Part shown: positions 1 through 64,000 of the stretch, piece after piece
Position numbering within the stretch: position 1 is the first letter of the stretch
How the letters are laid out: every line of letters starts with the position of its first letter
From: Alphaproteobacteria bacterium
GTDB taxonomy: Bacteria > Pseudomonadota > Alphaproteobacteria > UBA11136
Direction of reading: 5' to 3'
DNA length: 64,000 bases
Assembly: GCA_016776635.1 (NCBI GenBank)
Contig: JADHSZ010000001.1
Location: 35,064 to 99,063 of the forward strand
Translations under genes and position numbers: made by a program
Notes under the pieces: generated by a model
What the model saw: only the letters and a program-made list of their open reading frames with translations
Told to the model about the DNA's origin: nothing
Database searches by the model: none

Positions 1-36
1 CTCCCAGATTTCACCTCTTTGATCCCGGACGGGAAG

Positions 37-76
37 GCCAAAAGAAAACACCGGCGCCCCGAGGGACGCCGGTGTT
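37..76 (-). terminator. Rho-independent terminator downstream of pal
   Basis: Perfect 10-bp inverted repeat aacaccggcg/cgccggtgtt (47-56 and 67-76) with a 10-nt loop. On the minus-strand transcript it is followed by a U-rich tract (revcomp of 37-46 = tttcttttgg), about 30 nt after the pal stop. Confidence 0.6.
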
Positions 77-104
77 AACTGAACCCGAAAGGGGTTAAAT
101 GCTG

Positions 105-617
105 CTAGTAAACAACCGTCTGGGCGTTTCGGTTCTGAGCCCAGGCTTCTTCATTGGAACCGAGAGCCGTCGGCTTTTCCTTGCCGAAGCTGATGGTGTT
201 GATACGTGAAGAATCCACACCCAGGGCGGCCAGGTAATTCTTGACCGCATTGGCCCGGCGTTCGCCGAGGCCGAGGTTATATTCGCGGGTGCCGCGCTCG
301 TCACAATTTCCCTCAATGGTGATAGTCACTCCGGGGTTATCCTTGAGCCAGGCGGCCTGTCTTTCAAGGCGCGTGGCGGAGGCCTGATCGATATTATATT
401 TGTCGAAGCCGAAATAGACGCGATCTCCGATATTCGTCGACAGATATTTCTGAATTTCCACATTGGGAACGGGATCGGAAATAACGTCAACCGACGACAT
501 GGGAGTTGTCGTCATGGTTTCGCCCTCACCACCGGACATCATGGTATCGGCGGGTTTGGTTTGGCAGGCGGCAACCAGGAGAACCGCGGCGAATAAGCTT
601 AAAATCCTGAAATGCAT
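105..617 (-). CDS. pal: Peptidoglycan-associated lipoprotein Pal (OmpA-like C-terminal domain)
   Basis: Lipoprotein signal with lipobox LLVAAC. The C-terminal OmpA-family motif NCDERGTREYNLGLGERRANAV is present. It is the last gene of the tolQRAB-pal operon. Start chosen at the internal ATG (MHFRIL); the ORF-track start at 710 is probably an upstream artefact. Confidence 0.9.
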   Translation of the reverse strand: MHFRILSLFAAVLLVAACQTKPADTMMSGGEGETMTTTPMSSVDVISDPVPNVEIQKYLSTNIGDRVYFGFDKYNIDQASATRLERQAAWLKDNPGVTITIEGNCDERGTREYNLGLGERRANAVKNYLAALGVDSSRINTISFGKEKPTALGSNEEAWAQNRNAQTVVY

Positions 618-777
618 TGTTTTAACTCCCCCTTTAAAAGCAGCTTTCGGGCATAGACAATTGCGGACACATAGTCCGAATCTCGCCATTACCTTGAGCG
701 ATTCAAGCAAAAATTACAACCTTTACTCAAAAAAGGGAATAATTTCCGAGGCGACAATGACTTATATCGCCGGAATC

Positions 778-2160
778 CTAGGGAATCAAGGGGGACCAAG
801 CCGGATCGGAGGCGTCCAACGGGGTTACGATTTCCCGTTCGTTATGGCCGGTAATATCAATCACATGGAGCCGGCTTTCCCCGCCACGGCCTTTCTTGTC
901 CCGTTTTCCCTGTTTGAAGAAAGACAGAACCCGTCCGTTGGGCGCCCAGGTCGGACCCTCCACCAGGAATCCCCGCGCCAGCTGGCGCTCGCCGCTGCCG
1001 TCGGGATGCATGACGCCGATGAAGAATTCCTTACCCTTTATCTTGGTAAAGGCGATGTAATCACCGCGCGGTGACCACACCGGCGTGGCATAGCGTCCCT
1101 TGCCGAAACTGATGCGCTGTACGTCATCGCCATCGGCGTCCATGATGTAAATCTGTTGGGTTCCACCACGGTCGGAATTGAAGGTGACCCGTTGGGAATC
1201 CGGGGAATAGGAAGGTGAGGTATCAATGGCCGGATTATTGGTAAGCCGCTGTGCGGTGCGGGTGCGGATATCCATGGAATAGATCTCCGAATTGCCGTCC
1301 GTGGCCAGACTCATGATCACCTTGTTGCCGTCGGGCGAAAAGCGCGGGGCATAGGTCATGCCGGGGAAATCACCGAGAACTTCCTGTTGTCCCGTGTCGA
1401 TGTTGAAAATGTATACCCGCGGCTTGTTGCCGATGTAGGAAAGGTAAGTGATTTCCTGTGCCGTGGGTGAAAAACGCGGGGTCAGAACAAGATACTGGCC
1501 GTCGGTGAGAAAGCGGTGGTTGGCCCCGTCCTGGTCCATGATGGCCAGCCGCTTGATGCGTTTGTTGGCGGGCCCGCTTTCCGCGATGTAGACCATGCGG
1601 GTGTCGAAATAACCGTCCTCTCCGGTCATCCGCTTGTAAATAACGTCGGCAATGATATGGGCTACCCGGCGCCAGTTCTTGGCTACCGTGAAATAAGCCT
1701 GGCCCGCCATCTGCCGCTCCGCGAACACGTCCCAGAGACGGAATTCGATACGCAGCTTTCCATTTTCCTGAATCTCAATGCGCCCCTGTACCAGGGCCTG
1801 GGCATTAATGATACGCCAGTCGCCGAACCGGGGACGTACCGCAAGGGAGGCCCCGGTCTGGATGAATGCTTTGTGAGGGATGGGCCGGAACAGGCCGGAG
1901 CGCTCAAGATCGGCAGACAGCACGGCGGAGATATCCTTGCCGATTTGCGCCTCCTTCGATGTCTCGCCCATGAAGGGAGTAACGGCGATAGGCAGGGGGT
2001 CGATATTGCCCCGGGTAATGTCGATCACCAGTTCGGCCGCAGCCGGAGAGGCGCGCAGCACAATCAGGGCCGCCACTGCCAGCGGAAAAATCAGGCTGCG
2101 CAGGGGCAGCCCGATCCCCGAAAGAATGCCGCGAAACGTCGTCATGCTACACCTCTTCAT
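778..2160 (-). CDS. tolB: Tol-Pal system beta-propeller protein TolB
   Basis: About 440 aa periplasmic protein with a signal peptide and the repeated beta-propeller motifs (SPDG, FSPDG, WSP) typical of TolB. It lies between tolA and pal. The exact start is uncertain (2160 or 2145). Confidence 0.9.
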
Positions 2161-2196
2161 CGTCACGTCCTTGTTATGCGCCATGAAATGACCTGT

Positions 2197-2271
2197 CAAA
2201 CATGGCTCTGTTTATCTTTCTCCGCCAAACATGGCTCTGTTTTATCTTTCTCCGCCAAACATGGCTCGGGG
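2197..2271. repeat. Tandem direct repeat of about 30 bp (2 full copies plus a partial one) at the tolA 3' end / tolA-tolB junction
   Basis: caaacatggctctgtttatctttctccgc / caaacatggctctgttttatctttctccgc / caaacatggctcgg. The last copy encodes the tolA C-terminus (..AMFGGER stop) on the minus strand. Confidence 0.8.
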
Positions 2272-3138
2272 ATCAAACTTGAGCCGCATGGTCTTCCAGC
2301 GCTCGTATTTTTCCGGCGGCAGCTTCAACGGACTGCAAATGGGGTTGAGCACCGCCCGCAGCGCGCTTTCCGCCGCCGTGCGATAGAAGGGATCGCTGCG
2401 CATGCGGCCCTGATTAAGAATTTGCGCCCGGCGGATGGTGCCGTCGGGATTGGCCTGTACGGAGATTTCCACCAACAGGTTTTTGGCATCGCGGGCGCCC
2501 GCTGGTACGTTCCAGCATTTAAGAAACTGCCGCGCCACCGCATCCAACTCGCTGATGGTCATGGGCGCCGATTTGTCATAGGGTCGCTGTGCCGACTGTC
2601 TCAGTTTTTCGGGAATCTTGTACTTCTTCGGTTTTTCTTCCTTTTTTTCGGGTTCGAGCTGCGTTTTCTGCTTCAGTTTTTCCACGGTTTTCAGCACCGA
2701 AGTCATGAGGTTGTTCTCACGGGGCTTTTCCACCTTCTTTTTGGGCGGTTTCGGTTTGGTGGAAGGTTTCGGCGCCGGCTTTGGTTTTGGCGGCGGCGGC
2801 ACGGCTTTCTTCGGCGGTTCCGGTTCGGGCTCTTTCGGTTCGGGTATCGGCTCGGGCTCGGGCTCCGGCTCCGCTACGGGCGTGGGCGCTGGCGCGGGTT
2901 CCGGCACAGGTGGTGGTGGGGGCAGAGGTTTCTCGGGCTCCGGGGGCGGTGTGGGCTCTTCCGGCTCGGGCTCGGGCATCGGCGGCGGCGCATTGGTCAT
3001 CTCGGCGACGGTGACGATTTCCACCGGAATTGGCGCATCGAGCATGGGCAGATCACGGCGCAGCTCGGGCAGGCCGAACCAGGCCACCAGAAAGGCCACC
3101 ACATGAAGAAGCGCCGAATAGGTTGTGCCGCGGATCAT
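2242..3138 (-). CDS. tolA: Tol-Pal system protein TolA (Pro/Glu/Lys-rich linker)
   Basis: N-terminal TM anchor, a long low-complexity PEPEPEP / KPKPAPKP region and a C-terminal TolA domain. It sits between tolR and tolB. Confidence 0.8.
   Translation of the reverse strand: MIRGTTYSALLHVVAFLVAWFGLPELRRDLPMLDAPIPVEIVTVAEMTNAPPPMPEPEPEEPTPPPEPEKPLPPPPPVPEPAPAPTPVAEPEPEPEPIPEPKEPEPEPPKKAVPPPPKPKPAPKPSTKPKPPKKKVEKPRENNLMTSVLKTVEKLKQKTQLEPEKKEEKPKKYKIPEKLRQSAQRPYDKSAPMTISELDAVARQFLKCWNVPAGARDAKNLLVEISVQANPDGTIRRAQILNQGRMRSDPFYRTAAESALRAVLNPICSPLKLPPEKYERWKTMRLKFDPRAMFGGER
2760..3000. repeat. GC-rich low-complexity coding repeat (TolA Pro/Glu-rich linker)
   Basis: Periodic ggctc/gggttc/ggcgg units encoding PEPEPEPxP. 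This explains the spurious Gly-rich and Ala/Arg-rich antisense ORFs in the track. Confidence 0.7.
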
Positions 3139-3142
3139 GGCT

Positions 3143-3628
3143 CTAACGTTTCTTCCCTTTCTTGCCCTTTCTCTTTTTCGCGGCGGGTGCGGGCGAGGGG
3201 TTCTCGGCGATCAGCGCGACCCGGCTGAATCCCGCGCTGGCGACCCTGCCCATGAGCTCCATGACCCGGCCATAGGCGATGGCCTTGTCGCCACGCACGA
3301 AGATGCGGGTGTCGGCCTTGTTCTCGGTAATGGCCTGTAGGCGTGGCACCAGGCCTTCGAGGTCGGTTTCCGTTTCCTGGAGAAAAATCTTGCCTTCGGC
3401 GTTGAGGGAAATCACCAACGGCTCGTCGGCTTCGGTGAGCACCTTGGCCTTGGTCTTGGGCAGGTCCACCGGCACCCCCACAGTCAGAAGGGGCGCGGTT
3501 ACCATGAAGATAACCAGCAACACCAGCATCACATCCACCATGGGTGTGACGTTGATTTCCGACATGGGCTGGAAGACGCGACGCCTGCCCAGGCCGGGCT
3601 GTGACCGCATTGCCGGACCGAAGGCCAT
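3143..3628 (-). CDS. tolR: Tol-Pal system protein TolR (ExbD family)
   Basis: ExbD/TolR signature ..INVTPMVDVMLVLLVIFMVTAPL and a single TM. The ATG overlaps the tolQ stop (tgacatgg). An alternative start lies at 3565 (MSEIN). Confidence 0.85.
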   Translation of the reverse strand: MAFGPAMRSQPGLGRRRVFQPMSEINVTPMVDVMLVLLVIFMVTAPLLTVGVPVDLPKTKAKVLTEADEPLVISLNAEGKIFLQETETDLEGLVPRLQAITENKADTRIFVRGDKAIAYGRVMELMGRVASAGFSRVALIAENPSPAPAAKKRKGKKGKKR

Positions 3629-3629
3629 G

Positions 3630-4361
3630 TCAGTGGGACTCCTCGAGCTGGCGCGACAACACGGCGCTGAATTCACCGGCGAAGGATTCAAGGCGGTTGG
3701 CGTAGCGGCCGAGATCGTTGGATATCTTGTTATAGGCCACCACCGCGGGGATCGCCGCCACCAGCCCCAAGGCAGTGGCGAACAGGGCTTCGGCGATTCC
3801 CGGCGCGACTATGGCAAGACTCGTGTTCTTGCTCAGTCCGATGGCCTCGAAGCTGTTCATGATTCCCCATACGGTGCCAAACAGGCCGATGAAAGGGGCG
3901 GTGGAGCCGACCGAGGCCAGGAACACCATATGGCGCTCGAGAAAATCCATCTCGCGGCCCAGCGATACCTGCATCACCCGCTCGATACGCTGTTGCAGGC
4001 TTTCGCGCAGGCCCTCACTGCCGCGTATTCCCTGAGCCGTGGAGCGCCGCCATTCACGCATGGCCGCTGCGAACAGGGCGGCCATGGGATGCAGGGGGTG
4101 GTTGCCCACACGGTCGTAGAGGTCGTCGAGCGATCCCCCCGACCAGAAGGAATCCTCGAATTCCGTGGTCTGGGCGTTGAGGCGGCGCATGCGCATGACC
4201 TTGTCGAAGATAATGGCCCATGACCAGAACGAGGCCAGTATCAGGACCACGATGACCGTCTTGACCACCAGGTCGGCCTCCATGAACAGACCGAAGATGG
4301 AAAGGTCCGTTGCGGCCATGGAGGCGCCCACGGTGACAGTATCAATGACGTTTTCTTCCAT
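3630..4361 (-). CDS. tolQ: Tol-Pal system protein TolQ (MotA/TolQ/ExbB proton channel)
   Basis: 243 aa with three TM segments. A conserved TolQ C-terminal region (GLFGTVWGIMNSF..AIVAPGIAEALFATALGL) is present. Confidence 0.9.
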   Translation of the reverse strand: MEENVIDTVTVGASMAATDLSIFGLFMEADLVVKTVIVVLILASFWSWAIIFDKVMRMRRLNAQTTEFEDSFWSGGSLDDLYDRVGNHPLHPMAALFAAAMREWRRSTAQGIRGSEGLRESLQQRIERVMQVSLGREMDFLERHMVFLASVGSTAPFIGLFGTVWGIMNSFEAIGLSKNTSLAIVAPGIAEALFATALGLVAAIPAVVAYNKISNDLGRYANRLESFAGEFSAVLSRQLEESH

Positions 4362-4374
4362 GTTTTTCTAACCG

Positions 4375-4839
4375 TTATGATGAAGGGAGAGTCAGGGATT
4401 GAAGAGCGTTTTTCAAATCTTGAGGGATTCGCGCGGGGCGGCCGTCGCGGTTGAGGCAGACCAGCTCCACTTCCATCCGTGTTAATTCCTCGTCGCCGCG
4501 AGTGACCACCTGATGGCCGCTTAAGGAGGCACCCCGTATCCGTGACAGGGTAGTGCGAACCTCCAGAACATCGTCGAGACGGGCTGGGGCAAGGTAATCC
4601 ACCTCGCAGCGCCGAACCGTGAAGGCGATTTCGCCGCTGGTGACACCTTCGGCGTATCCGGCTTCCAGAAGATGCATCATCTCGGTGCGCGCCCGTTCAG
4701 CGAATTTGAGGTAATTGGCGTAATAAACGATGCCGCCGGCGTCGGTGTCCTCGTAATAGACCCGCAGGGGATAGCGATGGACGCCACCGTCGATGACCCC
4801 GCGCGCGGGCGCGGTGGAAGGGGCTGTCTCGGCATGCAT
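4375..4839 (-). CDS. ybgC: Tol-Pal-associated acyl-CoA thioesterase YbgC (4HBT family)
   Basis: Hotdog-fold thioesterase motif YYEDTDAGGIVYYANYLKF. It occupies the first position of the tol-pal operon. Confidence 0.85.
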   Translation of the reverse strand: MHAETAPSTAPARGVIDGGVHRYPLRVYYEDTDAGGIVYYANYLKFAERARTEMMHLLEAGYAEGVTSGEIAFTVRRCEVDYLAPARLDDVLEVRTTLSRIRGASLSGHQVVTRGDEELTRMEVELVCLNRDGRPARIPQDLKNALQSLTLPSS

Positions 4840-4843
4840 GGCG

Positions 4844-5944
4844 TCACGCTTCCTCCTCGTCCGTGCCGAGATCAAGCTGGCCTTCGTTGAGGTTTGGCGG
4901 TGGCGTCAGGCCGAGATGACGGAAGGCGAGATCGCCCAGTGAGCGTCCCCGCGGCGTGCGGCGCAGGAATCCCTGCTGGATGAGGTAGGGTTCGATCACG
5001 TCCTCGATCACGTCGCGCTGTTCCGACAGCGCCGCCGCCATGGCTTCCACCCCCACCGGGCCGCCGCCGTAATGTTCGGCGATACAGCGCAGATAGCGGC
5101 GGTCCATGGAATCGAGTCCGCTGCCGTCCACCTCAAGCCGGGTCAGCGCCTTGTCGGCCACCTCGGCATTGATATGCGCGGTTCCGTCGACGGCGGCGAA
5201 ATCCCGCACCCGCCGCAACAGCCGCGCCGCCACCCGCGGCGTTCCCCGGGACCGGCGGGCGATTTCCTCTGCCCCGTCCTCGCCCAGATCCATGTTGAAA
5301 ATATTGCCGCCACGAATGACGATCTCTTTCAGTTCCGCTACCTCGTAAAAGGCCAGCCGCAGGGGAATACCGAATCTCTCTCGCAGGGGGTTGGTGATGA
5401 GTCCCGAACGGGTGGTGGCCCCGATCAGGGTAAAAGGCGGAAGGTCGATACGCACCGAGCGCGCCGCCGGACCCTCGCCGATAATAAGATCGAGCTGAAA
5501 ATCCTCCATGGCCGGGTAAAGGATTTCCTCCACCGCCGGGTTAAGGCGGTGAATCTCGTCTATGAACAATACGTCGTGGGGCTGAAGGTTGGTGAGCAGG
5601 GCCGCCAGATCTCCGGCCTTGGCGATAACCGGACCCGAGGTGGCGCGGAACCCCGTGCCCGCCTCGCGGGCGACGATCTGGGCCAGGGTCGTCTTGCCCA
5701 GCCCCGGGGGGCCGTGGAAAAGAACATGGTCCAGCGCCTCGGCGCGGCCACGGGCGGCTTCGATGAAGACCCGGAGATTGTCGCGCAACAGGTTCTGGCC
5801 GATGAAGTCATCGAGGGCCTGGGGCCGTAGCGAAACCTCAACCTCATCGCCGCTTTGTCCGCTGTCGCCGGAATCGAAGGCGCCATCCACAACGCGGCCG
5901 TCCTCTGTGGTCTCTGTGGCGGGATCGGTTGCCGGCTTGCTCAT
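4844..5944 (-). CDS. ruvB: Holliday junction branch migration ATPase RuvB
   Basis: Walker A motif [11 protein letters not shown] and a DEIHRL box, with strong overall RuvB similarity. It follows ruvA. Confidence 0.95.
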
Positions 5945-5954
5945 GGGCTCACCC

Positions 5955-6566
5955 TCATGATGCCAGTTCCTTCAGAGCTTCGGGGATCAACGTTTCCACC
6001 GGGGCGTCGGCGCCGAGCCGGCGCGCCGCCCTGGCGGCGGCGGAATAGGCGTCGGTCTGGCGATAGCCGAGATGGGCCAGGGCCGAGGCGGCATCGACTA
6101 CGGGGCTGGCCTCCTCTTTCGCGCCGTCTTCGGCTATGGGAATGACGGTGCCTTCGGGGGCGATGGCGGCGATCTTGTCCTTGAGTTCGTTGATGATGCG
6201 CCCGGCGAGCTTGGGTCCGACGCCATTGGCCTGGGAGATGGCCGCCTGGTCGCGGGCGGCGATGGCCTGGGTGATTTCGTCGGAGCCGAGCACCGAAAGA
6301 ATGGCCAGCGCCACCTTTGCCCCCACCCCCTGTACCGACAGCAGCAAGCGGAAGGCATCGCGTTCCGCGGTTTCGGAAAATCCGTAAAGATGGATGTGAT
6401 CCTCGCGCACATGGGTGTCGATGAGAAGGCTCGCCACTTCTCCCTGGGCGGGCAGGCGCGAGAGCATGCGTCCCGAGGCGAAAACCAGATAGCCCACCCC
6501 GGCCACGTCAAGCACCAGCCAGTCGCTGCCGGTGGAATCGAGAACGCCTGTCAGCTTGGCGATCAT
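5955..6566 (-). CDS. ruvA: Holliday junction DNA helicase RuvA
   Basis: 203 aa with the N-terminal OB-fold MIAKLTGVL.. and helix-hairpin-helix regions. It lies in ruvCAB order. Confidence 0.9.
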
Positions 6567-7072
6567 GACCGTCCTCCGGCCACGTTACGTTCCTGCCACA
6601 GCGCCGTGGTGGCCCCATGGTGGGCATGGCAGATGGCCACCGCCAGGGCATCGGCGGCATCGGCCGTGGCGCCACAGCCGGGAAGCAGGGTGTTCACCAT
6701 CATGGCCACCTGTTCCTTGGCGGCGTGGCCACTTCCCACCACCGATTTCTTCACCAGATTGGGGGCGTATTCGGCCACCGCGAGTCCAGCCTGTGCCGGG
6801 GCCAGCATGGCGATTCCGCGGGCCTGGCCGAGCTTCAGGGTCGAGGCGGGGTTGCGGTTGACGAAGGTTTCCTCCACCGCCGCCTGTTCGGGCGCGTATT
6901 GGGAAATCACCGTGGCCACGCCCTCGAAAATCTGCAACAGGCGCTGCGCCATTTCCCGCGAGGAATCGGAATCCACCACACCGTCCGCCACATGGCTCAG
7001 ATGTGATCCGGCCACGTCGATGACGCCCCAGCCGGTATGCCGCAGCCCCGGGTCCAGTCCTAGGATGCGCAT
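6563..7072 (-). CDS. ruvC: Crossover junction endodeoxyribonuclease RuvC
   Basis: [19 protein letters not shown].. is the RNase H-like RuvC N-terminus. Its stop is 4 bp overlapped with ruvA. Confidence 0.9.
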
Positions 7073-7147
7073 GGAAACCGCCTTTTATGGAAAATCATTT
7101 TCAAGGATATGCGCCCTCCGCCTTTGCGGTTTCTAAGGTTCCGCCGC

Positions 7148-7897
7148 TCAGGCGGTCAGTTTCGCCATGACGTCTTCGGGGATGTCGTAATTGGCGAAGA
7201 CCGTCTGCACGTCGTCATTGTCGTCGAGAACATCGATCAGCTTGATCAGCGTTGATGCCGGTCCTTCCTCTACCGCCACCAGATTTTGCGGCCGCCATAC
7301 CAGCCCGGCTTCCCCGGGGTCGCCGAATCGTGTCTCCAGGGCGTCGCGCACGTCATTGAATTCGTCAATTCCACAGGTGATTTCGTGGCCGTCTTCGGTG
7401 GAATTCACATCCCCGGCCCCGGCTTCGAGCGCTGCCTCGAACATGGTGTCGGCATCGGCGACGCCGGCGGGGTAGTTGATGGCGCCCATATGATCGAAGA
7501 GATAGCTGACGCTGCCCGGTTCACCCAGGTTGCCACCATATTTGACGAAGGCGGAGCGGATTTCCGAGGCTGCCCGGTTGCGGTTGTCGGTGAGTGCCTC
7601 GACGATGACCGAAATGCCGCCGGGGCCGAAACCCTCGTAGCGGATTTCCTCGTAATTGACGCCGTCCTCGTCGCCGCTGCCGCGTTTGATGGCGCGTTCG
7701 ATGGTGTCCTTGGGCATATTGGCGGCCCGTGCCGTGCTGATAGCCCCGCGCAGGCGTGGATTCTGGTCGGGATCGGGCATGCCGCTGCGGGTCGCCACCG
7801 TGATCTCGCGGATCAGCTTGGAGAATATCTTGGCACGCTTTTTATCCTGCCTGCCCTTGCGGTGCATGATGTTCTTGAATTGCGAATGTCCGGCCAT
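7148..7897 (-). CDS. yebC: YebC/PmpR family DNA-binding transcriptional regulator
   Basis: [28 protein letters not shown].. is the canonical YebC N-terminus. It sits upstream of ruvC, as in many bacteria. Confidence 0.9.
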
Positions 7898-8326
7898 GCG
7901 GAAAACGACCCCACTAAATGTATTTAATGCGTTAGCTTATACCATATCTTGTATGGAAAGGGAGGAAGAGACTGAGCCTTTTCTGCTACCAGTTCAATAT
8001 GGCAAGAATGGGGCGTCTCTGGGGGATGTGGGCAGAATATGGACGGGATGCGGTGACTCCGTCCTGCCCTAAAATGGAAACATGGGATGAAAAAAGCGGC
8101 GTTGTCCTGGTGCGTCCCGGCTCTGCTATGAGGGGTGCCTTAATTTCTCCAAAATTCGCGCCTAGCTTGACCGTCATGCCGAACGTTCGGACGCGCTCGG
8201 CAGTGAGTCGTGTGACGTCACCCTTGCTGGACACGGGCCTTTTGAACATCATTCTTCATGAAGATTATTCTTTATGAAAACCATTCCGGCACTCTCTTGC
8301 GCGGGGCGGAATCGGAGGAGCGCATT

Positions 8327-9418
8327 ATGACGGGATCGGGAACACATCCCATTTCCCCTGACACTGTTCGGCCCTTGCGGCGGCGGGCGTGGGTATTCTT
8401 TCCCGGCCTTCTCGCCCTTGCCGTTTCCCTTATCCTGTCCGGTCTTCCGGTACAGGCCCAGGATAACGGTCTGCGGCCGCTTGTGGAGCGTCTCGGACGC
8501 TTGGAACGGGACATCAACCTCCTGCAGCGCCAGGTCTATACCGAGGGCGCCAAGGGGGTTCCTGGCAAAGTCCTTAAGCAGGCCGCGCCCCCAGCCACCG
8601 GCAATCCAACAGGCGTTGCCGGTGCCGGTGGCACGCCGTCCAATCTGGCGGTGCGGGTGGAGACCCGGTTTACCGAACTCGAGGATGAACTGCGCAAGGT
8701 GACGGGTCAGTTCGAGGAACTGACTTTCAAGATCAACCAGGTGCAGACCCGCCTCGACAAGCTGGTGGGCGATATTGATTTCCGCCTCACCACTCTGGAA
8801 GGGGCAACGCCACAGGCCTATGGCGGCACACCCGGAGCCGAAGGCGGCGGGGTTGCGGGGCCGGACGGAATCATCGCCGGACGCTCCGGAGAGGAAGGGG
8901 TTCTTGGCATCCTCAAGGTTCCCGTGGACAAGGACGGCAACCCCATAGAGGGGGCGGTGGCAAGCGAGAATGTTCAGGATCAACAACAGGACCGGCAGGC
9001 CGAGCCGCAGCAGGCGCTGTTGCCCGAAGGCACGCCGGAGGAGCAGTACAAATACGCCCTCGGCCTGTTGCGCCAGGCCGATTATCCCATGGCGGAAAAA
9101 TCATTCCGCGCCTTCATCGCGGCCAATGGTGAGCATGAGTTGGTGGCCAATGCCCAGTACTGGCTCGGCGAAACCTTCTATGTGCGTAAGGACTACACCA
9201 ATGCCGCGGTCATCTTCGCCGAAGGCTACGAAAAGTTCGCCGACAGCCCCAAGGCTCCGGACAATCTGTTGAAGCTGGGCCTGTCCCTGGCCAACATCGA
9301 CGAGCAACAACAGGCCTGTAAGGCCTTTTTCGAGTTGGAGCGGCGTTTCATCAATGCGCCCTCGGTTATCATGAACCGGGCCTTAAAGGAGCGCAAAGCA
9401 ATCGGTTGCGCCGAGTGA
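8327..9418 (+). CDS. cpoB: Tol-Pal system protein CpoB/YbgF (coiled coil + TPR)
   Basis: Signal peptide, then a coiled-coil region (LERDINLLQRQVY). The C-terminal TPR block (YWLGETFYVRKDYTNAAVIFAEGYEKFADSPKAPDNLLKLGLSL) is typical of YbgF. RBS ggaggag precedes the ATG at 8327. It is followed by tilS-ftsH, as in alphaproteobacteria. Confidence 0.8.
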   Translation: MTGSGTHPISPDTVRPLRRRAWVFFPGLLALAVSLILSGLPVQAQDNGLRPLVERLGRLERDINLLQRQVYTEGAKGVPGKVLKQAAPPATGNPTGVAGAGGTPSNLAVRVETRFTELEDELRKVTGQFEELTFKINQVQTRLDKLVGDIDFRLTTLEGATPQAYGGTPGAEGGGVAGPDGIIAGRSGEEGVLGILKVPVDKDGNPIEGAVASENVQDQQQDRQAEPQQALLPEGTPEEQYKYALGLLRQADYPMAEKSFRAFIAANGEHELVANAQYWLGETFYVRKDYTNAAVIFAEGYEKFADSPKAPDNLLKLGLSLANIDEQQQACKAFFELERRFINAPSVIMNRALKERKAIGCAE

Positions 9419-10818
9419 CATCGCCCGGCCATCCGCCCTCCGCCGTTGTCCCACCCCTTAAGGGTAAGCCCCTCAAGGCCAGAGAATTTTCCGCCCTGAT
9501 GAAGGCCCTCGGGCCGTTCGAGCCCGACCCATGCGTGGCTGTGGCCGTTTCCGGAGGCTGTGACAGCATGGCCCTGGCCCTGTTGGCCCATGACTGGGTA
9601 CAAGGACTGGGCGGCCGTTCCCTGGCCTTGACCGTGGATCACCGGCTGAGGCGGGAGTCCGGGGTCGAGGCCCGGCAGGCGGGAGGATGGCTGAAGGCGC
9701 GGGGGCTGACCCATCATATTCTTCCCTGGACCGGCGACAAACCAAAGCGGGGTATCCAGGCGGCGGCGCGCGAGGCGCGCTACGGGTTGCTTTTTGACTG
9801 GTGCCGCGGCCACGGCATTCTTCATCTTTTGCTGGCCCATCATCAGGAGGACCAGGCCGAGACATTTTTGATGCGGCTCGGCCGTGGCAGCGGCATTGAC
9901 GGTCTGGCGGGCATGGCGCCCTTGTCCGAAGTTCCCGCCCTGCGCCTGCTGCGCCCCCTGCTCGACGTACCCAAGGCGCGACTCGCCGCCACCTTGCGGT
10001 CCCGTGGTCAGGAATGGGCGGAGGATCCTTCCAACCGCGATCTTGCCTATGCCCGGGTGCGGATGCGCGCCCTGATTCCGGACCTTGCCCGTGAGGGACT
10101 CGGCGCGTCGCGGCTGGCCGCCACGGCGGGACTGATGGCGCGGGCGCGCCAGGCATTGGGAGAAGAGGTGGCGGAACTGTTGTCGCGGGCGGTGGAGATT
10201 TATCCTCAGGGCTATGTGCGGCTGGACCGGGCGGCGCTGGCGGCGGCGGAGACGGAAATCTCCCTGCGCGCTCTCTCAAGGATTCTCACCTGTGTGGGCG
10301 GAAGGGCCTATCCCCCGCGTTCGGAACGTCTGGCGAGACTCCATGGGGAACTCTTCTCGAAAAAAGAAAGCCGGGCCCGCACCCTTCACGGCTGCCGCCT
10401 GATTCCCGAAAAGACAAAAAAAGGCGGGGGCACCACCAAGACCATGTTTGTCTGCCGCGAGCCCGCTGCCGCCGGGGAGCGTCTGGCGTTGCGAGCGGGG
10501 ATGCGGGAGGTCTGGGACGGACGTTTCCTGTTCGAAACCGACAGGGCCGGGGAAACGGGCCGGGTCCGGACCGGCAAGACGAAACGGACGCCGGTTCTCG
10601 CCCGGCTCGGCCGCGAGGGCTGGTCCCGGATCGTGGGGCGGGCACCCGAATTGCGTGATTCAACGATTCCCTGGCCGGTGCGCCTTTCTCTGCCGGCGCT
10701 GTGGTGCGGAAAAAAAGTGGGGGCGGTGCCGCATCTGGATTATGTTGACGAAACCGTTATCCAGCCCGGATTCGGGCTCCGTCTGAAGGGCTTCTGTCCG
10801 GCCAATTCCCTTGCATAA
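9406..10818 (+). CDS. tilS: tRNA(Ile)-lysidine synthetase TilS
   Basis: PP-loop motif AVSGGCDSMAL and conserved cpoB-tilS-ftsH synteny. The true start may be the ATG at 9499. Confidence 0.85.
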   Translation: MRRVTSPGHPPSAVVPPLKGKPLKAREFSALMKALGPFEPDPCVAVAVSGGCDSMALALLAHDWVQGLGGRSLALTVDHRLRRESGVEARQAGGWLKARGLTHHILPWTGDKPKRGIQAAAREARYGLLFDWCRGHGILHLLLAHHQEDQAETFLMRLGRGSGIDGLAGMAPLSEVPALRLLRPLLDVPKARLAATLRSRGQEWAEDPSNRDLAYARVRMRALIPDLAREGLGASRLAATAGLMARARQALGEEVAELLSRAVEIYPQGYVRLDRAALAAAETEISLRALSRILTCVGGRAYPPRSERLARLHGELFSKKESRARTLHGCRLIPEKTKKGGGTTKTMFVCREPAAAGERLALRAGMREVWDGRFLFETDRAGETGRVRTGKTKRTPVLARLGREGWSRIVGRAPELRDSTIPWPVRLSLPALWCGKKVGAVPHLDYVDETVIQPGFGLRLKGFCPANSLA

Positions 10819-10928
10819 TCGGGGTTTTTGGAGTTGCGTAGGCGAAATTGCGCATTATCTGTTATCCTGAACCATAGAGCAGTGAAATAACGTCTCGCGG
10901 TGAATGCGGGCGCACAAGGAAAGACAAC

Positions 10929-12869
<1,941 letters not shown>

Positions 12870-12914
12870 GCTTTTCGTCCGGCTCTGGTGTGACGCCTCT
12901 ATGATGGTTCCCAC

Positions 12915-14036
<1,122 letters not shown>

Positions 14037-14137
14037 ATAAGAGGGAACGGGCTGGTGACGGAGGAAAACAATTTCCCCCCTGTGTGGAAGATGAATCTGG
14101 TATAACCCTTAACGGCAGCTTTTTTTTCGGGGCGCCC

Positions 14138-15484
14138 ATGACTCGTGACATCTTTGGCACCGACGGTATCCGCGGTACCGCCAATATAGAACCCATGACC
14201 GCCGCCACCGCTCTGCGCGTGGCTATGGCTACGGGTCACCGATTCCTGCGCGGGGATCACCGCCATCTTGTGGTCATCGGCAAGGACACGCGGCTTTCGG
14301 GCTATATGCTGGAACCGGCCATGACCGCGGGCTTTATCTCCATGGGTATGGACGTGGTGCTGGTGGGGCCGTTACCCACCCCGGCGGTGGCCATGTTGAC
14401 GCGGAGCCTGCGTGCCGATCTCGGCGTGGTGCTGTCGGCCTCCCACAACCCCTACCAGGATAACGGCATCAAGCTGTTTGGCCCCGAAGGCTACAAGCTC
14501 TCCGATACGGTGGAGCGCGAGATCGAAGAGCGCATGGATAACGGGGTGGAAGAGCACCTTGCCGCATCCGGCCAGCTGGGCAAGGCCATGCGCCTCGACG
14601 ATGCCCAGGGCCGTTATATCGAATATGTGAAGAACACCTTTCCCAAGGGACTGCGCCTGGACGGCATGAAGGTGGTCATCGACTGTGCCCACGGCGCCGC
14701 ATACCGGGTGGCGCCGCTGGTGCTCTGGGAACTGGGCGCCGAGGTGATTCCCATGGGAACCCAGCCTGACGGCTTTAACATCAACCACGACTGTGGCGCC
14801 ACGGAGCCCCAGGCCATGTGCGCCAAGGTGGTGGATAGCAAGGCGGATATTGGTATTGCGCTCGATGGCGACGCCGACCGCCTGATTATCTCCGACGAGA
14901 AAGGCAAGGTCATTGACGGCGACCAGATCATGGCCTTGGTGGCCATGGACTGGAAGAATGCCGGCCATCTCAGGGGCGACGCCCTGGTGGCCACCGTCAT
15001 GTCCAATATGGGGCTGGAGCGCTATCTGGCCAGTCTCGATCTGGGGCTGGTGCGGGCTCAGGTGGGCGACCGTTATGTGGTGGAAACCATGCGCAGCGGC
15101 GGCCACAATGTGGGCGGCGAACAGTCGGGGCATATTATACTCAGCGACTACAGCACCACCGGGGACGGTCTCATCGCCGCCCTCCAGGTGCTTTCCGTTC
15201 TCGTCAAGACAGGCCGCCCCGCAAGCGAGGTGGCGCGCTGTTTTGATCCCTTCCCCCAGATGCTGCGCTCGGTCAGTTTCAACGGCACGGAGCCGCTGGA
15301 AAACAGCGAGGTCAAGGCAGCCATCGCCGAAGGCGAGGCGAAGTTGGCCGGTAACGGCCGGCTCGTCATCCGCAAGTCGGGGACCGAGCCCCTCGTCCGG
15401 GTCATGGCCGAAGCCGAGGACGAAGCTGTTGTCGGTGGCGTGGTGAACCGCATCGTCGAGGTCATCGAACGGGTGTCGGGTTAG
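14138..15484 (+). CDS. glmM: Phosphoglucosamine mutase GlmM
   Basis: [14 protein letters not shown]-terminus and the active-site phosphoserine loop SASHNP. It lies downstream of folP. Confidence 0.95.
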
Positions 15485-15489
15485 CTGTC

Positions 15490-16302
15490 ATGAGCGACAT
15501 CAGAGGCCGCGTTCTTATCGTCGCCGGGAGTGACTCCGGCGGTGGGGCGGGGATTCAGGGAGACATCAAGACGGTAACGGCACTGGGTGGCTATGCGGCC
15601 ACGGCGGTGACGGCTCTTACCGCCCAGAATACCGAGGGCGTGGCCGAAATTCAGCCCGTGGACGCCGGTTTCGTGGCCCGCCAGATGCGCCTGGTTCTCG
15701 ACGATATCGGCGCCGACTGCATCAAGCTGGGCATGCTGTACAGCGCCGAAACCATTGCCGCGGTGTGCGATGTCATAGAGGAAGCGGGGCAAGGCATTCC
15801 CCTGGTGGTGGACCCGGTGATGGCGGCCAAGGACGGACGCCCCCTGTTGGAAGACGCGGCCCTGGATATGCTGAAACAACGGCTGATTCCTCTTACCACC
15901 CTATTCATGCCCAACATTCCCGAAGCCGAGATCCTCACTGGCATGACCCTGCGCGATGTGGATCACATGCGTCACGCCGCGAGTATGCTGATTACACTGG
16001 GAGCCCGGGTGGTGATGCTAAAGGGTGGTCATATGGGAGGCGATGTTCTGACCGACCTGTTGCGCTGGGACGGCGGTGAAGAGGTATTCGAGGACCAGAG
16101 GCTGGACCGTTCCGATACCCATGGCACCGGATGCGCCCTGGCTTCGGCCGTGGCCGTGGGGCTGGCCCAGGGCATGGGGATCCATGCCGCCGTAGTGCGC
16201 GCGCGTAATTACCTGAGAGAAGCCATCCGCACCGCCCCCGATTTGGGTCATGGCCAGGGTCCGCTCAACCACGTCCACAATATCCCGTACTATACGGGGT
16301 AA
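15490..16302 (+). CDS. thiD: Hydroxymethylpyrimidine/phosphomethylpyrimidine kinase ThiD
   Basis: Ribokinase-like fold with VLIVAGSDSGGGAGIQGDIKT and a GTGCALASAVA anion hole. Confidence 0.9.
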   Translation: MSDIRGRVLIVAGSDSGGGAGIQGDIKTVTALGGYAATAVTALTAQNTEGVAEIQPVDAGFVARQMRLVLDDIGADCIKLGMLYSAETIAAVCDVIEEAGQGIPLVVDPVMAAKDGRPLLEDAALDMLKQRLIPLTTLFMPNIPEAEILTGMTLRDVDHMRHAASMLITLGARVVMLKGGHMGGDVLTDLLRWDGGEEVFEDQRLDRSDTHGTGCALASAVAVGLAQGMGIHAAVVRARNYLREAIRTAPDLGHGQGPLNHVHNIPYYTG

Positions 16303-16350
16303 TTTTGAAGCCTCAGGGCTTCCCAGCCGGAGAGTATTCCGCCTTGCCGC

Positions 16351-16749
16351 CTAGAAGGTGCCGTAAGCAGCCTGGGTCAGGGCAATCCCGAAGAGGAGGG
16401 CAATCAGGCCGCCAACGCGGAGATTTTTTTCGTTGCGGGTGAGGGCGCCGGAAAATTTTTCGAACATATCCGGGCGGATAATGAGAAAGGCCCCCTTGGC
16501 CGTGGCCAGCCAGCCTATGACACCGACGATAATGTTGAGCGCGCCCTGCCATTCATCATGAAGGGCGAGGATCACCAGTCCAAACAGCAGGGCCATAATA
16601 CCGCCGGTATAACAAAGGGCGGGGCTGGCGAAAAATTCCGCGGCCATGTCACGGTATGCCCCGGGCCGGAAGAACATGCTGAGTCCGACAACCAGATAGA
16701 ACACGCCCAGAAGATGAGCGATGGTTTCCACGGTGGACATGGTTTCCAT
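16351..16749 (-). CDS. Small 4-TM membrane protein of unknown function, apparently co-transcribed with thiC
   Basis: 132 aa with four hydrophobic segments. It begins 22 bp after the thiC stop on the same strand. No family confidently recognised. Confidence 0.5.
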   Translation of the reverse strand: METMSTVETIAHLLGVFYLVVGLSMFFRPGAYRDMAAEFFASPALCYTGGIMALLFGLVILALHDEWQGALNIIVGVIGWLATAKGAFLIIRPDMFEKFSGALTRNEKNLRVGGLIALLFGIALTQAAYGTF

Positions 16750-16771
16750 GATTTCCTCCGGTGTTTAGTCC

Positions 16772-18640
<1,869 letters not shown>

Positions 18641-18699
18641 CTACATCAGGAGATCCGGAAAGCGTCGGGATGGTATGGAGGCGAAGCTGCGATGCGCCG

Positions 18700-18830
18700 G
18701 TCTGTTCCATTCCCTACGCCGGTATAAACCGGATCAGGTTCAAAGGGTTATCTCGCGGATGGTCGTTAAAAGGCAGCACCGGCGATATCTCAGCCCCGCG
18801 ATGGGTGGGGCACCCCTAGAAACAGGACCA
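18700..18830 (-). promoter_or_regulatory. TPP (THI-box) riboswitch in the thiC leader
   Basis: The minus-strand sequence reads ..ctaggggtgcccc..ggggctgagata..accctttgaacctgatccggtttataccggcgtagggaa.. These are the conserved GGGGUGCCC, CUGAGA and ACCCUUUGAACCUGAUCCGGUUAAUACCGGCGUAGGGA elements of the THI element, 85-215 nt upstream of thiC. Confidence 0.85.
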
Positions 18831-19222
18831 TGCTGTTACATGCGGGTCGCCGGGTCAAGCCTCTCGGGATTGCTGGCTCGTGGCTCTTATGGTTATTGGC
18901 TCAAGGCTGTTTGGTCTCTAGCTCAAGGCTACCTTTAAACACAATTAAATTGTTATTATTTTTTTATAACAAATTATATAAGGAAAATACTTGCGTCCGA
19001 CGCTCTGATGCCTTATTTCCACCGGTTCCGGACCACAGGAGTCCGGGAGGGGAGACAGGATGTTACGTGAAAAATTGCTTCTGTTGATTCATCGGATTGC
19101 AATGCGGCTATCGCCGGGGCTGGTCCGGTGGTAGTCTGTCTCCTCCTGTCGGAAACGCCGTTCCGGCATGCCTTTTCCCCCACATTTCAACTGTATCCTG
19201 GGAACCAAACCGTCGAGTCGTC

Positions 19223-21073
19223 ATGTTTGCCATAGACCCTGATATACAAATCTGGATGACGCTGTTTTTCGTCGTCGGGGCCATCGGCCTCTACATGGTA
19301 GAGAAACTGCCCATGGAATACGTCTCCATCGCGTTGATGGGGGTGTTACTCCTGTTCTTCCAGATTTTCCCGGTGCTGGGCCCTGATGGCCGTAATCTTC
19401 TTGATGCGGCACGGATACTTGAGGGCTTCGCCAATCCGGCGCTGATCGCGGTGCTGGCGCTTCTGGTGGTGGGCCAGGGGATGGTGAATACGCGGGCGCT
19501 GACCCATGTGGTCCAGTCGGTTTTCCTGCTTGGCGGGACACAGCCTGCGCTGACCCGGATTCTGGCCCTGATCTTCGTTCTCGTCATCAGCGCCTTTCTC
19601 AACAACACGCCGGTTGTGGTGATCTTCATTCCTATCATGCAGGCCCTGTCGGACCGTCTCGGCGCGTCGGCCAGTTCGGTGATGATGCCCCTGTCTTTTG
19701 CGGCGATTCTTGGCGGGATGACCACCCTGATCGGGTCGAGCACCAATCTTCTGGTTTCCAGTTCCCTGATCGAGCTGGGGGAAACCCCTTTTACTTTCTT
19801 TGAATTCACCCTGCCGGGTCTCTTCCTGGCCTCGGTGGGGCTGGTCTATGTGCTGTTCGTGGCGCCGCGGATTCTGCCGGACCGGGCCACACTGGCAAAT
19901 ACGCTGATCGGTGAAGGCGGCAAACAATTCATTGCCCAGATCACTGTTCTTGAGGATTCAAAACTGGTGGGAGAAGAATCCGCCGCCGGTATTTTCCCCA
20001 GCTTGCGCGATATGACGGTGCGCCTGATTCTGCGCGGCGAGCACGCCGAACTGCCGCCCTTTGACGGCTTTGCTCTGCGCCCGGGAGACGTTCTGGTGGT
20101 GGCGGCCACGCGCAAGGCCCTGACCGATGCCCTGGGGCGCGGCGCTGGGGTGATGCATACGGAATTCAGGGCCCCCGATGACGAGGAGGAGGCCAAAGAG
20201 CTTGGCCTCGGTGAAGGTGATCAGGTTCTCGCCGAGGTGATGGTGACGCCGGCTTCGAGGCTGATCGGCCAGAACCTCGAACAGATCGGCTTCCGCTACA
20301 AGTTCAGCAGTATCGTGCTTGGCCTGCAACGGCGCTCACGCATGATCCGCACGCGCATGACCGAGATTCCTCTCGAAGCAGGCGATGTGCTGTTGGTCCA
20401 GGGTGGTTCCGAAGCCGTCCAGGCCCTGCGCGGCCATCGCGATCTTCTGCCGATGGAATGGTCGGCGATGGAACTGCCCGCGCCCAATCTGGCGCGCCGC
20501 GCCAATCTGATTTTTCTGGGTGTGGTCGGTCTGGCCGCGACCGGCACTCTTCCGATCGTGGTTTCCGCGTTGCTTGGCGCCGCAGTGATGATTTTCACCG
20601 GCGTACTCAATATCCGCCAGGCGGCTCGCGCCGTGGACCGCAATCTGGTGCTCATGGTGGCTACGGCCTTGGCCTTGGGAAGCGCCATGCAGGAAACCGG
20701 CGCCGCGGCATTTATCGCCGACAACATCATCGGGTTTTTGGGGCTCTCCCACCCGGCGGTGGTGCTGTCGGTCTTTTTCCTGATGGTAGCCGTTATCTCC
20801 AACGTCATCAGCAACAATGCCTGTGCTGTTCTTTTCACGCCGATTGCCGTGGGGATTGCGGTTGGACTTGGCGTGGATCCGAAAATTTTTGCCGTGGCCG
20901 TGGTGTTCGCCGCCAACTGTTCATTCGCTACGCCGGTGGGCTACCAGACCAACCTTCTCGTCATGGGGCCGGGCCATTACCGTTTTTCCGATTTCGTGCG
21001 CGCAGGATTCCCGCTGACCGTGATCCTGTGGCTGGTGTTTTCCTTCTTCGCCCCCTGGTACTATGGTTTGTAG
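19223..21073 (+). CDS. DASS/SLC13-family (CitT/YfbS-like) anion transporter with two internal TrkA-C (RCK C-terminal) domains
   Basis: About 12 TM segments are split by a soluble central region of about 200 aa with two TrkA-C-like repeats (..LVGEESAAGIFPSLRD.. and ..LIGQNLEQIGFRYKF..). An internal duplication of the permease halves is present. Confidence 0.75.
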   Translation: MFAIDPDIQIWMTLFFVVGAIGLYMVEKLPMEYVSIALMGVLLLFFQIFPVLGPDGRNLLDAARILEGFANPALIAVLALLVVGQGMVNTRALTHVVQSVFLLGGTQPALTRILALIFVLVISAFLNNTPVVVIFIPIMQALSDRLGASASSVMMPLSFAAILGGMTTLIGSSTNLLVSSSLIELGETPFTFFEFTLPGLFLASVGLVYVLFVAPRILPDRATLANTLIGEGGKQFIAQITVLEDSKLVGEESAAGIFPSLRDMTVRLILRGEHAELPPFDGFALRPGDVLVVAATRKALTDALGRGAGVMHTEFRAPDDEEEAKELGLGEGDQVLAEVMVTPASRLIGQNLEQIGFRYKFSSIVLGLQRRSRMIRTRMTEIPLEAGDVLLVQGGSEAVQALRGHRDLLPMEWSAMELPAPNLARRANLIFLGVVGLAATGTLPIVVSALLGAAVMIFTGVLNIRQAARAVDRNLVLMVATALALGSAMQETGAAAFIADNIIGFLGLSHPAVVLSVFFLMVAVISNVISNNACAVLFTPIAVGIAVGLGVDPKIFAVAVVFAANCSFATPVGYQTNLLVMGPGHYRFSDFVRAGFPLTVILWLVFSFFAPWYYGL

Positions 21074-21234
21074 GCGGGGCTCCGCCCAAGGCGTCCGCCG
21101 CACAGCCGGTGCTTTCCGTTTGCCGTATGGCGTCAAAAGGAGTACTTAACCAGCGCTTGTCCGGAACGCGTTTCCCGTCTCGGGGGACAAAGGCGGCTCC
21201 GTCCATGTAGTGCCAACGGAAACTTGTCAGGTCC

Positions 21235-22404
21235 ATGAACGAACTTCCCAACAAAGGTCTTTTGCCGGAAGGTCTGCGCGATGTACTGCCGCCGGATGCC
21301 GCCTTCGAAGCCGAGGTGACGAGCGGCCTCATGGCTTGTTTCGCCGGCCATGGCTACGAGCGCGTCAAACCGCCCCTCATCGAATTCGAGAAAAGCCTCC
21401 TTTCCGGCGTGGGCGAGGCCACGGCGCGCGACACCTTTCGCCTGATGGACCCGGTTTCACAACATATGATGGGCGTACGGCCGGACATGACGGTCCAGGT
21501 GGCGCGTATTGCCGCCACCCGCCTTAGCCAGGCGCCACGGCCCCTGCGTCTGTGTTACGCGGGGCAGGTGTTGCGTGCCCGGGGCAATCAGATTCAGCCC
21601 GAACGTCAACTCGGACAGGCCGGGGCGGAACTGATAGGTTCCCCTGCGGCTGCGGCGGATGTGGAGGTGGTGCGTCTGGCCGTGGAAGCTTTGGACGGTG
21701 TCGGTATCGAAGAAATTACGGTGGACCTCAACATGCCGACGCTGATTGCGGCGTTGATGGATGATCTCGAACTGGATGAGGCCGCCGCCGATGCCTTGCG
21801 CGCTGCGCTGGACCGCAAGGATGCCGCCGCCGTAGCGGCGGCGGGCGGTGAAGCGGCGGAGATATTGCAGCATCTCCTCGGCGTTGCGGGGCCTGCTGAC
21901 AATGCCCTGGCGGCAATCGAGAATCTGGCGCTTCCCGCTGGTGCGGCGCGGGAACGTGACGCATTGCTGGAGACGGCCCGCCTGATCGCCGGGGAACTTT
22001 CCGATATACGGTTGACGGTGGACCCGGTGGAGACCCGCGGGTTCGAATACCATTGCGGCGTTACCTTTACTTTATTCGCCCGCAGCGAACGCGGGGAACT
22101 GGGCTGGGGCGGCCGCTATACGGTTGATCGCGGGGATGGCGGTAAGGATGTGGCAGAACCGGCGACAGGATTCACCCTGTTCATGGGCGCTGTTATGGGC
22201 GCGTTGCCTGGGCCGCAGCCCGCCAATCGTGTCTATCTTCCCTTCGGGACTCCGCCCGCGACCACCGCCGGACTTCGGGGCGAGGGCTGGGTCGTGGTCG
22301 GAGGGCTGGAGGAAGTGGCGGATATATGTACCGAGGCGCAGCGGATGAATTGTCCCTATGTTCTTCAGGACGATGATGTGGTGGCCGTGGACAAGCTGTC
22401 CTGA
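21235..22404 (+). CDS. hisZ: ATP phosphoribosyltransferase regulatory subunit HisZ
   Basis: Class II aaRS-like (HisRS paralogue) fold without an anticodon-binding domain. Motifs GLRD..PPLIEFE..FRLMD match HisZ. It lies immediately upstream of purA, as in many alphaproteobacteria. Confidence 0.8.
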   Translation: MNELPNKGLLPEGLRDVLPPDAAFEAEVTSGLMACFAGHGYERVKPPLIEFEKSLLSGVGEATARDTFRLMDPVSQHMMGVRPDMTVQVARIAATRLSQAPRPLRLCYAGQVLRARGNQIQPERQLGQAGAELIGSPAAAADVEVVRLAVEALDGVGIEEITVDLNMPTLIAALMDDLELDEAAADALRAALDRKDAAAVAAAGGEAAEILQHLLGVAGPADNALAAIENLALPAGAARERDALLETARLIAGELSDIRLTVDPVETRGFEYHCGVTFTLFARSERGELGWGGRYTVDRGDGGKDVAEPATGFTLFMGAVMGALPGPQPANRVYLPFGTPPATTAGLRGEGWVVVGGLEEVADICTEAQRMNCPYVLQDDDVVAVDKLS

Positions 22405-22438
22405 CGACGGCTCGTTACGGATTTTTTCAATCGATTAA

Positions 22439-23740
<1,302 letters not shown>

Positions 23741-23935
23741 TCGTCTCGCGGTCTGCCCTGGTATATGGGGGCATGATGGGATGCTGCCACGTTCAGTGAA
23801 TGGGCTCATTTTCTTTCCACTTTGGCGGTAACGTCATAAAATGCACCGTGGCGGAACATATATAACATTCGGGTAGAGACAACTTGGGTAAAGCTCTGGC
23901 ATTCTCTGGTCTGGTAAGAGGAGACAACTGCTCCC

Positions 23936-25960
23936 ATGTCGGCTGAAGAACTTATTGCTGGTGAGTCGGGTCAGGGCGGCATTGAAGTCGAGGGTCGCTT
24001 CATCCTCTTCCCCAACAAGCCGCTGCCGGAATTGGATTCGCCTTCTTCCAGGGCCTATCAGGTTCAGGATCTTCAGGATTCGGACGGAAAACGTCCCCTG
24101 TTTGTGCTTGTTTCCGATCATCCTTTCCCCCCGCGCCTGGATTCCCTCCTCGCCATGCGCAATATGGAGCATCCCAATCTGTTGAGGCCCATATTCTGGC
24201 AGGTGGTTTTTTGGCCGCCGCTGGAGCGAGGGGCTTTCACCGCGATTTTCGAGAAGCCTCAGGGCGGGAAGCTGATGGACTCCCTGACTTCGGTCATCAA
24301 GCCGGTTCACGAGGAAGGTCTGGTGGAGACCTATATCACTCCGCTTGTGGGGGTGCTGAAGGAATACAACGCCCGTGGCTTATCACACCGTTGTATTCGT
24401 CCCGACAATCTGTTTTTTGCCGACAAGGAACGTAATCATGTGCTTCTCGGCGAAGGGTTCATGGTGCCGCCGGGATATGTCCAGAACGTCATGTTCGAGA
24501 CCATCGAAAATGGCATGTGTCATCCCTTGGGGAGGAGCACGGGCGCTGTCGATGAGGATTTTTACGCCCTTGGCGTGACGTTGCTTTTTCTGGTTTCCGG
24601 TCGTGCTCCGGCGGTGGGGACGGATGATGATATACTGATAATCAATAAGATCGAACAAAGCAGCTATGCGGCTTTGGCGCGAAAAGAGCGGGTTCCAAAA
24701 TCGGTTAAGGAATTCCTGCGCGGCGTCATTTCAGATGATCCCGTAGACAGCTGGTCTCTGGAAGATATTGCCTTTTGGCTCGATGGCCGCCGCGTCAGTC
24801 CCCAGCAGCCCGTTATGCCACCGCGCGCCAACCGCCCCATCAAGATCGCCGGAAAAGATTATTTTACGGGACGTTCTCTGGCCCACGGTTTGTTCCGGAA
24901 CTGGGACGTAGCGCTTAAAGTTATCCAGGAAACAGACTTGGAAACCTGGGCTATGCGAAGCGTCGGTGACGACGTTCTGGCCACGGCCATATCCACTGTC
25001 ATGGCCAGGGCAGCTCTGGCGGAAGGGGGTGAGACGTCGGAAATGGCGATCTCTTGGCTATGCATGGTTATGGACCCTAAAGGACCGGTGCGGTATCGGA
25101 CTTTCGCAGCCATGATTGATGGTTTTGGCCGTTACATGATGCAGGCACACAAGGATGAGGCCGAGGCAAAACTTTTCACCGATATTGTTTTCAGCGAGCT
25201 GCCCGTCATGTGGATTCATAACCGGTATGGCGATGATACGGAGGGGGCGCCTTTCCTCAGGGGGATCGAGCGGCTGCGTTACCTCCTTAAACAGACCACC
25301 TACGGATTTGGGTTCGAACGCTGTCTTTACGAGCTTAATCCCTCCATGCCCTGTGGCAGCCCGCTGATAGCCGATTTTTATGTAGAGGAGCCCAATGATC
25401 TTCTGCCGGCCCTGGAAAAGGTTCCGCCCGAGCTCCAGGAAAAAACACTGCCCATGGACCGCCATATTGCGGCTTTTATAGCCGGTCGTTTCAAACATGA
25501 TACCGATTCCATGCTCAAGGATCTTTCCAACAGAGGAGATCCCAACATGGTGGTGCTGGCTACATTGAGGATGTTTGCCGTGATGCAGTGGAAAATGGGG
25601 CCGAACAAGCTGCCGGCCATATCACAATGGATCGGCCGTTTTCTGGGCCCCATCATGAACAACTACCATAATCTGAAGACACGGGAGATGATCCAGGAGT
25701 TTCTGCCCCAGATGATTAAAAAGGGAAGTCTGGTGGAAATTCTCAATCTTCTGGACGACCCGGCAAGGCGACAGGGGGATGCTAATGGCTATTGGCATGC
25801 CGTGGATGAATACGCGGCGGCGAAAGTAGAGGTTGAGATGCTGACGATGGAAATGGAAACCCAAGGGCCACGGACCATCCTTGCCGGTCACCGCATCTCG
25901 GCCATGGTTGCTTTTTTTATCGCGGTTCTGATTATCGCCACCATGGCGGTAACTTTATAA
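23936..25960 (+). CDS. Membrane-anchored protein-kinase-like protein, predicted pseudokinase (Hanks-type fold with degenerate catalytic motifs; C-terminal TM helix)
   Basis: Subdomain VIb-like GLSHRCIRPDNLFF (HRD becomes HRC). The DFG position reads LGEGF (Asp lost). Subdomain IX-like DFYALGVTLLFLVSG is present and there is no Gly-rich loop. The C-terminal hydrophobic segment is ISAMVAFFIAVLIIATMAV. Good RBS aagaggag. Confidence 0.6.
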   Translation: MSAEELIAGESGQGGIEVEGRFILFPNKPLPELDSPSSRAYQVQDLQDSDGKRPLFVLVSDHPFPPRLDSLLAMRNMEHPNLLRPIFWQVVFWPPLERGAFTAIFEKPQGGKLMDSLTSVIKPVHEEGLVETYITPLVGVLKEYNARGLSHRCIRPDNLFFADKERNHVLLGEGFMVPPGYVQNVMFETIENGMCHPLGRSTGAVDEDFYALGVTLLFLVSGRAPAVGTDDDILIINKIEQSSYAALARKERVPKSVKEFLRGVISDDPVDSWSLEDIAFWLDGRRVSPQQPVMPPRANRPIKIAGKDYFTGRSLAHGLFRNWDVALKVIQETDLETWAMRSVGDDVLATAISTVMARAALAEGGETSEMAISWLCMVMDPKGPVRYRTFAAMIDGFGRYMMQAHKDEAEAKLFTDIVFSELPVMWIHNRYGDDTEGAPFLRGIERLRYLLKQTTYGFGFERCLYELNPSMPCGSPLIADFYVEEPNDLLPALEKVPPELQEKTLPMDRHIAAFIAGRFKHDTDSMLKDLSNRGDPNMVVLATLRMFAVMQWKMGPNKLPAISQWIGRFLGPIMNNYHNLKTREMIQEFLPQMIKKGSLVEILNLLDDPARRQGDANGYWHAVDEYAAAKVEVEMLTMEMETQGPRTILAGHRISAMVAFFIAVLIIATMAVTL

Positions 25961-25975
25961 ACCCGGAGGATGTGA

Positions 25976-26446
25976 ATGGCGGATCCGGCAGGAGACCAGC
26001 CCGAAGCGAAGTCCAATATAAAGCTGGTGGGTTTTTTCGTGGTTATTGCGGCGGCGGTGGTTGCCCTGCCTACAATCATATTGCTTGGCCTGGGCCTGAT
26101 CCCCACCTTCGTTGCTTTTAAAATTGATCCCTACCGCCGGCTCAGATACGCCACACGTTGTGTCGGTTCCATGAACCTGACCGCGGCCATGCCGTACGTG
26201 CTGCAACTATGGGGGGGGCGCAACGATGTGGATGCGGCTTTTGCCATTCTGGGTGATCCCATGAGCTGGATGGTAATGTTCGGTGGTGCAGCGGTGGGTT
26301 GGGGGTTTTATCTCGGCCTGCCTTCCGTTGTGCAGATTTTCCTCACCATGCAGGCGGAGCAGCGGGTTATCTTCCTTACGGAACGTCAGCAGAAACTGGT
26401 GGAGGAATGGGGGGAGGTAATCACAACCCAGCAAAGGCCCACCTGA
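25976..26446 (+). CDS. Small multi-pass membrane protein (hypothetical), 16 bp downstream of the kinase-like gene
   Basis: 156 aa with three or four hydrophobic segments and an RBS ggagg. It is likely co-transcribed with 23936..25960. Confidence 0.5.
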   Translation: MADPAGDQPEAKSNIKLVGFFVVIAAAVVALPTIILLGLGLIPTFVAFKIDPYRRLRYATRCVGSMNLTAAMPYVLQLWGGRNDVDAAFAILGDPMSWMVMFGGAAVGWGFYLGLPSVVQIFLTMQAEQRVIFLTERQQKLVEEWGEVITTQQRPT

Positions 26447-26452
26447 ACCGCT

Positions 26453-27337
26453 CTAGTTTGCCAGGCGTTGTTCCATGGCGTGGTTGCGTACGGATTTCTG
26501 CAGCTTTTCAAAGGCACGGGCCTCTACCTGGCGAACCCGTTCCCGGGAAATTCCATAGCGTTGGCTGAGTTCCTCAAGGGTGCGGGGCTTGTCGCTGAGC
26601 CGCCGCTCGGTAAGGATATGGCGCTCTCTTTCGTTGAGGCTGCCCATACCCTTTTGCAGAAGCTGGCGCCGGTTATCCAGTTCTTCCATGGCGGCCAGAG
26701 AAGTTTCCTGGGACTCACGGTCGTCGGCAAGCCATTCCAGCCACTCGCCTTCGCTGTCGGCTTTCAGCGGGGTGTTGAGGGAACGGTCGGGAAAGGTCAT
26801 GCGCATGTTCATGCTGATGACGTCGCGCTCCGGCACGTTCAGACTCTCGGCAATTTTGGTTACGTTCTCGGGGTATAAATCGCCTTCTTCGAAGGCCTTC
26901 AGCTTCCCTTTCAGGGATCGCAGGTTAAAGAAGAGCTTTTTCTGAGCCGCCGTGGTTCCGATCTTTACCAGCGACCAGGAATGCAGAATATATTCCTGGA
27001 TGGCGGCTCTGATCCACCACATGGCATAGGTGGAAAGCCTGAACCCACGGTCGGGATCGAAGCGTTTTACCGCCTGCATCATGCCCACATTTCCTTCGGA
27101 GATAAGCTCGCTCAGCGGCAGGCCATAGCCGCGATAACCCATGGCAATCTTGGCCACGAGCCTGAGATGGCTGTTGACCAGTTGATGGACGGCATCGTCA
27201 TCCTGGTTTTTCTGCCAGCGCTTGGCCAGATCGAACTCTTCATCCCGCTCAAGCATGGGGTATTTACGAATTTCCCGGAGAAACCGGGAGAGACCCGCCT
27301 CATCACCCACTTGCGGAAACTGTGCTGCCGATGCCAT
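26453..27337 (-). CDS. rpoH: RNA polymerase sigma-32 factor RpoH
   Basis: The RpoH box QRKLFFNLR and sigma-70 regions 2 and 4 (ISRERVRQVEARAFEKL) are present. Start at the internal ATG (MASAAQFPQ..). The rluD-rpoH arrangement is typical of alphaproteobacteria. Confidence 0.9.
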   Translation of the reverse strand: MASAAQFPQVGDEAGLSRFLREIRKYPMLERDEEFDLAKRWQKNQDDDAVHQLVNSHLRLVAKIAMGYRGYGLPLSELISEGNVGMMQAVKRFDPDRGFRLSTYAMWWIRAAIQEYILHSWSLVKIGTTAAQKKLFFNLRSLKGKLKAFEEGDLYPENVTKIAESLNVPERDVISMNMRMTFPDRSLNTPLKADSEGEWLEWLADDRESQETSLAAMEELDNRRQLLQKGMGSLNERERHILTERRLSDKPRTLEELSQRYGISRERVRQVEARAFEKLQKSVRNHAMEQRLAN

Positions 27338-27456
27338 TGCAAAACTCCTGAATTTCTGGTTCCCGAGATCATGGTTTCCGATTTCAGAGAAAGGAAACAA
27401 CGACCCCCACTGGGAACAGATAATAACCAAGTGTTTCGCTCAGGTATAGTGGTTTA

Positions 27457-28443
27457 TTATATATTGTCTAGATAAAAGATTAACTCATTCATATCTAAAG
27501 GAATTTTTTGTTCAAATTTTAGATTTTTGGTACTTGTGGGATGCTTAAAGCCAATCATGGTGGCATGGAGGGCCTGGCGTTTGAAGGCAGCGATGGCGGC
27601 GGCGGCGTCACCGGAAACGCCTGCCGGGCGCCAGGCCCGCCCGTAAAGCTGGTCGCCCACCAAGGGATGCCCAAGATTCGTCATATGTACTCGGATTTGG
27701 TGGGTGCGTCCGGTAGCGAGCCGGCATTCCACGAGACTGGCCACCGGTGGATCGCTTTTGCCCAGGGTGCGGATGAGGCGATAACGGGTGATGGCGGACT
27801 TTCCTCCCCGTGGCAGGACTGCCATCTTCTTCCGGTTTTTCGGATTGCGGCCGATATTGCTGCTGATTTCACCCTGCGAGGGGTTGGGAACGCCACGCAC
27901 CACGGCCAGATAGGCGCGTTCCATACTGTGATTGGCAAACTGTTTGGCCAGGGCGGCATGGGCGATGTCAGTCTTGGCGGCCACCATAAGGCCACTGGTA
28001 TCCTTATCGAGACGGTGGACGATGCCGGGCCGCTTGACTCCGCCGATGCCCGACAGGGAATCGCCGCAATGAGCGAGAAGAGCATTGACCAGAGTGCGGT
28101 CAGGGTTGCCGGGTGCGGGATGCACAACCAGCCCCGGCGGTTTGTTGATGACGATGAGTTGGTCATCTTCGTAAACCACATGAAGGGGAATGTCCTGGGG
28201 CCGGGGCGTCGCCTCTTCGGGCTCCGGCACGATAATATGGAATTCCTGGCTGGATTTGACTTTGAATGCGGGGTCTTTGACAGGGTTCTCACCACATGTC
28301 ACATGACCGTCGGTGATGAGCTTCTTCAACCGTGATCGGGAAAGCCCGGACACGGCTTGGGCCAGGAAAGAATCCAGCCGCGTCCCGCTATGGTCTTCGC
28401 CGGCCCGGACGTGGTATCGGTTTATTTCGCTATTCGCCGTCAT
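27457..28443 (-). CDS. rluD: 23S rRNA pseudouridine synthase RluD (RluA family, S4 domain)
   Basis: S4 domain (RLDSFLA..SRSRLKKLI) and the catalytic motif HRLDKDTSGLMVAAKT. Confidence 0.9.
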   Translation of the reverse strand: MTANSEINRYHVRAGEDHSGTRLDSFLAQAVSGLSRSRLKKLITDGHVTCGENPVKDPAFKVKSSQEFHIIVPEPEEATPRPQDIPLHVVYEDDQLIVINKPPGLVVHPAPGNPDRTLVNALLAHCGDSLSGIGGVKRPGIVHRLDKDTSGLMVAAKTDIAHAALAKQFANHSMERAYLAVVRGVPNPSQGEISSNIGRNPKNRKKMAVLPRGGKSAITRYRLIRTLGKSDPPVASLVECRLATGRTHQIRVHMTNLGHPLVGDQLYGRAWRPAGVSGDAAAAIAAFKRQALHATMIGFKHPTSTKNLKFEQKIPLDMNELIFYLDNI

Positions 28444-28469
28444 TATGCAACAGAGACTGGACCTAAAAC

Positions 28470-28811
28470 ATGCAGGCGCTCAAGGCCCTCGTTATCGGTA
28501 TGGGAGTTTTAATTCTGGTGGCCATGGCGGTGCTTGCCGTCACCATATACAAACGGGCCACGACACCAGGCGATGAAACGGCGGAGGCGGAGGCCGGTCT
28601 GCGGGCTGGGGCTGCATCGGGTATTTCTTCCGACACTTTTGGTTCCGTGGATTTACCCATTCCCGAGGGCGCTACTGTGGAGGCGATGGAGGCCGAAGAC
28701 GACCGTCTCATACTGAGACTTCGTCTTAACGATGGCAGCACCAGCATCATGGTGGTGGATATTGCCAGCGGAGCTCTGATCGGTAATTTTCTTCTTCAGC
28801 CCAGGCCGTAA
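28470..28811 (+). CDS. Small N-terminally anchored hypothetical protein
   Basis: 113 aa with a single N-terminal TM (ALVIGMGVLILVAMAVLAVTIY) and an acidic central region. No recognised domain. Confidence 0.4.
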   Translation: MQALKALVIGMGVLILVAMAVLAVTIYKRATTPGDETAEAEAGLRAGAASGISSDTFGSVDLPIPEGATVEAMEAEDDRLILRLRLNDGSTSIMVVDIASGALIGNFLLQPRP

Positions 28812-28842
28812 TCCGGCGTATTTAACGGAACATTCGTCACGG

Positions 28843-30882
28843 TCATCCTGCCCGAGGTGATTCTCTTCCACCCACGAAAAACTGGGGATCGTGATAAAAA
28901 TCCTTGTAAGCCGAGACCATGCGCTGGAGTGAAAATTCCTCGGTGATTCTTTGCCGACTCCGGCGGCCCAGATCGTGCCGTAGTGCCGGGTCTCGCTGTA
29001 GCTTTTTGATGGCCTCGGCCAAGGCGTTGGAATTCTTTTGCCTAACGATAATCCCGCAATCACCGACGATCCGGCTTGAATCACCCACATTGGTGGCGAT
29101 CACGGGAAGTTCACAGGACATGGCCTCGGCGATGGCGTTGGAAAACCCCTCGCCATAGGCCGAGGCGGAGATGAATACGTCCATGGCATGGAGGATGCGA
29201 AGCGCATCCTGGCGCTCTCCCAGGCAAATCAATCCGGGCTTCTTGGGAAGTTTTTTGGTTCCGCGGCCGGCAACGATACAAACAACCCCATCAAGTTTTT
29301 CCAGTGCGGCAAGAAGGTTGGGGTAATCCTTCATGGGGTCATTGCGGGCCAGGGCGCCGATGACAAACGCATCCCTGTCGATACCGAGCTCGGCGCGGGC
29401 TTCATGGCGCAGGGACAGGGTGGCCTGGTACAGGGAAACGTTGAGGCCATTGTCGATGACGGTAAACAGTTTCGGTTTGTAGCCGATACGGAGATGCCAG
29501 CTTCTTCCTTCCATGGAGTTGGCGACGATGCCGTCGGGAAGAAAAGACAGCCAGGCACATACCCTGATGACCACTCTCAGGGTAAGACCGTACTGGGCGG
29601 TGTCCATGTTCGAGCAGCGGATTCCCCAGTAAAGGCGGGTTTGGCGCCGCCGGCCGGATACCATGAGGGCGATCAGGCTGTAAAGATCGGCATGGTACAT
29701 CCAGCTCTGGATGATGTCGGGTTTCTCGACGCGAATCAGGTCCACGAGACGGAAAAGCCCACGCAGACCAGGCCTGCCGCGCACAAGACCCACCTCTTTC
29801 ACCTGGACCCCGGCCTTGACCAGATTGTCATGACGCGCGCCTCCGGGCAGTAGGCTCACCAGAAGTGGAGACTCGCCGGCGTGGTGGTTGGCGATGGCGA
29901 GATCGGTGAGCATTTTCTCCGCGCCGCCGGTATCGAGACCGGTGATTACATGCATGATCCTCGGCCGCTCTGACAGGGACGTTGATACCGCCTTAGCGGA
30001 GGGGATCAGCGCCATTCTGCGAATGGCATTGTTATAGAAGGCGAGATTCCTGAAGGGCCAGGCCACCACGGCGCGACTCAGGAACCACATGGCCCGGAAA
30101 TATTTTCTTTCATAGAAGGCGGATGCCGACCCCTCCACCAACAGGCTGGAAAGAAATTTCAGGGAATCGACTATGCTGTTTTGCATAATCCAGGCCCGAT
30201 GTTTCCTGAAGAGCCGTCTGGTACTGTCCTGAACCATGTCCAGCGGCGGCCGCGGGGAGAGGTGAATCCGCACCAGGGGTTCGGGGACGACACTAACCTG
30301 ACCGGTTTTCAGGTATCTCAACAGCCAGTCCCAGTCCTCCAGCCGTTCCAGCGTCTCGTCGAAAAGGCCGTATTCGTCGAAGACACGGCGTGCGGCGAAG
30401 AGCGTGGAGCCGGGGCTGAGATCACAGCCCATGAGCAGACGTCTGTAGGTGGCGCAGGGTTGCGGGATGCGGGATTCCTGCCTTCCCGTTTCATCCCAGG
30501 TCAGGATATAGCCCGAGCACAGAAGGCGCGCGTCACTTTTTCCCGAACGCAAGAGGGTGATCTGGTGGTCGAGCTTCCCCGGCAGCCATTCATCATCGGA
30601 ATCCAGAAGCGCGATATACTCTCCTTTAGCGGCCCTAATCCCCGTATTGCGGGCCGCTCCGGCGCCCTGGCGGGTTTCATGGTGCAACAGGGTGATGGGC
30701 ATATCCCGGAAGTGGGAGAGCCCGCCTTTGAGATCGTCGTTGGAGCCGTCATCGACGACGATGATTTCAAGGTTGGGATAGGCTTGAACACGCACGCTCT
30801 CCAGCGCCCGGCCAATCTCGTGAGCCCTGTTGTAGACCGGGATAATGACACTTATCAGGGGGTTCTGTTGGGCTTCAGGCAC
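28843..30882 (-). CDS. Bifunctional glycosyltransferase (N-terminal GT2 domain fused to C-terminal GT4 domain)
   Basis: N-terminus: ISVIIPVYNRAHEIGRALESV..IIVVDDGSND (GT-A DxD). C-terminus: ..IMHVITGLDTGGAEKM.. and the GT4 EX7E region GEGFSNAIAEAMSCELPVIATNVGD. Confidence 0.8.
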   Translation of the reverse strand: MPEAQQNPLISVIIPVYNRAHEIGRALESVRVQAYPNLEIIVVDDGSNDDLKGGLSHFRDMPITLLHHETRQGAGAARNTGIRAAKGEYIALLDSDDEWLPGKLDHQITLLRSGKSDARLLCSGYILTWDETGRQESRIPQPCATYRRLLMGCDLSPGSTLFAARRVFDEYGLFDETLERLEDWDWLLRYLKTGQVSVVPEPLVRIHLSPRPPLDMVQDSTRRLFRKHRAWIMQNSIVDSLKFLSSLLVEGSASAFYERKYFRAMWFLSRAVVAWPFRNLAFYNNAIRRMALIPSAKAVSTSLSERPRIMHVITGLDTGGAEKMLTDLAIANHHAGESPLLVSLLPGGARHDNLVKAGVQVKEVGLVRGRPGLRGLFRLVDLIRVEKPDIIQSWMYHADLYSLIALMVSGRRRQTRLYWGIRCSNMDTAQYGLTLRVVIRVCAWLSFLPDGIVANSMEGRSWHLRIGYKPKLFTVIDNGLNVSLYQATLSLRHEARAELGIDRDAFVIGALARNDPMKDYPNLLAALEKLDGVVCIVAGRGTKKLPKKPGLICLGERQDALRILHAMDVFISASAYGEGFSNAIAEAMSCELPVIATNVGDSSRIVGDCGIIVRQKNSNALAEAIKKLQRDPALRHDLGRRSRQRITEEFSLQRMVSAYKDFYHDPQFFVGGRESPRAG

Positions 30883-30934
30883 CTATTTTTCCCCGGCAAG
30901 ATTTATCAGCAGCGCCACTTTTATCGGCACACTT

Positions 30935-32428
30935 TTAATGCAGTGTCTGTGGGGCGGGGAGAGGCTTGGAGCGGGGTCTGTAGACTTCGGCGGCCAGCAT
31001 CAGTCCCAGCTTGGTCTTTCTCCGAAGTTCGGAAAGGGACGTGAAACTCCGTAGCTCCCTGACAATGCGGCGTGGTTGGAAATAAAGCTGGCGTGTTCCC
31101 AAATTACGCATCTGTACTAGCATCTCTCGGTCCATATGCTCTTCCACAAGATGGGGGATACGATAATCCGGAACTGGATTTTTCGTAAATTCCCGCCAGA
31201 AATCATGAGGAATAACCCCTCGTTCCAGCCCCTGAGTGTAGATTTCCGTGCCGGGATAGGGAATGAGAATGACAAAAACAGGATAGTCAGGATCCAGTTT
31301 CTTCGCAAAATCAATGGTCATTCTGGCATCGGCAACGGTCTCGTCAAGAAACCCAAACATGAAATAGGCCATGACGGTCATGCCTGTTTCCTTGGCAATG
31401 GCGATGCCCGTTTCCACCTGTTCCATGGTCAGGAATTTACCCGATTTCTCAAGGATGCGTGGCGAGCCCGTTTCCACGCCGAAATGCACCCTGTTGCATC
31501 CGGCTTGTTTGAGAAGCCGGTAAAGTTCGGGTGTTACCCGGTTGGCGCGGTCTCGGATGGCCCAGTTGATCTTGATGCCGCGATCAATGATGCCCTGGCA
31601 GATATCCATTGCCCGGGCGATGCCCCAGGTAAAGGTGTCGTCGTAAACCTGGACGTCGGTGATTCCGAGATTGGCGATTTGCTCAAATTCATCCACTACT
31701 TGGGCGGCAGTTCGAGCGTAGACCTTCTGGACGTCCATCTTGCAGAATACGCATTTATAGGGGCACCCCCTGGAGGTAATCATGGTGGTCTCGTAATCGG
31801 CGGGGCTCAGAACGGAACTGTAACGTTGGTAGGGAAGCAGATTACGGTCGGGGGGGGGCACCTTGGTAATGTCATCTATCATTGCCAGGGGGTCCACCGG
31901 CGCAATGACACTGCCCTTCTCTTTGCGCCAGAGACCAGGTTGTTCGGCGATGGGACGGCCATAGACGAGATCTGACACCAGACTAAGCATCACGTCCTCA
32001 CCATCGCCCACTACAAGGAAATCGGCTTCGGAATATGTCAGGGATTCTTCGGGGTAAACGCCGCAATGGGGGCCGCCCAGAATGATGGCGCAATGGGGCA
32101 GCCTTTTTCGCAGCAGCCTCATGGTTTCCCAGGCGGGGTGCCAGAAATCTGTCCAGGCAGTGAAGCCGACAATATCCGGCTTCATGGCCACCAGCCGGTC
32201 CACGGTCTGTTGCGGCGAAAGTTCCTCCAACTGAGCGTCGAGGCACTGGACGTCGCTAAACCCGTTGGCCCGCAGATACGTGGCAAGAATCATGATCCCC
32301 AACGGCGGCTTGTGGCCGATGGCGTGATCATTGTGATAGGTGAACAGGGATTGCACGCACTGGTCGCTGGAAGGCTGGGCCAGGACGATCTTGCTGTTCT
32401 TCACGGGGCTTGTTGCGGTATCGGTCAT
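30935..32428 (-). CDS. Cobalamin(B12)-binding radical SAM protein (class B rSAM) #1
   Basis: N-terminal B12-binding Rossmann-like domain (..LGIMILATYLRANGF..KPDIVGFTAW..). The CX3CX2C motif is SRGCPYKCVFC, followed by a radical SAM TIM barrel. Confidence 0.8.
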   Translation of the reverse strand: MTDTATSPVKNSKIVLAQPSSDQCVQSLFTYHNDHAIGHKPPLGIMILATYLRANGFSDVQCLDAQLEELSPQQTVDRLVAMKPDIVGFTAWTDFWHPAWETMRLLRKRLPHCAIILGGPHCGVYPEESLTYSEADFLVVGDGEDVMLSLVSDLVYGRPIAEQPGLWRKEKGSVIAPVDPLAMIDDITKVPPPDRNLLPYQRYSSVLSPADYETTMITSRGCPYKCVFCKMDVQKVYARTAAQVVDEFEQIANLGITDVQVYDDTFTWGIARAMDICQGIIDRGIKINWAIRDRANRVTPELYRLLKQAGCNRVHFGVETGSPRILEKSGKFLTMEQVETGIAIAKETGMTVMAYFMFGFLDETVADARMTIDFAKKLDPDYPVFVILIPYPGTEIYTQGLERGVIPHDFWREFTKNPVPDYRIPHLVEEHMDREMLVQMRNLGTRQLYFQPRRIVRELRSFTSLSELRRKTKLGLMLAAEVYRPRSKPLPAPQTLH

Positions 32429-32727
32429 GAGGTCAGGATATTTCCTATAAAGCCGCCGCTATACCCATTATCCGTTCCCTAAAGGGCTGGAAAGGGGCGA
32501 TTGTGGATAAATTTATCATGCCAGAGCTGATAACTCAAAAGCAGCCATAACTTGCATCCATATGTGCGGCCAGAGGAAGTCTTTCGTGCCTTAAAATCCG
32601 ATGATGGCTCGAATGTAATATCAATCGCGCCGGACCCGACGAGCACCTTTGATATGGAGTCGTCTTTGATATAGATTCCCGGCATGTCTGCCGTCACCCT
32701 GATCCGGCCCCGGTTCGCCAGTATGAA

Positions 32728-34209
32728 ATGCCCATGACCACCGCGTTAGACTTCTACAAGACCCTTTATGGCACCATCAGTAACTCTTCCCGGAATGCCT
32801 ATGTGTATTCCGACGAAAAGTACTCCTACGCCGACATGCGCCGCGAGATGATGTGTATCAACTCGGCCCTTTCCGGGAAGTCGAGAAAACGCATTGTGTT
32901 GTTCGCCCGCAAAGGTTTCTCTACCTACAACGCCTTGTTCGCCATCTTGCTGTCAGGGAATACTTGGATTCCCATCAACCCAGACATCCCCGAGGCACGT
33001 AACCTCGACATGATTTGCCTAGCGGAACCGGAGTTGATTCTGGTCGGTGACGAGCTATCTCCCAAGATCGCCGAATACGCCGCCGCCAACGGCTGTGAGG
33101 TGATCAAACTTGAGGACCTGATCTCGACCGGAGAGGAAACAGAATTTACCTATGAGGATTTCGCCGAGGACGATATCGCAATCATCTTCTTTACCTCGGG
33201 CTCCACCGGCCTGCCCAAGGGAGTATTGATGACTCATGGCAACTACATCCCCACCGTCGGTAATATCCTCGATCTCCTTCCCTACCAAAAGGGTGAGGTT
33301 TTTGGCGACTACCACGATTTGGGTTTCGTGTTATCAGTGAGTTATTTATTCACTTGTGTCCTCACAGAGAGCGCCTTCTGCCCGGCTATCGAAGACATCG
33401 AGCGCATGGCGCCCATCACCCATATGATCAAGAACAAGGTTACGGTCCTGGTCACGGTGCCCTCGACGATGGCCCGCATCCGGACCATGAAACGCGATGG
33501 CACCGGCGACCATTCCTTGCGCATCATCTGTCTTGCCGGCGAGCCGTTGCACCTGGATATCCTCGAGTATTGCTTCGACAAGCTAGAAGTGGACGACGTT
33601 TTCGATTTCTACGGCAGCACCGAGGTTGGCTGCTGGATATTCCACCACCCCTGCAGCCGCGAAGACCTCGATAAGTATGGCGACCTGGGGGTAGTTCCCA
33701 TTGGCAAACCCTTGCCTGGGAACGGGGTCAGGTTGTCGGAACAGGACGAGTTGCTGATTTCCGGCCCCCAGATCACCCCGGGCTACCTGAGTGGTGAGAA
33801 CGCCGAAAAGTTCCTCGATATCGACGGTGAGCGCTGGTTTTCTATGGGTGACAAGGTGCTGGACCGGGATGGGGTTTACATCTGCAAGGGGCGCCTCGAC
33901 TCTCAGGTCAAGATTGACGGTTACCGCATTGAACTGATGGATACCGAGGCCCATCTGAGGAGCCTGGATGGGGTCGACCAGGCTGTATGCTTCGTCGCTA
34001 AGGTGGGTGGGCACAACGCTATTGTTGCCGGGCTGGTTGGCCCCCGGGAGATCCGGATCCAAGAGGTGCGGGAGCAGGTGAAAGAGAAGCTTCCCTCTTA
34101 TATGATCCCACGCAAGGTGTTTTTTATCGAAAAAGTGCCGCTGAACAAAAGTGGCAAGATTGATCGCATTGCCGTGCAGGCCGGCTACGAGGAGATGGAG
34201 AAGGAATGA
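32728..34209 (+). CDS. Stand-alone adenylation-domain protein (DltA / NRPS A-domain-like amino acid--carrier protein ligase)
   Basis: Adenylate-forming core motifs FTSGSTGLPKGV, YGSTE, ISGPQITPGYL, FSMGD and GRLDSQVKIDGYRIELMDTE (A8-like), and a C-terminal ..KVPLNKSGKIDR. Confidence 0.75.
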   Translation: MPMTTALDFYKTLYGTISNSSRNAYVYSDEKYSYADMRREMMCINSALSGKSRKRIVLFARKGFSTYNALFAILLSGNTWIPINPDIPEARNLDMICLAEPELILVGDELSPKIAEYAAANGCEVIKLEDLISTGEETEFTYEDFAEDDIAIIFFTSGSTGLPKGVLMTHGNYIPTVGNILDLLPYQKGEVFGDYHDLGFVLSVSYLFTCVLTESAFCPAIEDIERMAPITHMIKNKVTVLVTVPSTMARIRTMKRDGTGDHSLRIICLAGEPLHLDILEYCFDKLEVDDVFDFYGSTEVGCWIFHHPCSREDLDKYGDLGVVPIGKPLPGNGVRLSEQDELLISGPQITPGYLSGENAEKFLDIDGERWFSMGDKVLDRDGVYICKGRLDSQVKIDGYRIELMDTEAHLRSLDGVDQAVCFVAKVGGHNAIVAGLVGPREIRIQEVREQVKEKLPSYMIPRKVFFIEKVPLNKSGKIDRIAVQAGYEEMEKE

Positions 34210-34285
34210 TCTGTCAGGCGGTATTGGAGAATGCTAGTCTGGCCAAGATGTCAATGTGGGGCGAACTCACTTCCGGCGGCGGCGT

Positions 34286-35368
34286 ATGAAAGTCGTATGT
34301 ATTCTTGGCGCCCGCCCCAATTTCATCAAACATTACGCCTTCCAGAAGGCGTGTCGTAGTAAAGGTCTTGAGTGCATCGCCGTTCACACGGGGCAGCATT
34401 CCGACGTTGATATGTCGGATATCTTTTTCCGCCAACTCGGCCTGGATCCACCGGCTTATCTTGACCGGCTGGAGAGGTTGACGCCAGCACGCGATCTCGG
34501 ACGAAAAATGGTATTTATCGAGGACGCTATCAAATGCGAAAGCCCTGCCCTGGTCGTGGTCTATGGGGATGTGGCCTCGACCCGGGCAGGTGCTCTGGCT
34601 GCCTCCGGATTGGGGGTTCCCGTGGCCCATGTGGAGGCGGGAGTGAGGGCCGGCAATATGAGCAACCCCGAGGAACTCAACCGCCGCATCGCAGAGCTGT
34701 GCGCCCACACCCTGTTTCCCAATATCGAATCGGCCCGCAGCAACCTGTTGGCCGAGGGCTTTCCCGAGGATGATATCTTCCTGACGGGCGACATTATGAT
34801 GGATAGTTTACTTGCGGTCCGCAACGCGCATGGCATCGAGCCCAGCAACGGCGATTACGTGCTGGTCACTCTGCACAGGGCGGAGAACACGGACGATCCC
34901 ACCCGGCTCTCGGCCATCTGCGAGACTCTGATGGCGGGGTCGCGGAATATTCGTTTCCCGGTCCACCCGCGTACTCGCGCCGCCTTGGAGTGCACTGATT
35001 TGTGGGGGCGCCTGTTGGCCTGTGGACACATCGATTTGATGCCGCCGCAAGGTTATGTGGAGACCGTCCGACTTATCGCCGGGGCCGAGCGGGTGTTGTC
35101 GGACTCCGGTGGTGTGCGCCGGGAGGCCTATATCTTCGGTAAGCCTGTGGTGTCTCTGATCGAGTTGATCTGGGTGCCCGAGATGATAGAGGCCGGCTGG
35201 GAGTTCGTCGCTGGAGCCGATACCGAAAGGATCCGCTATGGCCTTGAGACTTTCACGCCACCGCCGGGCCGCCCGGATATCTTTGGTGATGGCGGGGCCG
35301 CTCATCGCATGGTCGATATTCTCCTGGAAAGGTATGGCGGCGAAGCGAAAAGGCAGTACGGTTCATGA
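34286..35368 (+). CDS. wecB: UDP-N-acetylglucosamine 2-epimerase (non-hydrolysing), WecB family
   Basis: MKVVCILGARPNFIK.., ..VHTGQH.. and ..VAHVEAGVR.. are hallmark WecB/MnaA motifs. Confidence 0.85.
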   Translation: MKVVCILGARPNFIKHYAFQKACRSKGLECIAVHTGQHSDVDMSDIFFRQLGLDPPAYLDRLERLTPARDLGRKMVFIEDAIKCESPALVVVYGDVASTRAGALAASGLGVPVAHVEAGVRAGNMSNPEELNRRIAELCAHTLFPNIESARSNLLAEGFPEDDIFLTGDIMMDSLLAVRNAHGIEPSNGDYVLVTLHRAENTDDPTRLSAICETLMAGSRNIRFPVHPRTRAALECTDLWGRLLACGHIDLMPPQGYVETVRLIAGAERVLSDSGGVRREAYIFGKPVVSLIELIWVPEMIEAGWEFVAGADTERIRYGLETFTPPPGRPDIFGDGGAAHRMVDILLERYGGEAKRQYGS

Positions 35369-36135
35369 GTCTGGAAATCGGTACAGAAAGTGTCTCCGTG
35401 GTTATTCCCTGCCACAACGAGGCCGAGTCCCTACCCACCCTGTTTGCCCGCGTTTCTGAGATGAGGCGCTCTCTTGATGGTGTCATGCTGGTCCTTGTGG
35501 ATGACGGCTCCAGCGACGGCACGGGGGAGCTTCTGCGGGCGGAGTTCGGGGGCGATCCTGACGTGCGGGTGGTATCCCATGACGTAAGATTGGGATACGG
35601 CGGGGCGCTCAAGGTGGGCCTGGACGCGGCGGACGGTGATATCGTGGTTACCATCGACGCCGACACTAACTACGATATCCGCAATATCAAAAAGCTTCTT
35701 GAGGCCCTCGGCAACGGTGCCGACATGGTCACGGCGTCGCCGTTCATGGATGGCGGGGCCTGGAACTATCCGTTCCGCCGCTTCGTCATGAGCCGAGTCC
35801 TGGTAACCCTCTACCGGATGGCGCTGTGGAACCAGGTTGGGGATATCATGACCTTCACCTGCGGCTTCCGTGCCTATCGCCGCACCATCCTTGCCGCCGT
35901 CAGGCCCGACGCCGACGACTTTTTGGCCAACGCCGAAATTCTGGTTCGTGCCTTGGTCTTGGGGCTGACCGTGGCCCAGGCTCCGGCCACCGTATTTGAC
36001 CGCGAGCACGGCCGTTCCAAGCTCAAGACCGTGCCTATCATCCTGCGCCATCTGGGATTTCTGTGGAAGCTGCTCCTCCGCCGGGTTGAGGCGCGACCGG
36101 TGGAGCATCCCGAAGGACAGAGGAAGGAGGCGTGA
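35365..36135 (+). CDS. GT2 glycosyltransferase, polyprenol-phosphate sugar transferase-like (DPM1/ArnC-like, soluble type)
   Basis: VSVVIPCHNEAESLPTLF..LVDDGSSDGT..TIDADTNYD (DxD), 256 aa. Its start is 4 bp overlapped with wecB. Confidence 0.75.
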   Translation: MSLEIGTESVSVVIPCHNEAESLPTLFARVSEMRRSLDGVMLVLVDDGSSDGTGELLRAEFGGDPDVRVVSHDVRLGYGGALKVGLDAADGDIVVTIDADTNYDIRNIKKLLEALGNGADMVTASPFMDGGAWNYPFRRFVMSRVLVTLYRMALWNQVGDIMTFTCGFRAYRRTILAAVRPDADDFLANAEILVRALVLGLTVAQAPATVFDREHGRSKLKTVPIILRHLGFLWKLLLRRVEARPVEHPEGQRKEA

Positions 36136-37334
36136 TTCCCCGGCTATCCGCACCCTTCGATGTGACGGACGCCGGAGCTTTGGTGAGCGGCTGGGTGCGC
36201 CCCGGCGGCGAGGTGGCCTTTGAGGCGGCGGTGGCGGAGATGACCGGAAAGCGTTTTGTTCTGGCCTTCCCCTCCGGACGTAGCGGTTTTCACGCCCTGA
36301 TCAAGGCCATGGGGTGGCAAGACCGGGAGATCGTGCTTCCCGCCTACACCTGCGCGGTGATGGGCAACACGGTGCTGGCATCCGGTAACCGTCCACGCCT
36401 GGTGGACATCGAGGATTCGGACTTCAACATGGGGTTCAGGGCCCTGGCCTCAGCGGTGGGACGGGACACGGCGGCGGTGGTCGCCACCCATATGTACGGC
36501 TTTCCCATGGACCTGGAGGGGCTGGGCAAGGTCCTTGAAGGCCGTCCAGAGGTGGTGGTGATCCAGGACTGCGCCCTTGCCCTGGGGGCGCGTTATCAGG
36601 GACGTCCAGTATGGAGAGATGGGCTGGCGGTAATGTTCTCTTTCAGCCTGGGCAAGCACTTATCAACGGTGGAGGGTGGGGTGATGGCCACCGACGATGA
36701 GGGCCTCTACGCCGCCATGAAGGATTATCGGGATGGCACCCATCATCCGGCGGGGATCGTGCGAGCCGCTCGCCAATCGGCCTTCTTTATGGCCGGATGG
36801 CTGGGACTCAGGCCCTGGCTTTACAGTCTGGTCCATGGACTGACAACACGCACCGGGGCACTCGGTTTTCTGTCCAAGCACTACGAGCCGAACCGGGTCT
36901 ATCTGCCGCCCAATTTCCGCGAGAGGCTGCCCAACTGCCTCGGTCACTTGGGGGCTAATCAGGTGGGCAAGGCCTCCGGTTTGGTGTCGCGGCGCATCGA
37001 AATATCAGAGGCCTATCGGCGTGAACTGGCCGGGGTTCCCGGATTGAGTTGGCCGTCTCCCCGCGACGGGGCCAGTTTTTCCCACTGTCCATGCCTGATC
37101 GAAGACCGCGACGGCTTCATTGCCTTCATGACCGGACAGGGCATCCACGTGGGCAAGGAAGTGTTCGACTACGCTTTACCCGATATCCCCCTGTTTGCGC
37201 CCTTCGCGGATGGGGATTGCCTCGAGGCAAAAAAAGTGGCGCGTTGGGTGGCCCTGTTGCCTAACCATCCCGGTCTGAGCGACAATGATGTGGAGCAGGT
37301 GATCGCGGCGACCAAACGATGGGGCGTCCTATGA
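36132..37334 (+). CDS. DegT/DnrJ/EryC1/StrS-family PLP-dependent sugar aminotransferase (ArnB-like)
   Basis: Aspartate-aminotransferase fold with the catalytic lysine in FSFSLGKHLSTVEGG. It is overlapped and co-oriented with the GT2 upstream. Confidence 0.85.
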   Translation: MIPRLSAPFDVTDAGALVSGWVRPGGEVAFEAAVAEMTGKRFVLAFPSGRSGFHALIKAMGWQDREIVLPAYTCAVMGNTVLASGNRPRLVDIEDSDFNMGFRALASAVGRDTAAVVATHMYGFPMDLEGLGKVLEGRPEVVVIQDCALALGARYQGRPVWRDGLAVMFSFSLGKHLSTVEGGVMATDDEGLYAAMKDYRDGTHHPAGIVRAARQSAFFMAGWLGLRPWLYSLVHGLTTRTGALGFLSKHYEPNRVYLPPNFRERLPNCLGHLGANQVGKASGLVSRRIEISEAYRRELAGVPGLSWPSPRDGASFSHCPCLIEDRDGFIAFMTGQGIHVGKEVFDYALPDIPLFAPFADGDCLEAKKVARWVALLPNHPGLSDNDVEQVIAATKRWGVL

Positions 37335-38794
37335 CCGCCATCTCGGTTATCACAGCTCCCGGAATTAAGGATTCCTGGCTCGACTATACGGTGCGGCTGA
37401 TGAGTCACCTGAGTGGTCTGAACCTGCAACTGGTTACTGCTTCTGAGACGCCCATTGAGGGGCCGAGGCTGTATTACGGCGTCCGGCCGGAGAAGTCCGG
37501 CATGCCGTTCATTCCCCGTTGTCCCGGTTATGCGCCTGGCCAAATGCGTTTCGTCCCCCTGGATTGTGGAGAGTCGGGAATGCAGGAAGTTCTAGTCTAT
37601 TCGGATACGCTTAACGAAACGGGAAACGGCATCGACCTGCTGTTCAATCTTTTCGCTTATGCCTCCTGCCTGGAGGAATGGGAACACGAGCGGCGCTCGG
37701 GACCCGTTCATTCCTACGCTTTGCGCCTTAAGGGAGACGGGCGGCGTTTCGACAGGCCCTACGCCAATTATATCGCATTGGCCCTGAGGCGGCTCATTGA
37801 CCAGGCTTTTCCAGGCGTTTGCCCTCCGGCTTCCGCGGCAGGGGCCATCTGCCTGACCCACGACATTGACGTGGTCGACAAGGCTTTAGTCACCCGACTC
37901 AAGGAAGGAGTATTCCGCCTGTTCAACGCAGGGCGCAGCATGGCGACCGGTCGGCCAAGCATGGCAGTGGATACCCTGGTCTCAGCTTGGCGTCTGGCGA
38001 CAAGCCGGGAGGGCTATTTCCACCTGGAGACCATTGCCGCCTTGGAGGCGCGCCACGGGTTTGTCTCGACCTTCAACGTTTTCACCAGGCAACGGCCCGG
38101 GAGTGTTTCCGGGTTCCTGCTTCGCGCCATTTTTGATCCTCCCTACGACCTTGCCCGTCATCCCCGGCTGGTGGCTGCCTTGAAGCGACTGGCGGCGCGG
38201 GGGCACGAAATCGGCATCCATTTTGCCTTTGATGCTTGGCGCGACGCCGAGTCCATGCAAGCGGAACGCCAGGTGGCGGAAGGAATCCTCAAGACGGGTT
38301 CTATTGTTTCCGCTCGCCAACACTGGTTCCGCTTCTCCCTAGCGGACACCTGGCAAGCTCAGCAACAGGCCGGGATTGAGGTTGACGCCACCCTTGGCTT
38401 TACTGATCGCCCGGGGTTCCGGGCCGGTCTTGCCAGTCCCTTCCACCCCTACGATCATGCCACTGGCAAGGCCCTGGATATGGTGGCTATACCAACGGTA
38501 TTAATGGACACCCACCTGTATTATTATGGCAACCTCTCGGTCGCCAAACGCCGCAAGACGGTCCGCCATCTGCTTGGTGAGGTCGGCGCGGTTGACGGCG
38601 AGGCCTGCGTCCTCTGGCACACCCATGTTTTCTCCGCCGATCACGGCTGGGGAGAGGATTACGAGGCGCTTCTGGGCATGATGGGGGTTCTGAACCTCGA
38701 ATCCCGTCTGGTCCGCGAAGGCCTAGGCGGCCCTGAGAAACTTCCGGGTCCGCCTGGAAGTTGCGAGGTACAAGCTGCCCTGGGGGCGGCTTGA
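37319..38794 (+). CDS. CE4 (NodB-type) polysaccharide deacetylase-family protein with an N-terminal extension of about 180 aa
   Basis: CE4 motif-1-like CLTHDIDVVD and motif-2 GHEIGIHFAF (compare the GHEIGNH NodB box). Confidence 0.55.
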   Translation: MGRPMTAISVITAPGIKDSWLDYTVRLMSHLSGLNLQLVTASETPIEGPRLYYGVRPEKSGMPFIPRCPGYAPGQMRFVPLDCGESGMQEVLVYSDTLNETGNGIDLLFNLFAYASCLEEWEHERRSGPVHSYALRLKGDGRRFDRPYANYIALALRRLIDQAFPGVCPPASAAGAICLTHDIDVVDKALVTRLKEGVFRLFNAGRSMATGRPSMAVDTLVSAWRLATSREGYFHLETIAALEARHGFVSTFNVFTRQRPGSVSGFLLRAIFDPPYDLARHPRLVAALKRLAARGHEIGIHFAFDAWRDAESMQAERQVAEGILKTGSIVSARQHWFRFSLADTWQAQQQAGIEVDATLGFTDRPGFRAGLASPFHPYDHATGKALDMVAIPTVLMDTHLYYYGNLSVAKRRKTVRHLLGEVGAVDGEACVLWHTHVFSADHGWGEDYEALLGMMGVLNLESRLVREGLGGPEKLPGPPGSCEVQAALGAA

Positions 38795-39010
38795 AAAACC
38801 CTACCTACGACATAAGCCGTCTGGTGCGATCAAAGCGTATTGCCACGGCTGATTTTCTGTGAATTTTATTAGAGGAACCTGTCATGAGTAGGGGATTTAG
38901 CGGAAAATTATTCTGCACAAGCGTGGTAGCCTCAAAATTCTGGTTAAAGAGTTCATGTTGAGCCAGAATCAGCCTACTTTGTGTCAGTGGCGTAAAGCCT
39001 CTTGGCCGCG

Positions 39011-39352
39011 ATGGGTGAAAATAGTCAAAAACACGAGAATGGTCCTGTGGAAAACATGCGCAAGAAGATTGAAAGTCTAGTCATACAGGCCTTGGCCGAC
39101 TGTTACGAAGAATTCGGCACAGAACTTGAGGCGAACCCCCAGAGCTTCATCTTTGGAGGAGATTCGCCTCTGGATTCCACAGCCGTGGTCTCCCTTCTGG
39201 TAGACTTGGAGGCGCGCATGGAGGACGAGATGAAAATAGTGGTTTCGTTTACTGATGAACGCGCCTTCTCCCAAGAGCAAAGCCCGTTTCACGACGTGAC
39301 CAGCATGACCGACTATATCATGGTTCTGTATGGGGAGAATCAAGGTGAGTGA
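39011..39352 (+). CDS. Acyl/peptidyl carrier protein (phosphopantetheine attachment site)
   Basis: About 100 aa acidic protein with a PCP-like motif FIFGGDSPLDSTAVVSLLVDLE (serine in GGDS). The start is ambiguous (39002 TTG, 39011 or 39056 ATG). Confidence 0.7.
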   Translation: MGENSQKHENGPVENMRKKIESLVIQALADCYEEFGTELEANPQSFIFGGDSPLDSTAVVSLLVDLEARMEDEMKIVVSFTDERAFSQEQSPFHDVTSMTDYIMVLYGENQGE

Positions 39353-40046
39353 CGATACCGTCATGCTGATCAGCGGCACCAGTCGCGGTATCGGTCGTCA
39401 TCTGGCCGAGCACTACGTTTCCCAAGGCTGGATTGTCGCCGGATGCAGCCGGGGCGAATGCGATCTGGAGCATCTCAACTACCATCACTCCACGGTCGAT
39501 ATCACCGATGAGGCCGAGGCCGTAGCTTGGGTGCGCGGCGCCTCAAAGGAGTTCGGGCGCATCGACGCAGCCCTCAACAACGCCGGTCTGGCGAGCATGA
39601 ATCACGCCCTCCTGACCCCGGTTGAGACCGTGGAAAATCTGTTCGACGCCAACTTCAAGGGCACTTTTGTGATCTGTCGTGAGGCTGCCAAGATCATGCA
39701 GCGACGCAAGTTCGGTCGTATCGTGAATTTTGGCTCTATCGCCGTGTCCATGGCCCTGGAGGGGGAATCAATCTATGCCGCGACTAAAGCCGCAGTAACC
39801 ACCTATTCCCGAATTCTGGCCCACGAGTTAGCGCCGTGGAACATCACTGTAAACGTGGTTGCCCCGTCGCCTATCAAGACAGATCTAATCAAGGGTGTGT
39901 CTGAGGGCACCATGCAGAAACTGCTGGATAGAATGGCTATCAAGCGCTATGGAACCTTCGAGGACACCAGTAACGTGATTGATTTTTTTCTAAGCCCGGA
40001 AAGCTCCATGATCACTGCTCAGGTTATCACTCTCGGAGGGCGCTGA
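39330..40046 (+). CDS. Short-chain dehydrogenase/reductase (FabG-like ketoreductase)
   Basis: Cofactor motif ISGTSRGIG and catalytic S..YAATKAA (YxxxK) with NNAG. It overlaps the carrier-protein gene. Confidence 0.8.
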   Translation: MGRIKVSDDTVMLISGTSRGIGRHLAEHYVSQGWIVAGCSRGECDLEHLNYHHSTVDITDEAEAVAWVRGASKEFGRIDAALNNAGLASMNHALLTPVETVENLFDANFKGTFVICREAAKIMQRRKFGRIVNFGSIAVSMALEGESIYAATKAAVTTYSRILAHELAPWNITVNVVAPSPIKTDLIKGVSEGTMQKLLDRMAIKRYGTFEDTSNVIDFFLSPESSMITAQVITLGGR

Positions 40047-41386
40047 TGGCATTTTGGCTGCTGGACCGCATTGAAGAATACGGTGAGCGCAAGGCCATCA
40101 TCTGCGAGGGCAAAGATTACAGCTATCACAATCTCTCCAATCTCGTTGAGGCTTGGCGTAGCCGTCTTGGTGAGGCTACGATTGGGACGGGTCGAGTGGT
40201 CGCTCTGGTCGGAGATTTCTCCGCCGAGACCTGCGCCGCATTCCTGGCCCTGATTGATGGCCGCAACATCGTCGTGCCCTTGACCCCGTCTACCTACGAG
40301 AAGAATCCGGAGTTCCTGGACATTGCCGAGGTCCAGTTCATACTGCGCCCAGACGTCTCCATGGATGTGGAGGAGCGTCCGGTGAAGATTGCCAACCCTT
40401 TGAACAAGGACTTCATTAAGGCGGGCAAGTCAGGTCTGGTGCTGTTTTCGTCGGGCTCGACGGGAGCCAGCAAGGCGGCCCTGCATGATCTGACATTACT
40501 ATTGGAGAAGTTCCGTATCCGGCGTCAGGCGCTGAGGACTATGATTTTTCTAATGCTCGACCACATTGGCGGGGTCAACACCTTCTTTCACGTTATTGCC
40601 AATGGCGGTACAGTAGTTGCGATCAGCGACCGAACCCCTGGCAACGTGTGCAAGGTTATCCAGGAAACCGGGGTCGAACTCTTGCCGGTTTCGCCCACCT
40701 TTCTCAACCTGATGCTTTTTTCCGGCGAGCACCGCAACTACGATCTCGGGAGCTTGAAGAAAATCACCTACGGCACCGAGCCCATGCCCCAATCGACCCT
40801 GGATAGGATGCACAGTGAGTGTCCCGGAGTTGTCCTGCAGCAGACCTATGGACTGTCCGAGCTCGGAATCCTGCGTTCGAAAAGTCGCAATGACGATTCC
40901 CTATGGGTCAAGGTGGGTGGTGAGGACTTTGAGACCCGGGTCGTGGACGGGGTTCTGTGGATCAAGTCACGCTCAGCCATGCTGGGGTATCTCAATGCGC
41001 CGTCGCCATTTGACGAGGAAGGCTGGTTTAATACCAAGGACGTAGTTGAGGTGGACGGTGACCACATTCGTATTCTGGGCCGCGATTCAGAGATCATCAA
41101 TGTCGGCGGCGAAAAGGTCTTTCCCACCGAGGTCGAGAATCATGTCCTGGAGGTTGAGAACATCAAGGACGTTATTGTATTCGGCGAAGCTCATTCGCTG
41201 ACTGGCCAAATGGTGGTGGCTAGCGTTAACCTGTTTGAGAAAGAGCTCAATCGCGATGTCAAAAAGCGCATCCGCATGTCCCTGAGGGAAAAGGTGGCCC
41301 CCTTCAAGATTCCTCAGAAAGTGATTGTTGCCGACGACGTCCACTTCAACGAGCGATTTAAGCGTATGCGGCTGAGGCGTACATGA
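40046..41386 (+). CDS. AMP-dependent synthetase/ligase (short acyl-CoA / acyl-carrier-protein ligase type)
   Basis: AMP-binding motif LVLFSSGSTGASKAALHD with TYGLSE, 446 aa. It is adjacent to the carrier protein and the SDR. Confidence 0.75.
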   Translation: MAFWLLDRIEEYGERKAIICEGKDYSYHNLSNLVEAWRSRLGEATIGTGRVVALVGDFSAETCAAFLALIDGRNIVVPLTPSTYEKNPEFLDIAEVQFILRPDVSMDVEERPVKIANPLNKDFIKAGKSGLVLFSSGSTGASKAALHDLTLLLEKFRIRRQALRTMIFLMLDHIGGVNTFFHVIANGGTVVAISDRTPGNVCKVIQETGVELLPVSPTFLNLMLFSGEHRNYDLGSLKKITYGTEPMPQSTLDRMHSECPGVVLQQTYGLSELGILRSKSRNDDSLWVKVGGEDFETRVVDGVLWIKSRSAMLGYLNAPSPFDEEGWFNTKDVVEVDGDHIRILGRDSEIINVGGEKVFPTEVENHVLEVENIKDVIVFGEAHSLTGQMVVASVNLFEKELNRDVKKRIRMSLREKVAPFKIPQKVIVADDVHFNERFKRMRLRRT

Positions 41387-41396
41387 GGGAACATGG

Positions 41397-42002
41397 TTGA
41401 TTGAGTTTCGTGATTTAGCGCCTTGTCACCTCAACAAGCTCGTCGAGGCCCACCTCACTACCTGGAGCGGGAACGACCTGTCGGTCCGCTTGGGGGAAGG
41501 TTTTGTCAGGAGGTTCTACGAACTGGCCATTGAGGATACCACCTCCTTTGCCGTGGGAGCCGGGACATCGGAGAATGAGGAATTGAGTTGCTGGTGTCTC
41601 GGCTTCACCTGCTATGAAGATTTCAATTCCCGACTAAAAAAGTCCCTGGGACTTGGGTTCTATTTTCTAGTCCTCGGTCGGATGCTGACCGGACGTTTGC
41701 CTCTGGGCCAGATCGCTGACCAGTTCCTGCGTCCCAAGCCCTATCGCAAGGCCCAATGCCCGGACGCTCATCTCGGCGCCTTCGGATGTTTCGAGGAGGG
41801 TATGGAGGCAGTCCTGACGTTGTCCTCCCTGATTGGCCATGTGGCAGAGAGACTGGGCGAATCTCACCCGGCATGCTGGTCGGTCACCGCCAAGGACAAT
41901 CGAGGCGCCGACATGGTTATGAAACGGGCCGGTTTCAAGGTTATCGACGCAATACGTCTGAGCGGCAGTGAAACGGTGATATATGAATATACCAGCCGAT
42001 AA
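41397..42002 (+). CDS. Putative GNAT-like N-acyltransferase (hypothetical)
   Basis: 201 aa. The C-terminal ..MVMKRAGFKVID resembles GNAT motif B. It sits at the end of the carrier-protein module. Weak assignment. Confidence 0.4.
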   Translation: MIEFRDLAPCHLNKLVEAHLTTWSGNDLSVRLGEGFVRRFYELAIEDTTSFAVGAGTSENEELSCWCLGFTCYEDFNSRLKKSLGLGFYFLVLGRMLTGRLPLGQIADQFLRPKPYRKAQCPDAHLGAFGCFEEGMEAVLTLSSLIGHVAERLGESHPACWSVTAKDNRGADMVMKRAGFKVIDAIRLSGSETVIYEYTSR

Positions 42003-42996
42003 GGTCATGAATCTGCTGCGCTGTCCGGCATGTGGTCACGATCAATTGGACTTCGAGGTGCAGAGCGGTTCCTGGGCCATGTGCGGATACTGCTCGGAGG
42101 AATTCCCGGTTATCGACGGTATCCCGTTTCTGTGTATTGGGGATATTGTCGGACTTGCCAGGCAGTGCGGCCCGGAGTTTCTTGATGACGAGCAAGGCGG
42201 CAACGAGATCAAGCGGGCCAACGTAATCTATCACAACGAGTTCGCCGAATCTTACGAACAGGACGTTTCCACCTACGACATGTTCCAGGATGGTGGTCCC
42301 TGTCAGCAACGTCTCGATCATAACCTTGCCGAGGCTGCTGCGCGCACTGGCGGTGGAGTGCTGGTGGATGTCTGCTGTGGCACCGGCAATGTGCTCAGTG
42401 CTGCGCAAGAGTATTTTGACACGCGGCTCGGTATCGACCTGTCGACCAGCATGATGAAGATTGCGCATGGGCGCGGCCTGGAAGTATTGGGCGGCGACGC
42501 AACCAATCTTCCGATTAAGGATAAGAGTGCTGACTGTGTTACTGCCTTCAGCGCTCTGCACCACGTTCTCGACTATGAGGCTATGGCCGCTGAGATGGCG
42601 AGAGTCCTGAAACCGGGCGGCACTTTCTATTCGGACTGGGACCCCAATGGCCACGTTACCCACACCGGCTGGGCGGTGTCTTTGGCCACAGGAACCCTAA
42701 AAGCTCTACGTCGTCTGACCTCCAAGGTCAACATCCCCGAAACCCCGTTGCAGGATCTGGCTGAATGTCATCACCACTCCGAGGACGGATTCGACGGCAA
42801 AAAAATATGGACTGTGCTGGAGAAGGCCGGGTTCTCCAGGGTCGAGGTCTATTACCACATCAACCCGCCGAGCCTCGGCAAGACCTCGTCTTGGGGGCTC
42901 TATGGCTGGTTTATGGCGGCACTCAAGATCGTTAGTTTCATCGTCCCAACGAACAGCAAGGTTCTACCCTATGTCGCCGTAGTGGCGGTCAAATAG
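41983..42996 (+). CDS. Class I SAM-dependent methyltransferase with an N-terminal Trm112-like zinc ribbon
   Basis: N-terminal LLRCPACGHDQL..CGYCSEEFPVIDGIPFL (CxxC..CxxC). Motif I is VLVDVCCGTGNV and motif post-II is VLKPGGTF. Confidence 0.75.
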   Translation: MNIPADKVMNLLRCPACGHDQLDFEVQSGSWAMCGYCSEEFPVIDGIPFLCIGDIVGLARQCGPEFLDDEQGGNEIKRANVIYHNEFAESYEQDVSTYDMFQDGGPCQQRLDHNLAEAAARTGGGVLVDVCCGTGNVLSAAQEYFDTRLGIDLSTSMMKIAHGRGLEVLGGDATNLPIKDKSADCVTAFSALHHVLDYEAMAAEMARVLKPGGTFYSDWDPNGHVTHTGWAVSLATGTLKALRRLTSKVNIPETPLQDLAECHHHSEDGFDGKKIWTVLEKAGFSRVEVYYHINPPSLGKTSSWGLYGWFMAALKIVSFIVPTNSKVLPYVAVVAVK

Positions 42997-43002
42997 AGAT
43001 TT

Positions 43003-43893
43003 TTAGTCCGTGTAGGCGATGGGGCCGACGGCTCCGTCCCATTGGCCATACTTGACTTCCTTGATCGGCAGATCCTCCGCCTTCAGCTGCTCGGCGTAAT
43101 GGTCGCAGCGTATCCCTTTGTAGCCGTTGTCCGCCATGTGGGTGAACAGGTCACGCAGGTGATCGCGAAAGTGGACATAATCATATTCGGTGTGCAACAG
43201 CAGGCATAAAAAATCGTCACAAGCTTCGATTTGGCTGATCAGGTCATCGAGGCTTTTTTTGTGGTTACCCCGATTGCGCACAACAATGGAGAACACCGAC
43301 TCAATGTTAACCGGCACCTGGATGGTGGAGGAGACTCTATCACCAACCCTGACCTGGCACGGTTCAGGGCCTCCCACGTCTGATGCATAGAGGAATTCCA
43401 TGGGATCCTGCACATCGGCAAAAACCTGATTGTAGCGCCGCCCCGGAGAGCCGGTGCCGGCTGGGTCGTGGCCAAGGATGTCCCGGTAGGCCTCACAGGC
43501 CATATCGATCTGTTTTCGGTAGTCGACGGCGCTCATGGAATAGGCATTGTCGGAAATGGTGGCGTGATCGTAGCCGTGCAGGGCGATCTCATGGCCATGT
43601 TCCTCGATCATCCGTAGCACCTCGGGATGCCCGGCACCGATATCGCCTGTTTTGTCCACGTCCTTGTCGAACCAAGTGTAGGTCTTCCAGGGCTTCATAT
43701 AGAAACTCTGCTTCCAGAACGAGGGTCGCCAGATGCGCCAAAGCGCAGCCTTGAGCACATTGTTCTGTCCCAGGGGGATGAAGAAGGAGGCCTGGAAGTT
43801 ATGTTTCCCCAACTCCTTGAGATAAAACGGGATGGCGTTGCGGATTCCCTCCACCGAGTCCACGTCGATCCGGATAATAACGGACTTTGTCAC
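43003..43893 (-). CDS. CE4 polysaccharide deacetylase-family protein (ArnD-sized, 296 aa)
   Basis: CE4 motif 1 RIDVDS and motif 2 HGHEIALHGYDHA. Confidence 0.65.
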   Translation of the reverse strand: MTKSVIIRIDVDSVEGIRNAIPFYLKELGKHNFQASFFIPLGQNNVLKAALWRIWRPSFWKQSFYMKPWKTYTWFDKDVDKTGDIGAGHPEVLRMIEEHGHEIALHGYDHATISDNAYSMSAVDYRKQIDMACEAYRDILGHDPAGTGSPGRRYNQVFADVQDPMEFLYASDVGGPEPCQVRVGDRVSSTIQVPVNIESVFSIVVRNRGNHKKSLDDLISQIEACDDFLCLLLHTEYDYVHFRDHLRDLFTHMADNGYKGIRCDHYAEQLKAEDLPIKEVKYGQWDGAVGPIAYTD

Positions 43894-45533
43894 GGAGCAG
43901 CTTTTGTCACTTGATGGCTCGCAACGAGTTCGCCGGTTTCCTCACTGCCTTTTTCCGCCTTGGCGGTTGGGATTTTGACCGTCTTGAGAGGTGGTTCACT
44001 CTCGCGGATTCGCACTCCACCGTCGAACAGGATGCGTCTGAACCATAGCAAGTAGGTTCCCATCACGTGCTGGGACACAGGATCCGAGTTGCGAAAGGTG
44101 AGGAACAGATCGATGAAGAACATGGTTATGGTTTTGGGCATGAAGGCTAACAGCCTGACCAGATTCTTCTCGAGGATGAAGAAGCGGGCCTTTTTAGGCA
44201 GGGCTGGCATGATGCGGTAGAAAATGGCGTAGGCCCGGAACAGTCTCTTGAGCTTGATGTCGGTGGTGATGCCGTAGTCATAATAAAAGTTGGAGTGGCC
44301 TTGGTTGATCTTGTCCTCATCCTCGGGCTTGATCATCCCCCACTCGATGGCCTTCTTGACCATTGGGGTCTTGGGATAGCAGGTAAGGAAAAAAGTATTG
44401 ACCTTGTGCACCTGCTCGCACTTTGAATATTCCCAGGCGGCATTATAGAGATTTTCTTCATTGTTCTCGTCGGGCAACCCGAAGATATGGTCACAGGAGT
44501 ATTTAACCCCGTACTTGTCCAGGGAATCAAAACAGGCGCGAATCTGTTCGTTGGTCTCGGGACGGTACAGGTGCTTCTTGCGGTTTTCCTCGTTCATGGA
44601 CTGGATGCCGAGCTGCAGGCGGTAGCAACCACTTTCGCTGAGCAGCCGCGCCACCTCGTCATTCATGGGTAGCGGGTGTCCCATGCAGATGTAGGGGATG
44701 TTGATTTTCTCTTTGTACTTCTCGGCGAATTCGCGGAACCAAGCGTGGTTGGAATAGAAAACGTTATCCTCAAAGTCGATCAGGCGGATGTCGTAACGCC
44801 TCTTGGCCTCAAGCAACTCGTCGATGACTAGGTCGGGGGAGCGCCGGCGTGGGTCGCGGCTGCCGTTGAACTCTTCGTAGAATGCCTGGGAACAGAAGCT
44901 ACACGAGATGATGCAGCCCTTGGACGCATGGATGTAGTAGCGATTGCCGACATGAATATCGTCCTCGAACAGGGCCATGTCGTCGGGCTGTAGCTCGTTC
45001 AGGTCCTGTAGTGGGCGCACCGGGTTACGCACCAGCCCAGACTCCTGGCCGTCATCGGTCTTGAAAATAAGGTTGCCGATGGAGGTGTCGATTTTACCCC
45101 GGTCCAGGGAGTCGGCTAACTCGACCATGGGTTGCTCGCCCTCGCCCATGCATACGATGTCGACCCAGGGGGTGCCAAGCGGCGTCTCGGGGCAGTTGGT
45201 AGGAAAGACTCCACCAAAGATTACGGGGGTGTCGATGCGTTTTTTAACACCCTCAGCGATGGCGATGGCCCACTGATAGGTATCGGAGATAACACTGATA
45301 GCCACTATGTCGGGTTCCAGAGCGACGATTTTGTTAATCGCTTTCTTGCGCTGCGAAAACATCTTGGCAAGTACGTTGAAGGGGAAGCTACTGCCCGAGA
45401 AATAAAGGTGCTCGTCGAACAGAGAAGGATCGAAGACCAGAGCGGTCTCATGGCCGGCATGCTTGAGGGTTGCCGAGATGCTCCCGGTACCCATGTTCAT
45501 TTCGCCCATTGTCACGAATACGATTTTAGCCAA
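43890..45533 (-). CDS. Cobalamin(B12)-binding radical SAM protein (class B rSAM) #2
   Basis: N-terminal B12-binding domain (MAKIVFVTMGE..) and CX3CX2C in SKGCIISCSFCSQ. Its stop is overlapped by 4 bp with the CE4 gene. Confidence 0.8.
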   Translation of the reverse strand: MAKIVFVTMGEMNMGTGSISATLKHAGHETALVFDPSLFDEHLYFSGSSFPFNVLAKMFSQRKKAINKIVALEPDIVAISVISDTYQWAIAIAEGVKKRIDTPVIFGGVFPTNCPETPLGTPWVDIVCMGEGEQPMVELADSLDRGKIDTSIGNLIFKTDDGQESGLVRNPVRPLQDLNELQPDDMALFEDDIHVGNRYYIHASKGCIISCSFCSQAFYEEFNGSRDPRRRSPDLVIDELLEAKRRYDIRLIDFEDNVFYSNHAWFREFAEKYKEKINIPYICMGHPLPMNDEVARLLSESGCYRLQLGIQSMNEENRKKHLYRPETNEQIRACFDSLDKYGVKYSCDHIFGLPDENNEENLYNAAWEYSKCEQVHKVNTFFLTCYPKTPMVKKAIEWGMIKPEDEDKINQGHSNFYYDYGITTDIKLKRLFRAYAIFYRIMPALPKKARFFILEKNLVRLLAFMPKTITMFFIDLFLTFRNSDPVSQHVMGTYLLWFRRILFDGGVRIRESEPPLKTVKIPTAKAEKGSEETGELVASHQVTKAAP

Positions 45534-45751
45534 GGATCAACGCCTTTTTCACTCGATGGATTGAAGCTTTCAGACCTAATGCCGACACGTTATATCGAGG
45601 GTCTTCCTTCCTGGCTGGACTTTGCTGCGCAGATTTAATCCAGATAGGGTTTCACTTCAAGAACTTCAAACATATCTTTGCAAGAACTATCTTATTATCC
45701 CTTAATTATCCCTTATGACAAATTCGAACAAGCGGGATCAGGTGACGTTTA

Positions 45752-47683
45752 ATGTGTGGAATTAGTGGGGAACTGGCGCTGGAGCCGGGCCGAACAGCAA
45801 GCTCCGTTGCCCTGGCCGCCATGACAGATTCGCTGGCCCACCGCGGCCCCGACGGCGAGGGGCATTTTATCGAGGGAGTCGTCGGGCTCGGTCACCGTCT
45901 GCTTGCTATCACTGATCCAACGCCCTCGGGTCACCAGCCCATGGCTGGGACCGGGGGGCGCTATCACCTGGTCTTCGACGGCGAGATATACAACGCGCCC
46001 GACCTGCGGCGTTCCCTGGAAAATGACGGCCACGCCTTCAAGGGGCAGAGCGATACCGAGGTACTGCTGCGCCTGTTCGAGACTCGGGGCGCAGACTGCC
46101 TGAACCATCTCAACGGTATGTTCGCCTTTGCCGTTTGGGACCGCGAGGCGCAAAGCCTCTTTCTGGCTCGCGATCCCTTCGGCATTAAGCCACTCTATTA
46201 CCGCAACGATGGAAAACGACTGCTGTTTGCCTCCGAGGTTAAAGCCATCCTCGCTGCTTTGGGGCGACACGCTGAGATCGATGCCCAAGCCCTGGACGAT
46301 TATGTGACCTTCCAGTATGCCCTTGACGGCAAGACCCTGTTCAAGAGTGTGTCCAAGCTGCTTCCTGGCTGCTGGATGCGTATCGACCGCTCGGGCAAGA
46401 TTGAGACCAGGCGATACTGGAAGCCCAGCTTCGTCGACCATGGAGTCAAAGAGCACGAGGCAGCGGAGATGCTGCGCTGCCTGTTGGAGGACTCGGTGCG
46501 CCTACGAACCCGTGGCGATGCGCCGATCGGTTTCCACTTGAGCGGCGGTATCGACTCCGCCTCTATTGCCGGCCTCGCTGCGCCCCTCATGGATAATCCT
46601 TTAAAGACCTTCACCGCCGGTTTTCGGGACGGTGAGGGATTTGACGACACCGGTTTTGCCGCTCTTTCGGCCGAGTTCTTTGGAACCCGGCATTTCGAGA
46701 CCTTCCCCACCCACCATGATTTCGAGAGGGATTTCACCCATCTCATCCGCCACCTGGACGAACCGGTGGCTGCGCCTGGCGCTTTCGCCCAGTTCGCGGT
46801 CGCCCGCTTGGCCGCGCCCCATGTCAAGGTCGTTCTCGGCGGGCAGGGGGCGGACGAGTTGATCGGCGGTTACGCGCGTTATTACCTGGCTGCGGTGACG
46901 GCGGCCGCGAAGGCGGAAGCGCATGGAGCGGGCCTGTCCGGGCTGCCCCTCGCCAGCCTGCTGGAGAATCTCGGCCAATTGGAGGCCTACCGCCCCTTGA
47001 TCGCCGAGGTCTGGCCGCAAGGGATGTGTGACTCTCCGGCCGATCTCTACCTGCGCTTGATCCGACGGGGCGAGTGTGTGCGCCGAACTCTCCATGGCGA
47101 CCTATGGTCCGGGCTGTCCGGTTACAGGGCGGAGCATCGCTACCGGGAGGTTTTCTGCGAACTCGAGGGCCTGGATCTTCTCAATCGCATTTTGCACTAC
47201 GAGACCACAGCGTCGCTGCCGGCCCTGTTACAGGTGGAGGATAGGGTGTCCATGGCTTGGTCGTTGGAGGCGCGGGTGCCGTTTCTTGATGTTCGCATCG
47301 CCGAATTGATGTTCTCGTTGCCGGCAAGCGTCAAGTTCAAGGATGGACGCCTAAAGTCGATTCTGCGCGGCGCTATGAAGGATGTAGTTCCGGCGCAAAT
47401 CCTTGGACGCTCCAACAAGGTGGGTTTCCCGGTGCCTTTGAGGGCGTGGTTTGACGGACCCTTGCGCGACTGGGTGCGCGATATGCTGCTCGGGGAGCGG
47501 ACACGGCAACGCGGGCTGTTCTCACAAGCCGAGGTGTGCCGGATGCTCGATGGGGAGGGGGCATTCGGCAGGGGCGTATGGGGGCTTGTCTGTCTGGAGA
47601 CGTGGTTCCGGCTGTGGGTCGACGGTGAGGGCCTTACCGCGCAGGTTCCCAGGCGCTTTGTCCCCGAAGTTGGGGCGGCGTGA
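45752..47683 (+). CDS. Asparagine synthase (glutamine-hydrolysing) family amidotransferase (AsnB/WbpS-like)
   Basis: Ntn-hydrolase N-terminus MCGISGE and synthetase PP-loop LSGGIDSASIAG, 643 aa. Confidence 0.85.
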   Translation: MCGISGELALEPGRTASSVALAAMTDSLAHRGPDGEGHFIEGVVGLGHRLLAITDPTPSGHQPMAGTGGRYHLVFDGEIYNAPDLRRSLENDGHAFKGQSDTEVLLRLFETRGADCLNHLNGMFAFAVWDREAQSLFLARDPFGIKPLYYRNDGKRLLFASEVKAILAALGRHAEIDAQALDDYVTFQYALDGKTLFKSVSKLLPGCWMRIDRSGKIETRRYWKPSFVDHGVKEHEAAEMLRCLLEDSVRLRTRGDAPIGFHLSGGIDSASIAGLAAPLMDNPLKTFTAGFRDGEGFDDTGFAALSAEFFGTRHFETFPTHHDFERDFTHLIRHLDEPVAAPGAFAQFAVARLAAPHVKVVLGGQGADELIGGYARYYLAAVTAAAKAEAHGAGLSGLPLASLLENLGQLEAYRPLIAEVWPQGMCDSPADLYLRLIRRGECVRRTLHGDLWSGLSGYRAEHRYREVFCELEGLDLLNRILHYETTASLPALLQVEDRVSMAWSLEARVPFLDVRIAELMFSLPASVKFKDGRLKSILRGAMKDVVPAQILGRSNKVGFPVPLRAWFDGPLRDWVRDMLLGERTRQRGLFSQAEVCRMLDGEGAFGRGVWGLVCLETWFRLWVDGEGLTAQVPRRFVPEVGAA

Positions 47684-47727
47684 GGAAGGTCTCCGACAGG
47701 GGCCAAATCCACGATGTTGCCGCAGCA

Positions 47728-48333
47728 TTACCCTGTTGTTTTGGTTGAAGCGCATGGAATCACGTATAAACAATTACTTATGTCATTTCTCGCGATCTGA
47801 CGTCCTATCTTCCGGTAAAACAAATTTGGCTTTTGATTAGATTTTAACACCTGTGCAAAACACGATGAGAATCCGCGCCGGTCTATTTCTTTAAGACATT
47901 TAAAAAAAGAAAAAAAACCTGCTTGAGACCCAATCGAAGTATCCGTATCCACCACCCAACTTAAAATTTCCGCCGATATATTGAGTTTCTTTATATCTCT
48001 GGGAATTAAAAAAACATTTTCTAACAGATGGGGAATGTCTCCTGGGTGAAGGAACGCCGACCCAACAATTCTAATCGATTTACGAAAATCCACCACCCTA
48101 CGTATTCGCTCCCGTGCTGCAGTCGAATTCGTGGTTGCCGAAATAAAGCCAGCCAGATTTCCATCTTCTGGGTTTTCATAAACAACGACGAAAAAATCGT
48201 CTTCTTTCCACAAATTTTCATATATTTTCTGTATGTGAATCAGGCCAAGGCGTCCATTAATGGTCCACTTCAATTCCTGGTAATGCAATTTGGAAATTGC
48301 AGGAATATCGTCAATATTTCCTAGGCGGACCAT
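47728..48333 (-). CDS. GNAT-family N-acetyltransferase-like protein (low-GC gene)
   Basis: 201 aa with a weak GNAT pattern (..VVVYENPEDGNLAGF.. and ..RRGFSSCF..). GC is near 40% against a backbone of about 65%. Confidence 0.45.
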   Translation of the reverse strand: MVRLGNIDDIPAISKLHYQELKWTINGRLGLIHIQKIYENLWKEDDFFVVVYENPEDGNLAGFISATTNSTAARERIRRVVDFRKSIRIVGSAFLHPGDIPHLLENVFLIPRDIKKLNISAEILSWVVDTDTSIGSQAGFFSFFKCLKEIDRRGFSSCFAQVLKSNQKPNLFYRKIGRQIARNDISNCLYVIPCASTKTTG

Positions 48334-48438
48334 TTTGGAGTCTCAATGACTGTTTGTTTGAGTGGTGGGAGATTACATTTTACGATTATCGGTAGATGGC
48401 AGTCACTCCCATTCCATAATCCGTTCATACAATGAGAA

Positions 48439-50289
48439 ATGATGTCCGCTGACGAGAGAATTGCGAGGGTTATTGTCCACGCCGATGACCTTGGGTTGTC
48501 GCTGGGATTTAACGCGGGAATTTTACGGGCCGCAACTCAGGGAATTATGACCAGCACATGCCTTCGCGTGAATGGTTGCGCATATCGCGAGGCCATCGAT
48601 GATGTGTTGCCCCGTATTCCTCACATTGGGGTCGGACTTCATTTAAATATTGTTGAAGGATTTACGCGACGGCAATTGCACGGGCGGGAGACAGTGCTTT
48701 GTGATGCCGATGGGCGTTTCAAACTCACCTTTGTCCAACTCTACCTTGCCCGGAAAAACCCAGCGCTGCTGAAGGAAATCGAAGATGATTACCGTAATCA
48801 AATCGAAATTGCTTTGGCCGACATGGAAAGCCTCGACCATCTAAATTCCCACCAACATTCACATGTCATCCCGCAAATCTTCGAGATATGTTGTCGTCTT
48901 GCAAAAGAGTACGGCATACCATTTGTCCGCCTGCCCGCCGAGCGGTTTTACCTGACTGGTGGATTGGCGGAACATTTACGGTCGTGGTTTGCCTTAAACG
49001 TGATCAAACATATGGTCGTAAACGGCTTTGCAAGGACCAACCGGAGGACAGCTCGACGTTACGACGTAGCCACCAACGATACTTTCGTGGGTGTTCTGTA
49101 TACAGGACACATGAATCCGAAGACCGTAATCGAAGGGATTAAGGCGGCGCAACCATGCGGCCCGGTTGTCGAGGTGCTTATTCATCCCGCCACAGCAACG
49201 GGCCTGAAGTCAGAGGAATTTATCGACAGCGAGTTTCGCGATTATATTATTCGCGCGGAGTGCAGGACAGAACTGAGCACCTCGACGGATTCACAGCTGG
49301 GCGTAACTCTGGCCGAGCGCTACAAGCTGACCAACTATCGAGCCCTCGCCCATTCCTCCGGCAATACGGAAAACAACAACCAAACAAAACAAACTGACTT
49401 CGGCACGGCTCAGGTGGGCTCGCCCCCAGACGCCCTTGCCAACAGCCGGAAACCGCTCAGAACTTTCGTAATCATCGATGAGACACCATTTTATCATCCG
49501 GAATATCTGCGTCGCTTGATCGAAGAGTGCGAGGATGCGGAAATCATTGGGGCGGCTATTGTCGTGCTGCCACGGGGCCGTTCTTTACAAGAATATCTCC
49601 TCAAAAACTGGCGGTTGCTTGGATTATCCGAGCTGTTCCAGCTTGCACTCAAGAAAACCGGGCTTCAATTGTTGGGTGTGGCGCCCCGGTTCGTTCGTGG
49701 CCGTTTTGAATCCTCCGTAAGACGGGTGTGTGCATCGCATGGGGTGCCCACGGTTGAGGTGTCGTCCGTGAACGACGACAAGTTTCTCTCGTACATTCGC
49801 GATATCGCGCCCGATATCATTCTATCTTCCAACTCGCTCGTCTTCAGAAAGGAGCTGTTGGGCGTTCCCCGGTTCGGTTGTATCAACCGCCATTCGTCAC
49901 CCCTGCCTGCTTACGGCGGTATTCTTCCCGTGTTCAGGTCGATTCAGCATGGTGAACGTTTCGTGGCCGTTGCCGTACACAGAATGGTGGAGGGCATTGA
50001 CGAGGGGGAAGTGCTTTCACGAAAGTGGCTGCCGGTGTTCCCTGGTGACACGTTGGAGTTTCTTTACCGCAAATGCTTCATTTTGAGTTTCGATGCAACA
50101 GTGGAAGCGATTTGTATGATTCGAAATAACCCGAATTGCTCTGGCATCGGCAACGAAGGAATCAGGGCCAGTTATTTTTCTTTCCCGACGGAAAAAGATT
50201 GGGCGGAATTTCGCCACAACGGCGGTCGATTCATCTCAGCAGAAAAAGATTTGTTGGGATTTCGTCACAACGGCGGCCACTTCTTCTGA
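48439..50289 (+). CDS. Two-domain fusion: N-terminal YdjC/ChbG-family carbohydrate deacetylase, C-terminal formyltransferase (Fmt/ArnA-N-like) domain, with a C-terminal FRHNGG tandem repeat
   Basis: N-terminus RVIVHADDLGLSLGFNAGIL (YdjC signature). C-terminus INRHSSPLPAYGGILP, compare N(I/L)HxSLLPxYRG of formyltransferases. The final 28 aa are AEFRHNGGRFISAEKDLLGFRHNGGHFF. Confidence 0.65.
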   Translation: MMSADERIARVIVHADDLGLSLGFNAGILRAATQGIMTSTCLRVNGCAYREAIDDVLPRIPHIGVGLHLNIVEGFTRRQLHGRETVLCDADGRFKLTFVQLYLARKNPALLKEIEDDYRNQIEIALADMESLDHLNSHQHSHVIPQIFEICCRLAKEYGIPFVRLPAERFYLTGGLAEHLRSWFALNVIKHMVVNGFARTNRRTARRYDVATNDTFVGVLYTGHMNPKTVIEGIKAAQPCGPVVEVLIHPATATGLKSEEFIDSEFRDYIIRAECRTELSTSTDSQLGVTLAERYKLTNYRALAHSSGNTENNNQTKQTDFGTAQVGSPPDALANSRKPLRTFVIIDETPFYHPEYLRRLIEECEDAEIIGAAIVVLPRGRSLQEYLLKNWRLLGLSELFQLALKKTGLQLLGVAPRFVRGRFESSVRRVCASHGVPTVEVSSVNDDKFLSYIRDIAPDIILSSNSLVFRKELLGVPRFGCINRHSSPLPAYGGILPVFRSIQHGERFVAVAVHRMVEGIDEGEVLSRKWLPVFPGDTLEFLYRKCFILSFDATVEAICMIRNNPNCSGIGNEGIRASYFSFPTEKDWAEFRHNGGRFISAEKDLLGFRHNGGHFF

Positions 50290-50478
50290 AGATTCTCCGG
50301 GGACTCGACCGGAACACGGGCCTTACATGGGGATACCTTTGCCTTCGAACTGGCTTCTGACTTTGCCAAAGTTTCTGGTAAGATGGCTCATCTCGTCGAA
50401 GCTTTATAGATAGCTCGGGCATATTAATTCTTTGTTTGCCACGGGATTTTCCAACTTAAAAGATGCAGGGGTTAAAAG

Positions 50479-51420
50479 ATGTCACGGGACGAGATACAGC
50501 TGATCAGCCTTATCTGCCCGGTTTACAACGAAGAAGCAGCGATTCCGATCTTTCTCAAACGCTTGCGCGAGTCTATCAAGCCTTTGAGAGACCGCTATGA
50601 TTTCGAACTAATTTTCACAAATGACGGCTCCACCGACCGCACGATGGAGTTGATCAAGGCAGAATGCGCCCACGACAAGATGGTGCAGCTTGTCACATTT
50701 TCCCGCAATTTCGGTTATCAAGCCTCGGTCTTATCGGGGCTGCAGCACGCTGCTGGCGAGGCAATGATAGTAATCGCTGTGGACTGCGAGGATCCTCCTG
50801 AACTGATCCCACGTTTCATCGAGGGTTGGGAACAAGGCCACGACATCGTTTATGGTCGCCGGGGCCCCCGGCCGGAGCCATGGTTGATCCAGCTCTGCCG
50901 CAAGGTGTTCTATCGGCTTATCCATCGTATCGCAGACAGCGACTTCGTTCCTTATATGGGCGAATTTGCATTGTTCACACGCAGGGTACGCGACGTGGTT
51001 CTCTCTAATAGGTCTACCTTTATGTTCATCCGTTCGGAAATTGCCTTCGCGGGGTTCTCTCGACTGGCGATATCGTATGCGCCACAGCCGCGGGTCGGCG
51101 GGAGAAGCCATTACAACATATGGGGAATGACCAAGTTCGCCATTGGCAATATTCTCACTTCCTCCACATTTCCTCTACGGTTGGCAGCCTATTTGGGAGT
51201 GCCGCTTTTATTTCTCAACTGGCTGGTGCCGGTTATCGGAGTGCTGACTGGTGAAAACCCCTTGCCGGTTTGGCTGATTGCCCTGGATTTGAACTTCCTG
51301 GTCCTGGCGGCAATTTTTGTGGCTGTATATGTGGCGCGCATCTACAAGGACGGCATGGACAAACCTAAGTTCATCATCGACTGGGATAATACCGAGCTAC
51401 ATGCTCGAAATAAGAAATAA
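50479..51420 (+). CDS. GT2 polyprenol-phosphate glycosyltransferase (GtrB/ArnC-like, two C-terminal TM helices)
   Basis: ISLICPVYNEEAAIP..TNDGSTDRT..VDCEDPPE (DxD-like). The C-terminal hydrophobic hairpin matches GtrB/ArnC topology. Confidence 0.75.
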   Translation: MSRDEIQLISLICPVYNEEAAIPIFLKRLRESIKPLRDRYDFELIFTNDGSTDRTMELIKAECAHDKMVQLVTFSRNFGYQASVLSGLQHAAGEAMIVIAVDCEDPPELIPRFIEGWEQGHDIVYGRRGPRPEPWLIQLCRKVFYRLIHRIADSDFVPYMGEFALFTRRVRDVVLSNRSTFMFIRSEIAFAGFSRLAISYAPQPRVGGRSHYNIWGMTKFAIGNILTSSTFPLRLAAYLGVPLLFLNWLVPVIGVLTGENPLPVWLIALDLNFLVLAAIFVAVYVARIYKDGMDKPKFIIDWDNTELHARNKK

Positions 51421-51445
51421 GCAGATAACCTGAGGCGCAGCTTCA

Positions 51446-52723
51446 TTGATGGTCAACAAATGCGATAACACTGAGTGTAAGCTGTGCGGCAGCACGGCTT
51501 TAACCCTTGTCATGGACTTTGGAGAGGTTGCACTGGCAGGGGGGTTCTTGAAGCCGGAAGATTTCCCGCAAGAGCAACTCTACCGGCTGCGGCTGTGCTT
51601 TTGCAGAGAGTGTTACCTGTTGCAAATCGTCGATGTCGTGCCGTCTGAAATTTTGTTCAAGAACTATTTCTATTTTTCATCCGCGATTGCGATGTTGCGG
51701 GACCACTTTGCCGATTACGCTACCGAAGTGACCTCCCGATTCCTGACGCCGGAAAATGCAACCGTGGTTGAGATAGGTTGCAACGACGGCGTGCTTCTTA
51801 AGCCGCTTGCTGAAAAAAATATTCAGACTCTTATTGGCATCGATCCGGCCACAAACATCGTCGAGTCTATCGATGACGCGGGAATCAATATTGTTAACGA
51901 TTTCTTCTGTGAAAAAGTCGCGGAAGAAATTCTTCAGGAATACGGTCCAGCACATTTAATTTGTGCGAACAACGTCTGTGCGCACAGCGTTGATTTTAAG
52001 AATATAACTAAAGGAATTTACAAGCTGTTGGACGAAGATGGAGTGTTTGTCTTCGAAGTTCATTATCTTGGAAAACTAATTGAAGAAATACAGTATGATA
52101 TGATTTACCATGAACATATTTATTATTATTCTATTCTTTCTCTGTCGAACCATTTTGACCGGTACGACATGGAAATATTTGACATAAAGCCAATTCCTAT
52201 CCACGCCGGATCAATGCGCTATTACGTACGCAAAAAGGGCCGGCTGCAGACCGAAGAGGTATCCGAGCGCGCCGTAAATCTGTTTGCCGAGGAAAAAGAG
52301 AAGGGCTACGACCGGGAAGAAACCTTCCTTAATTATGCGGCAAGGATATCGGCATCGAAACACCAGTTGATGACTCTTCTCGATCAGTTTACAGGGCAAG
52401 GAAAATCCGTGGCCGGCTATGGTGCTTCCGGTCGGGCCAATACGATTATCCAGTATTGTGGCATCGACCACCGCCACCTTGACTATATAATCGATGATGC
52501 GCCGGCCAAGTGGGGGTATTACACGCCGGGTGAGCATTTCGAGATTCGTTCGCGTCAAGTGTTGGAGGAGCAGGCACCGGACTATCTGTTGATCTTCGCC
52601 TGGAGTTATCTCGACACGGTTACCGAACATTGCCGTGATTTCATGTCCAACGGCGGGAGTATGATCGTGCCTCTGCCAGACGTCAGGGTTATATCTCACC
52701 CGGACGCCAATAGCGCCTTGTAG
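51446..52723 (+). CDS. Sugar C-methyltransferase (zinc-ribbon Methyltransf_13 N-terminus + class I MTase + C-methyltransferase C-terminal domain; TylCIII-like) #1
   Basis: CKLCGS..CRECYLLQ zinc ribbon, motif I VVEIGCNDG, and a C-terminal YGASGRANTIIQYCGI.. region typical of NDP-hexose 3-C-methyltransferases. Confidence 0.7.
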   Translation: MMVNKCDNTECKLCGSTALTLVMDFGEVALAGGFLKPEDFPQEQLYRLRLCFCRECYLLQIVDVVPSEILFKNYFYFSSAIAMLRDHFADYATEVTSRFLTPENATVVEIGCNDGVLLKPLAEKNIQTLIGIDPATNIVESIDDAGINIVNDFFCEKVAEEILQEYGPAHLICANNVCAHSVDFKNITKGIYKLLDEDGVFVFEVHYLGKLIEEIQYDMIYHEHIYYYSILSLSNHFDRYDMEIFDIKPIPIHAGSMRYYVRKKGRLQTEEVSERAVNLFAEEKEKGYDREETFLNYAARISASKHQLMTLLDQFTGQGKSVAGYGASGRANTIIQYCGIDHRHLDYIIDDAPAKWGYYTPGEHFEIRSRQVLEEQAPDYLLIFAWSYLDTVTEHCRDFMSNGGSMIVPLPDVRVISHPDANSAL

Positions 52724-52784
52724 CATACCGGCTCAGGATGACGGACGTGTCTTTAATCATCGCCACAATAGTACTCCGGTAGTC

Positions 52785-53675
52785 ATGGCGCGGATACTGG
52801 TCCTTGGCAGTACGGGGATGCTCGGATCGGCGGTGCTGGCGGTTTTGCGGGATGCTGGCCTTGATGTCGCCGGGGCGCAGCGACGGCCCCAGGCGGGCGG
52901 CTATACCTTCGACGCCGGCCAACCCGAAACTATGGATTGGCTGAAACAACCAGAGCTTGGAATTGACACCATTATTAACTGCGTTGGCGTGGGCAGACTC
53001 GGTAACAAGTCAAGCCGCGCGGATGCCGAACTGTCCACGGTCAACGCTGTTTTCCCTCGTCTGCTTCAGGAGGCCACCGCCGATAGTGGTGCGCGCGTCA
53101 TTCACATGTCCTCGGATGGTGTATTTGCCGGTCGTTCGGCGCCTTATTATGAAGATACGCCCGCGGATGCTCATGATGCCTATGGTCAGTCGAAACGGTT
53201 GGGGGAAATTGAAGCACCAAATTTCCTGTCGGTGCGTTGTTCAATCATCGGCTCGGACCCGGACAGGCGTGGCTATCTGCTGGACTGGTTCCTGTCGCAC
53301 GAACGTGGTGCGACCGTCACGGGGTTTATCGATCATATTTGGGACGGTGTGACCACGCTCCAGTTCGCCAGGCTATGCCGCGAGATTATTGAGAAGGATC
53401 GCTTCATGGCAATCCGGGAGAGGACTCCGGTGCTGCATTTCTCACCCAATCAACCGGTTTCAAAATACGATCTTTTGTGTTTGTTCGACCGGGTCTTCGC
53501 CAGCGGCATCCGGGTCGTGCCTGGTGAATCAGAGCGCCCGGTGACACGCATCCTCGAATCCTATTACCGTGATTTACTGCGTTGTTGCGGTATGCGCCAA
53601 CCACTGGAAGAGGCGATCCGCGAGCTTCGGGATTTCATGGATTCGCGCGTCCCCCATCCAGGGGCCACACGGTAG
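52785..53675 (+). CDS. NAD(P)-dependent sugar reductase/epimerase, dTDP-4-dehydrorhamnose reductase (RmlD)-like
   Basis: Rossmann motif ILVLGSTGMLGSAV and catalytic YGQSKRLGE (YxxxK), 296 aa. Confidence 0.7.
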   Translation: MARILVLGSTGMLGSAVLAVLRDAGLDVAGAQRRPQAGGYTFDAGQPETMDWLKQPELGIDTIINCVGVGRLGNKSSRADAELSTVNAVFPRLLQEATADSGARVIHMSSDGVFAGRSAPYYEDTPADAHDAYGQSKRLGEIEAPNFLSVRCSIIGSDPDRRGYLLDWFLSHERGATVTGFIDHIWDGVTTLQFARLCREIIEKDRFMAIRERTPVLHFSPNQPVSKYDLLCLFDRVFASGIRVVPGESERPVTRILESYYRDLLRCCGMRQPLEEAIRELRDFMDSRVPHPGATR

Positions 53676-53678
53676 AGG

Positions 53679-55694
53679 TTATGGCGTCTTCAGCGCGCGG
53701 GTTATTGCCCGGCGAAGCAGTTGGAGCACTGTGTACACCGCCGCGCAGGTGGCCATGATAATGAGCGGTTGTACTCCCGGTTCGTACCTTAAGCTCATAC
53801 CATTTGCCAACGACAATCCCGCCACCATTGATAATACCGACAGAGCCATCACCACAAAGAAAATTCTTTGGCGGGAAAAGAACAGAGCCCACCACGACAG
53901 CAAGGCGACCGCACCAACGGCATTTCTAAGAAAATTTCGCACCGTGGTCTGCATATTGTGAAGAATTTTCTCAAATAGTGGCGGGCGGCCAGCAAAATAA
54001 TCCCATTTGTATTCAGCAGGCATATTGGCTGGCAGCAAGCTGGCACATCCGGAACCATTAAACGTTGAGCGAAGGGCATAAGACGGAAATGAAGACAGTG
54101 GACCAAATATTCGGTGGGTTTCGAAAGGTATGGAGCCTGTTAACATCCTCAACGTTACGAGCGAGTCTATTCCAAAATAATTTAAGGCAGTGTGTGCAAA
54201 GACTATAAAGATATCCGGATTCCTGGCGATGGCTTCCATGGCCACGTCCCGCATCAATTTGTCTGCTTGCGAAATTCCTATTTTATTGTCCAACTCTCGC
54301 CACACATGGTCAAAGTATGTCATGTTCGGGCTCTGGAAGAAATTACGCGCTAGGTCTTTAGGGCGCCCATCAAACTGCCCAAATAACAGGTCATAAACGG
54401 TCACCACTTTGTCCGTCCCGGCGTCGTCGAAATGGGCTACTCCCGCCTCGCGGTTCGAGACCTCCATAGATAGAAGGGGCTCAAGTGCGCGATAGGGTTG
54501 TGGGTCTGAATATATCTCCACGAGTAACTCATGGAACCGGCGGCTCGCGGGTCCGTTGTCTGGCTGTATCAGCGATATCTGCGGTTTCTTCTCCTGAGAA
54601 GTTCCTAAAATATTGCGATACGCGAATAGTCGGCCTGTTCGTACGTAATAGGGCTGCAGGAATAATTGCCGCCCACTCCAGTTATTCAGGCCGCCGAACA
54701 GGCTAAGATCATTCAGGTGTACACTGCGTGCACCGGAATAGGTCGCGAACATGCCGAGAACGAGGGCCAGAGAAAAGATGAAATGCAGCCCCTGGCCTTT
54801 TTCTCCCCATAGCAGTTTTTCCCGCCTCATCAGCAGGAGGATGCCACCTCCCAGAATAAAGGGAAGCAACAGCGCCTCGCCTCGCGTCATAGCTGCGAAG
54901 AAGCTGAAGAGTATCGTCAAATAGATGAACTTATGTTGTTTCGTGAAAAAATAACGCGAGAAGAAATATATGCTGCACACCACGAGAAACATGAAGAACT
55001 GTTGGGGAAGCATTGCCTTTACATAAGCGAAGGGAAGCGACGAGACGATTAAAAGCCCGGCTGCTGACAATCCAAGAATCCTGTTGATAGGAGAGAGCGC
55101 GCGATAGGCCATAAGTGGACTTAAAATTCCGATAATGGCGTGGGCAAACACTGTTCCGGCAAAGGTGTTGAAAAAAGTTTGACCTGTCAGGACGAGGAAT
55201 ACGGGGAATCCCGGCCCCCTCTGATATGAATAAGCCCCAGGCTGTCCCGATAAGGACTCTGCATAATTAAAAAACGTCAAAGCGTCGCATTCGAAGACGC
55301 CCCGGAGAGCGACCAGGTGGAAAGCTTGGAATAAAATCGCCGTAGTCAGCAGAATTTTCTGGTCGCGACGGTTGAAAGAATTCGCTGCAGAGGGCGAGGC
55401 GAAATAGGCCTGGAGCCGTTGGGACTTATCAGCCACCCAAGGCCAGCCGTTTATCAGCCGCATGATATTCTTCCGAGCCAGCATCAGCCCGGCCAGTCCT
55501 GAGAAAATGCCCAGAGAGAAGATTTCTGAGCGCGACAAGTCGGCCAGGCGGTAAAAAAGAAACTCCTCTTTCAAGCCAAGCCCAAGATAAGGGGCCGCAA
55601 CGGCGGCGAGAATGGCGCCGCATCCGAAGACAAGAAATAGAAAGGAGAAAACAGGGATAATCCTGTGCGGCCTGGGAAAATAATTCATGATCAA
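53679..55694 (-). CDS. Large polytopic membrane protein, putative GT-C-fold glycosyltransferase (ArnT/PMT/Gtr-like)
   Basis: 671 aa with at least 11 hydrophobic segments and loops. It is surrounded by polyprenol-phosphate GT2 genes. The family assignment is by architecture and context only. Confidence 0.4.
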   Translation of the reverse strand: MIMNYFPRPHRIIPVFSFLFLVFGCGAILAAVAAPYLGLGLKEEFLFYRLADLSRSEIFSLGIFSGLAGLMLARKNIMRLINGWPWVADKSQRLQAYFASPSAANSFNRRDQKILLTTAILFQAFHLVALRGVFECDALTFFNYAESLSGQPGAYSYQRGPGFPVFLVLTGQTFFNTFAGTVFAHAIIGILSPLMAYRALSPINRILGLSAAGLLIVSSLPFAYVKAMLPQQFFMFLVVCSIYFFSRYFFTKQHKFIYLTILFSFFAAMTRGEALLLPFILGGGILLLMRREKLLWGEKGQGLHFIFSLALVLGMFATYSGARSVHLNDLSLFGGLNNWSGRQLFLQPYYVRTGRLFAYRNILGTSQEKKPQISLIQPDNGPASRRFHELLVEIYSDPQPYRALEPLLSMEVSNREAGVAHFDDAGTDKVVTVYDLLFGQFDGRPKDLARNFFQSPNMTYFDHVWRELDNKIGISQADKLMRDVAMEAIARNPDIFIVFAHTALNYFGIDSLVTLRMLTGSIPFETHRIFGPLSSFPSYALRSTFNGSGCASLLPANMPAEYKWDYFAGRPPLFEKILHNMQTTVRNFLRNAVGAVALLSWWALFFSRQRIFFVVMALSVLSMVAGLSLANGMSLRYEPGVQPLIIMATCAAVYTVLQLLRRAITRALKTP

Positions 55695-56004
55695 AAATCC
55701 GATGGCGGATTGTCCCTAATGTCCTATGGCCGTCAACTTATACTATGGGGCGCCTCTAAAAAATATCTATCGCCCAGTCTTGATCGGGTGGAATCATGCT
55801 ATTATGGCGCTCATGGCACTTTGATCAGAGGTTGAGGGATATGGGCCAACCGGCACCTGCGGGTGTGATTGAGGCGTTGTTGGAAAACTTTGACGGCTAC
55901 CTTGAAAAATAAGGCTATCTGGCGATGAGTGGATAGATTATAGACACATCGATTGTCGCGGTTTCTAGACAGTATAACAGCCGTTAACTAGGTTAAGTTC
56001 TGCA

Positions 56005-56757
56005 TTGATAAAAAAGGCGGGTGAAAGGAGCGCAGGACCAATAGTATCTCAGACAAACGTCAGTGTGATCTTGCCGACGTATAACGAACAGGGGAACATT
56101 GTTCCACTTGTTCGCCAGCTCAAGGGCCTGCTCGCTGACACACCAAAAGAAATTATTGTGGTGGACGACGACAGTCCGGATGGCACTGCGCAACAGGTGC
56201 GCGATGCCTTCGCCGAGGACGGAGAGGTCAGGCTGATCGTTCGGTATGAAAACCGCGGGCTTGCCAATTCAATCCGCGAGGGCATTGAAAATGCTTCCGG
56301 CGATGTAATTATCGTCATGGACTCCGACGGGAACCACCGTCCGGAGGACGTTGTCATGCTGCTTCACGTCGCGAGCAATGTCGATATTGTGGTCGGATCG
56401 CGGTTCATATACGGCGGCGGCATGTCAAATCTGTTTCACTATTACTTGAGCTACCTGTTCAATATTTTTATCCGTCTCGTAACCGGTTCCCGACTCGATG
56501 ACAACTTGAGCGGTTTTTTCTCAATTCACAGGGAAAAGCTGTTCGCCTTGGATTTCGACAGAATATTTTGGGGTTACGGTGATTATTTCTTTCGTCTCCT
56601 CCTGCTGTGCCAGAGACATGGGTTCCGGTTTGTCGAGGTGCCGGTGTTTTACGGGGAGCGTAAGCACGACACTTCAAAGACGAGTTTTTTCCTCGTGTTC
56701 GTACGCTACACCAGCGAGGTTCTCAGGCTTATACTGCTTCGTTTGCTGAATAAGTGA
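56005..56757 (+). CDS. GT2 polyprenol-phosphate glycosyltransferase (DPM1-like, soluble type)
   Basis: VSVILPTYNEQGNIVPLV..IIVVDDDSPDGT..VMDSDGNH, 250 aa. Non-ATG (TTG) start inferred. Confidence 0.7.
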   Translation: MIKKAGERSAGPIVSQTNVSVILPTYNEQGNIVPLVRQLKGLLADTPKEIIVVDDDSPDGTAQQVRDAFAEDGEVRLIVRYENRGLANSIREGIENASGDVIIVMDSDGNHRPEDVVMLLHVASNVDIVVGSRFIYGGGMSNLFHYYLSYLFNIFIRLVTGSRLDDNLSGFFSIHREKLFALDFDRIFWGYGDYFFRLLLLCQRHGFRFVEVPVFYGERKHDTSKTSFFLVFVRYTSEVLRLILLRLLNK

Positions 56758-56767
56758 TAAAGACTCG

Positions 56768-58003
56768 ATGCTCTACCATGACATAAAAGGCTGCCGTGTT
56801 TGTGGTGGCACACACCTTACTGAAGTGTTGAATTTGGGCCGACACACTCTGTCCGGGAGGTTTCCCAAACAGGGCGACCCCGACCCATTGCACGCTCCGT
56901 TGGAACTGGTTCACTGCCACGAATGCGGGCTTCTGCAGCTCAGGCATACCGTCGTACAGAGTGAGCTCTATACCGATCACTACGGCTACCGTTCCGGTAT
57001 TAACGAAGCCATGGTCCGTCACCTTACGGGTATAAAGGACCGCGCTGTAGCCATGGCCAAGCCGAAGGCGGGAGACATAGTCCTGGATATCGGCAGTAAC
57101 GATGGCACTATGCTGAAGACTTATGCGACGCCCGGCTTGGTGCGAATAGGGATAGATCCGATCCTTGGCCATTTTCGGGACCACTATCCCGTTGATGCCA
57201 TTACCGTTGAAAATTATTTCTCCGCCACAACGTTTCAGACAGTGGGAAATGGCCGCAAGGCAAAGGTGATCACATCAATAGCCATGTTCTACGATCTTGA
57301 TGCCCCCAATGCCTTCGTTACGGACATCCGGGAGATTCTGCATCCAGAGGGGATCTGGATTTTTGAGTTGAGTTATATGCCGAAAATGCTCGAGCAAAAT
57401 GCATTTGATACTATCTGTCACGAGCACCTGGAATATTACGGCCTTCATCAGGTCGAGTGTCTGATTTCGGCTCACGGACTGCGCATTTTCGACGTCGATT
57501 TTAATGAAACCAATGGGGGCAGTTTCCAGGTTTGCGTCTGTCACGTTGACGGACCATATCCTTCAGAACAGACGAAGATCGACACTGTGTTGAGAAACGA
57601 AGCAGAGCAGGACTTTAACTCGCTTACACCTTATCATGTCTTCAATAAAGGGATTGAGGCGATTCGTGAGCGCCTGGTTGAGGTCATTCGTGACGAGAAG
57701 GCGAAGGGCAAGAAAATCTACGCCTACGGAGCGTCAACCAAGGGTAACACCATTCTCCAGTATTGTGGCCTCGACAACAAAGATATAGTGGCGGCGGCGG
57801 ACCGAAACCCGGAAAAATGGGGCTGCCGGACGCCGGGAACGGGCATTCCAATCATCTCGGAGGAAGAGGCCCGGAATGCGAATCCAGATTATTTTCTGGT
57901 CCTGCCCTGGCATTTCCGTGAGGGTTTTCTGGAGCGGGAAAAGAATTTTATCCAAAAAGGCGGCCACTTTATTTTTCCACTGCCGAATGTGGAGGTTTAT
58001 TGA
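56768..58003 (+). CDS. Sugar C-methyltransferase (zinc-ribbon + class I MTase + C-MT domain) #2, paralogue of 51446..52723
   Basis: CRVCGG..CHECGLLQ zinc ribbon, motif I IVLDIGSNDG, and a C-terminal YGASTKGNTILQYCGL.. colinear with 51446..52723. Confidence 0.7.
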   Translation: MLYHDIKGCRVCGGTHLTEVLNLGRHTLSGRFPKQGDPDPLHAPLELVHCHECGLLQLRHTVVQSELYTDHYGYRSGINEAMVRHLTGIKDRAVAMAKPKAGDIVLDIGSNDGTMLKTYATPGLVRIGIDPILGHFRDHYPVDAITVENYFSATTFQTVGNGRKAKVITSIAMFYDLDAPNAFVTDIREILHPEGIWIFELSYMPKMLEQNAFDTICHEHLEYYGLHQVECLISAHGLRIFDVDFNETNGGSFQVCVCHVDGPYPSEQTKIDTVLRNEAEQDFNSLTPYHVFNKGIEAIRERLVEVIRDEKAKGKKIYAYGASTKGNTILQYCGLDNKDIVAAADRNPEKWGCRTPGTGIPIISEEEARNANPDYFLVLPWHFREGFLEREKNFIQKGGHFIFPLPNVEVY

Positions 58004-58018
58004 AACGTTGGCTAAGAA

Positions 58019-59143
58019 ATGAAATCCGTAAAGGGTAATTCCATTCCCTGGGCGAAGCCGACCCTGTTTGGCGACGAGGAACGCTATCTGCTTGACGCCC
58101 TGAAATCCACCTGGATTTCAGGGGGGCCGTATGTGGAGCGCCTGGAGCGGATCATTCCTGACCACCTCGGTGTACGTCACGGCATCGCCGTCTCTAACGG
58201 AACATCGGCATTGCAGCTTGGATTGCTGGGCCTCGGTATTGGCCCGGGTGATGAGGTGATCGTTCCTGGATATACCTTTGTCGCCGCCATTAACATGGTT
58301 CTGGCCGTGGGTGCCACGCCCGTCTTCGCCGATATCAATCCAGACAGCTGGGATATTGATGTAAAAGAGGTTGAGCGCGCCATCACCAGAAATACCCGCG
58401 CCGTGATCCCCGTTCATCTGTATGGAAATGTGGCTGATATGCCAGCCCTCATGGAATTGGCGCGGGTCCGTGGTCTGGCCGTTATCGAAGACGCTGCGGA
58501 ATCTGCGTTCTCCCGCCTTGGGGGAAAGTTCACCGGCACCTTCGGGGATATGGGTACTCTGAGCTTTCAGGCAACAAAGACCCTCACCACAGGCGAGGGC
58601 GGAATGGTACTTACGGACGATTCCGACCTCTACCACCGCATGTTGACCATCCGCGACCACGGCATGCCTAAAGACAAAAGATACTGGCATGACGTGGTGG
58701 GCTTCAACTTCAGATTGACCAATTTGCAGGCTGCCCTTGGTTGTGCCCAGTTTGAACAACTTGACTCAATTCTGACTGAGCGGCGACGTGTCTATGAACG
58801 ATATGGCTCGGCTCTGGCCCATATACCGGGAATCGAGATGCAGCATTTTTCGGAAGACCTGGAGCCTGTCGTCTGGACGGTTGCCGTCCGGCTGCGGTCC
58901 GATCACGTCACAATCAGTCGGGATGATGTGATGCAGAGTCTGCTTGAAAAGGGAATCGAGACCCGCCCCGGTTTCTATACCCCAAGCGACATGCCGCTTT
59001 ATGACTGTCCGTTGCTGCCGGTATCTCAGCAGGTAAGTGAAAATATTTTCTGTCTGCCGGCCTATCCAACGCTTAAAGATTCCGAGGTCGATCACGTTTG
59101 CGAAATGCTGAAGCAGATTCTTGAGAGCAGCCATGCGGTTTAA
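58019..59143 (+). CDS. DegT/DnrJ/EryC1/StrS-family PLP-dependent sugar aminotransferase #2
   Basis: PLP-lysine in LSFQATKTLTTGEGG and a conserved N-terminus ..WISGGPYVERLE.. Confidence 0.85.
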   Translation: MKSVKGNSIPWAKPTLFGDEERYLLDALKSTWISGGPYVERLERIIPDHLGVRHGIAVSNGTSALQLGLLGLGIGPGDEVIVPGYTFVAAINMVLAVGATPVFADINPDSWDIDVKEVERAITRNTRAVIPVHLYGNVADMPALMELARVRGLAVIEDAAESAFSRLGGKFTGTFGDMGTLSFQATKTLTTGEGGMVLTDDSDLYHRMLTIRDHGMPKDKRYWHDVVGFNFRLTNLQAALGCAQFEQLDSILTERRRVYERYGSALAHIPGIEMQHFSEDLEPVVWTVAVRLRSDHVTISRDDVMQSLLEKGIETRPGFYTPSDMPLYDCPLLPVSQQVSENIFCLPAYPTLKDSEVDHVCEMLKQILESSHAV

Positions 59144-59930
59144 CCAAAATTTTCTTCACCACTATTTGAAGCAGGCCCCCATGGCCTTGGCGATTGAACG
59201 TTCTCTGGAATGCGAGCTTCTTTCCCAACAGAGTTTCGTGCGTCCGATTCTGGACTTGGGCTGTGGCGACGGCCTGTTTGCCAGCATTCTTTTTGCCGAG
59301 AATGTCGATACGGGTATAGATTCCAGTCAAGAAGAAGTAAAACAAGCGCTACGCTGCGCGATATACAATGAGCTGATTACATGCAGTGGAGATAAAATCC
59401 CGAAGGATGATGAATCGTATCATACTGTATTCAGCAACAGCGTCCTTGAGCACATATCGGATCTAGATTCCGTCCTGCGTGAGGTCAACCGGTTACTTGC
59501 TCCGGGTGGGTGCTTCTACGTCACTATTCCAACAGACAGGTTCGAAACTTATTCTGCCGGGGCGCGTTTCTTCCGTGGCTTTGGACTTGGTGGCCTTGCA
59601 AAGCACTACGGCGCTCTCTACAACCGGTTTTGGCGCCATTATAACGTTCATGACAGGGCAGGTTGGCAGAAACGGTTCCAAATGTCGGGATTCAAAGTAG
59701 TCGATGTACACAGCTATGACCCCCCCGCGATCTGCCTGATCAACGATCTTTTAACGCCGCTCGCTTTTCCGTCATTTCTATTTAAAAAAACTCTACACCG
59801 TTGGGTTGCGTCTGCGACTTTGCGACGACTTTATTTGGGCGCGGTCTACAGCTTTGCGCAGTGGGCAACGTGGCGATTCGGCTCAGGCGAAGGGGGCGGT
59901 CTGATTTTATTTCATTTGACCAAGCCATAG
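59121..59930 (+). CDS. Class I SAM-dependent methyltransferase
   Basis: Motif I ILDLGCGDGLFA and post-II LLAPGGCFYV. Its 3' end is the template of the direct repeat at 59901-59995. Confidence 0.75.
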   Translation: MRAAMRFNQNFLHHYLKQAPMALAIERSLECELLSQQSFVRPILDLGCGDGLFASILFAENVDTGIDSSQEEVKQALRCAIYNELITCSGDKIPKDDESYHTVFSNSVLEHISDLDSVLREVNRLLAPGGCFYVTIPTDRFETYSAGARFFRGFGLGGLAKHYGALYNRFWRHYNVHDRAGWQKRFQMSGFKVVDVHSYDPPAICLINDLLTPLAFPSFLFKKTLHRWVASATLRRLYLGAVYSFAQWATWRFGSGEGGGLILFHLTKP

Positions 59931-59995
59931 CTGGCTAACAGCCTCCAAACTGTCCGAACAAGGGAGAGTTTCTCGGATATTGAAAGGTGTTATGA
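59901..59995. repeat. Left copy of an imperfect direct repeat of about 95 bp flanking the low-GC cassette
   Basis: ctgattttatttcatttgaccaagccatagctggctaacagcctccaaactgtccgaacaagggagagtttctcggatattgaaaggtgttatg, aligned by eye to 62085-62178 at about 78% identity. Confidence 0.7.
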
Positions 59996-60016
59996 TAAAA
60001 ATTATTTAATATATTT

Positions 60017-61057
60017 ATGAATAATAGTATTAATACAGCAATTAGAGTAATTAGGTCTCTAATATTTAATGAAAAGCCCAATTACGTAATTGCCTTTATC
60101 GATGGCAGGTGCAACATGCACTGCTCATTCTGTTGTCACGCGGCAAAGGTGGTCAGGGCATCGCCTGAAATGTCCGCGGAACAATGGGGTTATATATTTG
60201 AAGGCTGCAAATCCCTTTTACAACTTACTATCACCGGCGGAGAACCATTTGTAAGAAATGATGTGAAGGAAGTAATAGAATCCATAATAAGATCTTCAGG
60301 CGTCCCAAGAGTAAGCATCAGGACGAATGGATATTATAAAGAACGAACTAAAGAAGCTGTCGTCTATCTGCTGGAAGAATTTCCCCAAACGAACTTTACG
60401 CTCTGTATATCGCTGGACGGTCCTGAAGAAATCCATGATCAGGTAAGGAATTTTGAAGGGGGGTATGCAAAAGCTCTTGAAACCATTGATGAATTGGTGG
60501 AATCAAGAGATACGAATAATAATTTTATTCTAAGGCTGGATTCCGTATTAACGGATGATAACAGGGAATATATGGAAGATTTTCTGGTGGAAACGGAATC
60601 ATGGCCGATTGATTACCATGGAATAATTTTGGTCAGGGATGTTCCGTCAAAGATTCAAGAGGGACTAAAGGGTTTATATTCAAAACTTTCAGATCAGCAA
60701 GCGAATCGTGCATCCAAAAAATGGTCAAATGCGATTGATGGTAAGCTCTTTCGCGCCCTCAGAATCGACACACTGGATAAAATTGGAAACGATGAGGCCA
60801 TAACGCCGTGTCACGCTGGCGGCCGGCTTGTGGAAGTTTTCCCCGATGGCGTTGTCAGGGGGTGCGAGATGGAAAAGCTCTGGGGTATTTCTGAAATCGG
60901 AAACGTGAATTCCGATAAAATAAGACTGATTGATGTTATGAAAAGTCGGGAAGCCGAAGATTTCAGAAAGTTTGCGCAAACCTGCACCTGTACATTTGAA
61001 TGCGCCAATGCGGTTAATGCCGCATATAACATATCAAAGTGGAAAAACTTAATATAA
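60017..61057 (+). CDS. Radical SAM protein with a Cys-rich C-terminal region (possible SPASM/twitch-type auxiliary cluster), low-GC
   Basis: CX3CX2C motif in DGRCNMHCSFCCH. The C-terminus has CHAGG..GCEME..CTCTFEC. GC is about 38%. Confidence 0.7.
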   Translation: MNNSINTAIRVIRSLIFNEKPNYVIAFIDGRCNMHCSFCCHAAKVVRASPEMSAEQWGYIFEGCKSLLQLTITGGEPFVRNDVKEVIESIIRSSGVPRVSIRTNGYYKERTKEAVVYLLEEFPQTNFTLCISLDGPEEIHDQVRNFEGGYAKALETIDELVESRDTNNNFILRLDSVLTDDNREYMEDFLVETESWPIDYHGIILVRDVPSKIQEGLKGLYSKLSDQQANRASKKWSNAIDGKLFRALRIDTLDKIGNDEAITPCHAGGRLVEVFPDGVVRGCEMEKLWGISEIGNVNSDKIRLIDVMKSREAEDFRKFAQTCTCTFECANAVNAAYNISKWKNLI

Positions 61058-61069
61058 TGCGTATTAATT

Positions 61070-62086
61070 ATGTCAGTTAATATAAATGGCAAGGCATCGA
61101 TTGTAATTCCGGTATATAACGATAAGTATAATCTGAAAACCTGCCTTGAAGTCATAGAACCTGTTGCGATCAGACATAATTGGGAAGTCATCGTTGTTGA
61201 TGACGCGAGCACTGATGGTTCGACTCAGGGCTGGGATGAAACGCATGTCAGGCTGGTAAAATTAGATAAAAACAAAGGCGTTTCCAATGCGAGGAATATG
61301 GGCGCAGAGCTGTCTAATAATGAAATAATTGTGTTTGTCGACGCAGACATCCTCCCCAACAAAGATTGCTTGGAGAACCTGGTTTCCTTTCTTCTTGAAA
61401 GAAATGACATCCATTCCGTGGGTGCATGGGAGGTTCCCGTTAATTTAAATACGGAAAGCTGGAGTTCAAATTTTGTCTGCCTGAGGTCTTGCTGGGGATT
61501 CGAATGGAAGGAAAATGAAAACGAAAGATTTTTCTCCTGTTTTAAATCCGAATGCAGTGCCATCAGAAAAGAAGTGTTTATGGAAGTCGGAAAATTCGAT
61601 TTAAAATTCAGCGGTGCGGGGATGGAGGAATTTCAACTGGGCCACAGGCTTGAAGAGTCTGGGAAAAAGAATGTCGTTATTAAAAATGCCACTTTTGAGC
61701 ACTATTACAAACCTCTACTGCCCAGATGCAGAAATCTCATCCATAGGACCGCCAGGTGGGTTCCGTTGCTGCTCGGCAGAAGGAAACTTGAATCTCAGGG
61801 GGCTGTTGGTACTTCCGGTGCAGCAGTCTCCGTATTTTTATCAATAGTTTTAGCATCTTCTTTAATATTAAGCCTGATATCTCAAATATTTTTGTACGCA
61901 TCATTGGTGGCTATAATCATACAATTAATTGTCGAAATGAAATTTCTGAAATTCAGCCACAGAATATTCGGTATAAAAATGTTGTTTTTCGCAATCCCCG
62001 CAACTCAATTAATGAATCTATCCATTTTTATCGGTTTTTTACTTGGTGTTCTGAAATTATTGGACCGTGAACAAGCGGCGGCCTGA
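61070..62086 (+). CDS. GT2 glycosyltransferase with C-terminal TM helices, low-GC
   Basis: ASIVIPVYNDKYNLKTCLE..VIVVDDASTDGS..FVDADI (DxD), with C-terminal hydrophobic segments. Confidence 0.75.
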   Translation: MSVNINGKASIVIPVYNDKYNLKTCLEVIEPVAIRHNWEVIVVDDASTDGSTQGWDETHVRLVKLDKNKGVSNARNMGAELSNNEIIVFVDADILPNKDCLENLVSFLLERNDIHSVGAWEVPVNLNTESWSSNFVCLRSCWGFEWKENENERFFSCFKSECSAIRKEVFMEVGKFDLKFSGAGMEEFQLGHRLEESGKKNVVIKNATFEHYYKPLLPRCRNLIHRTARWVPLLLGRRKLESQGAVGTSGAAVSVFLSIVLASSLILSLISQIFLYASLVAIIIQLIVEMKFLKFSHRIFGIKMLFFAIPATQLMNLSIFIGFLLGVLKLLDREQAAA

Positions 62087-62178
62087 TCTTGTTTCATTGG
62101 ATCAAGCCATAGCCGGTCGACAGCTTCCAAGCTGCCCGAATGGGGGAGAGTTTTTGATCCTGAAAAGTATAATGTATA
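62085..62178. repeat. Right copy of the imperfect direct repeat of about 95 bp
   Basis: ctgatcttgtttcattggatcaagccatagccggtcgacagcttccaagctgcccgaatgggggagagtttttgatcctgaaaagtataatg. It begins at the stop codon of the GT2 gene. Confidence 0.7.
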
Positions 62179-62182
62179 CAAA

Positions 62183-62207
62183 TCCCCACCTAATCCCCAC
62201 CTAATCA
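62183..62207. repeat. Short tandem repeat (ccccacctaat x2)
   Basis: atccccacctaatccccacctaatc. Confidence 0.6.
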
Positions 62208-62291
62208 GAAACCGTTCTCTGATAAGGGGGGGCGTGGAATCGAGTAGACTCGGTAGGGTCTGTTTCTGAAGACGGGTTCAGAGGTGGTCAA

Positions 62292-63875
62292 ATGAGCACT
62301 AATAAGAGAACGCTGGGGGAAATTACGAGCCGCGATATGACGGTAGCGCTCGTCCGGGGCCCCGTGGCGATGGCTACGACTTTCATTAGCAACCTCGCGA
62401 CCCCGAGCATTGCCTTTGCCTATTTGGCGGGATCCGCGCGCGCCCATGGATATGAGTGCCACATCGTTGATGCCCTTGCCCTCGGGCCTGACTCTTGCTG
62501 GCAGGGCGACAGTTACTCCGGATTCTTTTTTCAGGGCCTTGGTGTCGAGGAAACGATCGACAGAATCCCGCCCGACACGTCGGTGATAGGCTTCTCCATT
62601 AAGTTCTCCGCAGAGTGGCCATTCCAACGCGATTTCATCACGGAAGTCAGGAAGCGCTTCCCTCACGCGCTATTCGTGGCGGGCGGCGAGCACATCACTG
62701 CCCTCACCGAATTCAGTCTTCGTGACTGCCCTGCTCTTGATGTCTGCGTCCGGGGTGAGGGCGAACATACGTTTGTCGAGGTTTTGGAGGCTCATCGCCA
62801 GGGGAAGGATATGGGGGCCACGGTGGGGCATATCGGCTACCGTGCGGCCGATGGTGAGATTCACAGTAACGATTCGTTACCCCGCATCCGGGAGATAGAT
62901 ACCATTCCGTGGCCCCATTGGCCCGAAGGTTACCTGGAAGGCTTCTGGCAATCCGGCCAGGCCTTTGGCATCCAGTCCCCCCGCGATATTCCAATGCTGG
63001 CCACTCGCGGCTGCCCGTACCAATGTACCTTTTGTTCCAGTCCTCAGATGTGGACGACGCGCTACATAATGCGCGAGCCCAACGACGTGGTGGCCGAGAT
63101 CAAGCATTACGTTGAGCGCTTCGATATCACAGCGGTCCAGTTCTACGACCTTACGGCGCTCATGAAAAAGCAATGGACGCTTGAATTTTGCCAAGGGCTT
63201 CTGGACAGCGGCATCAGCTTGAAGTGGTCACTTCCAAGTGGGACACGGAGCGAGGTTCTCGACGAAGAAGTAATCAGAATGATGCAGAAGACCGGGTGCA
63301 ATTTCATTTCCTACGCCCCCGAGAGCGGTGACGAGACCACACTCAAGGCCATTAAGAAAAGGATAGATTTGGACCGGATGAACGAGTCTATCGCGGTGGC
63401 AATACGGCTGGGACTTAAGGTGAGGACGAATCTCGTAATAGGATTTCCCCACGAGACACGACGCCAGATTCTGCGGACGCTCTGCTACGGCCTCTCCCTC
63501 TCATGGCGCGGTGTCGACGATGTACTGCTCTCGCTCTTCGCGCCTTATCCAGGTTCCGAGCTTTTCGACGACCTCGTCGCACGCCAGGTTATCTCGATAG
63601 ACGATGACTATTTTCTGAGCCTTAATTCACGGTGGGGGGTTAACAAACTCCGGATTAATCCTCGAGTGACGCCGTGGGAGCTGGCCGTCTATCGGCTGGG
63701 TGGGATGCTGCTCAATTACATGGTGGGGTACGTACGCTACCCCTCCAGGATATGGCGCACGTTTCGCAATTTGCTGTTTCGTGACGAGTCATCCACCAAC
63801 TTCGAGCACTTTCTTAAAGTCTCATTCCAGCGATGGATTCCAAGCAGGGCACCGACGGCGACATCGAAACGGTAG
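62292..63875 (+). CDS. Cobalamin(B12)-binding radical SAM protein (class B rSAM) #3
   Basis: N-terminal B12-binding domain (..IAFAYLAGSARAHGYECHIVDAL..) and CX3CX2C in ATRGCPYQCTFCSS. Confidence 0.8.
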   Translation: MSTNKRTLGEITSRDMTVALVRGPVAMATTFISNLATPSIAFAYLAGSARAHGYECHIVDALALGPDSCWQGDSYSGFFFQGLGVEETIDRIPPDTSVIGFSIKFSAEWPFQRDFITEVRKRFPHALFVAGGEHITALTEFSLRDCPALDVCVRGEGEHTFVEVLEAHRQGKDMGATVGHIGYRAADGEIHSNDSLPRIREIDTIPWPHWPEGYLEGFWQSGQAFGIQSPRDIPMLATRGCPYQCTFCSSPQMWTTRYIMREPNDVVAEIKHYVERFDITAVQFYDLTALMKKQWTLEFCQGLLDSGISLKWSLPSGTRSEVLDEEVIRMMQKTGCNFISYAPESGDETTLKAIKKRIDLDRMNESIAVAIRLGLKVRTNLVIGFPHETRRQILRTLCYGLSLSWRGVDDVLLSLFAPYPGSELFDDLVARQVISIDDDYFLSLNSRWGVNKLRINPRVTPWELAVYRLGGMLLNYMVGYVRYPSRIWRTFRNLLFRDESSTNFEHFLKVSFQRWIPSRAPTATSKR

Positions 63876-64000
63876 AGGATGCGTAGATCAACGCGTGTTC
63901 AGCATATCCCGCTTACAAAGACCCGTCTTTTTCAAAAACCCCTTCAAATGCCCTTTCATGGTTTCAGCGCATTTTGGCTTTTTGCGCCCAACTTTTGGAA

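Follow-up and report, generated by a model that had tools for sequence, protein, structure and literature searches.

The window analyzed here, by which we mean the whole 64,000-nucleotide stretch of DNA, carries on its forward strand two adjacent genes that lie between purA and rpoH. The first encodes a 674-residue protein and the second a 156-residue protein, each from an ATG start codon. Upstream, purA occupies 22448–23740 on the + strand; downstream, rpoH lies on the minus strand with its stop at 26453 and is called as a 294-residue protein on the source contig. The features of the locus are as follows:

23814–23842, + strand: candidate sigma-70-like promoter, TTTCCA-17-TAAAAT (consensus scan, 9/12 matches; weak).
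23916–23924, + strand: Shine-Dalgarno site AAGAGGAGA, read from the sequence, 11 nt 5′ of the pseudokinase ATG.
23936–25960, + strand: whole pseudokinase gene, stop codon included, 674 aa (ORF list of the window, full-length orthologues, AlphaFold2 model).
23978–24802, + strand: kinase-like (pseudokinase) domain, residues ~15–289 (Foldseek against the PDB, C-lobe register from phmmer and hhalign, column counts in 78 orthologues).
24803–25771, + strand: orphan all-alpha domain with two small beta-hairpins, residues 290–612.
25772–25885, + strand: amphipathic stalk helix, residues ~613–650, which runs on into the membrane helix.
25886–25957, + strand: C-terminal membrane anchor ISAMVAFFIAVLIIATMAVTL, residues ~651–674, the end of the protein (hydropathy, 78 orthologues).
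25965–25969, + strand: Shine-Dalgarno site GGAGG, read from the sequence, 6 nt 5′ of the small-gene ATG.
25976–26446, + strand: gene of the 156-residue polytopic membrane protein (ORF list of the window; synteny in 71/80 loci, conservation, charge distribution).

The positions and lengths of both ORFs in the ORF list match those given in a preliminary description of this DNA, as does their placement between purA and rpoH; the spacer between the two genes, however, is 15 nt (25961–25975) and not the 16 bp reported there. That these are ORFs by chance is excluded, because both have hundreds of full-length orthologues. The GGAGG site starts 4 nt past the pseudokinase stop codon. The candidate promoter sits in the 195-nt spacer between purA and the pseudokinase gene, in a region where a promoter and terminator scan gave sites no more often than expected by chance; the same scan found no terminator-like site between the pseudokinase gene and the small gene. 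The GC content is 0.52–0.56 at the pair, compared to 0.57–0.61 for purA and 0.50–0.57 for rpoH, with no obvious break.

The AlphaFold2 model of the 674-residue protein has a pLDDT of 89.6 and a pTM of 0.84, and its residues ~15–289 show the bilobal fold of protein kinases, with a beta-rich N-lobe, an alpha-C helix and a helical C-lobe. A Foldseek comparison of the model with the PDB returned more than 1800 kinase matches, and those to PknB, WNK, CaMK and Aurora had E values of ~1e-8 and target-normalized TM scores of ~0.7. The preliminary description had proposed a Ser/Thr-kinase-like core, with structure prediction of the N-terminal region as a check, and the predicted kinase fold, found with high confidence, bears this out. 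By sequence, the Pfam Pkinase profile (PF00069) scores 23.8 bits, under its gathering cut-off of 31.7 bits, with the match confined to residues 207–277, and roughly one in three of the family members listed carries a precomputed PF00069 match. The best PDB sequence match by phmmer is SNRK (8.6e-8), in which the HRC of our protein is aligned to HRD. The kinase similarity is weak by sequence yet real, as the predicted structure confirms.

The motifs cited in the preliminary description are all present in the translation: HPNLL at residues 79–83, GLSHRCIRPDNLFF at 148–161 and LGEGF at 171–175, with DFYALGVTLLFLVSG corresponding to residues 208–222. The landmarks of the domain are HRC (151–153), the catalytic-loop remnant IRPDN (154–158), G172-E173 at the DFG position, the APE-like FETIE (187–191), the alpha-F Asp208 and DDPVDSW (267–273). 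Three C-lobe landmarks, E188 (the APE Glu), D208 (alpha-F) and R272 (subdomain XI), are invariant in the family, except that R272 is replaced by Ser in the window protein and its 92% relative. Most likely, the 674-residue protein is a descendant of a Hanks-type Ser/Thr kinase.

An alignment of orthologues had been suggested as a check on the loss of catalytic residues, and column counts from 78 species-level orthologues show that the degeneracy is kept family-wide. The Asp of the HRD motif, described as Cys and indeed Cys in this protein, is retained in 0/78 orthologues (Ala in 55, Ser in 17, Asn in 3, Gly in 2 and Cys in 1); His151 is present in 75/78 and Arg152 in 77/78. The position of the beta3 Lys holds Ile (41) or Val (37), in a strand with the consensus L-[YF]-A-L-[IV]-C, and in place of the glycine-rich loop, correctly noted as absent, the family has PLPELDSP, rich in proline and acidic residues. 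Every one of 78 plus 36 sequences lacks two or more of the VAIK Lys, HRD Asp and DFG Asp. By the standard sequence definition the protein is a pseudokinase, and this holds family-wide rather than for one strain. We rejected its assignment as an active Ser/Thr kinase, which would carry the catalytic triad together with a Gly-rich loop.

The DFG Asp had likewise been described as missing. This applies if G172 occupies the position of the DFG Asp, a register that comes from a single pairwise alignment, the DFG segment being unaligned in two profile alignments (with PknB and PKA as rulers). The claim is called into question by the neighboring residue 173, which adjoins the invariant G172 and is acidic in all 78 orthologues (Asp in 70 and Glu in 8; E173 here). 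In the AlphaFold2 model, residue 173 comes directly after the predicted strand 169–171, the usual location of the DFG motif. R155 corresponds to the Lys of HRDLKPxN turned to Arg. In active kinases, the equivalents of R155, N158 and residue 173 contact ATP phosphates or Mg, and a metal- or phosphate-binding remnant composed of R155, N158 and D/E173 may survive in this family.

These residues bear on the possibility that the protein is an unconventional active enzyme on a kinase fold, which would hold nucleotide via R67, R155, N158 and D/E173 and catalyze phosphorylation, AMPylation or glutamylation. The invariance of R67, R155, N158 and G172 in the 78 orthologues and the always acidic residue 173 at the normal site of the DFG Asp argue for such an activity, and there are precedents in WNK, CASK, SelO and SidJ, which were once called pseudokinases and later found to be active in unorthodox ways. 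Moreover, the DYD and DLHK families lack the beta3 Lys and yet have been modeled with ATP (PMC12599244). We nevertheless consider this reading unlikely. No conserved basic residue is found at or close to the site of the beta3 Lys (Arg or Lys stands at position 61 in 63/78 orthologues, but Asp here), the Gly-loop equivalent PLPELDSP is rigid and acidic and thus unfavorable for phosphates, and no candidate catalytic base takes the place of the HRD Asp, the position being Ala or Ser in 72/78. In divergent members the catalytic loop has decayed further, to HGN or HGR, with the rest of the protein kept, and in the Micavibrio member Asn158 is gone as well. The N-lobe, in which any ATP would have to bind, is also the least constrained folded part of the protein, with only 3.1% invariant positions compared to 10.6% in the C-lobe and 9.8% in the orphan domain.

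The preliminary description had placed a domain of about 350 residues and of unknown function after the kinase core. The region is real but is not a single domain, as it comprises a ~320-residue domain (residues 290–612) and an amphipathic stalk of ~40 residues. The stalk and the membrane helix form one unbroken helix (609–673) in the AlphaFold2 model, and the family-averaged hydropathy of the stalk has its strongest periodicity at 3.5 residues. In the 78 orthologues the terminal 19-residue window has a mean hydropathy of 2.42, a median of 3 residues and a maximum of 6 (range 0–6) follow the terminal helix, and hydropathy revealed no other TM-like segment in the pseudokinase. The single C-terminal TM helix that had been claimed (residues ~651–674) is thus present and conserved. 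By its sequence and its model, the pseudokinase is tail-anchored throughout the family, with predicted insertion and orientation.

The orphan domain matches no Pfam family and has no relative among solved structures. It consists of repeat-like helices with an ARM-like motif and contains the most persistently invariant motifs of the family, G-x-G-x-ERCLYELN-x3-C-x-S (457–475) and P-x-DRH-x-AAF (506–514). E461, R462, Y465, C473, S475, D508, R509 and H510 are invariant in 78/78 orthologues as well as in both of the most divergent members, while catalytic-loop residues drift. It can be argued from this that the orphan domain is the functional center, an enzyme or a sensor of a small molecule, metal or cofactor built on this cluster, with the pseudokinase domain as a regulatory or dimerization appendage and the small protein supplying or receiving the ligand. 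Metal sites and nucleophile-based catalysis typically involve such a combination of Cys, His and Asp/Glu, and the lack of a structural relative leaves room for a novel activity. However, most all-alpha, repeat-like domains with an ARM-like motif are binding modules, an E-R or D-R pair at the end of a helix may just as well form a structural salt bridge, and the second Cys, C463, is kept in only 64/78 orthologues. We therefore regard a functional center in the orphan domain as doubtful, although this idea overlaps with the scaffold or switch role favored below rather than excluding it.

Homologues of the pseudokinase are numerous, with 198 matches in a word-index search and 943 clusters at E ≤ 1e-30, and nearly all are full length (660–740 residues). 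The family comprises more than 900 clusters at 50% identity and is stably encoded on the chromosome in at least 538 species genomes; together with the small gene it constitutes a widely conserved gene pair of Rhodospirillales-type alphaproteobacteria. Database labels of its members read "hypothetical," "protein kinase family protein" or, misleadingly, "serine/threonine-protein kinase," and a literature search on pseudokinases of alphaproteobacteria, tail-anchored pseudokinases and the member genera and accessions found no paper on the family. A decayed or mis-sequenced active kinase, or a mobile or anti-phage defense element, is highly improbable: the orthologue alignment effectively refutes decay or sequencing error, since the same substitutions occur in all orthologues across the at least 538 species genomes and every ORF is intact and full length, and the weak PADLOC/NCBIfam matches that could suggest defense (PD-T4-6, 28 bits; MAD6, 17 bits; PglW, 9.6 bits) are far under the cut-offs (460 bits for MAD6 and 990 bits for PglW in NCBIfam) and reach no further than the generic kinase core, the partner matches no defense protein in PADLOC, the pair does not obviously stand out from its flanks in GC content, and the gene holds a fixed chromosomal place beside purA in 68/80 loci within a conserved housekeeping backbone.

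The 156-residue protein had been described as a multi-pass membrane protein, and its hydrophobic segments are present and conserved. A K/R-rich N-terminal tail is followed by an uncharged 31-residue segment with two LPT-type motifs, more hydrophobic segments of 21 and 27 residues and a C-terminal amphipathic helix that ends in an invariant W145-G146; both termini are predicted to lie in the cytoplasm. The protein has no match in Pfam, NCBIfam or PADLOC, and a profile search of the PDB sequences gave none either. A single-sequence word-index search gave only 4 matches and a profile search 63, all of them unnamed or "hypothetical" apart from one, which carries the stray source label "pheromone shutdown protein TraB."

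The small gene lies directly 3′ of the pseudokinase gene in 71/80 loci, including those of the most divergent members, with a median gap of 5 nt and several overlaps of 1 or 4 nt. Six of the nine loci without it are contig ends. At L008, the only one inspected of the other three, an integrase-like ORF is inserted at the spot of the small gene, and no tRNA was found at this insertion. In a mirror-tree analysis, the distance correlation between the pseudokinase and the small protein (0.89) was the highest of all gene pairs; after removal of the housekeeping signal the partial r was 0.70 (Mantel p = 0.001; controls, 0.01–0.54), a residual that may be inflated by two fast-evolving proteins saturating alike compared to slow controls. 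Each of the two proteins evolves ~3x faster than purA, a rate more usual in interaction modules than in core enzymes. The gene pairing is obligate and the evolution of the two proteins is correlated. This synteny and correlated evolution strongly support the predicted functional link between the pseudokinase and the membrane protein encoded 3′ of it.

The neighbors of the pair are purA, hisZ, rpoH and rluD, and the pair persists where any one of them is missing. We therefore take the synteny as a conserved backbone and not as a functional clue, and a functional tie to purA, hisZ, rpoH or rluD was rejected. The preliminary description had read a regulatory or envelope role from the housekeeping neighborhood; the position is uninformative in this respect, as the pair also occurs without purA or rpoH, and nothing points to the envelope specifically.

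Seven families of bacterial pseudokinases have been described by a 2025 atlas and a review (10.1101/2025.01.12.632604; PMC12599244), among which a role is known for EssB/YukC and the MviN domain alone (PMC12599244). Our family matched none of the seven when compared by their descriptions, a comparison limited to these classified families of an atlas that also has ~100,000 unclassified sequences. The best functional analogy is EssB/YukC, a dimeric non-catalytic scaffold that recruits membrane partners in Firmicute type VII secretion (PMC12599244) and that is likewise a Hanks-derived pseudokinase with degraded catalytic motifs and a cytoplasmic domain on a single TM helix. In EssB, however, the TM helix leads into a folded extracellular domain, while our protein stops 0–6 residues past its helix; EssB also has no counterpart of the 320-residue cytoplasmic orphan domain or the small polytopic partner, and it belongs to a different phylum. 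Among the Pfam-annotated neighbors in the neighborhoods examined there were no T7SS genes, FtsK/SpoIIIE ATPase or WXG100 proteins. Membership of EssB/YukC was rejected on architecture (no extracellular domain) and locus (no T7SS).

The proteobacterial GLW family has Gly-Leu-Trp in place of HRD and a poly-Leu beta3 strand, LLLL/W (10.1101/2025.01.12.632604; PMC12599244), and 100% of its members are reported to lack the DFG Asp (PMC12599244). We rejected membership of this family as well: the HRD site here is H (75/78) R (77/78) [A/S/N/G/C], the beta3 strand does not read LLLL/W, and an invariant acidic residue lies at the DFG Asp position or one position off. One further GLW trait is found in our family too, but it is common to many families and does not discriminate. 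The pseudokinase fused to MviN/MurJ in M. tuberculosis (ActPs3 family), which is unable to bind ATP, functions as a docking platform in regulation (PMC12599244). It is, like ours, a membrane-associated bacterial pseudokinase; ours, in contrast, is a separate tail-anchored polypeptide with an unrelated accessory domain, and its activation segment (G172–E188) is short but present.

PknB-type receptor kinases are the closest structural matches to residues 15–289 (TM ~0.7) and have in common with our family the C-lobe APE Glu, the alpha-F Asp and the subdomain-XI DDxxxRW (family consensus). The Gly-loop, K40, D138 and D156 are all intact in PknB, whereas our family lacks the HRD Asp, the beta3 Lys and the Gly-loop, and in PknB the TM helix leads to extracellular PASTA sensor domains, whereas our protein has no extracytoplasmic part. 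Two other candidates were discarded. UbiB/ABC1 (COQ8) gave no Pfam PF03109 match at E ≤ 1, the C-terminal TM feature being all that is common to both. A lanthipeptide reading, from the kinase part of LanL (6e-10), was a sub-threshold generic kinase match and was rejected on score and context.

We favor, with a probability of about 0.55, a reading in which phosphotransfer chemistry has been lost family-wide and the pseudokinase now acts as a non-catalytic membrane scaffold or switch in complex with its partner. The pseudokinase domain, the 320-residue all-alpha domain and the heptad-patterned stalk would face the cytoplasm, and the terminal tail-anchor helix would hold this soluble mass at the inner membrane. 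The pseudokinase and the 156-residue protein would be made from one transcript, possibly with translational coupling, and we infer that they form a stable membrane complex via their membrane helices and/or via the stalk and the partner's C-terminal amphipathic helix. Such a complex, presumably devoid of enzymatic activity, would be a scaffold or a conformational switch by which further proteins of the cytoplasm or the membrane are recruited or regulated; the likely surfaces for interaction or ligand binding are the C-lobe of the pseudokinase domain and the orphan domain's invariant patch.

Bacterial pseudokinases are a recognized but almost unexplored class, and the locus adds to it a large family in a different lineage (more than 900 clusters, at least 538 species). 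Its architecture is clean and testable, with a dead kinase and an orphan domain on a tail anchor and a small membrane protein as the obligate partner, and the genera of the family include genetically tractable strains (Magnetospirillum, Thalassospira). More tentatively, the pair could be a membrane module of two proteins, new to the literature, that was already present in the ancestor of Rhodospirillales-type alphaproteobacteria and extends to Micavibrio. It might represent an eighth family of bacterial pseudokinases, set apart from the seven by their descriptions, with the dead kinase domain and the orphan domain, including its invariant Cys/His/Asp/Arg patch, at the cytoplasmic side of the membrane. 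The module would then sense or gate what the partner handles, such as a membrane or metabolic signal, and its orphan domain might be a new ligand-binding or catalytic fold. The family overturns no concept; should the partner complex and the process it serves be identified, the family would provide a second worked example of the non-catalytic reuse of the kinase fold at the bacterial membrane, and a 320-residue domain that has neither family nor structural relative would gain a function.

Our analysis of the window located both open reading frames of the preliminary description, with the motifs quoted there present in the translations. The pseudokinase gene is preceded by a hisZ-like gene and purA, and the pair is followed on the opposite strand by rpoH and rluD. 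The small gene does lie close downstream, with a spacer of 15 nt instead of the 16 bp given earlier, and no terminator-like site was found between the two genes.

23936..25960, + strand: pseudokinase gene (674 aa); good Shine-Dalgarno site AAGAGGAGA (+ strand) 11 nt 5′ of its ATG
25976..26446, + strand: small gene (156-aa membrane protein); good Shine-Dalgarno site GGAGG (+ strand) 6 nt 5′ of its ATG
26453-27430, - strand: rpoH, convergent with the small gene (6 nt between stop codons); 325 aa as a mechanical open reading frame, against 294 aa as called on the source contig
28470-28811, + strand: 113-aa open reading frame past rluD
28843-30882, - strand: 679-aa protein in which a GT2-type and a GT4-type glycosyltransferase domain are fused

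The DNA derives from an uncultured alphaproteobacterium, and the 156-aa protein has an identical counterpart in the record [quoted passage not shown] At the convergence with rpoH (26446-26453), no terminator-like hairpin was detected. The 113-aa reading frame, whose conservation extends to 27 of 80 related loci and whose equivalent at locus L084 matches Pfam DUF6476 (PF20082), is a further uncharacterised small protein within the conserved backbone. Beyond the glycosyltransferase fusion, the source contig encodes a B12-binding radical SAM enzyme, an AMP-dependent ligase, a UDP-GlcNAc 2-epimerase, a GT2 protein, and a DegT aminotransferase; with the fusion, these genes look like a surface-polysaccharide cluster.

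At the sequence level, the similarity of the pseudokinase to kinases is weak: Pfam Pkinase scored 23.8 bits, under its 31.7 cut-off, over residues 207 to 277, the kinase part of NCBIfam LanL matched at 6e-10, and the top PDB sequence match was SNRK (8.6e-8, residues 72 to 290), whose HRD aligned with the HRC of our protein. The AlphaFold2 model, for which 36 family members were used, was confident (pLDDT 89.6, pTM 0.84), and Foldseek matched it to >1800 protein kinases in the PDB, led by PknB, WNK1/3, CaMKI/II, and Aurora A (E ~1e-8, target-normalised TM ~0.7). Given the confident model and these matches, residues ~15 to 289 are predicted to adopt a genuine Hanks-type kinase fold, in keeping with the kinase core first recognised from sequence.

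Family members numbered 198 in a word-index search and 943 clusters at E ≤ 1e-30 in an exhaustive search of 50%-identity representatives, nearly all of them 660 to 740 aa and aligned end to end; in a scan restricted to one genome per species, at least 538 genomes had a relative. Motifs were checked in a 36-sequence alignment and in 78 species-level orthologues taken from the loci retrieved. The HRD Asp position holds Ala (55), Ser (17), Asn (3), Gly (2), or Cys (1), and Asp in 0/78; the VAIK Lys position holds Ile (41) or Val (37), and a conserved proline- and acid-rich PLPELDSP takes the place of the Gly-rich loop. The loss of the HRD Asp and of the loop, originally noted in one protein, thus extends across the family, as does the predicted pseudokinase state. 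Neither outcome that would have overturned the preliminary description, a lack of any kinase-like fold or orthologues whose motifs are intact, was observed. In two very divergent members, from a Micavibrio MAG (locus L089) and locus L090, HRD is replaced by HGN and HGR; Asn158 is missing as well from the Micavibrio protein. The window protein differs at three family residues that are ≥97% invariant (G201S, R272S, and L562I). R272 belongs to the "ERW" motif of subdomain XI and is the Arg that ordinarily forms a pair with the APE Glu. A 92%-identical relative (P0001) also has S201 and S272, so the departures are a lineage trait rather than an error.

The reported absence of the DFG Asp was based on a single pairwise alignment placing G172 over the Asp. 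G172 is indeed invariant, but the residue after it is acidic in every orthologue (D70/E8, n = 78) and directly follows a predicted strand (169 to 171) in the AlphaFold2 model. In kinases, DFG sits directly after such a strand. The G172 segment stayed unaligned in two profile alignments, one with PknB and one with PKA. R155 (Arg for the Lys of HRDLKPxN) and N158 are also invariant, and these two residues and D/E173 could conceivably constitute a phosphate- or metal-binding remnant. An unconventional enzyme would draw on them together with R67, and in a family devoid of the HRD Asp and the Gly-rich loop we regard this as unlikely.

Within the all-α orphan domain (residues 290 to 612), G457, G459, E461, R462, Y465, C473, S475, P506, D508, R509, H510, A513, and F514 are invariant in 78/78 orthologues and are kept in both outliers (Micavibrio and L090). 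The share of invariant positions is 10.6% in the kinase C-lobe, 9.8% in the orphan domain, and only 3.1% in the N-lobe. That the functional centre is the orphan-domain Cys/His/Asp/Arg cluster is a reading we regard as unlikely, and one partly compatible with a scaffold or switch. The last helix pair of the domain (25700-25771, residues ~589 to 612; EFLPQMIKKGSLVEILNLLDDPAR) resembles one armadillo-repeat consensus; its match to designed ARM proteins (apparent E ~1e-6) is one weak motif (~7 bits) summed over their identical repeats. One long helix (609 to 673) begins as a stalk, in which hydrophobicity has a period of 3.5 residues, and continues as the membrane helix. As first described, this C-terminal helix is the only one: a hydrophobic helix lies 0 to 6 residues from the C-terminus in 78/78 orthologues, and no further TM-like segment was found among them. 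The protein is predicted to be tail-anchored, with the remainder cytoplasmic.

Searches of Pfam, NCBIfam, PADLOC, and the PDB gave no match for the small protein. Its features, derived from 70 orthologues, are, in order:

1: K/R-rich N-tail, net +5.2
2: uncharged 31-residue segment with two LPT-type motifs
3: basic loop, net +1.2
4: 21-residue segment, CVGGxNFAGxxP..LW
5: acidic loop, net -1.7
6: 27-residue segment, YGAAGxGW..P
7: basic amphipathic C-terminal helix, ending in invariant W145-G146

By the positive-inside rule, a cytoplasmic location of both termini fits best, an arrangement in which the first segment would need to form a hairpin or be re-entrant.

The small gene lies directly 3′ of the pseudokinase gene in 71/80 fetched loci; six of the nine exceptions are contig ends, L008 (see below) is one of the other three, and L014 and L020 also lack the gene. 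The median spacer is 5 nt, with 1- or 4-nt overlaps in several loci. purA lies 5′ in 68/80, and the wider backbone reads (serA)-hisZ-purA-pseudokinase-small-...-rpoH-rluD-DUF6476. Because the pair occurs without purA and hisZ in L090 and without rpoH and rluD in Micavibrio, the pair, and not its neighbourhood, is the invariant unit. In a mirror-tree test of 33 loci, the distance correlation between the two proteins (r = 0.89) exceeded that of every other gene pair; with housekeeping distances regressed out, the partial r was 0.70 (Mantel p = 0.001), a value that may be inflated if both fast-evolving proteins share saturation, compared with 0.01 to 0.54 for the pseudokinase against purA, hisZ, or rluD.

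Several loci had features of their own. Micavibrio L089 (5934-11962) carries a purA-pseudokinase-partner block and then, in place of rpoH-rluD, a complete tad/flp pilus locus (TadE, Flp pilins, prepilin peptidase, RcpC, and secretin). In L008, a 431-aa tyrosine-recombinase-like reading frame (8319-9614) occupies the usual partner-gene site directly 3′ of the pseudokinase gene, which suggests an island inserted there; no tRNA was found at the insertion. Eight contigs labelled as Comamonadaceae, Bacteroidota, Actinomycetota, Marinimicrobia, or Patescibacteria MAGs (L007, L013, L016, L045, L046, L053, L067, and L076) also carry the locus, most with the same purA and small-gene arrangement and with purA 72 to 76% identical to that of the window; they are probably mis-binned alphaproteobacterial contigs.

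The most economical reading, to which we assign a probability of roughly 0.55, is that the pseudokinase is a non-catalytic, membrane-tethered scaffold or switch. The dead kinase domain and the orphan helical domain would sit at the cytoplasmic membrane face, the protein would probably dimerise or pack via its stalk and probably form a complex with the co-translated small partner, and the conserved C-lobe and orphan-domain patch would bind clients or a ligand. The orthologue data and the context rule out decay, sequencing error, or a defence element as explanations. As far as computation on sequences and models allows, the reading of a putative pseudokinase plus partner is supported.

A 2025 atlas (bioRxiv 10.1101/2025.01.12.632604) and a review (PMC12599244) define seven bacterial pseudokinase families, among which GLW, with GLW for HRD and a poly-Leu β3, is the only proteobacterial, TM-bearing, fully degraded one (bioRxiv 10.1101/2025.01.12.632604; PMC12599244). 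The present family retains His-Arg and has L[YF]AL[IV]C as β3, and therefore is not GLW. EssB/YukC, a membrane pseudokinase scaffold, offers the best functional analogy but has another topology and context and occurs in another phylum; MviN/ActPs3 has a different fusion partner and comes from a different lineage. Homologues of PF00069 served as seeds for the atlas (bioRxiv 10.1101/2025.01.12.632604), and only ~1/3 of the family members listed have a PF00069 match, which may account for the absence of the family from those it describes. We found no published paper on the family or its accessions; in public records the members are called "hypothetical protein," "protein kinase family protein," or "serine/threonine-protein kinase." The protein is thus a predicted membrane-anchored bacterial pseudokinase, a class already known, in a family set apart from the described ones by their descriptions.

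Follow-up and report, generated by a model that had tools for sequence, protein, structure and literature searches.

Positions 28,843-63,875 of the window, a 64,000-nucleotide stretch from a MAG ('Alphaproteobacteria bacterium') of an uncultured marine alphaproteobacterium, are interpreted with moderate confidence as part of a strain-variable cell-surface polysaccharide locus, in which an ABC-exported polymer would be decorated with polyprenyl-phosphate-linked sugars by GT-C transferases and tailored by radical chemistry. The locus would on this interpretation be built from exchangeable modules. Gene content was taken from the ORF listing and from Pfam and NCBIfam scans; NCBIfam figures of the form a/b give score/cut-off. 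The listing contained 28 tightly packed ORFs at a coding density of 95%, in agreement with the first-pass annotation, which had described a glycan biosynthesis and modification island of ∼28 genes. Housekeeping genes occupy the window up to 28.4 kb, upstream of the island.

The island extends at least 10 kb beyond position 64,000. The next 10 kb encode two more GT-C-like paralogs, a 10-TM protein and, ∼7 kb beyond the window end, a Wzm/Wzt-type ABC transporter whose best match was of the galactan-export type (263/400 and 252/380), not KpsMT. The paralogs and exporter bear out the predicted continuation of the locus, but the dehydratase and nucleotidyltransferase expected there were not found. 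The locus showed no nucleotidyltransferase, 4,6-dehydratase, initiating phosphoglycosyltransferase, WaaL or Wzy, and no flippase (EamA/SMR, GtrA, MATE or Wzx) was recognised in the window and next 10 kb. Gene content differs among close relatives. Two related loci (L009 and L045) have the ABC transporter in common with the window locus at 87-94% identity and carry NeuB, Capsule_synth and other radical SAM genes in place of module A (below). In a third (L032) rSAM1 has a GT-C paralog and genes of module B as neighbours.

Three proteins with B12-binding and Radical_SAM domains were located exactly where they had been annotated. rSAM1 (30935-32428, - strand; 497 aa; Pfam B12-binding 67.5 bits, Radical_SAM 78 bits; motif CPYKCVFC) is of an unassigned subfamily, with BchE (155/481) and HpnJ (140/578) as best NCBIfam matches, all under cut-off, and AprD4 as nearest solved structure (90 bits). 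Its orthologs were found in 20 metagenome loci at 58-93% identity. rSAM2 (43890-45533, - strand; 547 aa; Pfam; motif CIISCSFC) is of a rare subfamily (5.8 billion clusters yielded just 53 relatives at E ≤ 1e-20), with a best NCBIfam match of 83/360 and no meaningful match among PDB sequences. rSAM3 (62292-63875, + strand; 527 aa; Pfam; motif CPYQCTFC) belongs to a large unnamed family with >4,000 relatives at E ≤ 1e-20, many of the 120 listed being ∼55% identical; its best NCBIfam match was 164/575, HpnJ matched at 137 bits, and the nearest solved relative was AprD4. The fourth radical SAM protein, previously noted for a Cys-rich tail, is rSAM4 (60017-61057, + strand; Radical_SAM 4e-13; motif CNMHCSFC), in which Cys265, 283, 323, 325 and 329 form a SPASM/twitch-like C-terminal cluster with a weak SPASM match; against NCBIfam it reached no cut-off (HpnH 44 bits, cut-off 225). 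CX3CX2C is present in all four proteins, and cobalamin binding by rSAM1, rSAM2 and rSAM3 is only a domain prediction. At E ≤ 1e-3 rSAM1 had 53,054 relatives among 1.84 billion cluster representatives (frequency ∼3e-5), giving an expectation of ∼0.001 such proteins per 28 random genes where 3 were observed, a rough figure in that representatives are not gene frequencies.

No rSAM reached the cut-off of any curated family (BchE, HpnJ/R, AprD4, PhpK). Placement in a characterised pathway was not possible for any of them, all NCBIfam scores lying far under the cut-offs and bch, shc and hpn genes being absent from the 64 kb and next 10 kb, and the earlier failure to match the rSAMs to a described pathway is upheld. 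The same evidence bears on modification of the head group of a membrane lipid in the style of the hopanoid side chain, by HpnH (radical SAM), HpnI (GT2), HpnK (YdjC deacetylase) and HpnJ (B12-binding radical SAM, ring contraction). The enzyme classes match as a set, HpnJ is matched by rSAM1 and rSAM3 and HpnH by rSAM4, and the YdjC domain described below is nearest HpnK; the scores nevertheless fall far under the equivalog cut-offs (HpnJ 578, HpnH 225) and neither squalene-hopene cyclase nor any other hpn gene was present in the window or the related loci inspected, so that this explanation is given very little probability.

The rSAMs are members of two recurrent cassettes found in other uncultured bacteria, not of one island-specific pathway. 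At 13 rSAM1-family loci the most constant neighbour was an AsnB-like gene (10 of 13), followed by TM-GT2 (8), rSAM4-like (6), GT2_338-like (6) and rSAM3-family (5) genes. All three rSAM3-family loci examined held GT2, AsnB-like, methyltransferase, EamA and PMT_2 GT-C genes, and one of them (L012) adjoins a heptosyltransferase and a Kdo transferase. Across many metagenomic loci, rSAM1, rSAM3 and the rSAM4-GT2 pair are accompanied by membrane-anchored GT2s and an AsnB-like gene. The partner of rSAM4 is a GT2 with three C-terminal TM helices (61070-62086, + strand; Pfam), which accompanies rSAM4-like genes in L019, L020, L023, L028/L029 and L034 and is fused to an rSAM in L044. Since both GT2-rSAM and WecB-GT2 fusions (the latter in L004) exist, the rSAMs can be connected to glycosyl transfer. 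rSAM2 is adjoined directly downstream by an ArnD-like gene in the window and at every examined locus whose homolog is ≥48% identical (L004/L005, L006, L007), and three of these loci also hold WecB and ArnB-like genes; some distant relatives, in L042 and L043, lie in multi-rSAM clusters lacking clear glycan genes.

These enzymes may C-methylate or rearrange an (amino)sugar, as was first proposed. AprD4 is a radical diol dehydratase that is not known to require cobalamin, and because it is the closest relative with a solved structure for both rSAM1 and rSAM3, deoxygenation is as plausible as methylation. The most likely chemistry is C-methylation, deoxygenation or rearrangement of a sugar, which is probably carboxylate-bearing and probably already lipid-linked rather than nucleotide-linked or part of a polymer. 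To our knowledge, radical SAM enzymes have not yet been described in bacterial surface polysaccharide synthesis, and the characterised carbohydrate-acting class-B enzymes known to us are antibiotic enzymes, for example of gentamicin and fosfomycin, as a 2026 review also indicates. This, the origin of AprD4 in apramycin biosynthesis, and the presence of TylC3-type C-methyltransferases, DegT enzymes, an adenylase, a carrier protein and an SDR would fit a secondary-metabolite cluster for an aminoglycoside-, nucleoside- or glycolipid-type natural product in place of a cell-envelope glycan. Such a cluster is considered quite improbable, given several polyprenyl-phosphate-type GT2s, three GT-C-like membrane proteins and Wzm/Wzt, a position among housekeeping genes with exchange among close relatives of the kind shown by surface-antigen loci, and no PKS, NRPS, cyclitol synthase or resistance gene at the locus.

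Acyl or aminoacyl activation, amidation and deacylation steps are also encoded by the island, largely in genes overlooked in the first-pass annotation. A DltA-like (amino) acid adenylating enzyme (32728-34209, + strand; Pfam AMP-binding; amino-acid adenylation domain 206/317, DltA 189/476) precedes a WecB/WbpI-like non-hydrolysing UDP-HexNAc 2-epimerase (34256-35368, + strand; Epimerase_2 1e-74), whose earlier designation as WecB is supported by a score of 214 against the NCBIfam wecB cut-off of 210; its orthologs in rSAM2 loci are 52-55% identical. Overlapping it by 4 nt is a short GT2 (35365-36135, + strand; Pfam; ArnC 78, DPhHxTase 69, PpgS 52), an ArnC/dolichyl-phosphate-hexose-transferase-like candidate polyprenyl-phosphate sugar synthase. 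The first of the two DegT aminotransferases already reported (36132-37334, + strand; DegT 1e-48; PLP lysine in SFSLGK) is ArnB-like in its N-terminal half, with ArnB as nearest solved structure (96 bits) and orthologs in L004 and L006 (42-46% identity). A 491-aa putative VimE/WbmS-like sugar N-deacetylase (37319-38794, + strand) has no Pfam match and matches VimE in its C-terminal part only (58/440); its orthologs in L004 and L006 are 38-45% identical, that of L006 having a faint WbmS-like match.

The product of 39002-39352 (+ strand) would be a small ACP/PCP-like carrier protein, judging from a phosphopantetheine-type serine motif, GGDSPLDS, read in the translation of a protein with no Pfam or NCBIfam family match. 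It is followed by a FabG-like SDR (39330-40046, + strand; adh_short 1e-43; 3-oxoacyl-ACP reductase 153/298) and a second AMP-forming, acyl-CoA/ACP ligase-like enzyme (40046-41386, + strand; AMP-binding and AMP-binding_C; fatty-acid and MenE-like ligases, all under cut-off). A 201-aa protein of unknown family (41397-42002, + strand) gave no Pfam, NCBIfam or PDB match and has a 43% identical ortholog conserved with rSAM2 in L004. The first of the two further SAM methyltransferases already annotated, both of which match Methyltransf_11, is UbiE-like (41983-42996, + strand; 337 aa; 6e-21); its ortholog in L004 (47% identity) lies immediately upstream of rSAM2. The ArnD-like polysaccharide-deacetylase-family deacylase (43003-43893, - strand; Polysacc_deac_1) aligned over its full length with ArnD, the Und-P-Ara4FN deformylase (109/382). 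Beyond rSAM2 lie an AsnB/WbpS-like glutamine-dependent amidotransferase (45752-47683, + strand; Asn_synthase and GATase_7; asn_synth_AEB 464/267, WbpS family TIGR03108 438/817) and a second 201-aa protein (47728-48333, - strand), tentatively a GNAT-type N-acyltransferase on a non-significant match (E = 0.13) to FdhC, a sugar N-acyltransferase, and with an unusable AF2 model (pLDDT 37). The overlooked genes comprised both AMP-dependent enzymes, the carrier protein, the SDR, the VimE-like protein, the ArnD-like deacylase, the amidotransferase, both 201-aa proteins and the YdjC-formyltransferase fusion.

That fusion (48439-50289, + strand) joins an HpnK-like YdjC deacetylase (5e-47; HpnK 130/233) to an ArnA-type formyltransferase (Formyl_trans_N 2e-16; ArnA N-domain 69). 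Next come a GT2 with two C-terminal TM helices (50479-51420, + strand; Pfam; PgfS 158/500, ArnC 111/529 over the full length), a candidate PgfS/ArnC-like polyprenyl-phosphate sugar synthase, and sugar C-methyltransferase 1 with TylC3-type domains (51446-52723, + strand). This and C-methyltransferase 2 (56768-58003, + strand) both match Methyltransf_13 and Methyltransf_14 and are 29% identical, consistent with the paralogy claimed for them. The reductase/epimerase at 52785-53675 (+ strand; NAD(P)-dependent, sugar) is RmlD-like by Pfam (RmlD_sub_bind 1e-17), as annotated, but far under the rmlD equivalog cut-off (58/224). A short AglJ/ArnC/PpgS-like GT2 (56005-56757, + strand; Pfam, NCBIfam) opens a block of GT2, C-methyltransferase 2, DegT aminotransferase 2 (58019-59143, + strand; LegC/PseC-like; DegT 3e-114; LegC family 302/420; PLP lysine in SFQATK) and a 269-aa SAM methyltransferase (59121-59930, + strand; Methyltransf_11 and Methyltransf_23), which recurs at 80-88% identity beside GT-C paralogs in L032 and L045. 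The four stand-alone GT2s had been called polyprenol-phosphate-type; this looks clear for only three, with ArnC, PgfS, AglJ and PpgS as best matches, and is ambiguous for 61070-62086. The annotated GT2-GT4 fusion is a 679-aa bifunctional protein (28843-30882, - strand; Glycos_transf_2 2e-33, Glycos_transf_1/Glyco_transf_4), a candidate backbone polymerase that retains its adjacency to rSAM1 in L015 and L040. The GT-C-like polytopic membrane protein (53679-55694, - strand; 671 aa) is the first of three paralogs, the assignment resting on sub-threshold sequence matches and a structural model of pLDDT 58 and pTM 0.51.

As originally stated, the acceptor could be LPS, capsule, S-layer or flagellin. 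Were PMT/PglB-like GT-C proteins to place exotic polyprenyl-phosphate sugars onto flagellin, pilin, S-layer or other secreted proteins, the region would be a protein glycosylation island; this is decidedly unlikely, as the 64 kb and next 10 kb lack genes for flagellin, pilin, Maf, PglL and PglB, and a Wzm/Wzt polymer exporter and GT2-GT4 enzyme are present. The same enzymology could instead be aimed at lipid A or LPS core, in Arn/Lgm/Rgt-like envelope remodelling with GT-C proteins transferring modified sugars from polyprenyl phosphate to the phosphates of lipid A or to sugars of the core. ArnB-, ArnC-, ArnD- and ArnA-formyltransferase-like components are present, the widespread rSAM3 cassette holds EamA (ArnE/F-like) and PMT_2 GT-C genes, and that of L012 has its heptosyltransferase and Kdo transferase neighbours. 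We think this unlikely in view of the three GT-C paralogs, the polymerase-like GT2-GT4 and the exporter, the O-antigen- or capsule-like variation among close relatives, and the lack of any lipid A or core gene within the window.

In the preferred surface polysaccharide model, Leloir glycosyltransferases, the GT2-GT4 fusion among them, would synthesise the backbone polymer in the cytoplasm, and the Wzm/Wzt-type transporter would export it. Tailored sugars would be loaded onto polyprenyl phosphate by the ArnC/PgfS/PpgS-like GT2s, as family resemblance, fusions and synteny suggest, then further modified and moved to the periplasmic face. Attachment would fall to the small, previously unnamed GT-C-fold membrane family, of which the window encodes one member and the sequence beyond it two paralogs. 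Module A would comprise the WecB-like epimerase coupled to its GT2, the ArnB-like aminotransferase, the VimE-like deacetylase, the ArnD-like deacylase, a methyltransferase, the AsnB/WbpS-like amidotransferase and rSAM2; an unusual N-acyl or N-aminoacyl group would come from the adenylase, carrier protein, reductase and ligase encoded inside it. Module B, predicted to yield a C-methyl-branched amino sugar, combines a GT2, a C-methyltransferase, an aminotransferase and a methyltransferase. A further module would comprise the deacetylase-formyltransferase fusion, the ArnC-like GT2, the other C-methyltransferase and the reductase, and a multi-rSAM cassette would comprise rSAM1, rSAM4 with its GT2, and rSAM3, found elsewhere with an AsnB-like amidotransferase and membrane-anchored GT2s.

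The resemblances to Arn, Vim and Wbp enzymes are analogies and not orthology, because all scores lie far under curated cut-offs. The Wbp/Vim route leads to an amidated, deacetylated and aminoacylated diamino-uronic sugar (PMC7468200). The proposed decoration scheme parallels the 'three-component' design of the Arn, Lgm and Gtr systems. DegT aminotransferase 1 is nearest ArnB, the deacylase is nearest ArnD over its full length, the formyltransferase domain is similar to the N-terminal domain of ArnA, and the window GT2s are nearest ArnC, PgfS and PpgS. Three-component extracytoplasmic glycosylation acts on ABC-exported O antigens (PMC11127046).

The island comprised 28 non-overlapping ORFs between 28,843 and 63,875 of the window, which covered 95% of that sequence and had overlapping stop and start codons at several genes. 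Every feature listed for it in the first-pass annotation was recovered in place with Pfam and NCBIfam. These were a GT2-GT4 fusion and four more GT2 genes, a WecB-type epimerase that barely passed the curated wecB cut-off (214 vs 210 bits), an RmlD-like SDR scoring 58 bits against a cut-off of 224 and so not an rmlD equivalog, two DegT aminotransferases that retain the PLP lysine, two Methyltransf_13/14 sugar C-methyltransferases of 29% mutual identity, both carrying the TylC3-type domain pair PF08421 and PF08484 above cut-offs, two Methyltransf_11 enzymes, three proteins with a B12-binding domain and a radical SAM core (rSAM1, 30935-32428 (-); rSAM2, 43890-45533 (-); rSAM3, 62292-63875 (+)) and a fourth radical SAM protein with a cysteine cluster at its C-terminus (rSAM4, 60017-61057 (+)). 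The GT-C call (53679-55694 (-), 671 aa) was the weakest of the list, with a PMT_2 match of 19.9 against a threshold of 26.1. Eight informative genes were added: a DltA-like adenylating enzyme and a second AMP-ligase, a small carrier protein with the motif GGDSPLDS, a FabG-like reductase, a VimE-like protein of 491 aa (no PDB match), an ArnD-like deacylase, an AsnB/WbpS-like amidotransferase and a YdjC(HpnK-like)-formyltransferase fusion.

The window from 1 to 28.4 kb held ordinary alphaproteobacterial housekeeping genes (tolB, ruvAB, ftsH, folP, glmM, thiC, purA, an rpoH-like sigma factor and an rluD-like gene), and the left border of the island lay at ~28.5-28.8 kb. No tRNA gene marked a border of the island, and no integrase, transposase or tRNA was found among the scanned ORFs. 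The sole Rfam match was a TPP riboswitch at 18693-18827 (-) (65.9 bits, above the gathering score), in the expected arrangement directly upstream of thiC (16772-18616 (-)); no cobalamin riboswitch was found. A 570-aa ORF at 1516-3228 (+), antisense to tolB and its neighbour and with no family match, is most likely a spurious product of high GC. At 23936-26446 (+), ~5 kb ahead of the island, GC fell from ~0.62 to ~0.55; the 674-aa ORF there gave only weak sub-threshold matches to protein kinase and class IV lanthionine synthetase (LanL), and a 156-aa ORF without a family match came next. GC was lowest at 60000-62000 (0.41, against 0.50-0.62 elsewhere in the window); this trough coincided with rSAM4 and its partner GT2 (61070-62086) and suggests a separate, more recent acquisition of this pair. 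The window sequence was also present exactly in several marine metagenome assemblies, where all proteins were generically annotated.

The motif CX3CX2C was present in all four radical SAM proteins, at residues 222, 207 and 241 of rSAM1, rSAM2 and rSAM3 respectively. These three scored 65-78 bits for Pfam Radical_SAM (cut-off 29.5) and 67.5, 47.6 and 52.3 bits for the B12-binding domain PF02310 (cut-off 32.1). Three such genes in 28 is far from chance, since rSAM1 relatives (E<=1e-3) made up only ~3e-5 of 1.84 billion cluster representatives. Their best ratio of score to cut-off over curated families was 0.32. BchE was rejected (155, 82 and 127 bits vs 481 for TIGR02026, with bch genes absent from the window), as were HpnJ (at most 140 vs 578), HpnR (at most 102 vs 650), the AprD4 family (118, 19 and 103 bits vs 500 for NF033070), PhpK (120 vs 600), the Sden_1168 P-methylase (164 vs 575) and the ladderane radical SAM family (108 vs 360). 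rSAM4 scored 44 against 225 for HpnH, and HpnP was absent among the matches listed. The first-pass annotation had allowed that the genes might fall into a known pathway, or the locus into a known O-antigen cluster; neither assignment was borne out, and no bch, shc or hpn gene was seen. A hopanoid-like lipid head group is an unlikely product given that neither the window nor L001, a contig copy running 10 kb beyond its end, holds any shc or hpn gene.

The B12-domain radical SAM class includes methylases (GenK/GenD1, Fom3, TokK, CysS, HpnP/HpnR) and enzymes of rearrangement or cyclisation (HpnJ, BchE, OxsB). In PDB sequence searches AprD4 was the closest solved relative of rSAM1 and rSAM3 (~90 bits, radical SAM core only); rSAM2 had no meaningful PDB relative. 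AprD4 has a B12-like domain and deoxygenates an aminoglycoside sugar, but is not known to use cobalamin, so the B12-domain match is no proof of cofactor use and cobalamin use by rSAM1-rSAM3 is a prediction from sequence. Methylation, deoxygenation and rearrangement are all candidate reactions.

The radical SAM genes are not private to this island: B12-type radical SAM genes recurred in defined cassettes within glycan loci of several uncultured lineages, alongside glycosyltransferases (some of them fused), Arn-like enzymes and an amidotransferase. For rSAM1, 20 orthologs of 58-93% identity were found in JGI metagenomes, and neighbours were counted in the 13 loci that had 5 kb or more of flanking sequence. 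An AsnB-like gene was present in 10 of the 13, usually adjacent, a TM-anchored GT2 in eight, an rSAM4-like gene in six, a GT2 resembling 61070-62086 also in six, and an rSAM3-family member in five. In one related locus, L019, the order rSAM1, rSAM4, GT2, rSAM3 was uninterrupted. In another, L044, a GT2 and a radical SAM domain formed one 742-aa protein (386-2614 (+)) next to two tandem paralogs of the GT-C-like family; the GT2 part had 31% identity with 61070-62086, and the radical SAM part had 24% full-length identity with rSAM4. An exhaustive search with rSAM1 also returned four proteins of 2,000-2,300 aa (P0228, P0278, P0280, P0281), each matched over four to six separate stretches, which may carry tandem B12-type radical SAM domains in a single polypeptide.

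The rSAM3 family was without a name and large: relatives at E<=1e-20 exceeded 4,000, and of the 120 listed many were ~55% identical. A tblastn search of 72,556 plasmids with rSAM3 gave no match. All three rSAM3-family loci inspected (L012-L014, the last from a MAG labelled Rokubacteria) had a 315-329-aa GT2, an AsnB-like gene and a UbiE-like methyltransferase as neighbours; a 115-aa EamA protein was also near the rSAM3 relative in L012 and L013, and a PMT_2 GT-C protein in L013 and L014. The L012 locus adjoined a heptosyltransferase and a Kdo transferase, a context that speaks for lipid A or LPS core, either of which could be the acceptor. Three or four B12-type radical SAM genes per locus recurred elsewhere (L007, L016, L017, L026, L034). 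In an Omnitrophota MAG (L041, 5466-12151 (+)) four B12-binding radical SAM genes stood in a row, interrupted solely by a 253-aa GT2, within a Wzx/Wzy-type locus holding Wzy_C, Polysacc_synt, Glyco_transf_9 and a DegT-GT4 fusion.

The rSAM2 family was very small: 5.8 billion clusters yielded 53 relatives at E<=1e-20, every one of them from a metagenome or MAG. The ArnD-like deacylase directly followed rSAM2 in every examined locus where the homolog reached 48% identity or more (L004/L005, L006, L007). Orthologs of the WecB-like epimerase (52-55%), the ArnB-like DegT (42-46%) and the VimE-like protein (38-45%), as well as an AsnB-like gene, were also present in L004, L005 and L006. L004, whose rSAM2 ortholog was 60% identical, additionally held orthologs of the UbiE-like methyltransferase and of a 201-aa protein; the 201-aa proteins had no family, only a non-significant FdhC match and an unusable single-sequence AF2 model (pLDDT 37). 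At 1-1425 (-) of L004 the WecB-like epimerase and a GT2 formed a single 648-aa protein, the window counterparts of which were two genes with a 4-nt overlap.

The locus had been expected to continue past 64000 and to supply a dehydratase or nucleotidyltransferase there. It did continue, by 10 kb in L001, with transfer and export genes in place of the expected enzymes. Two GT-C-like paralogs of 684 aa (39% identity to the window protein) and 531 aa (32%) were found, with a 396-aa soluble protein between GT-C paralogs (16360-17550 (-)) that gave a very weak Gal-3-O-sulfotransferase match (E=0.009) and is a possible glycan sulfotransferase, and a 732-aa protein with ten TM helices and no family match. 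An ABC-2 permease/ATPase pair at 19268-20806 of L001, the gene pair of a Wzm/Wzt-type ABC pathway, scored above the Pfam cut-offs for ABC2_membrane and ABC_tran. Its nearest NCBIfam models were of the galactan-export type (Wzt 263 vs 400, Wzm 252 vs 380), below the level of that mycobacterial equivalog; the KpsM score was only 24, so the pair most resembles Wzm/Wzt and not KpsMT. Beyond these 10 kb, the contig of a related MAG (L009) extended by a further ~6 kb with a GT2, a carbamoyltransferase and a COX1-like protein; L009 is from another species and its locus differs upstream of the common exporter, so the right border of the island is not fixed by it. No initiating transferase was recognised, and nucleotide-sugar entry enzymes were absent, in the 74 kb seen.

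The GT-C-like family was tiny, with 18 relatives; none of the known GT-C families matched it significantly, and a PDB profile search was empty. D111 and D137, both invariant in alignment A2, are candidates for the conserved acidic residue of a GT-C transferase's first periplasmic loop. Three GT2 proteins had polyprenyl-phosphate sugar synthases as best matches (ArnC, PgfS, PpgS, AglJ, DPhHxTase), all below cut-off, and the GT2 at 50479 had two C-terminal TM helices typical of that group. Neither a small multi-TM ORF nor an EamA homolog was present in the window or L001, and no flippase (GtrA, SMR/EamA or MATE) was found there. Proteins could also be the acceptor, as is suggested by the PMT-like matches, the PgfS-like GT2 and the NeuB of related loci; the more probable acceptor is a polymer, in contrast to the lipid A of the Arn pathway.

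In L009, labelled 'uncultured Rhodospirillaceae', and L045 the Wzm/Wzt proteins were 87-94% identical to this exporter, and the loci otherwise differed, with NeuB, a KpsS/C-like gene, a TylF methyltransferase and other radical SAM genes. L032 held an rSAM1 of 93% identity adjoining a GT-C-like paralog and a GT2/C-methyltransferase/DegT/methyltransferase block. Close relatives keep the exporter and swap modules, a shuffling that resembles strain-variable surface-antigen islands. The 483-aa ORF behind Wzm/Wzt had counterparts of 85-88% identity on ~2-kb contigs (L008, L010, L011) binned into MAGs under the labels 'Kiritimatiellia' and 'bacterium ODZ_NOB7a'. Mis-binning of fragments from the same alphaproteobacterial lineage is the probable explanation, and the labels point to oxygen-deficient marine water. 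The candidate polyprenyl-phosphate GT2s, the GT-C-like paralogs, the Wzm/Wzt pair and this antigen-like variability make a secondary-metabolite cluster unlikely.

For the polymer acceptor, tailored sugars on polyprenyl phosphate would decorate the chain outside the cytoplasm, after polymerisation, with export through Wzm/Wzt. Some of the tailoring, radical steps included, would occur at or after transfer to the lipid carrier, as is suggested by the WecB-GT2 and GT2-radical SAM fusions and by the constancy with which rSAM2 is paired with the ArnD-like gene; the constant AsnB-like partner suggests a substrate sugar bearing a carboxylate. We tentatively propose, as a possibility that we hold at rather low confidence, that the rSAM1/rSAM3/rSAM4-GT2/AsnB-like/membrane-GT2 cassette and the rSAM2/ArnD-like module remodel the carbon skeleton of polyprenyl-phosphate-linked sugars by radical chemistry, with repeated C-methylation, deoxygenation or a ring rearrangement as candidate reactions and a uronic or amino sugar as the substrate, the products being placed on an exported polysaccharide by a new GT-C family.

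The locus is of a known kind, a variable surface-glycan island with Arn/Gtr-like decoration, and is not a new category of system. New here are the recurring cassettes, backed by gene fusions, of radical SAM genes of the B12 and SPASM types inside surface-glycan loci, the very rare rSAM2/ArnD-like module and the tiny nameless GT-C-like family. Surface polysaccharides largely decide how phages and grazers recognise marine bacteria, and no part of these bacteria's genomes varies more than the islands that encode them. Radical chemistry on lipid-linked sugars, if true, would be the first B12-type radical SAM chemistry in bacterial surface-glycan assembly, and would imply that several uncultured phyla carry a class of envelope sugar not yet found by structural analysis. 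The proposal can be tested through heterologous expression and is of interest to two fields: radical SAM enzymologists gain a concrete gene set to express, with lipid-linked sugars as a new probable substrate class, and glycobiologists have grounds to expect unusual sugar carbon skeletons. One characterised member of the rSAM3 family would annotate many of its thousands of genes.

The N-terminal Rossmann B12-binding-type domain and CX3CX2C radical SAM core are common to rSAM1-rSAM3 and the characterised B12-domain enzymes, of which GenK, GenD1, AprD4 and HpnJ act on amino sugars. To our knowledge such enzymes have been characterised mainly in antibiotic, cofactor, protein-modification and hopanoid pathways, whereas the setting here is a cell-surface glycan locus and no curated cut-off was reached. 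Literature searches for B12/radical SAM with O-antigen, polysaccharide, nonulosonic acid or ArnT gave nothing relevant, and polysaccharides, LPS and glycans go unmentioned in a review of the B12-dependent radical SAM class from 2026.

The closest templates for the tailoring genes appear, by analogy, to be the Arn and Wbp/Vim pathways. The logic of Arn, and of Lgm, the akin Bordetella lipid A glucosamine pathway, is matched by an ArnB-like DegT (DegT1, whose nearest solved structure is ArnB), a formyltransferase domain resembling that of ArnA, ArnC-like GT2 proteins for transfer onto undecaprenyl phosphate, a deacylase for the lipid-linked sugar that aligned from end to end with ArnD, the enzyme acting on Ara4FN linked to undecaprenyl phosphate, and a candidate GT-C transferase in an ArnT-like role. 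The scores (ArnB 98 vs 631, ArnC 78-111 vs 529, ArnD 109 vs 382, ArnA 69 vs 777, no ArnT match) reached 15-30% of the curated cut-offs, so the genes are non-orthologous and the likeness is in logic only. Unlike Arn, the island has no ArnA decarboxylase, ArnE/F or recognisable ArnT, and has an extra amidotransferase, methyltransferases and radical SAM enzymes.

The Wbp/Vim pathway of Porphyromonas and Tannerella (PMC7468200) is a template for a tailored amino-uronic sugar. It shares with the island a WbpI/WecB-like epimerase, a DegT, a WbpS-like amidotransferase, a VimE-like deacetylase and amino-acid activation, a gene set that would suggest an amidated, N-deacetylated and re-acylated amino-uronic sugar. 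The full pathway was not found: only the WecB/WbpI-like (214 vs 210), DegT, WbpS-like (438 vs 817, the amidotransferase being nearest to the WbpS group) and VimE-like (58 vs 440) members were seen. WbpA, WbpB, WbpD and VimA were absent from the window, WbpB- and WbpD-like genes being present in the related L006; a DltA-like adenylase and carrier protein stood in place of VimA, and the rSAM2/ArnD-like pair has no counterpart in Wbp/Vim.

Extracytoplasmic decoration after polymerisation is carried out by three components, a polyprenyl-phosphate sugar synthase, a flippase and a GT-C transferase (PMC11127046). As in those systems (Gtr O-antigen glucosylation, GT136 pentofuranose (PMC11127046), mycobacterial PpgS/Rv3779 and arabinan GT-C), candidate polyprenyl-phosphate-type GT2 genes lie beside putative GT-C-fold membrane proteins, a Wzm/Wzt exporter is in the locus and decoration modules vary between close relatives. 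Unlike them, the locus has no recognised flippase, combines three GT-C-like paralogs with three to four candidate donor synthases, and seemingly uses heavily tailored donors, modified in part by radical SAM enzymes, which are absent from the described systems.

Follow-up and report, generated by a model that had tools for sequence, protein, structure and literature searches.

The window (the whole 64,000-nucleotide stretch of DNA analysed here) comes from an uncultured alphaproteobacterium and contains a glycan locus in which genes for sugar modification lie beside genes for carrier-protein-dependent acyl chemistry (Table 1). All genes named in a first-pass annotation of this DNA were found where it had placed them. 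A block with the order B12-radical SAM enzyme, acyl carrier protein (ACP), FabG-like SDR, ANL ligase, GNAT, methyltransferase (MT), NRPS-type A domain, ArnC-like GT2, DegT aminotransferase and VimE-like deacetylase is colinear over ten genes in Magnetovibrio sp. PR-2 (L002; 40-61% identity) and again in the metagenome contig L090 (42-62% identity), while fragments of it occur in L086 and L089. DegT, GT2 and the deacetylase are syntenic with ACP-SDR-ligase-GNAT in three loci, and the recurrence of this synteny at independent loci shows that their grouping is more than chance. Two different adenylating enzymes in one cluster had been remarked upon as unusual; the arrangement is indeed uncommon and is a conserved feature of the block. 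Since both enzymes lie inside the block, they are co-conserved with the carrier protein, and the earlier reservation that they might be ordinary fatty-acid CoA ligases unrelated to the cluster does not apply. The ACP, SDR, ligase and GNAT genes are translationally coupled in the window: the ACP and SDR genes overlap by 23 nt, the SDR and ligase genes share TGATG, the GNAT begins 11 nt downstream of the ligase stop, and the GNAT and MT genes overlap by 20 nt if the latter starts at 41983.

Table 1. Genes of the glycan locus in the window, with the matches on which each assignment is based
Feature	Position	Strand	Basis
B12-binding radical SAM enzyme, probable C-methyltransferase, in block	30935..32428	-	PF02310, PF04055
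Stand-alone NRPS-type adenylation domain, 493 aa, Val201 for Asp235	32728..34209	+	PF00501, PF13193, TIGR01733
WecB-type non-hydrolysing UDP-GlcNAc 2-epimerase	34256..35368	+	PF02350 251 bits; TIGR00236 214.1 bits (cut-off 210.15)
GT2, polyprenyl-phosphate sugar synthase type (ArnC/PpgS/AglJ-like)	35365..36135	+	NCBIfam ArnC 78 bits
DegT-family sugar aminotransferase (PseC/ArnB-like)	36132..37334	+	PF01041 166.6, PseC 114, ArnB 98 bits
Putative sugar de-N-acetylase, distantly VimE-like	37319..38794	+	NF053580
Divergent acyl carrier protein	39056..39352	+	Invariant LDS serine, profile against PDB, hhalign; alternative starts 39011, 39047
FabG-like short-chain dehydrogenase/reductase	39330..40046	+	PF00106, PF13561; TIGR01830 152.9 bits (cut-off 297.75)
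Short ANL-family acid ligase, 446 aa, putative ACP loader	40046..41386	+	PF00501, PF13193
Divergent GNAT-fold acyltransferase, 201 aa, putative sugar N-acyltransferase	41397..42002	+	Family profile, fold matches
Class I SAM methyltransferase	41983..42996	+	PF08241 and related families; GNAT partner every time
ArnD-like deformylase/deacetylase (CE4)	43003..43893	-	NF011923 (ArnD), PF01522
Second B12-binding radical SAM enzyme	43890..45533	-	PF02310, PF04055
AsnB-type glutamine amidotransferase, WbpS-like, probable uronamide formation	45752..47683	+	PF00733 292 bits
Second member of the GNAT family (paralogue)	47728..48333	-	Family-profile hmmsearch E 5.5e-09
YdjC/HpnK-like deacetylase fused to ArnA-type formyltransferase domain	48439..50289	+	PF04794 161, PF00551 60 bits

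The open reading frame 39002/39011-39352 encodes a carrier protein of a divergent kind, the only member of its family that a family profile search detected in the window. Its sequence alone had no match in Pfam, NCBIfam or the PDB; in the PDB the only chains that matched a profile built from 31 homologues were those of ACPs and of D-alanyl carrier proteins (DltC), and PF00550 was matched weakly by 8 of the 31 family members. The single-sequence AF2 model, with a pLDDT of 45, did not confirm an ACP fold. The first-pass annotation had described a PCP/ACP with a GGDS phosphopantetheinylation motif, of which the carrier protein stands and the motif does not: the serine of GGDS (Ser37) varies among the homologues, whereas L39-D40-S41 is invariant across all 31. 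A conserved carrier serine, proposed as a check, is thus present as Ser41 (codon 39176-39178), which hhalign placed on Ser36 of E. coli AcpP, the attachment site. Family members are about 98 aa long with a conserved C-terminal SPFR motif, and comparison with the homologues suggests a start at 39047 or 39056 rather than 39011. Domain searches for a phosphopantetheinyl transferase partner, also proposed earlier, detected no such gene in the locus, which counts against reading these genes as an acyl-ACP module.

Both parts of the earlier description of the next gene, a FabG-like SDR overlapping the carrier gene, were borne out: it encodes a classical SDR, and all 11 of its PDB matches at E<=1e-30 are FabG 3-oxoacyl-ACP reductases. 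The predicted second short acyl ligase after it is an ANL ligase with MenE-, FadD- and 4-chlorobenzoate-ligase-like matches. Orthologues of this ligase (46-62% identity) were found at 80 genome loci, almost always adjoined by an ACP and/or SDR gene. An SDR gene lies upstream on the same strand at 43 of the 75 informative loci, 42 of which also have the ACP family, and this three-gene association spans at least six phyla. On a B. thuringiensis plasmid the ligase family adjoins the same ACP family, and in Bradyrhizobium and Burkholderia the ligase has ACP and type I PKS genes as neighbours. These ties argue that the ligase loads the carrier protein. The ACP-SDR-ligase trio is apparently a widespread cassette, uncharacterised so far. 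In four Acidobacteriota loci a DegT gene lies directly 5' of the ACP gene. Marinobacter carries the trio beside lipid A genes, and there, as at the PKS sites, it occurs without obvious sugar genes, which counts against a role in sugar modification. In other phyla the genes after the trio encode a hexapeptide acyltransferase and an AT3 acyltransferase. The hexapeptide enzyme occupies the slot after the ligase at 31 other ligase loci, the slot filled by the GNAT in the window, which looks like displacement by a functional equivalent.

The GNAT itself and its paralogue each lacked a match in Pfam or NCBIfam. Other members of the family reach the PF00583 threshold, the family profile matched only GNATs in the PDB, and Foldseek searches with the AF2 model (pLDDT 80.8) returned only GNAT folds, so that the protein first described as small and GNAT-like proves to be a real, though divergent, GNAT. 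Its fold matches include Rv1347c/MbtK, which we take to be a GNAT with acyl-ACP as donor. The family also has a link to DegT enzymes: one protein (P0022) is a DegT-GNAT fusion, and in the distant polysaccharide locus L004 a family member lies immediately downstream of DegT. Together with the three-locus synteny, these arrangements favour the earlier proposal that a carrier-built acyl group is passed to an amino sugar made by the DegT enzyme.

The GNAT-MT pair is present in the window, L002, L003, L089 and L090. In L003, whose contig ends 1.3 kb downstream of the pair, the ACP, SDR and ligase genes are absent from the 10 kb upstream. Distant family members such as that of L004 likewise have no ACP nearby, and the GNAT could therefore use acyl-CoA. 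Both observations would fit two separate pathways, an explanation that we consider unlikely, in which the GNAT N-acetylates the DegT product with acetyl-CoA and the trio, with or without the A domain, serves another acceptor, for example by O-acylation of a polymer, a lipid or a small metabolite. The modularity of the trio, which elsewhere accompanies LbH and AT3 enzymes, a type I PKS or lipid A genes, would fit as well. However, the window locus has no AT3, MBOAT, LbH or PKS to accept an acyl-ACP, and its sole acyltransferases are the two GNAT-family proteins and one formyltransferase domain. The position of the GNAT directly behind the ligase is exactly that of the LbH transferase in other loci, and three loci preserve the order ACP-SDR-ligase-GNAT-MT-A-GT2-DegT despite only 40-60% identity.

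The A domain scored 151 bits with PF00501 and 205.8 bits with TIGR01733 (below the cut-off of that model), and in the PDB it is closest to NRPS A domains and DltA, the best match being LgrA module 2, which we take to activate glycine. The designation as a DltA-type enzyme did not hold, as DltA models gave 178-189 bits against cut-offs of 476-560 (178 bits where 560 are needed) and valine replaces the aspartate that binds the alpha-amino group. Motifs A3, A5, A7, A8 and A10 are present and A4 reads FVLS, not FDxS. This places Val201 at position 235, assigned by motif alignment, and the valine is conserved in the Magnetovibrio orthologue. Asp235 is kept in DltA and in amino-acid A domains. A hydrophobic residue takes its place in A domains that activate 2-keto acids (PMC10949194, PMC13643306). 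An ordinary alpha-amino acid is thus an unlikely substrate, and a 2-oxo or hydroxy acid is the more plausible one as judged from the binding-pocket residue. Orthologues with about 50% identity occur in L002, L086, L089 and L090, and the GT2 gene follows the A domain syntenically in L002, L086 and L090; the short contigs L087 and L088 carry an orthologue without an ACP-family gene.

The same valine would be compatible with the A domain as the main loader. It would place a 2-oxo acid on the ACP, the SDR would act as a trans ketoreductase giving a 2-hydroxyacyl-ACP, much as in depsipeptide A-KR modules, and the GNAT would make an N-(2-hydroxyacyl) sugar, leaving the ANL ligase an accessory or second-unit role. 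A hydrophobic residue 235 is a hallmark of keto-acid A domains paired with a ketoreductase, as in the depsipeptide NRPSs for cereulide and cryptophycin (PMC10949194, PMC13643306); those systems share with the window an otherwise canonical A domain with this substitution and a ketoreductase-type enzyme close by. Val201 is conserved, and A8 and A10, the motifs on which thioester formation depends, are both intact. In the window, by contrast, a glycan locus encodes the A domain, the carrier and the FabG-like reductase as small individual proteins, and there is no condensation domain. We regard this route as distinctly unlikely: the orthologous group of the SDR occurs together with the ACP and the ANL ligase at 42 loci that lack such an A domain, its nearest relatives are FabG 3-oxoacyl-ACP reductases and not NRPS KR domains, and the A domain groups with GT2, DegT and the deacetylase rather than with the ACP.

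Several of the remaining genes resemble the Arn pathway (ArnB, ArnA formyltransferase, ArnC, ArnD) and the related GalN/GlcN lipid A modification systems. The locus combines the GT2, whose best NCBIfam matches, none of them reaching its cut-off, are ArnC, dolichyl-P hexose transferase, AglJ and PpgS, with the ArnB/PseC-like DegT, the ArnD-like deformylase (NF011923 over its full length, E 1.8e-31, 109 bits, cut-off 382; homologues in L003 and L090) and the ArnA-type formyltransferase domain (HpnK 130 bits and ArnA N-terminal domain 69 bits for the fusion, both below cut-offs). Together these genes suggest a polyprenyl-phosphate-linked amino sugar with an amine that is masked and unmasked. However, every one of these scores falls far short of its equivalog cut-off, ArnT and the ArnA decarboxylase were not recognised, and the carrier-protein module has no counterpart in the Arn pathway. 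The radical SAM enzyme of the block, which reached no NCBIfam equivalog, has an orthologue (42-44% identity) that in L002 and L090 immediately precedes the ACP gene. The second radical SAM enzyme is 64% identical to one in L003 that lies near the GNAT-MT pair, with a deacetylase and an unannotated 884-aa gene between them.

A second resemblance is to the Wbp/Vim pathway of Porphyromonas gingivalis and Tannerella forsythia (WbpA/B/E/D, WbpS, WbpI, VimE and VimA; PMC7468200), in which a sugar is de-N-acetylated and then re-acylated with something other than acetate. The window shares with it the 2-epimerase, the AsnB/WbpS-like amidotransferase (TIGR03108 438 bits, cut-off 817; homologues in L002, L004 and L090) and the distant VimE-like protein. 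The latter had no match in Pfam or the PDB, and its homologues (39-45% identity) occur in L002, L090 and L004, in the last adjoining AsnB. Its match to VimE is weak (NF053580, E 6.5e-16, 57.9 bits against a cut-off of 440, residues 274-442), the window has no VimA/FemAB-type transferase and no WbpA, WbpB or WbpD gene, and its donor would be an acyl-ACP, not an amino acid. These genes bear on the aminoacyl option of the first-pass annotation, by which the A domain would load an amino acid onto the carrier, as DltA does on DltC, and the GNAT would pass it to a de-N-acetylated sugar amine. This would be a counterpart, with a carrier protein, of the VimE/VimA step that yields uronic sugars bearing 2-N-seryl or 2-N-glycyl groups. 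Such a route would draw on a documented pathway, on the NRPS-type A domain with all core motifs and its LgrA module 2 and DltA matches, on the VimE-like, AsnB-type and epimerase genes, and on the WbpD-like and WbpB-like genes that follow the block in L002 and L090. We nevertheless judge it very unlikely. The valine that the A domain of the window and its Magnetovibrio orthologue share at position 235 and the low DltA scores oppose it, DltB/MBOAT and DltD are absent from the window, and it leaves unexplained the FabG-like reductase and the second ligase, which are tied to the ACP across six phyla without an A domain.

From its gene content, the module is best read as an ACP-dependent system that N-(hydroxy)acylates an amino sugar; each functional step below is deduced from two kinds of observation, gene identity and synteny. 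The ANL ligase would adenylate a small oxo- or hydroxy-carboxylic acid and load it onto the Ser41 phosphopantetheine of the ACP, and the SDR would reduce the keto group of the tethered acyl. As no ketosynthase is present, this keto group must arrive with the acid; in the simplest case acetoacetate would give 3-hydroxybutanoyl-ACP. The GNAT would then move the acyl from the ACP to a sugar amine, which DegT would supply or the deacetylases (VimE-like or ArnD-like) would expose. Methyl groups may be added by the MT and the B12-radical SAM enzymes, and the GT2 may place the sugar on polyprenyl phosphate for export. The A domain would activate a second acid, which without the alpha-amino-binding Asp would be a non-amino acid, for example a 2-oxo or hydroxy acid; this may go onto the same ACP or be joined to the first unit or a second amine.

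The logic of this acylation recalls other systems. In Vibrio cholerae O1, RfbK-L-M-N-O carry out tetronate N-acylation of perosamine. There, as in the window, an O-antigen or glycan locus contains an ACP together with an adenylate-forming ligase and an acyltransferase, whose joint task would be to assemble a hydroxyacyl group for the amino sugar that a DegT-family enzyme supplies. The window locus is nevertheless not of the RfbKLMNO type invoked in the first-pass annotation: domain searches detected in it neither an RfbM-type Fe-alcohol dehydrogenase nor an RfbN-type reductase (LuxC/LuxE-type) nor an RfbO-type hexapeptide transferase, and in their stead it carries an SDR, a GNAT and a second A domain. 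In the mycobactin mbt-2 cluster (FadD33/MbtM ligase, MbtL ACP, MbtN and the GNAT MbtK, Rv1347c) a ligase similarly charges a free-standing ACP with an acyl group, which is modified by a redox enzyme before a GNAT-fold enzyme passes it on to an amine. There the acceptor is a siderophore lysine side chain and the acyl a long fatty acid, and the proteins have no sequence-level orthology with those of the window.

The closest analogue is the viosamine island of Pseudomonas syringae pv. tabaci (vioA, vioB, vioR, vioS, vioM, acp, vioT), which is related to the P. aeruginosa PAK flagellin glycosylation island and yields dTDP-N-(3-hydroxy-1-oxobutyl)-2-O-methylviosamine (PMC3927599), that is, an N-(3-hydroxyacyl), O-methylated amino sugar. 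The two loci share an aminotransferase of the DegT type, a small ACP, an SDR resembling 3-oxoacyl-ACP reductases, and enzymes for N-acyl and methyl transfer. The window differs in having an ANL ligase in place of the KS III (VioS), a novel GNAT in place of the LbH enzyme VioB and an ACP of a different, longer family, and it adds the NRPS-type A domain, B12-radical SAM enzymes, deacetylases and the ArnC-like GT2. The principle is thus already known, while exactly such an enzyme combination has not been described. With modest confidence we favour the view that this is a tailoring block of a glycan locus, in which a short oxygenated acyl group would be prepared on a dedicated carrier protein and transferred to the amino group of a sugar, and the final target of the module is most likely an amino sugar of a surface glycan of this alphaproteobacterium.

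Every gene named in the first-pass annotation of the acylation module (32728-42002) was verified to be present in the window. Housekeeping genes (FtsH, FolP, GlmM, ThiC/D, PurA, an RpoH-like sigma factor and RluD) lie upstream of approximately 28.8 kb and are followed by a densely packed glycan locus, which extends to the window end. This locus encodes several GT2/GT4 enzymes, two DegT aminotransferases, two TylC3-type C-methyltransferases, four radical SAM proteins, an AsnB-type amidotransferase and deacetylases, and its load of genes for C-methylation and radical chemistry is unusually heavy for a polysaccharide cluster. Absences from the domain survey refer to the ORFs of 150 aa or more that lie from 23.9 to 61 kb of the window. 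The ACP and SDR genes overlap by 23 nt, the SDR and ligase genes meet at TGATG, 11 nt separate the ligase stop from the GNAT start, and the GNAT and methyltransferase (MT) genes overlap again, so that all five are predicted to be translationally coupled. Scans for promoters and terminators gave no excess over shuffled expectation, and no PPTase gene was found in the locus. G+C content falls to 0.41 in one segment, compared with 0.50-0.63 elsewhere; this segment spans a radical SAM and a GT2 gene and may be a recent acquisition within the locus. One candidate for a transferase or polymerase using the polyprenyl-phosphate sugar is a 671-aa protein that combines some seven hydrophobic stretches with a sizeable soluble loop; no Pfam or NCBIfam match and no meaningful PDB sequence match was obtained for it. 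Just before the RpoH-like sigma factor gene, a 674-aa protein with a C-terminal hydrophobic segment is encoded, whose sole family match is a sub-threshold one to protein kinases (23.8 bits).

Coordinates and strands of the features in the window and in related loci
Sequence	Feature	Position	Strand
Window	674-aa protein	23936-25960	
Window	Glycan locus	28,843 to window end	
Window	B12-binding radical SAM	30935-32428	-
Window	A domain	32728-34209	
Window	GT2, ArnC/PpgS-like	35365-36135	
Window	DegT, PseC/ArnB-like	36132-37334	
Window	ACP	39056-39352 (alternative starts 39011 and 39047)	
Window	ACP Ser41 codon	39176-39178	
Window	FabG-like SDR	39330-40046	
Window	Short ANL ligase	40046-41386	
Window	GNAT	41397-42002	
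Window	MT	41983-42996	
Window	ArnD-like deformylase/deacetylase	43003-43893	-
Window	B12-binding radical SAM	43890-45533	-
Window	Second GNAT paralogue	47728-48333	-
Window	ArnA-type formyltransferase domain fused to YdjC/HpnK-like deacetylase	48439-50289	
Window	TylC3-type sugar C-methyltransferase	51446-52723	
Window	671-aa membrane protein	53679-55694	-
Window	TylC3-type sugar C-methyltransferase	56768-58003	
Window	Low-G+C segment	60001-62000	
Window	Radical SAM	60017-61057	+
Window	GT2	from 61070	
Window	B12-binding radical SAM	62292-63875	+
L002 (Magnetovibrio sp. PR-2)	FkbH-like protein, 81-aa protein, MBOAT, 318-aa protein	324-5437	
L003	884-aa protein	7223-9877	
L035	Five-gene cassette	9003-13284	
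L073	Five-gene cassette	8965-13008	
L105 (Bradyrhizobium japonicum USDA 123 plasmid)	Ligase-headed cluster	8643-19144	
L106 (Burkholderia sp. JSH-S8 plasmid)	Ligase-headed cluster	7691-17326	

The ORF ending at 39352 had been called a carrier protein, and this holds, with the refinement that it is a divergent one and that its attachment serine has to be moved. The window ACP did not match PF00550 at E<=10 and has no family match of its own; a word-indexed homologue search returned three matches only, and an AF2 model built from the single sequence reached a pLDDT of 45, too low for use. From related loci 44 homologues were gathered, 28 of which were aligned together with three database relatives. 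PF00550 was weakly matched by 8 of 31 homologues (best E 8e-4), and a PDB search with the family profile matched solely ACP and D-alanyl carrier (DltC) chains, the best being 2l4b (E 0.0017). Residues L39, D40 and S41 are invariant across the 31 aligned sequences and align with the 'LDSLD' of 2l4b, and hhalign places Ser41 on Ser36 of E. coli AcpP, in keeping with a conserved serine in a helix II context. The serine of the originally proposed 'GGDS' motif (Ser37) is variable among homologues, and the attachment site is thus assigned to the next serine, Ser41. Besides the invariant LDS, the family shares a length of approximately 98 aa and an SPFR motif that is conserved at the C-terminus.

The SDR is a classical member of its superfamily, with PF00106 and PF13561 well over threshold. 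It scores 152.9 bits against the FabG model TIGR01830 (cut-off 297.75), which excludes an equivalog, and all of its 11 best PDB matches are FabG; it is therefore classified by similarity as FabG-like and not as the housekeeping FabG. The ACP and ligase families are either missed by current Pfam/NCBIfam models or labelled 'fatty acid--CoA ligase'. A scan with one genome per species detected 80 loci with full-length ligase orthologues (46-55% identity), and neighbours were counted in the 75 that had enough upstream sequence. In 42 of these, a member of the ACP family and an SDR directly precede the ligase on the same strand; judged by record titles, these trio loci belong to Chloroflexota, Acidobacteriota, Planctomycetota, Verrucomicrobiota, Desulfobacterota and Pseudomonadota. 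Another 31 loci, all from actinomycetes, have the SDR immediately after the ligase (ligase-then-SDR order), and two loci have neither arrangement. A hexapeptide-repeat acyltransferase is next after the ligase in 31 loci and an AT3 membrane acyltransferase is also present in 35, while the GNAT fills the post-ligase slot only in the window, in Magnetovibrio sp. PR-2 and in one metagenome contig (L090). Four Acidobacteriota loci carry a DegT gene directly before the ACP. Across loci L006-L074, ACP, SDR, ligase, hexapeptide and AT3 genes form a conserved five-gene cassette that spans six phyla. Its neighbour in Alteromonadaceae and other Gammaproteobacteria, and in a few Planctomycetota and Verrucomicrobiota loci, is a protein of 840-1200 aa in which only a weak PcRGLX-like N-terminal domain was recognized; in Marinobacter the cassette abuts the lpxD-fabZ-lpxA-lpxB region.

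The trio is not confined to sugar loci, as it also occurs in type I PKS clusters and next to the Marinobacter lipid A region. The plasmid-borne clusters of Bradyrhizobium and Burkholderia are headed by the ligase and comprise an SDR, an ACP, a type I PKS of approximately 2,100 aa and an alpha/beta hydrolase, to which Bradyrhizobium adds a PPTase; on a B. thuringiensis plasmid the ligase adjoins the same ACP family. Based on gene context, the best reading makes the ligase a carrier-protein loader and not a CoA ligase, and has the trio provide an edited acyl group for the transferase encoded next, whichever that is. No match to the cassette was found in 5,426 E. coli genomes, so that it cannot be linked to a known O-serotype, and a literature search found no study of a trio member and no description of the five-gene cassette.

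In the window, the next transferase is the 201-aa GNAT, for which no Pfam or NCBIfam match of its own was found; its sequence is the same as that of a hypothetical protein from a MAG annotated 'Alphaproteobacteria bacterium'. A genome-contig scan with a five-sequence alignment returned no relative and a word-indexed profile search gave eight matches; a profile search of 1.84 billion representative proteins yielded 91 relatives (approximately 90 clusters), among which P0022 and P0018 exceed the PF00583 cut-off. The 59 PDB chains that the family profile matched are GNAT-type acetyltransferases almost without exception. Foldseek with the AF2 model (pLDDT 80.8) gave 60 PDB matches at E<=1e-3, and the 50 listed are all GNAT-fold proteins (probability 1.00, TM 0.5-0.63). 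The protein is a GNAT. Family member P0022, named 'perosamine synthetase' in its source, is a DegT aminotransferase fused to this GNAT domain, and in locus L004, a polysaccharide locus that also contains AsnB and a VimE-like gene, a distant member overlaps the DegT stop. Both cases link the family to amines made by DegT enzymes, and because of this tie it is probably a new family of sugar N-acyltransferases. A second, diverged paralogue (hmmsearch E 5.5e-09) is flanked by the AsnB-type amidotransferase and YdjC-formyltransferase fusion genes, and the locus may thus N-acylate two different amines.

The second adenylating enzyme is of the NRPS type (PF00501, 151 bits), and in the PDB it matches LgrA A domains best and DltA next. 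The core motifs A3, A5, A7, A8 and A10 are present (FTSGSTGLPKG, YGSTE, GD, GRLDSQVKIDGYRIEL and SGKIDR), and it scores 205.8 bits against TIGR01733, under the cut-off of 317.4; it is a diverged stand-alone member. Its A4 motif (FDxS) reads F200-V201-L202-S203, with Val also in the Magnetovibrio orthologue, and since A3-A4 is ungapped in the alignment to LgrA module 2, Val201 occupies position 235. The full specificity code, V-L-S-V-C-A-F-C-W-K, is tentative, as it relies on motif alignment and GrsA numbering, and of its positions 235 and 517 alone are secure. In A domains that activate keto acids, Asp235 is replaced by a hydrophobic residue and a ketoreductase is the partner (PMC10949194, PMC13643306). 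The alternative of DltA-type D-alanylation, which would fall under the aminoacyl option of the first-pass annotation, was rejected. DltA models were matched far under their cut-offs (TIGR01734, 178 bits against 559.85; NF003417, 188.9 against 476), and Val201 takes the place of the Asp for the substrate alpha-amino group. The domain survey detected no MBOAT (DltB) or DltD-type gene in the window, and tblastn of the Magnetovibrio MBOAT against the window found nothing. Taken together, these observations make an ordinary amino acid an unlikely substrate, and a 2-oxo, hydroxy or other non-amino acid appears more likely. A separate carrier protein for the A domain was also rejected, as the window contains a single gene of the ACP family and the locus has no gap big enough for another. 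The A domain could load this single ACP, could append a second unit to the tethered acyl group, or could act directly on the sugar. An addition of a second unit to a tethered acyl group is performed by VinM in vicenistatin biosynthesis. Orthologues of the A domain on the short contigs L087 and L088 neighbour an AAC(3)-like N-acetyltransferase, a B12-radical SAM enzyme and a cytidylyltransferase, and no ACP-family gene was found on either contig.

Both adenylating enzymes are co-conserved with the carrier protein, which argues against fatty-acid CoA ligases that happen to lie in the cluster. In Magnetovibrio sp. PR-2 the gene order is B12-radical SAM, ACP, SDR, ligase, GNAT, MT, A domain, GT2, DegT and VimE-like (40-61% identity to the window proteins), and the identical ten-gene order was found on the 52.7-kb metagenome contig (42-62% identity). 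Two fragments (L086 and L089) preserve GNAT-MT-A domain-GT2. The window carries the block in two parts, A domain-WecB-GT2-DegT-VimE-like and ACP-SDR-ligase-GNAT-MT, with the radical SAM gene oriented divergently to that of the A domain. The truncated contig L003 carries the GNAT-MT pair without the trio; here an 884-aa protein between an ArnD-like deacetylase and GNAT-MT occupies the slot of the trio. No Pfam match is recorded for it and no similarity to any fetched locus was found; a fused ACP-SDR-ligase was rejected for lack of similarity to those three. Directly upstream of the Magnetovibrio block, genes for an FkbH-like protein, an 81-aa protein, an MBOAT and a 318-aa protein look like a Dlt-like module that could O-acylate a polymer with a glyceryl-derived unit. 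The 81-aa protein, which has no Pfam match on record, is possibly a second carrier protein. The window lacks this FkbH/MBOAT module.

Among documented systems, the viosamine island of P. syringae comes closest; in it, an aminotransferase, ACP, 3-oxoacyl-ACP reductase, KS III, acyltransferase and methyltransferase produce dTDP-N-(3-hydroxy-1-oxobutyl)-2-O-methylviosamine (PMC3927599). Counterparts of its ACP, reductase, aminotransferase and methyltransferase are present in the window, whereas the ligase stands in for KS III (VioS) and the GNAT for the LbH enzyme VioB; the A domain, radical SAM enzymes and deacetylases are additions. The domain survey detected neither a ketosynthase nor a hexapeptide domain in the locus. 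The resemblance to V. cholerae O1 RfbKLMNO proposed earlier did not survive: no RfbM-type Fe-alcohol dehydrogenase, RfbN-type LuxC/LuxE-like or RfbO-type hexapeptide enzyme was detected among the surveyed ORFs, as judged by domain types. A likeness to the Wbp/Vim route, which takes off a 2-N-acetyl group and then replaces it (PMC7468200), is seen in the AsnB-type amidotransferase, the WecB-type epimerase and the VimE-like protein. However, the VimE-like protein reaches 57.9 bits against a cut-off of 440 and had no meaningful PDB sequence match, no FemAB-like (VimA), GFO/IDH/MocA or hexapeptide gene was found in the window, and the set of VimE equivalog, VimA and WbpA/B/D/E is accordingly incomplete there. 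WbpB-like and WbpD-like genes are adjacent in Magnetovibrio, where WbpD-like, WbpB-like, AsnB and DegT genes follow the block, and on the metagenome contig, but not in the window. A further likeness is to the Arn pathway, through the GT2 and DegT enzymes, a protein that is ArnD-like over its full length and the formyltransferase-deacetylase fusion, all of which score below equivalog cut-offs. This set suggests a polyprenyl-phosphate-linked amino sugar whose amine may be transiently masked and then unmasked.

The core of the original proposal, in which an amino sugar made by a DegT enzyme is N-acylated in a carrier-dependent way with a group of the hydroxyacyl type, is retained in the following scheme. 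The ligase would load an oxo-acid onto Ser41 of the ACP, the FabG-like SDR would reduce it and the GNAT would pass the hydroxyacyl group to the sugar amine. As the locus lacks a ketosynthase, the oxo group would have to come within the loaded acid; acetoacetate, giving 3-hydroxybutanoyl, is the simplest guess and a rather doubtful one. Methylation would be carried out by the MT and the B12-radical SAM enzymes, the GT2 would put the sugar on polyprenyl phosphate, and the A domain would supply a second, non-amino acid.

N-acyl groups other than acetyl influence how bacterial surface sugars act as antigens and are recognised by the immune system, and the genes that supply such groups are known in few cases. 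The block in Magnetovibrio sp. PR-2 provides a testable gene set for unusual sugar acylation in a cultured organism, and the ACP and ligase families are recognisable and are shared by dozens of genomes across many phyla. A Val235-bearing A domain that stands alone in a glycan locus would extend keto/hydroxy-acid activation beyond depsipeptide NRPSs. A tentative joint reading is that ACP-SDR-ligase constitutes a widespread, uncharacterised and portable 'acyl-donor cassette' with its own ACP family, which plugs into LbH and AT3 acyltransferases in at least six phyla, into a new GNAT family here and into type I PKSs in Bradyrhizobium and Burkholderia. The Magnetovibrio-type block would join it with the stand-alone, Asp235-less A domain and B12-radical SAM methylases to place a two-part or C-methylated hydroxyacyl group on a de-N-acetylated amino (uronamide) sugar. 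If true, this would be a glycan-tailoring pathway without a described equivalent.

Follow-up and report, generated by a model that had tools for sequence, protein, structure and literature searches.

A YdjC-type deacetylase fused to a formyltransferase in an alphaproteobacterial genome: one form of a widespread gene pair with a possible role in editing lipid-linked sugars

In several bacterial pathways the N-acetyl group of a GlcNAc-derived substrate is removed and the freed amine is re-derivatised. This is the case of NodB, followed by NodS or NodA, and of LpxC, followed by LpxD: NodS N-methylates, NodA and LpxD N-acylate, and none of them uses formyl-THF. To our knowledge, the characterised sugar N-formyltransferases all act on nucleotide-linked amino sugars and none on a lipid-linked sugar; WbkC, WlaRD, FdtF, VioF and WbtJ use NDP-3- or NDP-4-amino sugars supplied by aminotransferases, and none of them is coupled to a deacetylase. 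Lipid-linked sugars are, instead, the substrates of NaxD and its relatives. In the NaxD system FlmF2 is the ArnC-like glycosyltransferase of family GT2 and FlmK the GT-C transferase, while LgmA, LgmB and LgmC take the GT2, GT-C and deacetylase roles, respectively; a formyltransferase is absent from these systems, and the sugar that they attach to lipid A has a free, cationic amino group. All three lgm genes are required (PMC4993483), and NaxD is described in a review as a YdjC-superfamily deacetylase of polyprenyl-phosphate-linked HexNAc (PMC11279074). HpnK, of the hopanoid HpnI-HpnK-HpnJ pathway, likewise works on a 2-acetamido substrate, deacetylating lipid-linked GlcNAc made by a GT2 (PMC12583986).

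In the Arn pathway (PmrHFIJKLM) an N-acylated sugar is processed on undecaprenyl phosphate at the cytoplasmic face, ArnC accepting only the formylated sugar, which ArnD subsequently deformylates (PMC12690121). The three-component systems GtrA/B/C, CsbB-GtcA-YfhO and PgfS-PgfM1 combine a GT2 that makes a polyprenyl-phosphate sugar with a small flippase and a polytopic GT-C (PMC5836110, PMC8035078, PMC12041528), and transfer their sugar unmodified; YfhO, together with CsbB, handles GlcNAc (PMC5836110), and PgfS is the GT-A enzyme of a GalNAc-transferring pathway (PMC12041528). Systems of the Gtr, Arn and NaxD types control surface charge, antigenicity, and resistance to phages and antimicrobial peptides.

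Here we describe a gene, located within 64,000 nucleotides of Alphaproteobacteria bacterium DNA (GCA_016776635.1, JADHSZ010000001.1:35064-99063; hereafter the window), which joins a predicted YdjC-type deacetylase and a predicted formyltransferase (Table 1). A preliminary description had placed both enzymes on one polypeptide, and this stands: the open reading frame runs as proposed, and Pfam searches recognise both domains above the curated thresholds. The identical 616-aa protein is also called on contigs of the independent runs ERR13319468 and SRR29139952, and is thereby found in at least three independent assemblies; its NCBI entry is labelled only "ChbG/HpnK family deacetylase". A different sample, ERZ23486362, yielded an 85%-identical relative with the same C-terminal duplication. 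The fusion gene is thus real and intact, uncharacterised but made of familiar parts. Neither a signal peptide nor a transmembrane (TM) segment is found in the 616-aa sequence, Rfam has no match near the gene, and a promoter and terminator scan around it gave counts near those of shuffled sequence. PDB sequence and fold comparisons returned no solved structure spanning both domains, and a literature search found no paper naming both "YdjC" and "formyltransferase".

Table 1. Features of the fusion gene and of its surroundings; positions are counted from the first nucleotide of the window
Feature	Position	Strand	Basis or remark
Bifunctional protein ORF	48439..50289	+	616 aa, complete; NCBI MBL6933855.1
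YdjC/ChbG/HpnK-type N-deacetylase domain (predicted activity)	48466..49299	+	aa 10-287; Pfam, ChbG alignment, Foldseek, invariant columns
Interdomain linker, variable, low-complexity	49354..49452	+	about aa 306-338; AF2 pLDDT and homologue alignment
Formyltransferase domain (predicted activity)	49453..50235	+	aa 339-599; Pfam, PDB matches, stand-alone relatives
Predicted formyltransferase catalytic residues	Asn483-x-His485 49885-49893; Asp521 49999-50001	+	conservation, Fmt alignment
Repeat copy 1, family's conserved C-terminal motif EKDWAEFRHNGGRFI	50191..50241	+	TCA (Ser) 50236-50238 at stop-codon position
Repeat copy 2, EKDLLGFRHNGGHFF, stop TGA 50287-50289	50242..50292	+	degenerating, low-confidence C-terminal extension
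GT2, predicted polyprenyl-phosphate glycosyltransferase, GtrB/ArnC/PgfS type	50479..51420	+	PDB, NCBIfam, TM count
671-aa polytopic membrane protein ISR48_00435, candidate GT-C glycosyltransferase	53679..55694	-	PMT_2 E=8.9e-4, sub-threshold
ArnD-like NodB-family deacylase	43003..43893	-	NCBIfam ArnD E=1.8e-31, full length, sub-cut-off; Pfam Polysacc_deac_1
DegT/LegC/ArnB-type sugar aminotransferase	58019..59143	+	same island; Pfam/NCBIfam matches
Second DegT aminotransferase	36132..37334		same island

The earlier assignment of the N-terminal domain to the YdjC family is borne out by both sequence and fold. PF04794 (YdjC) matches aa 10-287 with E=5.5e-47 and 161.3 bits, against a cut-off of 29.7, over profile positions 1-260 of 266. 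The segment VIVHADDLGLSLGFNAGIL lies at aa 11-29, and D16-D17, H68 and H134/H138/H140 are invariant or at least 90% conserved among 61 sequences. The domain aligns with ChbG (7vi8) across the HADD, GxH and SHxH motifs; in the AlphaFold (AF2) model its pLDDT exceeds 90, and Foldseek comparison of the model with 7vi8_A gave E=1.5e-15 and a target TM of 0.84. We thus predict a metal-dependent N-deacetylase of the ChbG/HpnK/NaxD kind. The hopanoid connection, also suggested earlier, is reduced to a family resemblance: HpnK (TIGR03473) is the best NCBIfam match of the domain, but its 129.9 bits fall below the cut-off of 232.6, and there are no hopanoid families among the annotated neighbours in the window, where B12-radical SAM genes are present but generic. 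HpnK/hopanoid membership was, therefore, rejected.

For the C-terminal domain, the formyltransferase assignment is likewise confirmed. PF00551 (Formyl_trans_N) matches aa 435-546 (E=2.3e-16, 60.5 bits, cut-off 26.1), covering only profile positions 60-169, the N-terminal subdomain being divergent. The whole fold, including its Rossmann-like N-terminal half, is supported by Foldseek alignments with Fmt, WbkC and the ArnA formyltransferase domain, which span 245-267 columns (E=1e-13 to 1e-11); the same proteins are matched in the PDB, the similarity to WbkC, with a target TM of 0.64-0.69, being at fold level only. Among 61 sequences, N483 and H485 do not vary, conservation of D521 is at least 90%, and the motif HSxLLPxxGG (also given as HxSLLPxxxG) is present in all 61; HSSPLPAYGGILP is found at aa 485-497, and the triad aligns with the Fmt motifs INxH (INSH) and GxDxG (GLDTG). 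Fold and triad are shared with WbkC, WlaRD, FdtF, VioF and WbtJ. NCBIfam comparisons score the domain best, or near-best, against the ArnA formyltransferase domain, while the ArnA family (NF005998) scores 69.2 bits against a cut-off of 777, and the fusion has no SDR/decarboxylase domain.

The formyltransferase half defines a distinct subfamily of about 260 aa, ending in ...SYFSxPxxxDWxEFRxxGGRFI, with conserved motifs of its own at the N-terminus (DETPFxHP) and at the C-terminal end (DWxEFRxxGGRFI). Stand-alone relatives match it end to end, and the 260 aa, C-terminus included, are conserved in more than 100 clusters. On these grounds the domain is predicted to be an N10-formyl-tetrahydrofolate-dependent N-formyltransferase. 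The two domains are separated by about 30 aa, predicted to be disordered (pLDDT below 50 at aa 312-322 and 331-333), which differ in length and sequence among homologues. The AF2 model of the whole fusion has a pLDDT of 91, and its pTM of 0.91 implies, as far as the model goes, a fixed interdomain arrangement.

The architecture had not been recognised in the preliminary description, and indeed it bears no specific name; it is, however, not unique, since the same fusion recurs in several phyla among sequences already deposited. Both Pfam domains are found together in 61 protein clusters. In at least 18 other genomes, belonging to many phyla, the YdjC and formyltransferase genes are adjacent but separate, often with a 4-bp start/stop overlap, and always in the order YdjC, then formyltransferase. 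The fusion therefore marks a conserved two-gene module, being the fused form of a pair which is usually translationally coupled. A gene of deacylase fold lies beside the formyltransferase in 34 of the 41 loci containing one; in two of these (L058, L057) a NodB-type deacetylase takes the place of YdjC and is followed by a PMT_2 GT-C, while no deacylase adjoins the formyltransferase genes of L027 and L050. The module occurs in cultured strains as well, namely Alteromonas sp. KUL42, Chitinophaga deserti XJ-2, Aquimarina latercula DSM 2041 and A. mytili KCTC 23302.

The closest relatives of the YdjC domain, about 40% identical as compared with about 30% for the YdjC proteins of split pairs, are fused instead to a methyltransferase, featuring motif I and NPPY, with HemK/PrmC-type matches and predicted to be N-directed. 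These sister fusions adjoin GT-C genes. A separate methyltransferase recurring in 10 loci was also compared with the fused methyltransferase domain; only generic SAM-binding motif similarity was seen, and the two were not linked.

Genomic context shows that the pair travels with multi-component glycosylation systems that use a lipid carrier, in which a polyprenyl-phosphate GT2 is accompanied by a small flippase-like protein and by a polytopic membrane glycosyltransferase. Of 60 loci, 24 have a GT2 of the GtrB/ArnC/PgfS type, carrying two TM helices, in the vicinity of the module (median distance 894 bp), and these enzymes score best against PgfS, above ArnC, in NCBIfam. In many loci polytopic membrane proteins are found within about 100 bp of the module; several belong to GT-C families (YfhO, PMT_2, GT87), most have no Pfam match, and attempts to group them by BLAST or phmmer failed, the sequences being too divergent or heterogeneous. 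The Alteromonas sp. KUL42 operon, which encodes, in this order, GT4, YfhO, YdjC, formyltransferase, an EamA-like protein with 4 TM segments and a GT2 resembling PgfS, parallels the three-component systems; here, in contrast to those systems, two predicted cytoplasmic tailoring enzymes are inserted in the operon. Aminotransferases are rare, accounting for 2 of the 133 neighbouring genes within 3 kb and found in 6 of 60 loci within 8 kb, and ArnD-like genes are not among the frequent neighbours in other loci. No glycosylation genes are found near the module in L003, L005 and L009.

In the window, the GT2 starts 190 bp downstream of the fusion and carries two C-terminal TM helices; in the PDB it is matched over its whole length by GtrB (5ekp, E=9e-46) and by ArnC (E=7e-30), and in NCBIfam by PgfS and ArnC. 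The candidate GT-C, ISR48_00435, has only 15 homologues, one of which carries PF02366; its AF2 model (pLDDT 54) is too poor for a fold test, and a phmmer search against the PDB returned noise only. The ArnC-like, ArnD-like and DegT genes are spread over 15 kb and both strands, an ArnT-like gene being present as a candidate only, and the link of the ArnD-like gene to the fusion is uncertain.

A close parallel is that with NaxD and LgmC, where a YdjC deacetylase likewise accompanies an ArnC-like polyprenyl-phosphate GT2; the likeness is one of family and neighbourhood. The coupled formyltransferase sets the fusion apart from these systems, and would predict a re-acylated, formamido product. Parts of the Arn pathway also have counterparts around the module: a formyltransferase with the same fold and triad, a GT2 of the ArnC type, a deacylase, a GT-C and, in L018, a small membrane protein of the EamA type, along with the general logic of processing an N-acylated sugar on undecaprenyl phosphate. 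However, the ArnA formyltransferase is fused to a UDP-GlcA decarboxylase, whereas here it forms the C-terminal half of a fusion with a YdjC deacetylase; the Arn deacylase is of the NodB type, while that of the module is of the YdjC type in most loci, and an aminotransferase is usually absent nearby. HpnK, in turn, is not coupled to a formyltransferase, and no hopanoid genes were seen among the module neighbours examined. The NodB and LpxC pairs follow the same logic as the YdjC-formyltransferase and YdjC-N-methyltransferase fusions, but differ in enzyme families and substrates.

The preliminary description had proposed either an exchange of N-acetyl for N-formyl or a transient protection of the amine; these remain the two leading models, neither of which can be proven computationally. 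We favour the former, with about even confidence: the fusion would, like NaxD, N-deacetylate a lipid-linked HexNAc at the cytoplasmic face, and then N-formylate the amine. The neighbouring GT2 would first make polyprenyl-phosphate-HexNAc from UDP-HexNAc; the YdjC domain would N-deacetylate it, in the manner of NaxD with Und-P-GalNAc and of HpnK with GlcNAc-hopanoid; the formyltransferase domain would formylate the freed amine, for a net acetyl-to-formyl exchange at the cytoplasmic face; and the lipid-linked formamido sugar would be flipped, the polytopic membrane glycosyltransferase then transferring it to an envelope acceptor.

The sequence data establish the domains, their catalytic residues, the intactness of the gene, the conservation of the module and of its neighbours, and how the duplication arose; substrate, reaction order, carrier and acceptor are inferred. 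A HexNAc is preferred to a transaminated sugar because the GT2s fit PgfS best, aminotransferases are rare and the characterised YdjC relatives considered (ChbG, HpnK, NaxD) always have a 2-acetamido sugar as substrate. Re-derivatisation of the freed amine is suggested by the N-directed methyltransferase predicted in the closest YdjC relatives. A cytoplasmic location is expected, since the protein has neither signal peptide nor TM segment and the formyl donor is cytoplasmic. 2-Formamido hexoses do exist in nature, an example being D-GalNFoA in P. aeruginosa O6 (PMC11706664).

Some observations count against an acetyl-to-formyl exchange. Formyltransferase, deacylase, ArnC-like GT2 and GT-C also make up the Arn parts list, and an ArnD-like gene and two DegT aminotransferases lie in the island of the window. 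Furthermore, a lipid-linked substrate is not known for any characterised sugar N-formyltransferase, and some loci lack glycosylation genes or a deacylase.

By extension, the module might represent a widespread, so far unrecognised tailoring step, in which polyprenyl-phosphate-HexNAc would be deacetylated and N-formylated, or N-methylated in the case of the sister YdjC-NPPY-methyltransferase fusions, before flipping; this we put forward tentatively, with less than even confidence. If true, bacteria of many phyla (Planctomycetota, Bacteroidota, Pseudomonadota, Actinomycetota, Gemmatimonadota and even candidate-phylum lineages) would edit the N-acyl group of a sugar on its lipid carrier, adding a new layer to envelope modification systems of the Gtr, Arn and NaxD types. 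The enzyme would be the first sugar formyltransferase acting on a lipid-linked substrate, and 2-formamido hexoses of bacterial envelopes would for the first time have a defined enzymatic origin, which would explain sugars that the usual aminotransferase and formyltransferase route cannot yield. The fusion also serves as a Rosetta stone, linking two gene families which current annotation names separately, and the presence of the module in cultured strains makes the hypothesis directly testable.

Among the alternatives, an Arn-like cycle deserves most attention, although we consider it unlikely. Here an NDP-amino sugar supplied by an aminotransferase would be formylated by the formyltransferase domain, transferred by the ArnC-like GT2 to undecaprenyl phosphate and deformylated by YdjC, acting as an ArnD analogue, to give a lipid-linked cationic amino sugar, which the GT-C would place on lipid A or on another envelope acceptor; YdjC would then represent a new deformylase class, acting on lipid-linked sugars. 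The parts match those of Arn, extending to the GT-C-like membrane protein, to the best or near-best score against the ArnA formyltransferase domain, and to the two DegT aminotransferases and an ArnB-family match in the island; the replacement of YdjC by a member of ArnD's own family, next to a PMT_2 GT-C, in L058 and L057 is also in line with it, as is the succession of ArnC formyl requirement and ArnD deformylation (PMC12690121). The sister fusions to a predicted N-methyltransferase, however, have no formyltransferase, which rules out a deformylase role for the closely related YdjC domain that they carry, and the characterised YdjC enzymes named above are all deacetylases. Aminotransferases are rare near the module, and the neighbouring GT2s score higher against PgfS, a HexNAc enzyme, than against ArnC. 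With a separate ArnD-like gene present in the window, YdjC would be redundant in such a cycle, and the tight fusion of two opposing activities would risk futile cycling. The aminotransferase at 58019-59143 would be needed only under this Arn-like scheme.

The acetyl-to-formyl exchange preferred here could also take place on a nucleotide sugar, before the GT2 acts, UDP-HexNAc being converted to UDP-HexN and then to UDP-HexNFo. The product may feed the ArnC-like GT2 of the window and be deformylated by the ArnD-like enzyme, in an Arn-type route starting from a deacetylase and dispensing with the aminotransferase. Known sugar formyltransferases use nucleotide sugars, the fusion protein is soluble, lacking TM segments, and the window does contain an ArnC-like GT2 as well as an ArnD-like deacylase. 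Yet the known YdjC enzymes of GT2/GT-C systems, NaxD and HpnK, take substrates already transferred to the lipid (PMC11279074, PMC12583986), ArnD-like genes do not frequently accompany the module elsewhere, and a formyl detour to a free amine, which NaxD-type pathways reach directly, would bring no obvious benefit. We regard this order of events as distinctly improbable.

Even less credence is given to the view that the formyltransferase-like domain is not a sugar-amine transferase, but hydrolyses formyl-THF, has a binding or regulatory role or acts on some unrelated acceptor, the fusion then reflecting co-regulation only. The partial Pfam match, with its divergent N-terminal subdomain, could be read in this sense, and the hydrolases PurU and FDH have the same fold. 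Nevertheless, conservation of the Asn-His-Asp triad and of HSxLLPxxGG across the 61 sequences, and of the full domain in the larger set of clusters, speaks for catalysis, and gene order, stop/start overlaps and confidently predicted interdomain packing favour a functional complex with the deacetylase.

That a frameshift, chimeric assembly or sequencing error fused two genes, or gave rise to the terminal repeat, is practically excluded: the halves are separate genes in many genomes and the L021 region is broken into three ORFs, but the frame is unbroken in the independent assemblies, in the NCBI record and in about 60 homologous clusters with variable linkers, and the duplication is shared with the 85%-identical relative from another sample.

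The terminal tandem repeat noted in the preliminary description is real, but larger than stated: beyond the 19-mers at 50209-50227 and 50260-50278, it is an in-frame duplication of 51 nt (17 codons), encoding EKDWAEFRHNGGRFISA / EKDLLGFRHNGGHFF*, whose copies are 80% identical over 46 nt. The FRHNGG repeat is indeed present, as a copy of the family's conserved C-terminal motif rather than as a new motif. Copy 2 was found only in this lineage, namely in the fusion and in its 85%-identical relative, and between these two proteins each copy resembles its orthologue more than its paralogue. The tail thus arose in this lineage when 51 bp encoding the conserved C-terminus were duplicated in tandem, the codon at the stop position of the first copy now reading Ser; the duplication is probably neutral.

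The fusion of a YdjC deacetylase with a formyltransferase, claimed in a preliminary description from the sequence alone, is real and had been correctly read: both Pfam families, YdjC (PF04794, aa 10-287, E=5.5e-47) and Formyl_trans_N (PF00551, aa 435-546, E=2.3e-16), score well over their curated cut-offs within a single unbroken ORF. The NCBIfam models ranked for the N-terminal half (HpnK, ChbG) and for the C-terminal half (ArnA formyltransferase domain, generic formyltransferase, Fmt) all remain far under their equivalog cut-offs. Residues D16/D17, H68 and H134/H138/H140 of the YdjC motifs, and N483, H485 and D521 of the formyltransferase, show little or no variation across alignments with 21 and 61 members, and line up with the motifs of ChbG (7vi8) and Fmt. 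The AlphaFold2 model obtained from the 61-sequence alignment (pLDDT 91, pTM 0.91) is disordered only in the linker, aa 312-333, and in the last residues; Foldseek matched it to ChbG (target TM 0.84) and, at target TM 0.56-0.69, to Fmt, WbkC and the ArnA formyltransferase domain; none of the solved chains matched covers both domains. Neither a signal peptide nor a TM segment was found in the protein.

A frameshift or sequencing error, initially envisaged as a refutation, was not borne out: the identical 616-aa protein is called on contigs of independent sequencing runs, is deposited at NCBI as MBL6933855.1, 'ChbG/HpnK family deacetylase [Alphaproteobacteria bacterium]', from the same MAG in which the neighbouring membrane protein is ISR48_00435, and has fused homologues, which excludes an assembly or sequencing artefact. 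The fusion is already annotated in databases, its function being uncharacterised.

The same architecture recurs in several lineages. Among 5.8 billion proteins, searched through a word index, 61 clusters, 36-85% identical, have both domains in their precomputed Pfam content. Screening a single genome from each of 185,579 species gave 63 loci, sorted by ORF and BLAST analysis into four arrangements. Fused genes occur in Phycisphaerae, Binataceae, Solirubrobacterales and other Actinomycetota, besides the alphaproteobacterial MAG of the window. Split forms are adjacent genes, YdjC (~300 aa) followed by the formyltransferase (~258 aa), the stop codon of the first often overlapping the start codon of the second, and are found in Alteromonas sp. 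KUL42, four Aquimarina, Chitinophaga deserti, Parabacteroides, Gemmatimonadota, Competibacteraceae, Omnitrophica, Lentisphaerae, Levybacteria, Deferribacterales and others. In a third arrangement, found in Planctomycetota, YdjC is joined to a methyltransferase instead. The fourth consists of formyltransferase genes without YdjC: four lie at contig ends, where the upstream gene is cut off, while two (L058 and L057) carry a NodB-family deacetylase in its place, a non-orthologous displacement of the deacylase. Overall, a deacylase-fold gene lies alongside in 34 of 41 formyltransferase loci. An exhaustive phmmer search of 1.84 billion representatives with the formyltransferase domain gave 93 clusters at E<=1e-30; of the best 150 matches almost all run end to end, 16 being fusions and the remainder stand-alone proteins of 250-290 aa, a subfamily for which NCBIfam holds no specific model.

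Most YdjC domains fused to a formyltransferase group together in a rough neighbour-joining tree; they lie close to the YdjC-methyltransferase clade (mean identity 40%), whereas most split-pair YdjCs (30%) fall elsewhere, which suggests few fusion events followed by lateral spread. In an Actinomycetes MAG (L021:9983-11715) the fused gene seemingly lies in three overlapping ORFs, corresponding to query residues 11-174, 193-304 and 337-599, a pattern suggestive of frameshifts, pseudogene decay or errors in the sequence.

The planctomycetal sister fusions (loci L014, L016, L017, L020, L024, L025, L029, L036, L037, L041, L042 and L056; proteins P0068-P0071) have a YdjC of the same clade as the formyltransferase-fused one, and a methyltransferase with HemK/PrmC-type matches, in which motif I is followed 66 residues on by NPPY, the signature of N-directed methyltransferases. 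A GT-C membrane protein, PMT_2/PIG-V/GT87-like, usually lies 200-800 bp away. The methyltransferase motifs indicate that the partner domain acts on nitrogen, most simply the amine exposed by YdjC, and the sister fusion predicts N-methylation of a deacetylated lipid-linked hexosamine.

In a neighbour census, which rests on a crude ORF caller, the commonest neighbour of the module is a GT2 of the GtrB/ArnC/PgfS type (24 of 60 loci, median 894 bp; 11 of the 133 genes within 3 kb), followed by class-I methyltransferases and SDRs; aminotransferases are rare (2 of 133). In many loci polytopic membrane proteins lie within ~100 bp, most without a Pfam match, some being GT-C enzymes (YfhO, PMT_2 or GT87). 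The plainest case is the cultured strain KUL42, whose operon, with overlapping gene boundaries, runs GT4, YfhO (GT-C), YdjC, formyltransferase, EamA-like 4-TM protein, PgfS-like GT2, two methyltransferases, fatty-acid-desaturase-like protein and methyltransferase. By its gene content, it is a lipid-carrier glycosylation system of three components (PMC5836110, PMC8035078) into which two cytoplasmic tailoring enzymes are inserted, compact and ready as an experimental system. The fusion acts as a Rosetta stone, exposing a conserved deacetylase-formyltransferase module of such systems.

In the window, the fusion gene belongs to an island of glycan-biosynthesis genes exceeding 35 kb (28843-64000), which also contains GT2/GT4 genes, AsnB, two AMP-ligases, a UDP-GlcNAc 2-epimerase, an ArnD-like deacylase and two DegT aminotransferases; its contents suggest heavily methylated or unusual sugars. 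Directly downstream, after 190 bp, lies a GT2 whose C-terminal end carries two TM helices. GtrB (5ekp, E=9e-46) and, less strongly, ArnC (E=7e-30) match it along its full length, and PgfS ranks first for it in NCBIfam. The ArnD-like gene is co-directional with the adjoining B12-binding radical SAM gene; ArnD is the Und-P-Ara4FN deformylase. The 671-aa membrane protein, for which AF2 gave no usable fold (pLDDT 54), has a paralogue past the window end, ISR48_00475, the two measuring 670-684 aa and being 38% identical, and neither belonging to a Pfam family; only ~16 clusters of homologues occur in 5.8 billion proteins, and an E-C-D motif is conserved at aa 135-137 in the 15-sequence family. Two 201-aa ORFs have no Pfam or NCBIfam match and no detectable mutual similarity.

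Features of the window and of related loci in other genomes (L handles)
Feature	Position	Strand	Remarks
Bifunctional GT2-GT4	28843-30882		
B12-binding radical SAM	30935-32428	-	
B12-binding radical SAM	43890-45533	-	
B12-binding radical SAM	62292-63875	+	
201-aa ORF	41397-42002	+	
NodB-family ArnD-like protein	43003-43893	-	full-length alignment to ArnD, E=1.8e-31, under cut-off
201-aa ORF	47728-48333	-	divergent from fusion gene, 105 bp off
Fusion ORF	48439-50289	+	616 aa, no interruption
Repeat copy 1	50191-50241	+	51 nt, in frame, tandem
Repeat copy 2	50242-50292	+	51 nt, in frame, tandem
TylCIII-type C-methyltransferase	51446-52723		
TylCIII-type C-methyltransferase	56768-58003		
Polytopic membrane protein, ISR48_00435	53679-55694	-	671 aa; putative GT-C; PMT_2 E=8.9e-4, under threshold
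Radical SAM/SPASM gene	60017-61057		
KUL42 operon	L018:6691-16328		overlapping gene boundaries
NodB + formyltransferase	L058:9150-12138		gammaproteobacterial MAG; same formyltransferase subfamily; stop/start-coupled, then PMT_2 GT-C
NodB + formyltransferase	L057:6883-8682		Desulfarculales MAG; same formyltransferase subfamily

The formyl donor of the window protein is cytoplasmic and the protein has no export signal or membrane anchor, so it would act before flipping, and we infer a nucleotide-linked or polyprenyl-phosphate-linked sugar as substrate. The YdjC domain would strip the N-acetyl group from a HexNAc and the formyltransferase domain would N-formylate the freed amine, a net acetyl-to-formyl swap, with the order of steps paralleling NodB followed by NodS or NodA, and LpxC followed by LpxD, where deacetylation precedes a new derivatisation. 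In Bordetella, LgmC plays a role like that of NaxD on lipid-linked HexNAc, the comparison with both being by described roles. Among YdjC enzymes with a GT2 partner, NaxD acts on Und-P-GalNAc (PMC11279074) and HpnK on GlcNAc-hopanoid (PMC12583986); GlcN modification of lipid A requires lgmA, lgmB and lgmC (PMC4993483). PgfS, which the GT2s adjoining the module resemble, serves as the GT-A enzyme in a pathway that transfers GalNAc (PMC12041528), and 2-formamido hexoses occur naturally, as D-GalNFoA in P. aeruginosa O6 (PMC11706664). Because of these precedents, the PgfS-like GT2s, the sister N-methyltransferase fusions and the scarcity of aminotransferases, we favour the swap, at about an even chance of being right.

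A route of formylation, transfer and deformylation, in which YdjC would be the deformylase, seems unlikely. Its parts are of the same kinds as the module and its neighbours: in the Arn pathway the ArnA domain formylates, ArnC moves only the formylated sugar, and ArnD, of the NodB family, deformylates before transfer by ArnT (PMC12690121). The NodB genes replacing YdjC in L058 and L057, and the ArnD-like and DegT genes of the window, agree with it, but aminotransferases are scarce beside the module and the sister fusions pair YdjC with an N-directed methyltransferase. That the swap takes place on a nucleotide sugar is more doubtful still, and a non-transferase role of the formyltransferase domain is the least probable reading. 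The module is a variant of NaxD- and Arn-type envelope sugar tailoring, every part coming from a well-known family; it is widespread, can be tested in strains available in culture, and would imply new chemistry on a lipid-linked sugar.

The C-terminal repeat, also noticed in the preliminary description, proved a genuine duplication, whose copies are 80% identical across 46 nt. All family members end in ...EDWxEFRxxGGRFI; among those aligned, a second copy occurs in just two, the window protein and the 85% identical relative P0002, which comes from a different sample and has the same repeat structure. Copy 1 closes with TTC ATC TCA and copy 2 with TTC TTC TGA: with Ser at the stop-codon position of copy 1, translation continues for 17 codons to the duplicated stop. 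Orthologous copies are more alike than paralogous ones, so the duplication is older than the split between the two genes. Copy 2, modelled with low confidence, has lost family-invariant residues (W to L in the window protein, R to G in P0002), and we take it to be an extension that is neutral and in decay.

Elsewhere in the window, a 614-aa ORF (16772-18616, minus strand), presumably a thiamine biosynthesis gene, has a TPP riboswitch close upstream (18693-18827, minus strand; Rfam RF00059, 65.9 bits).
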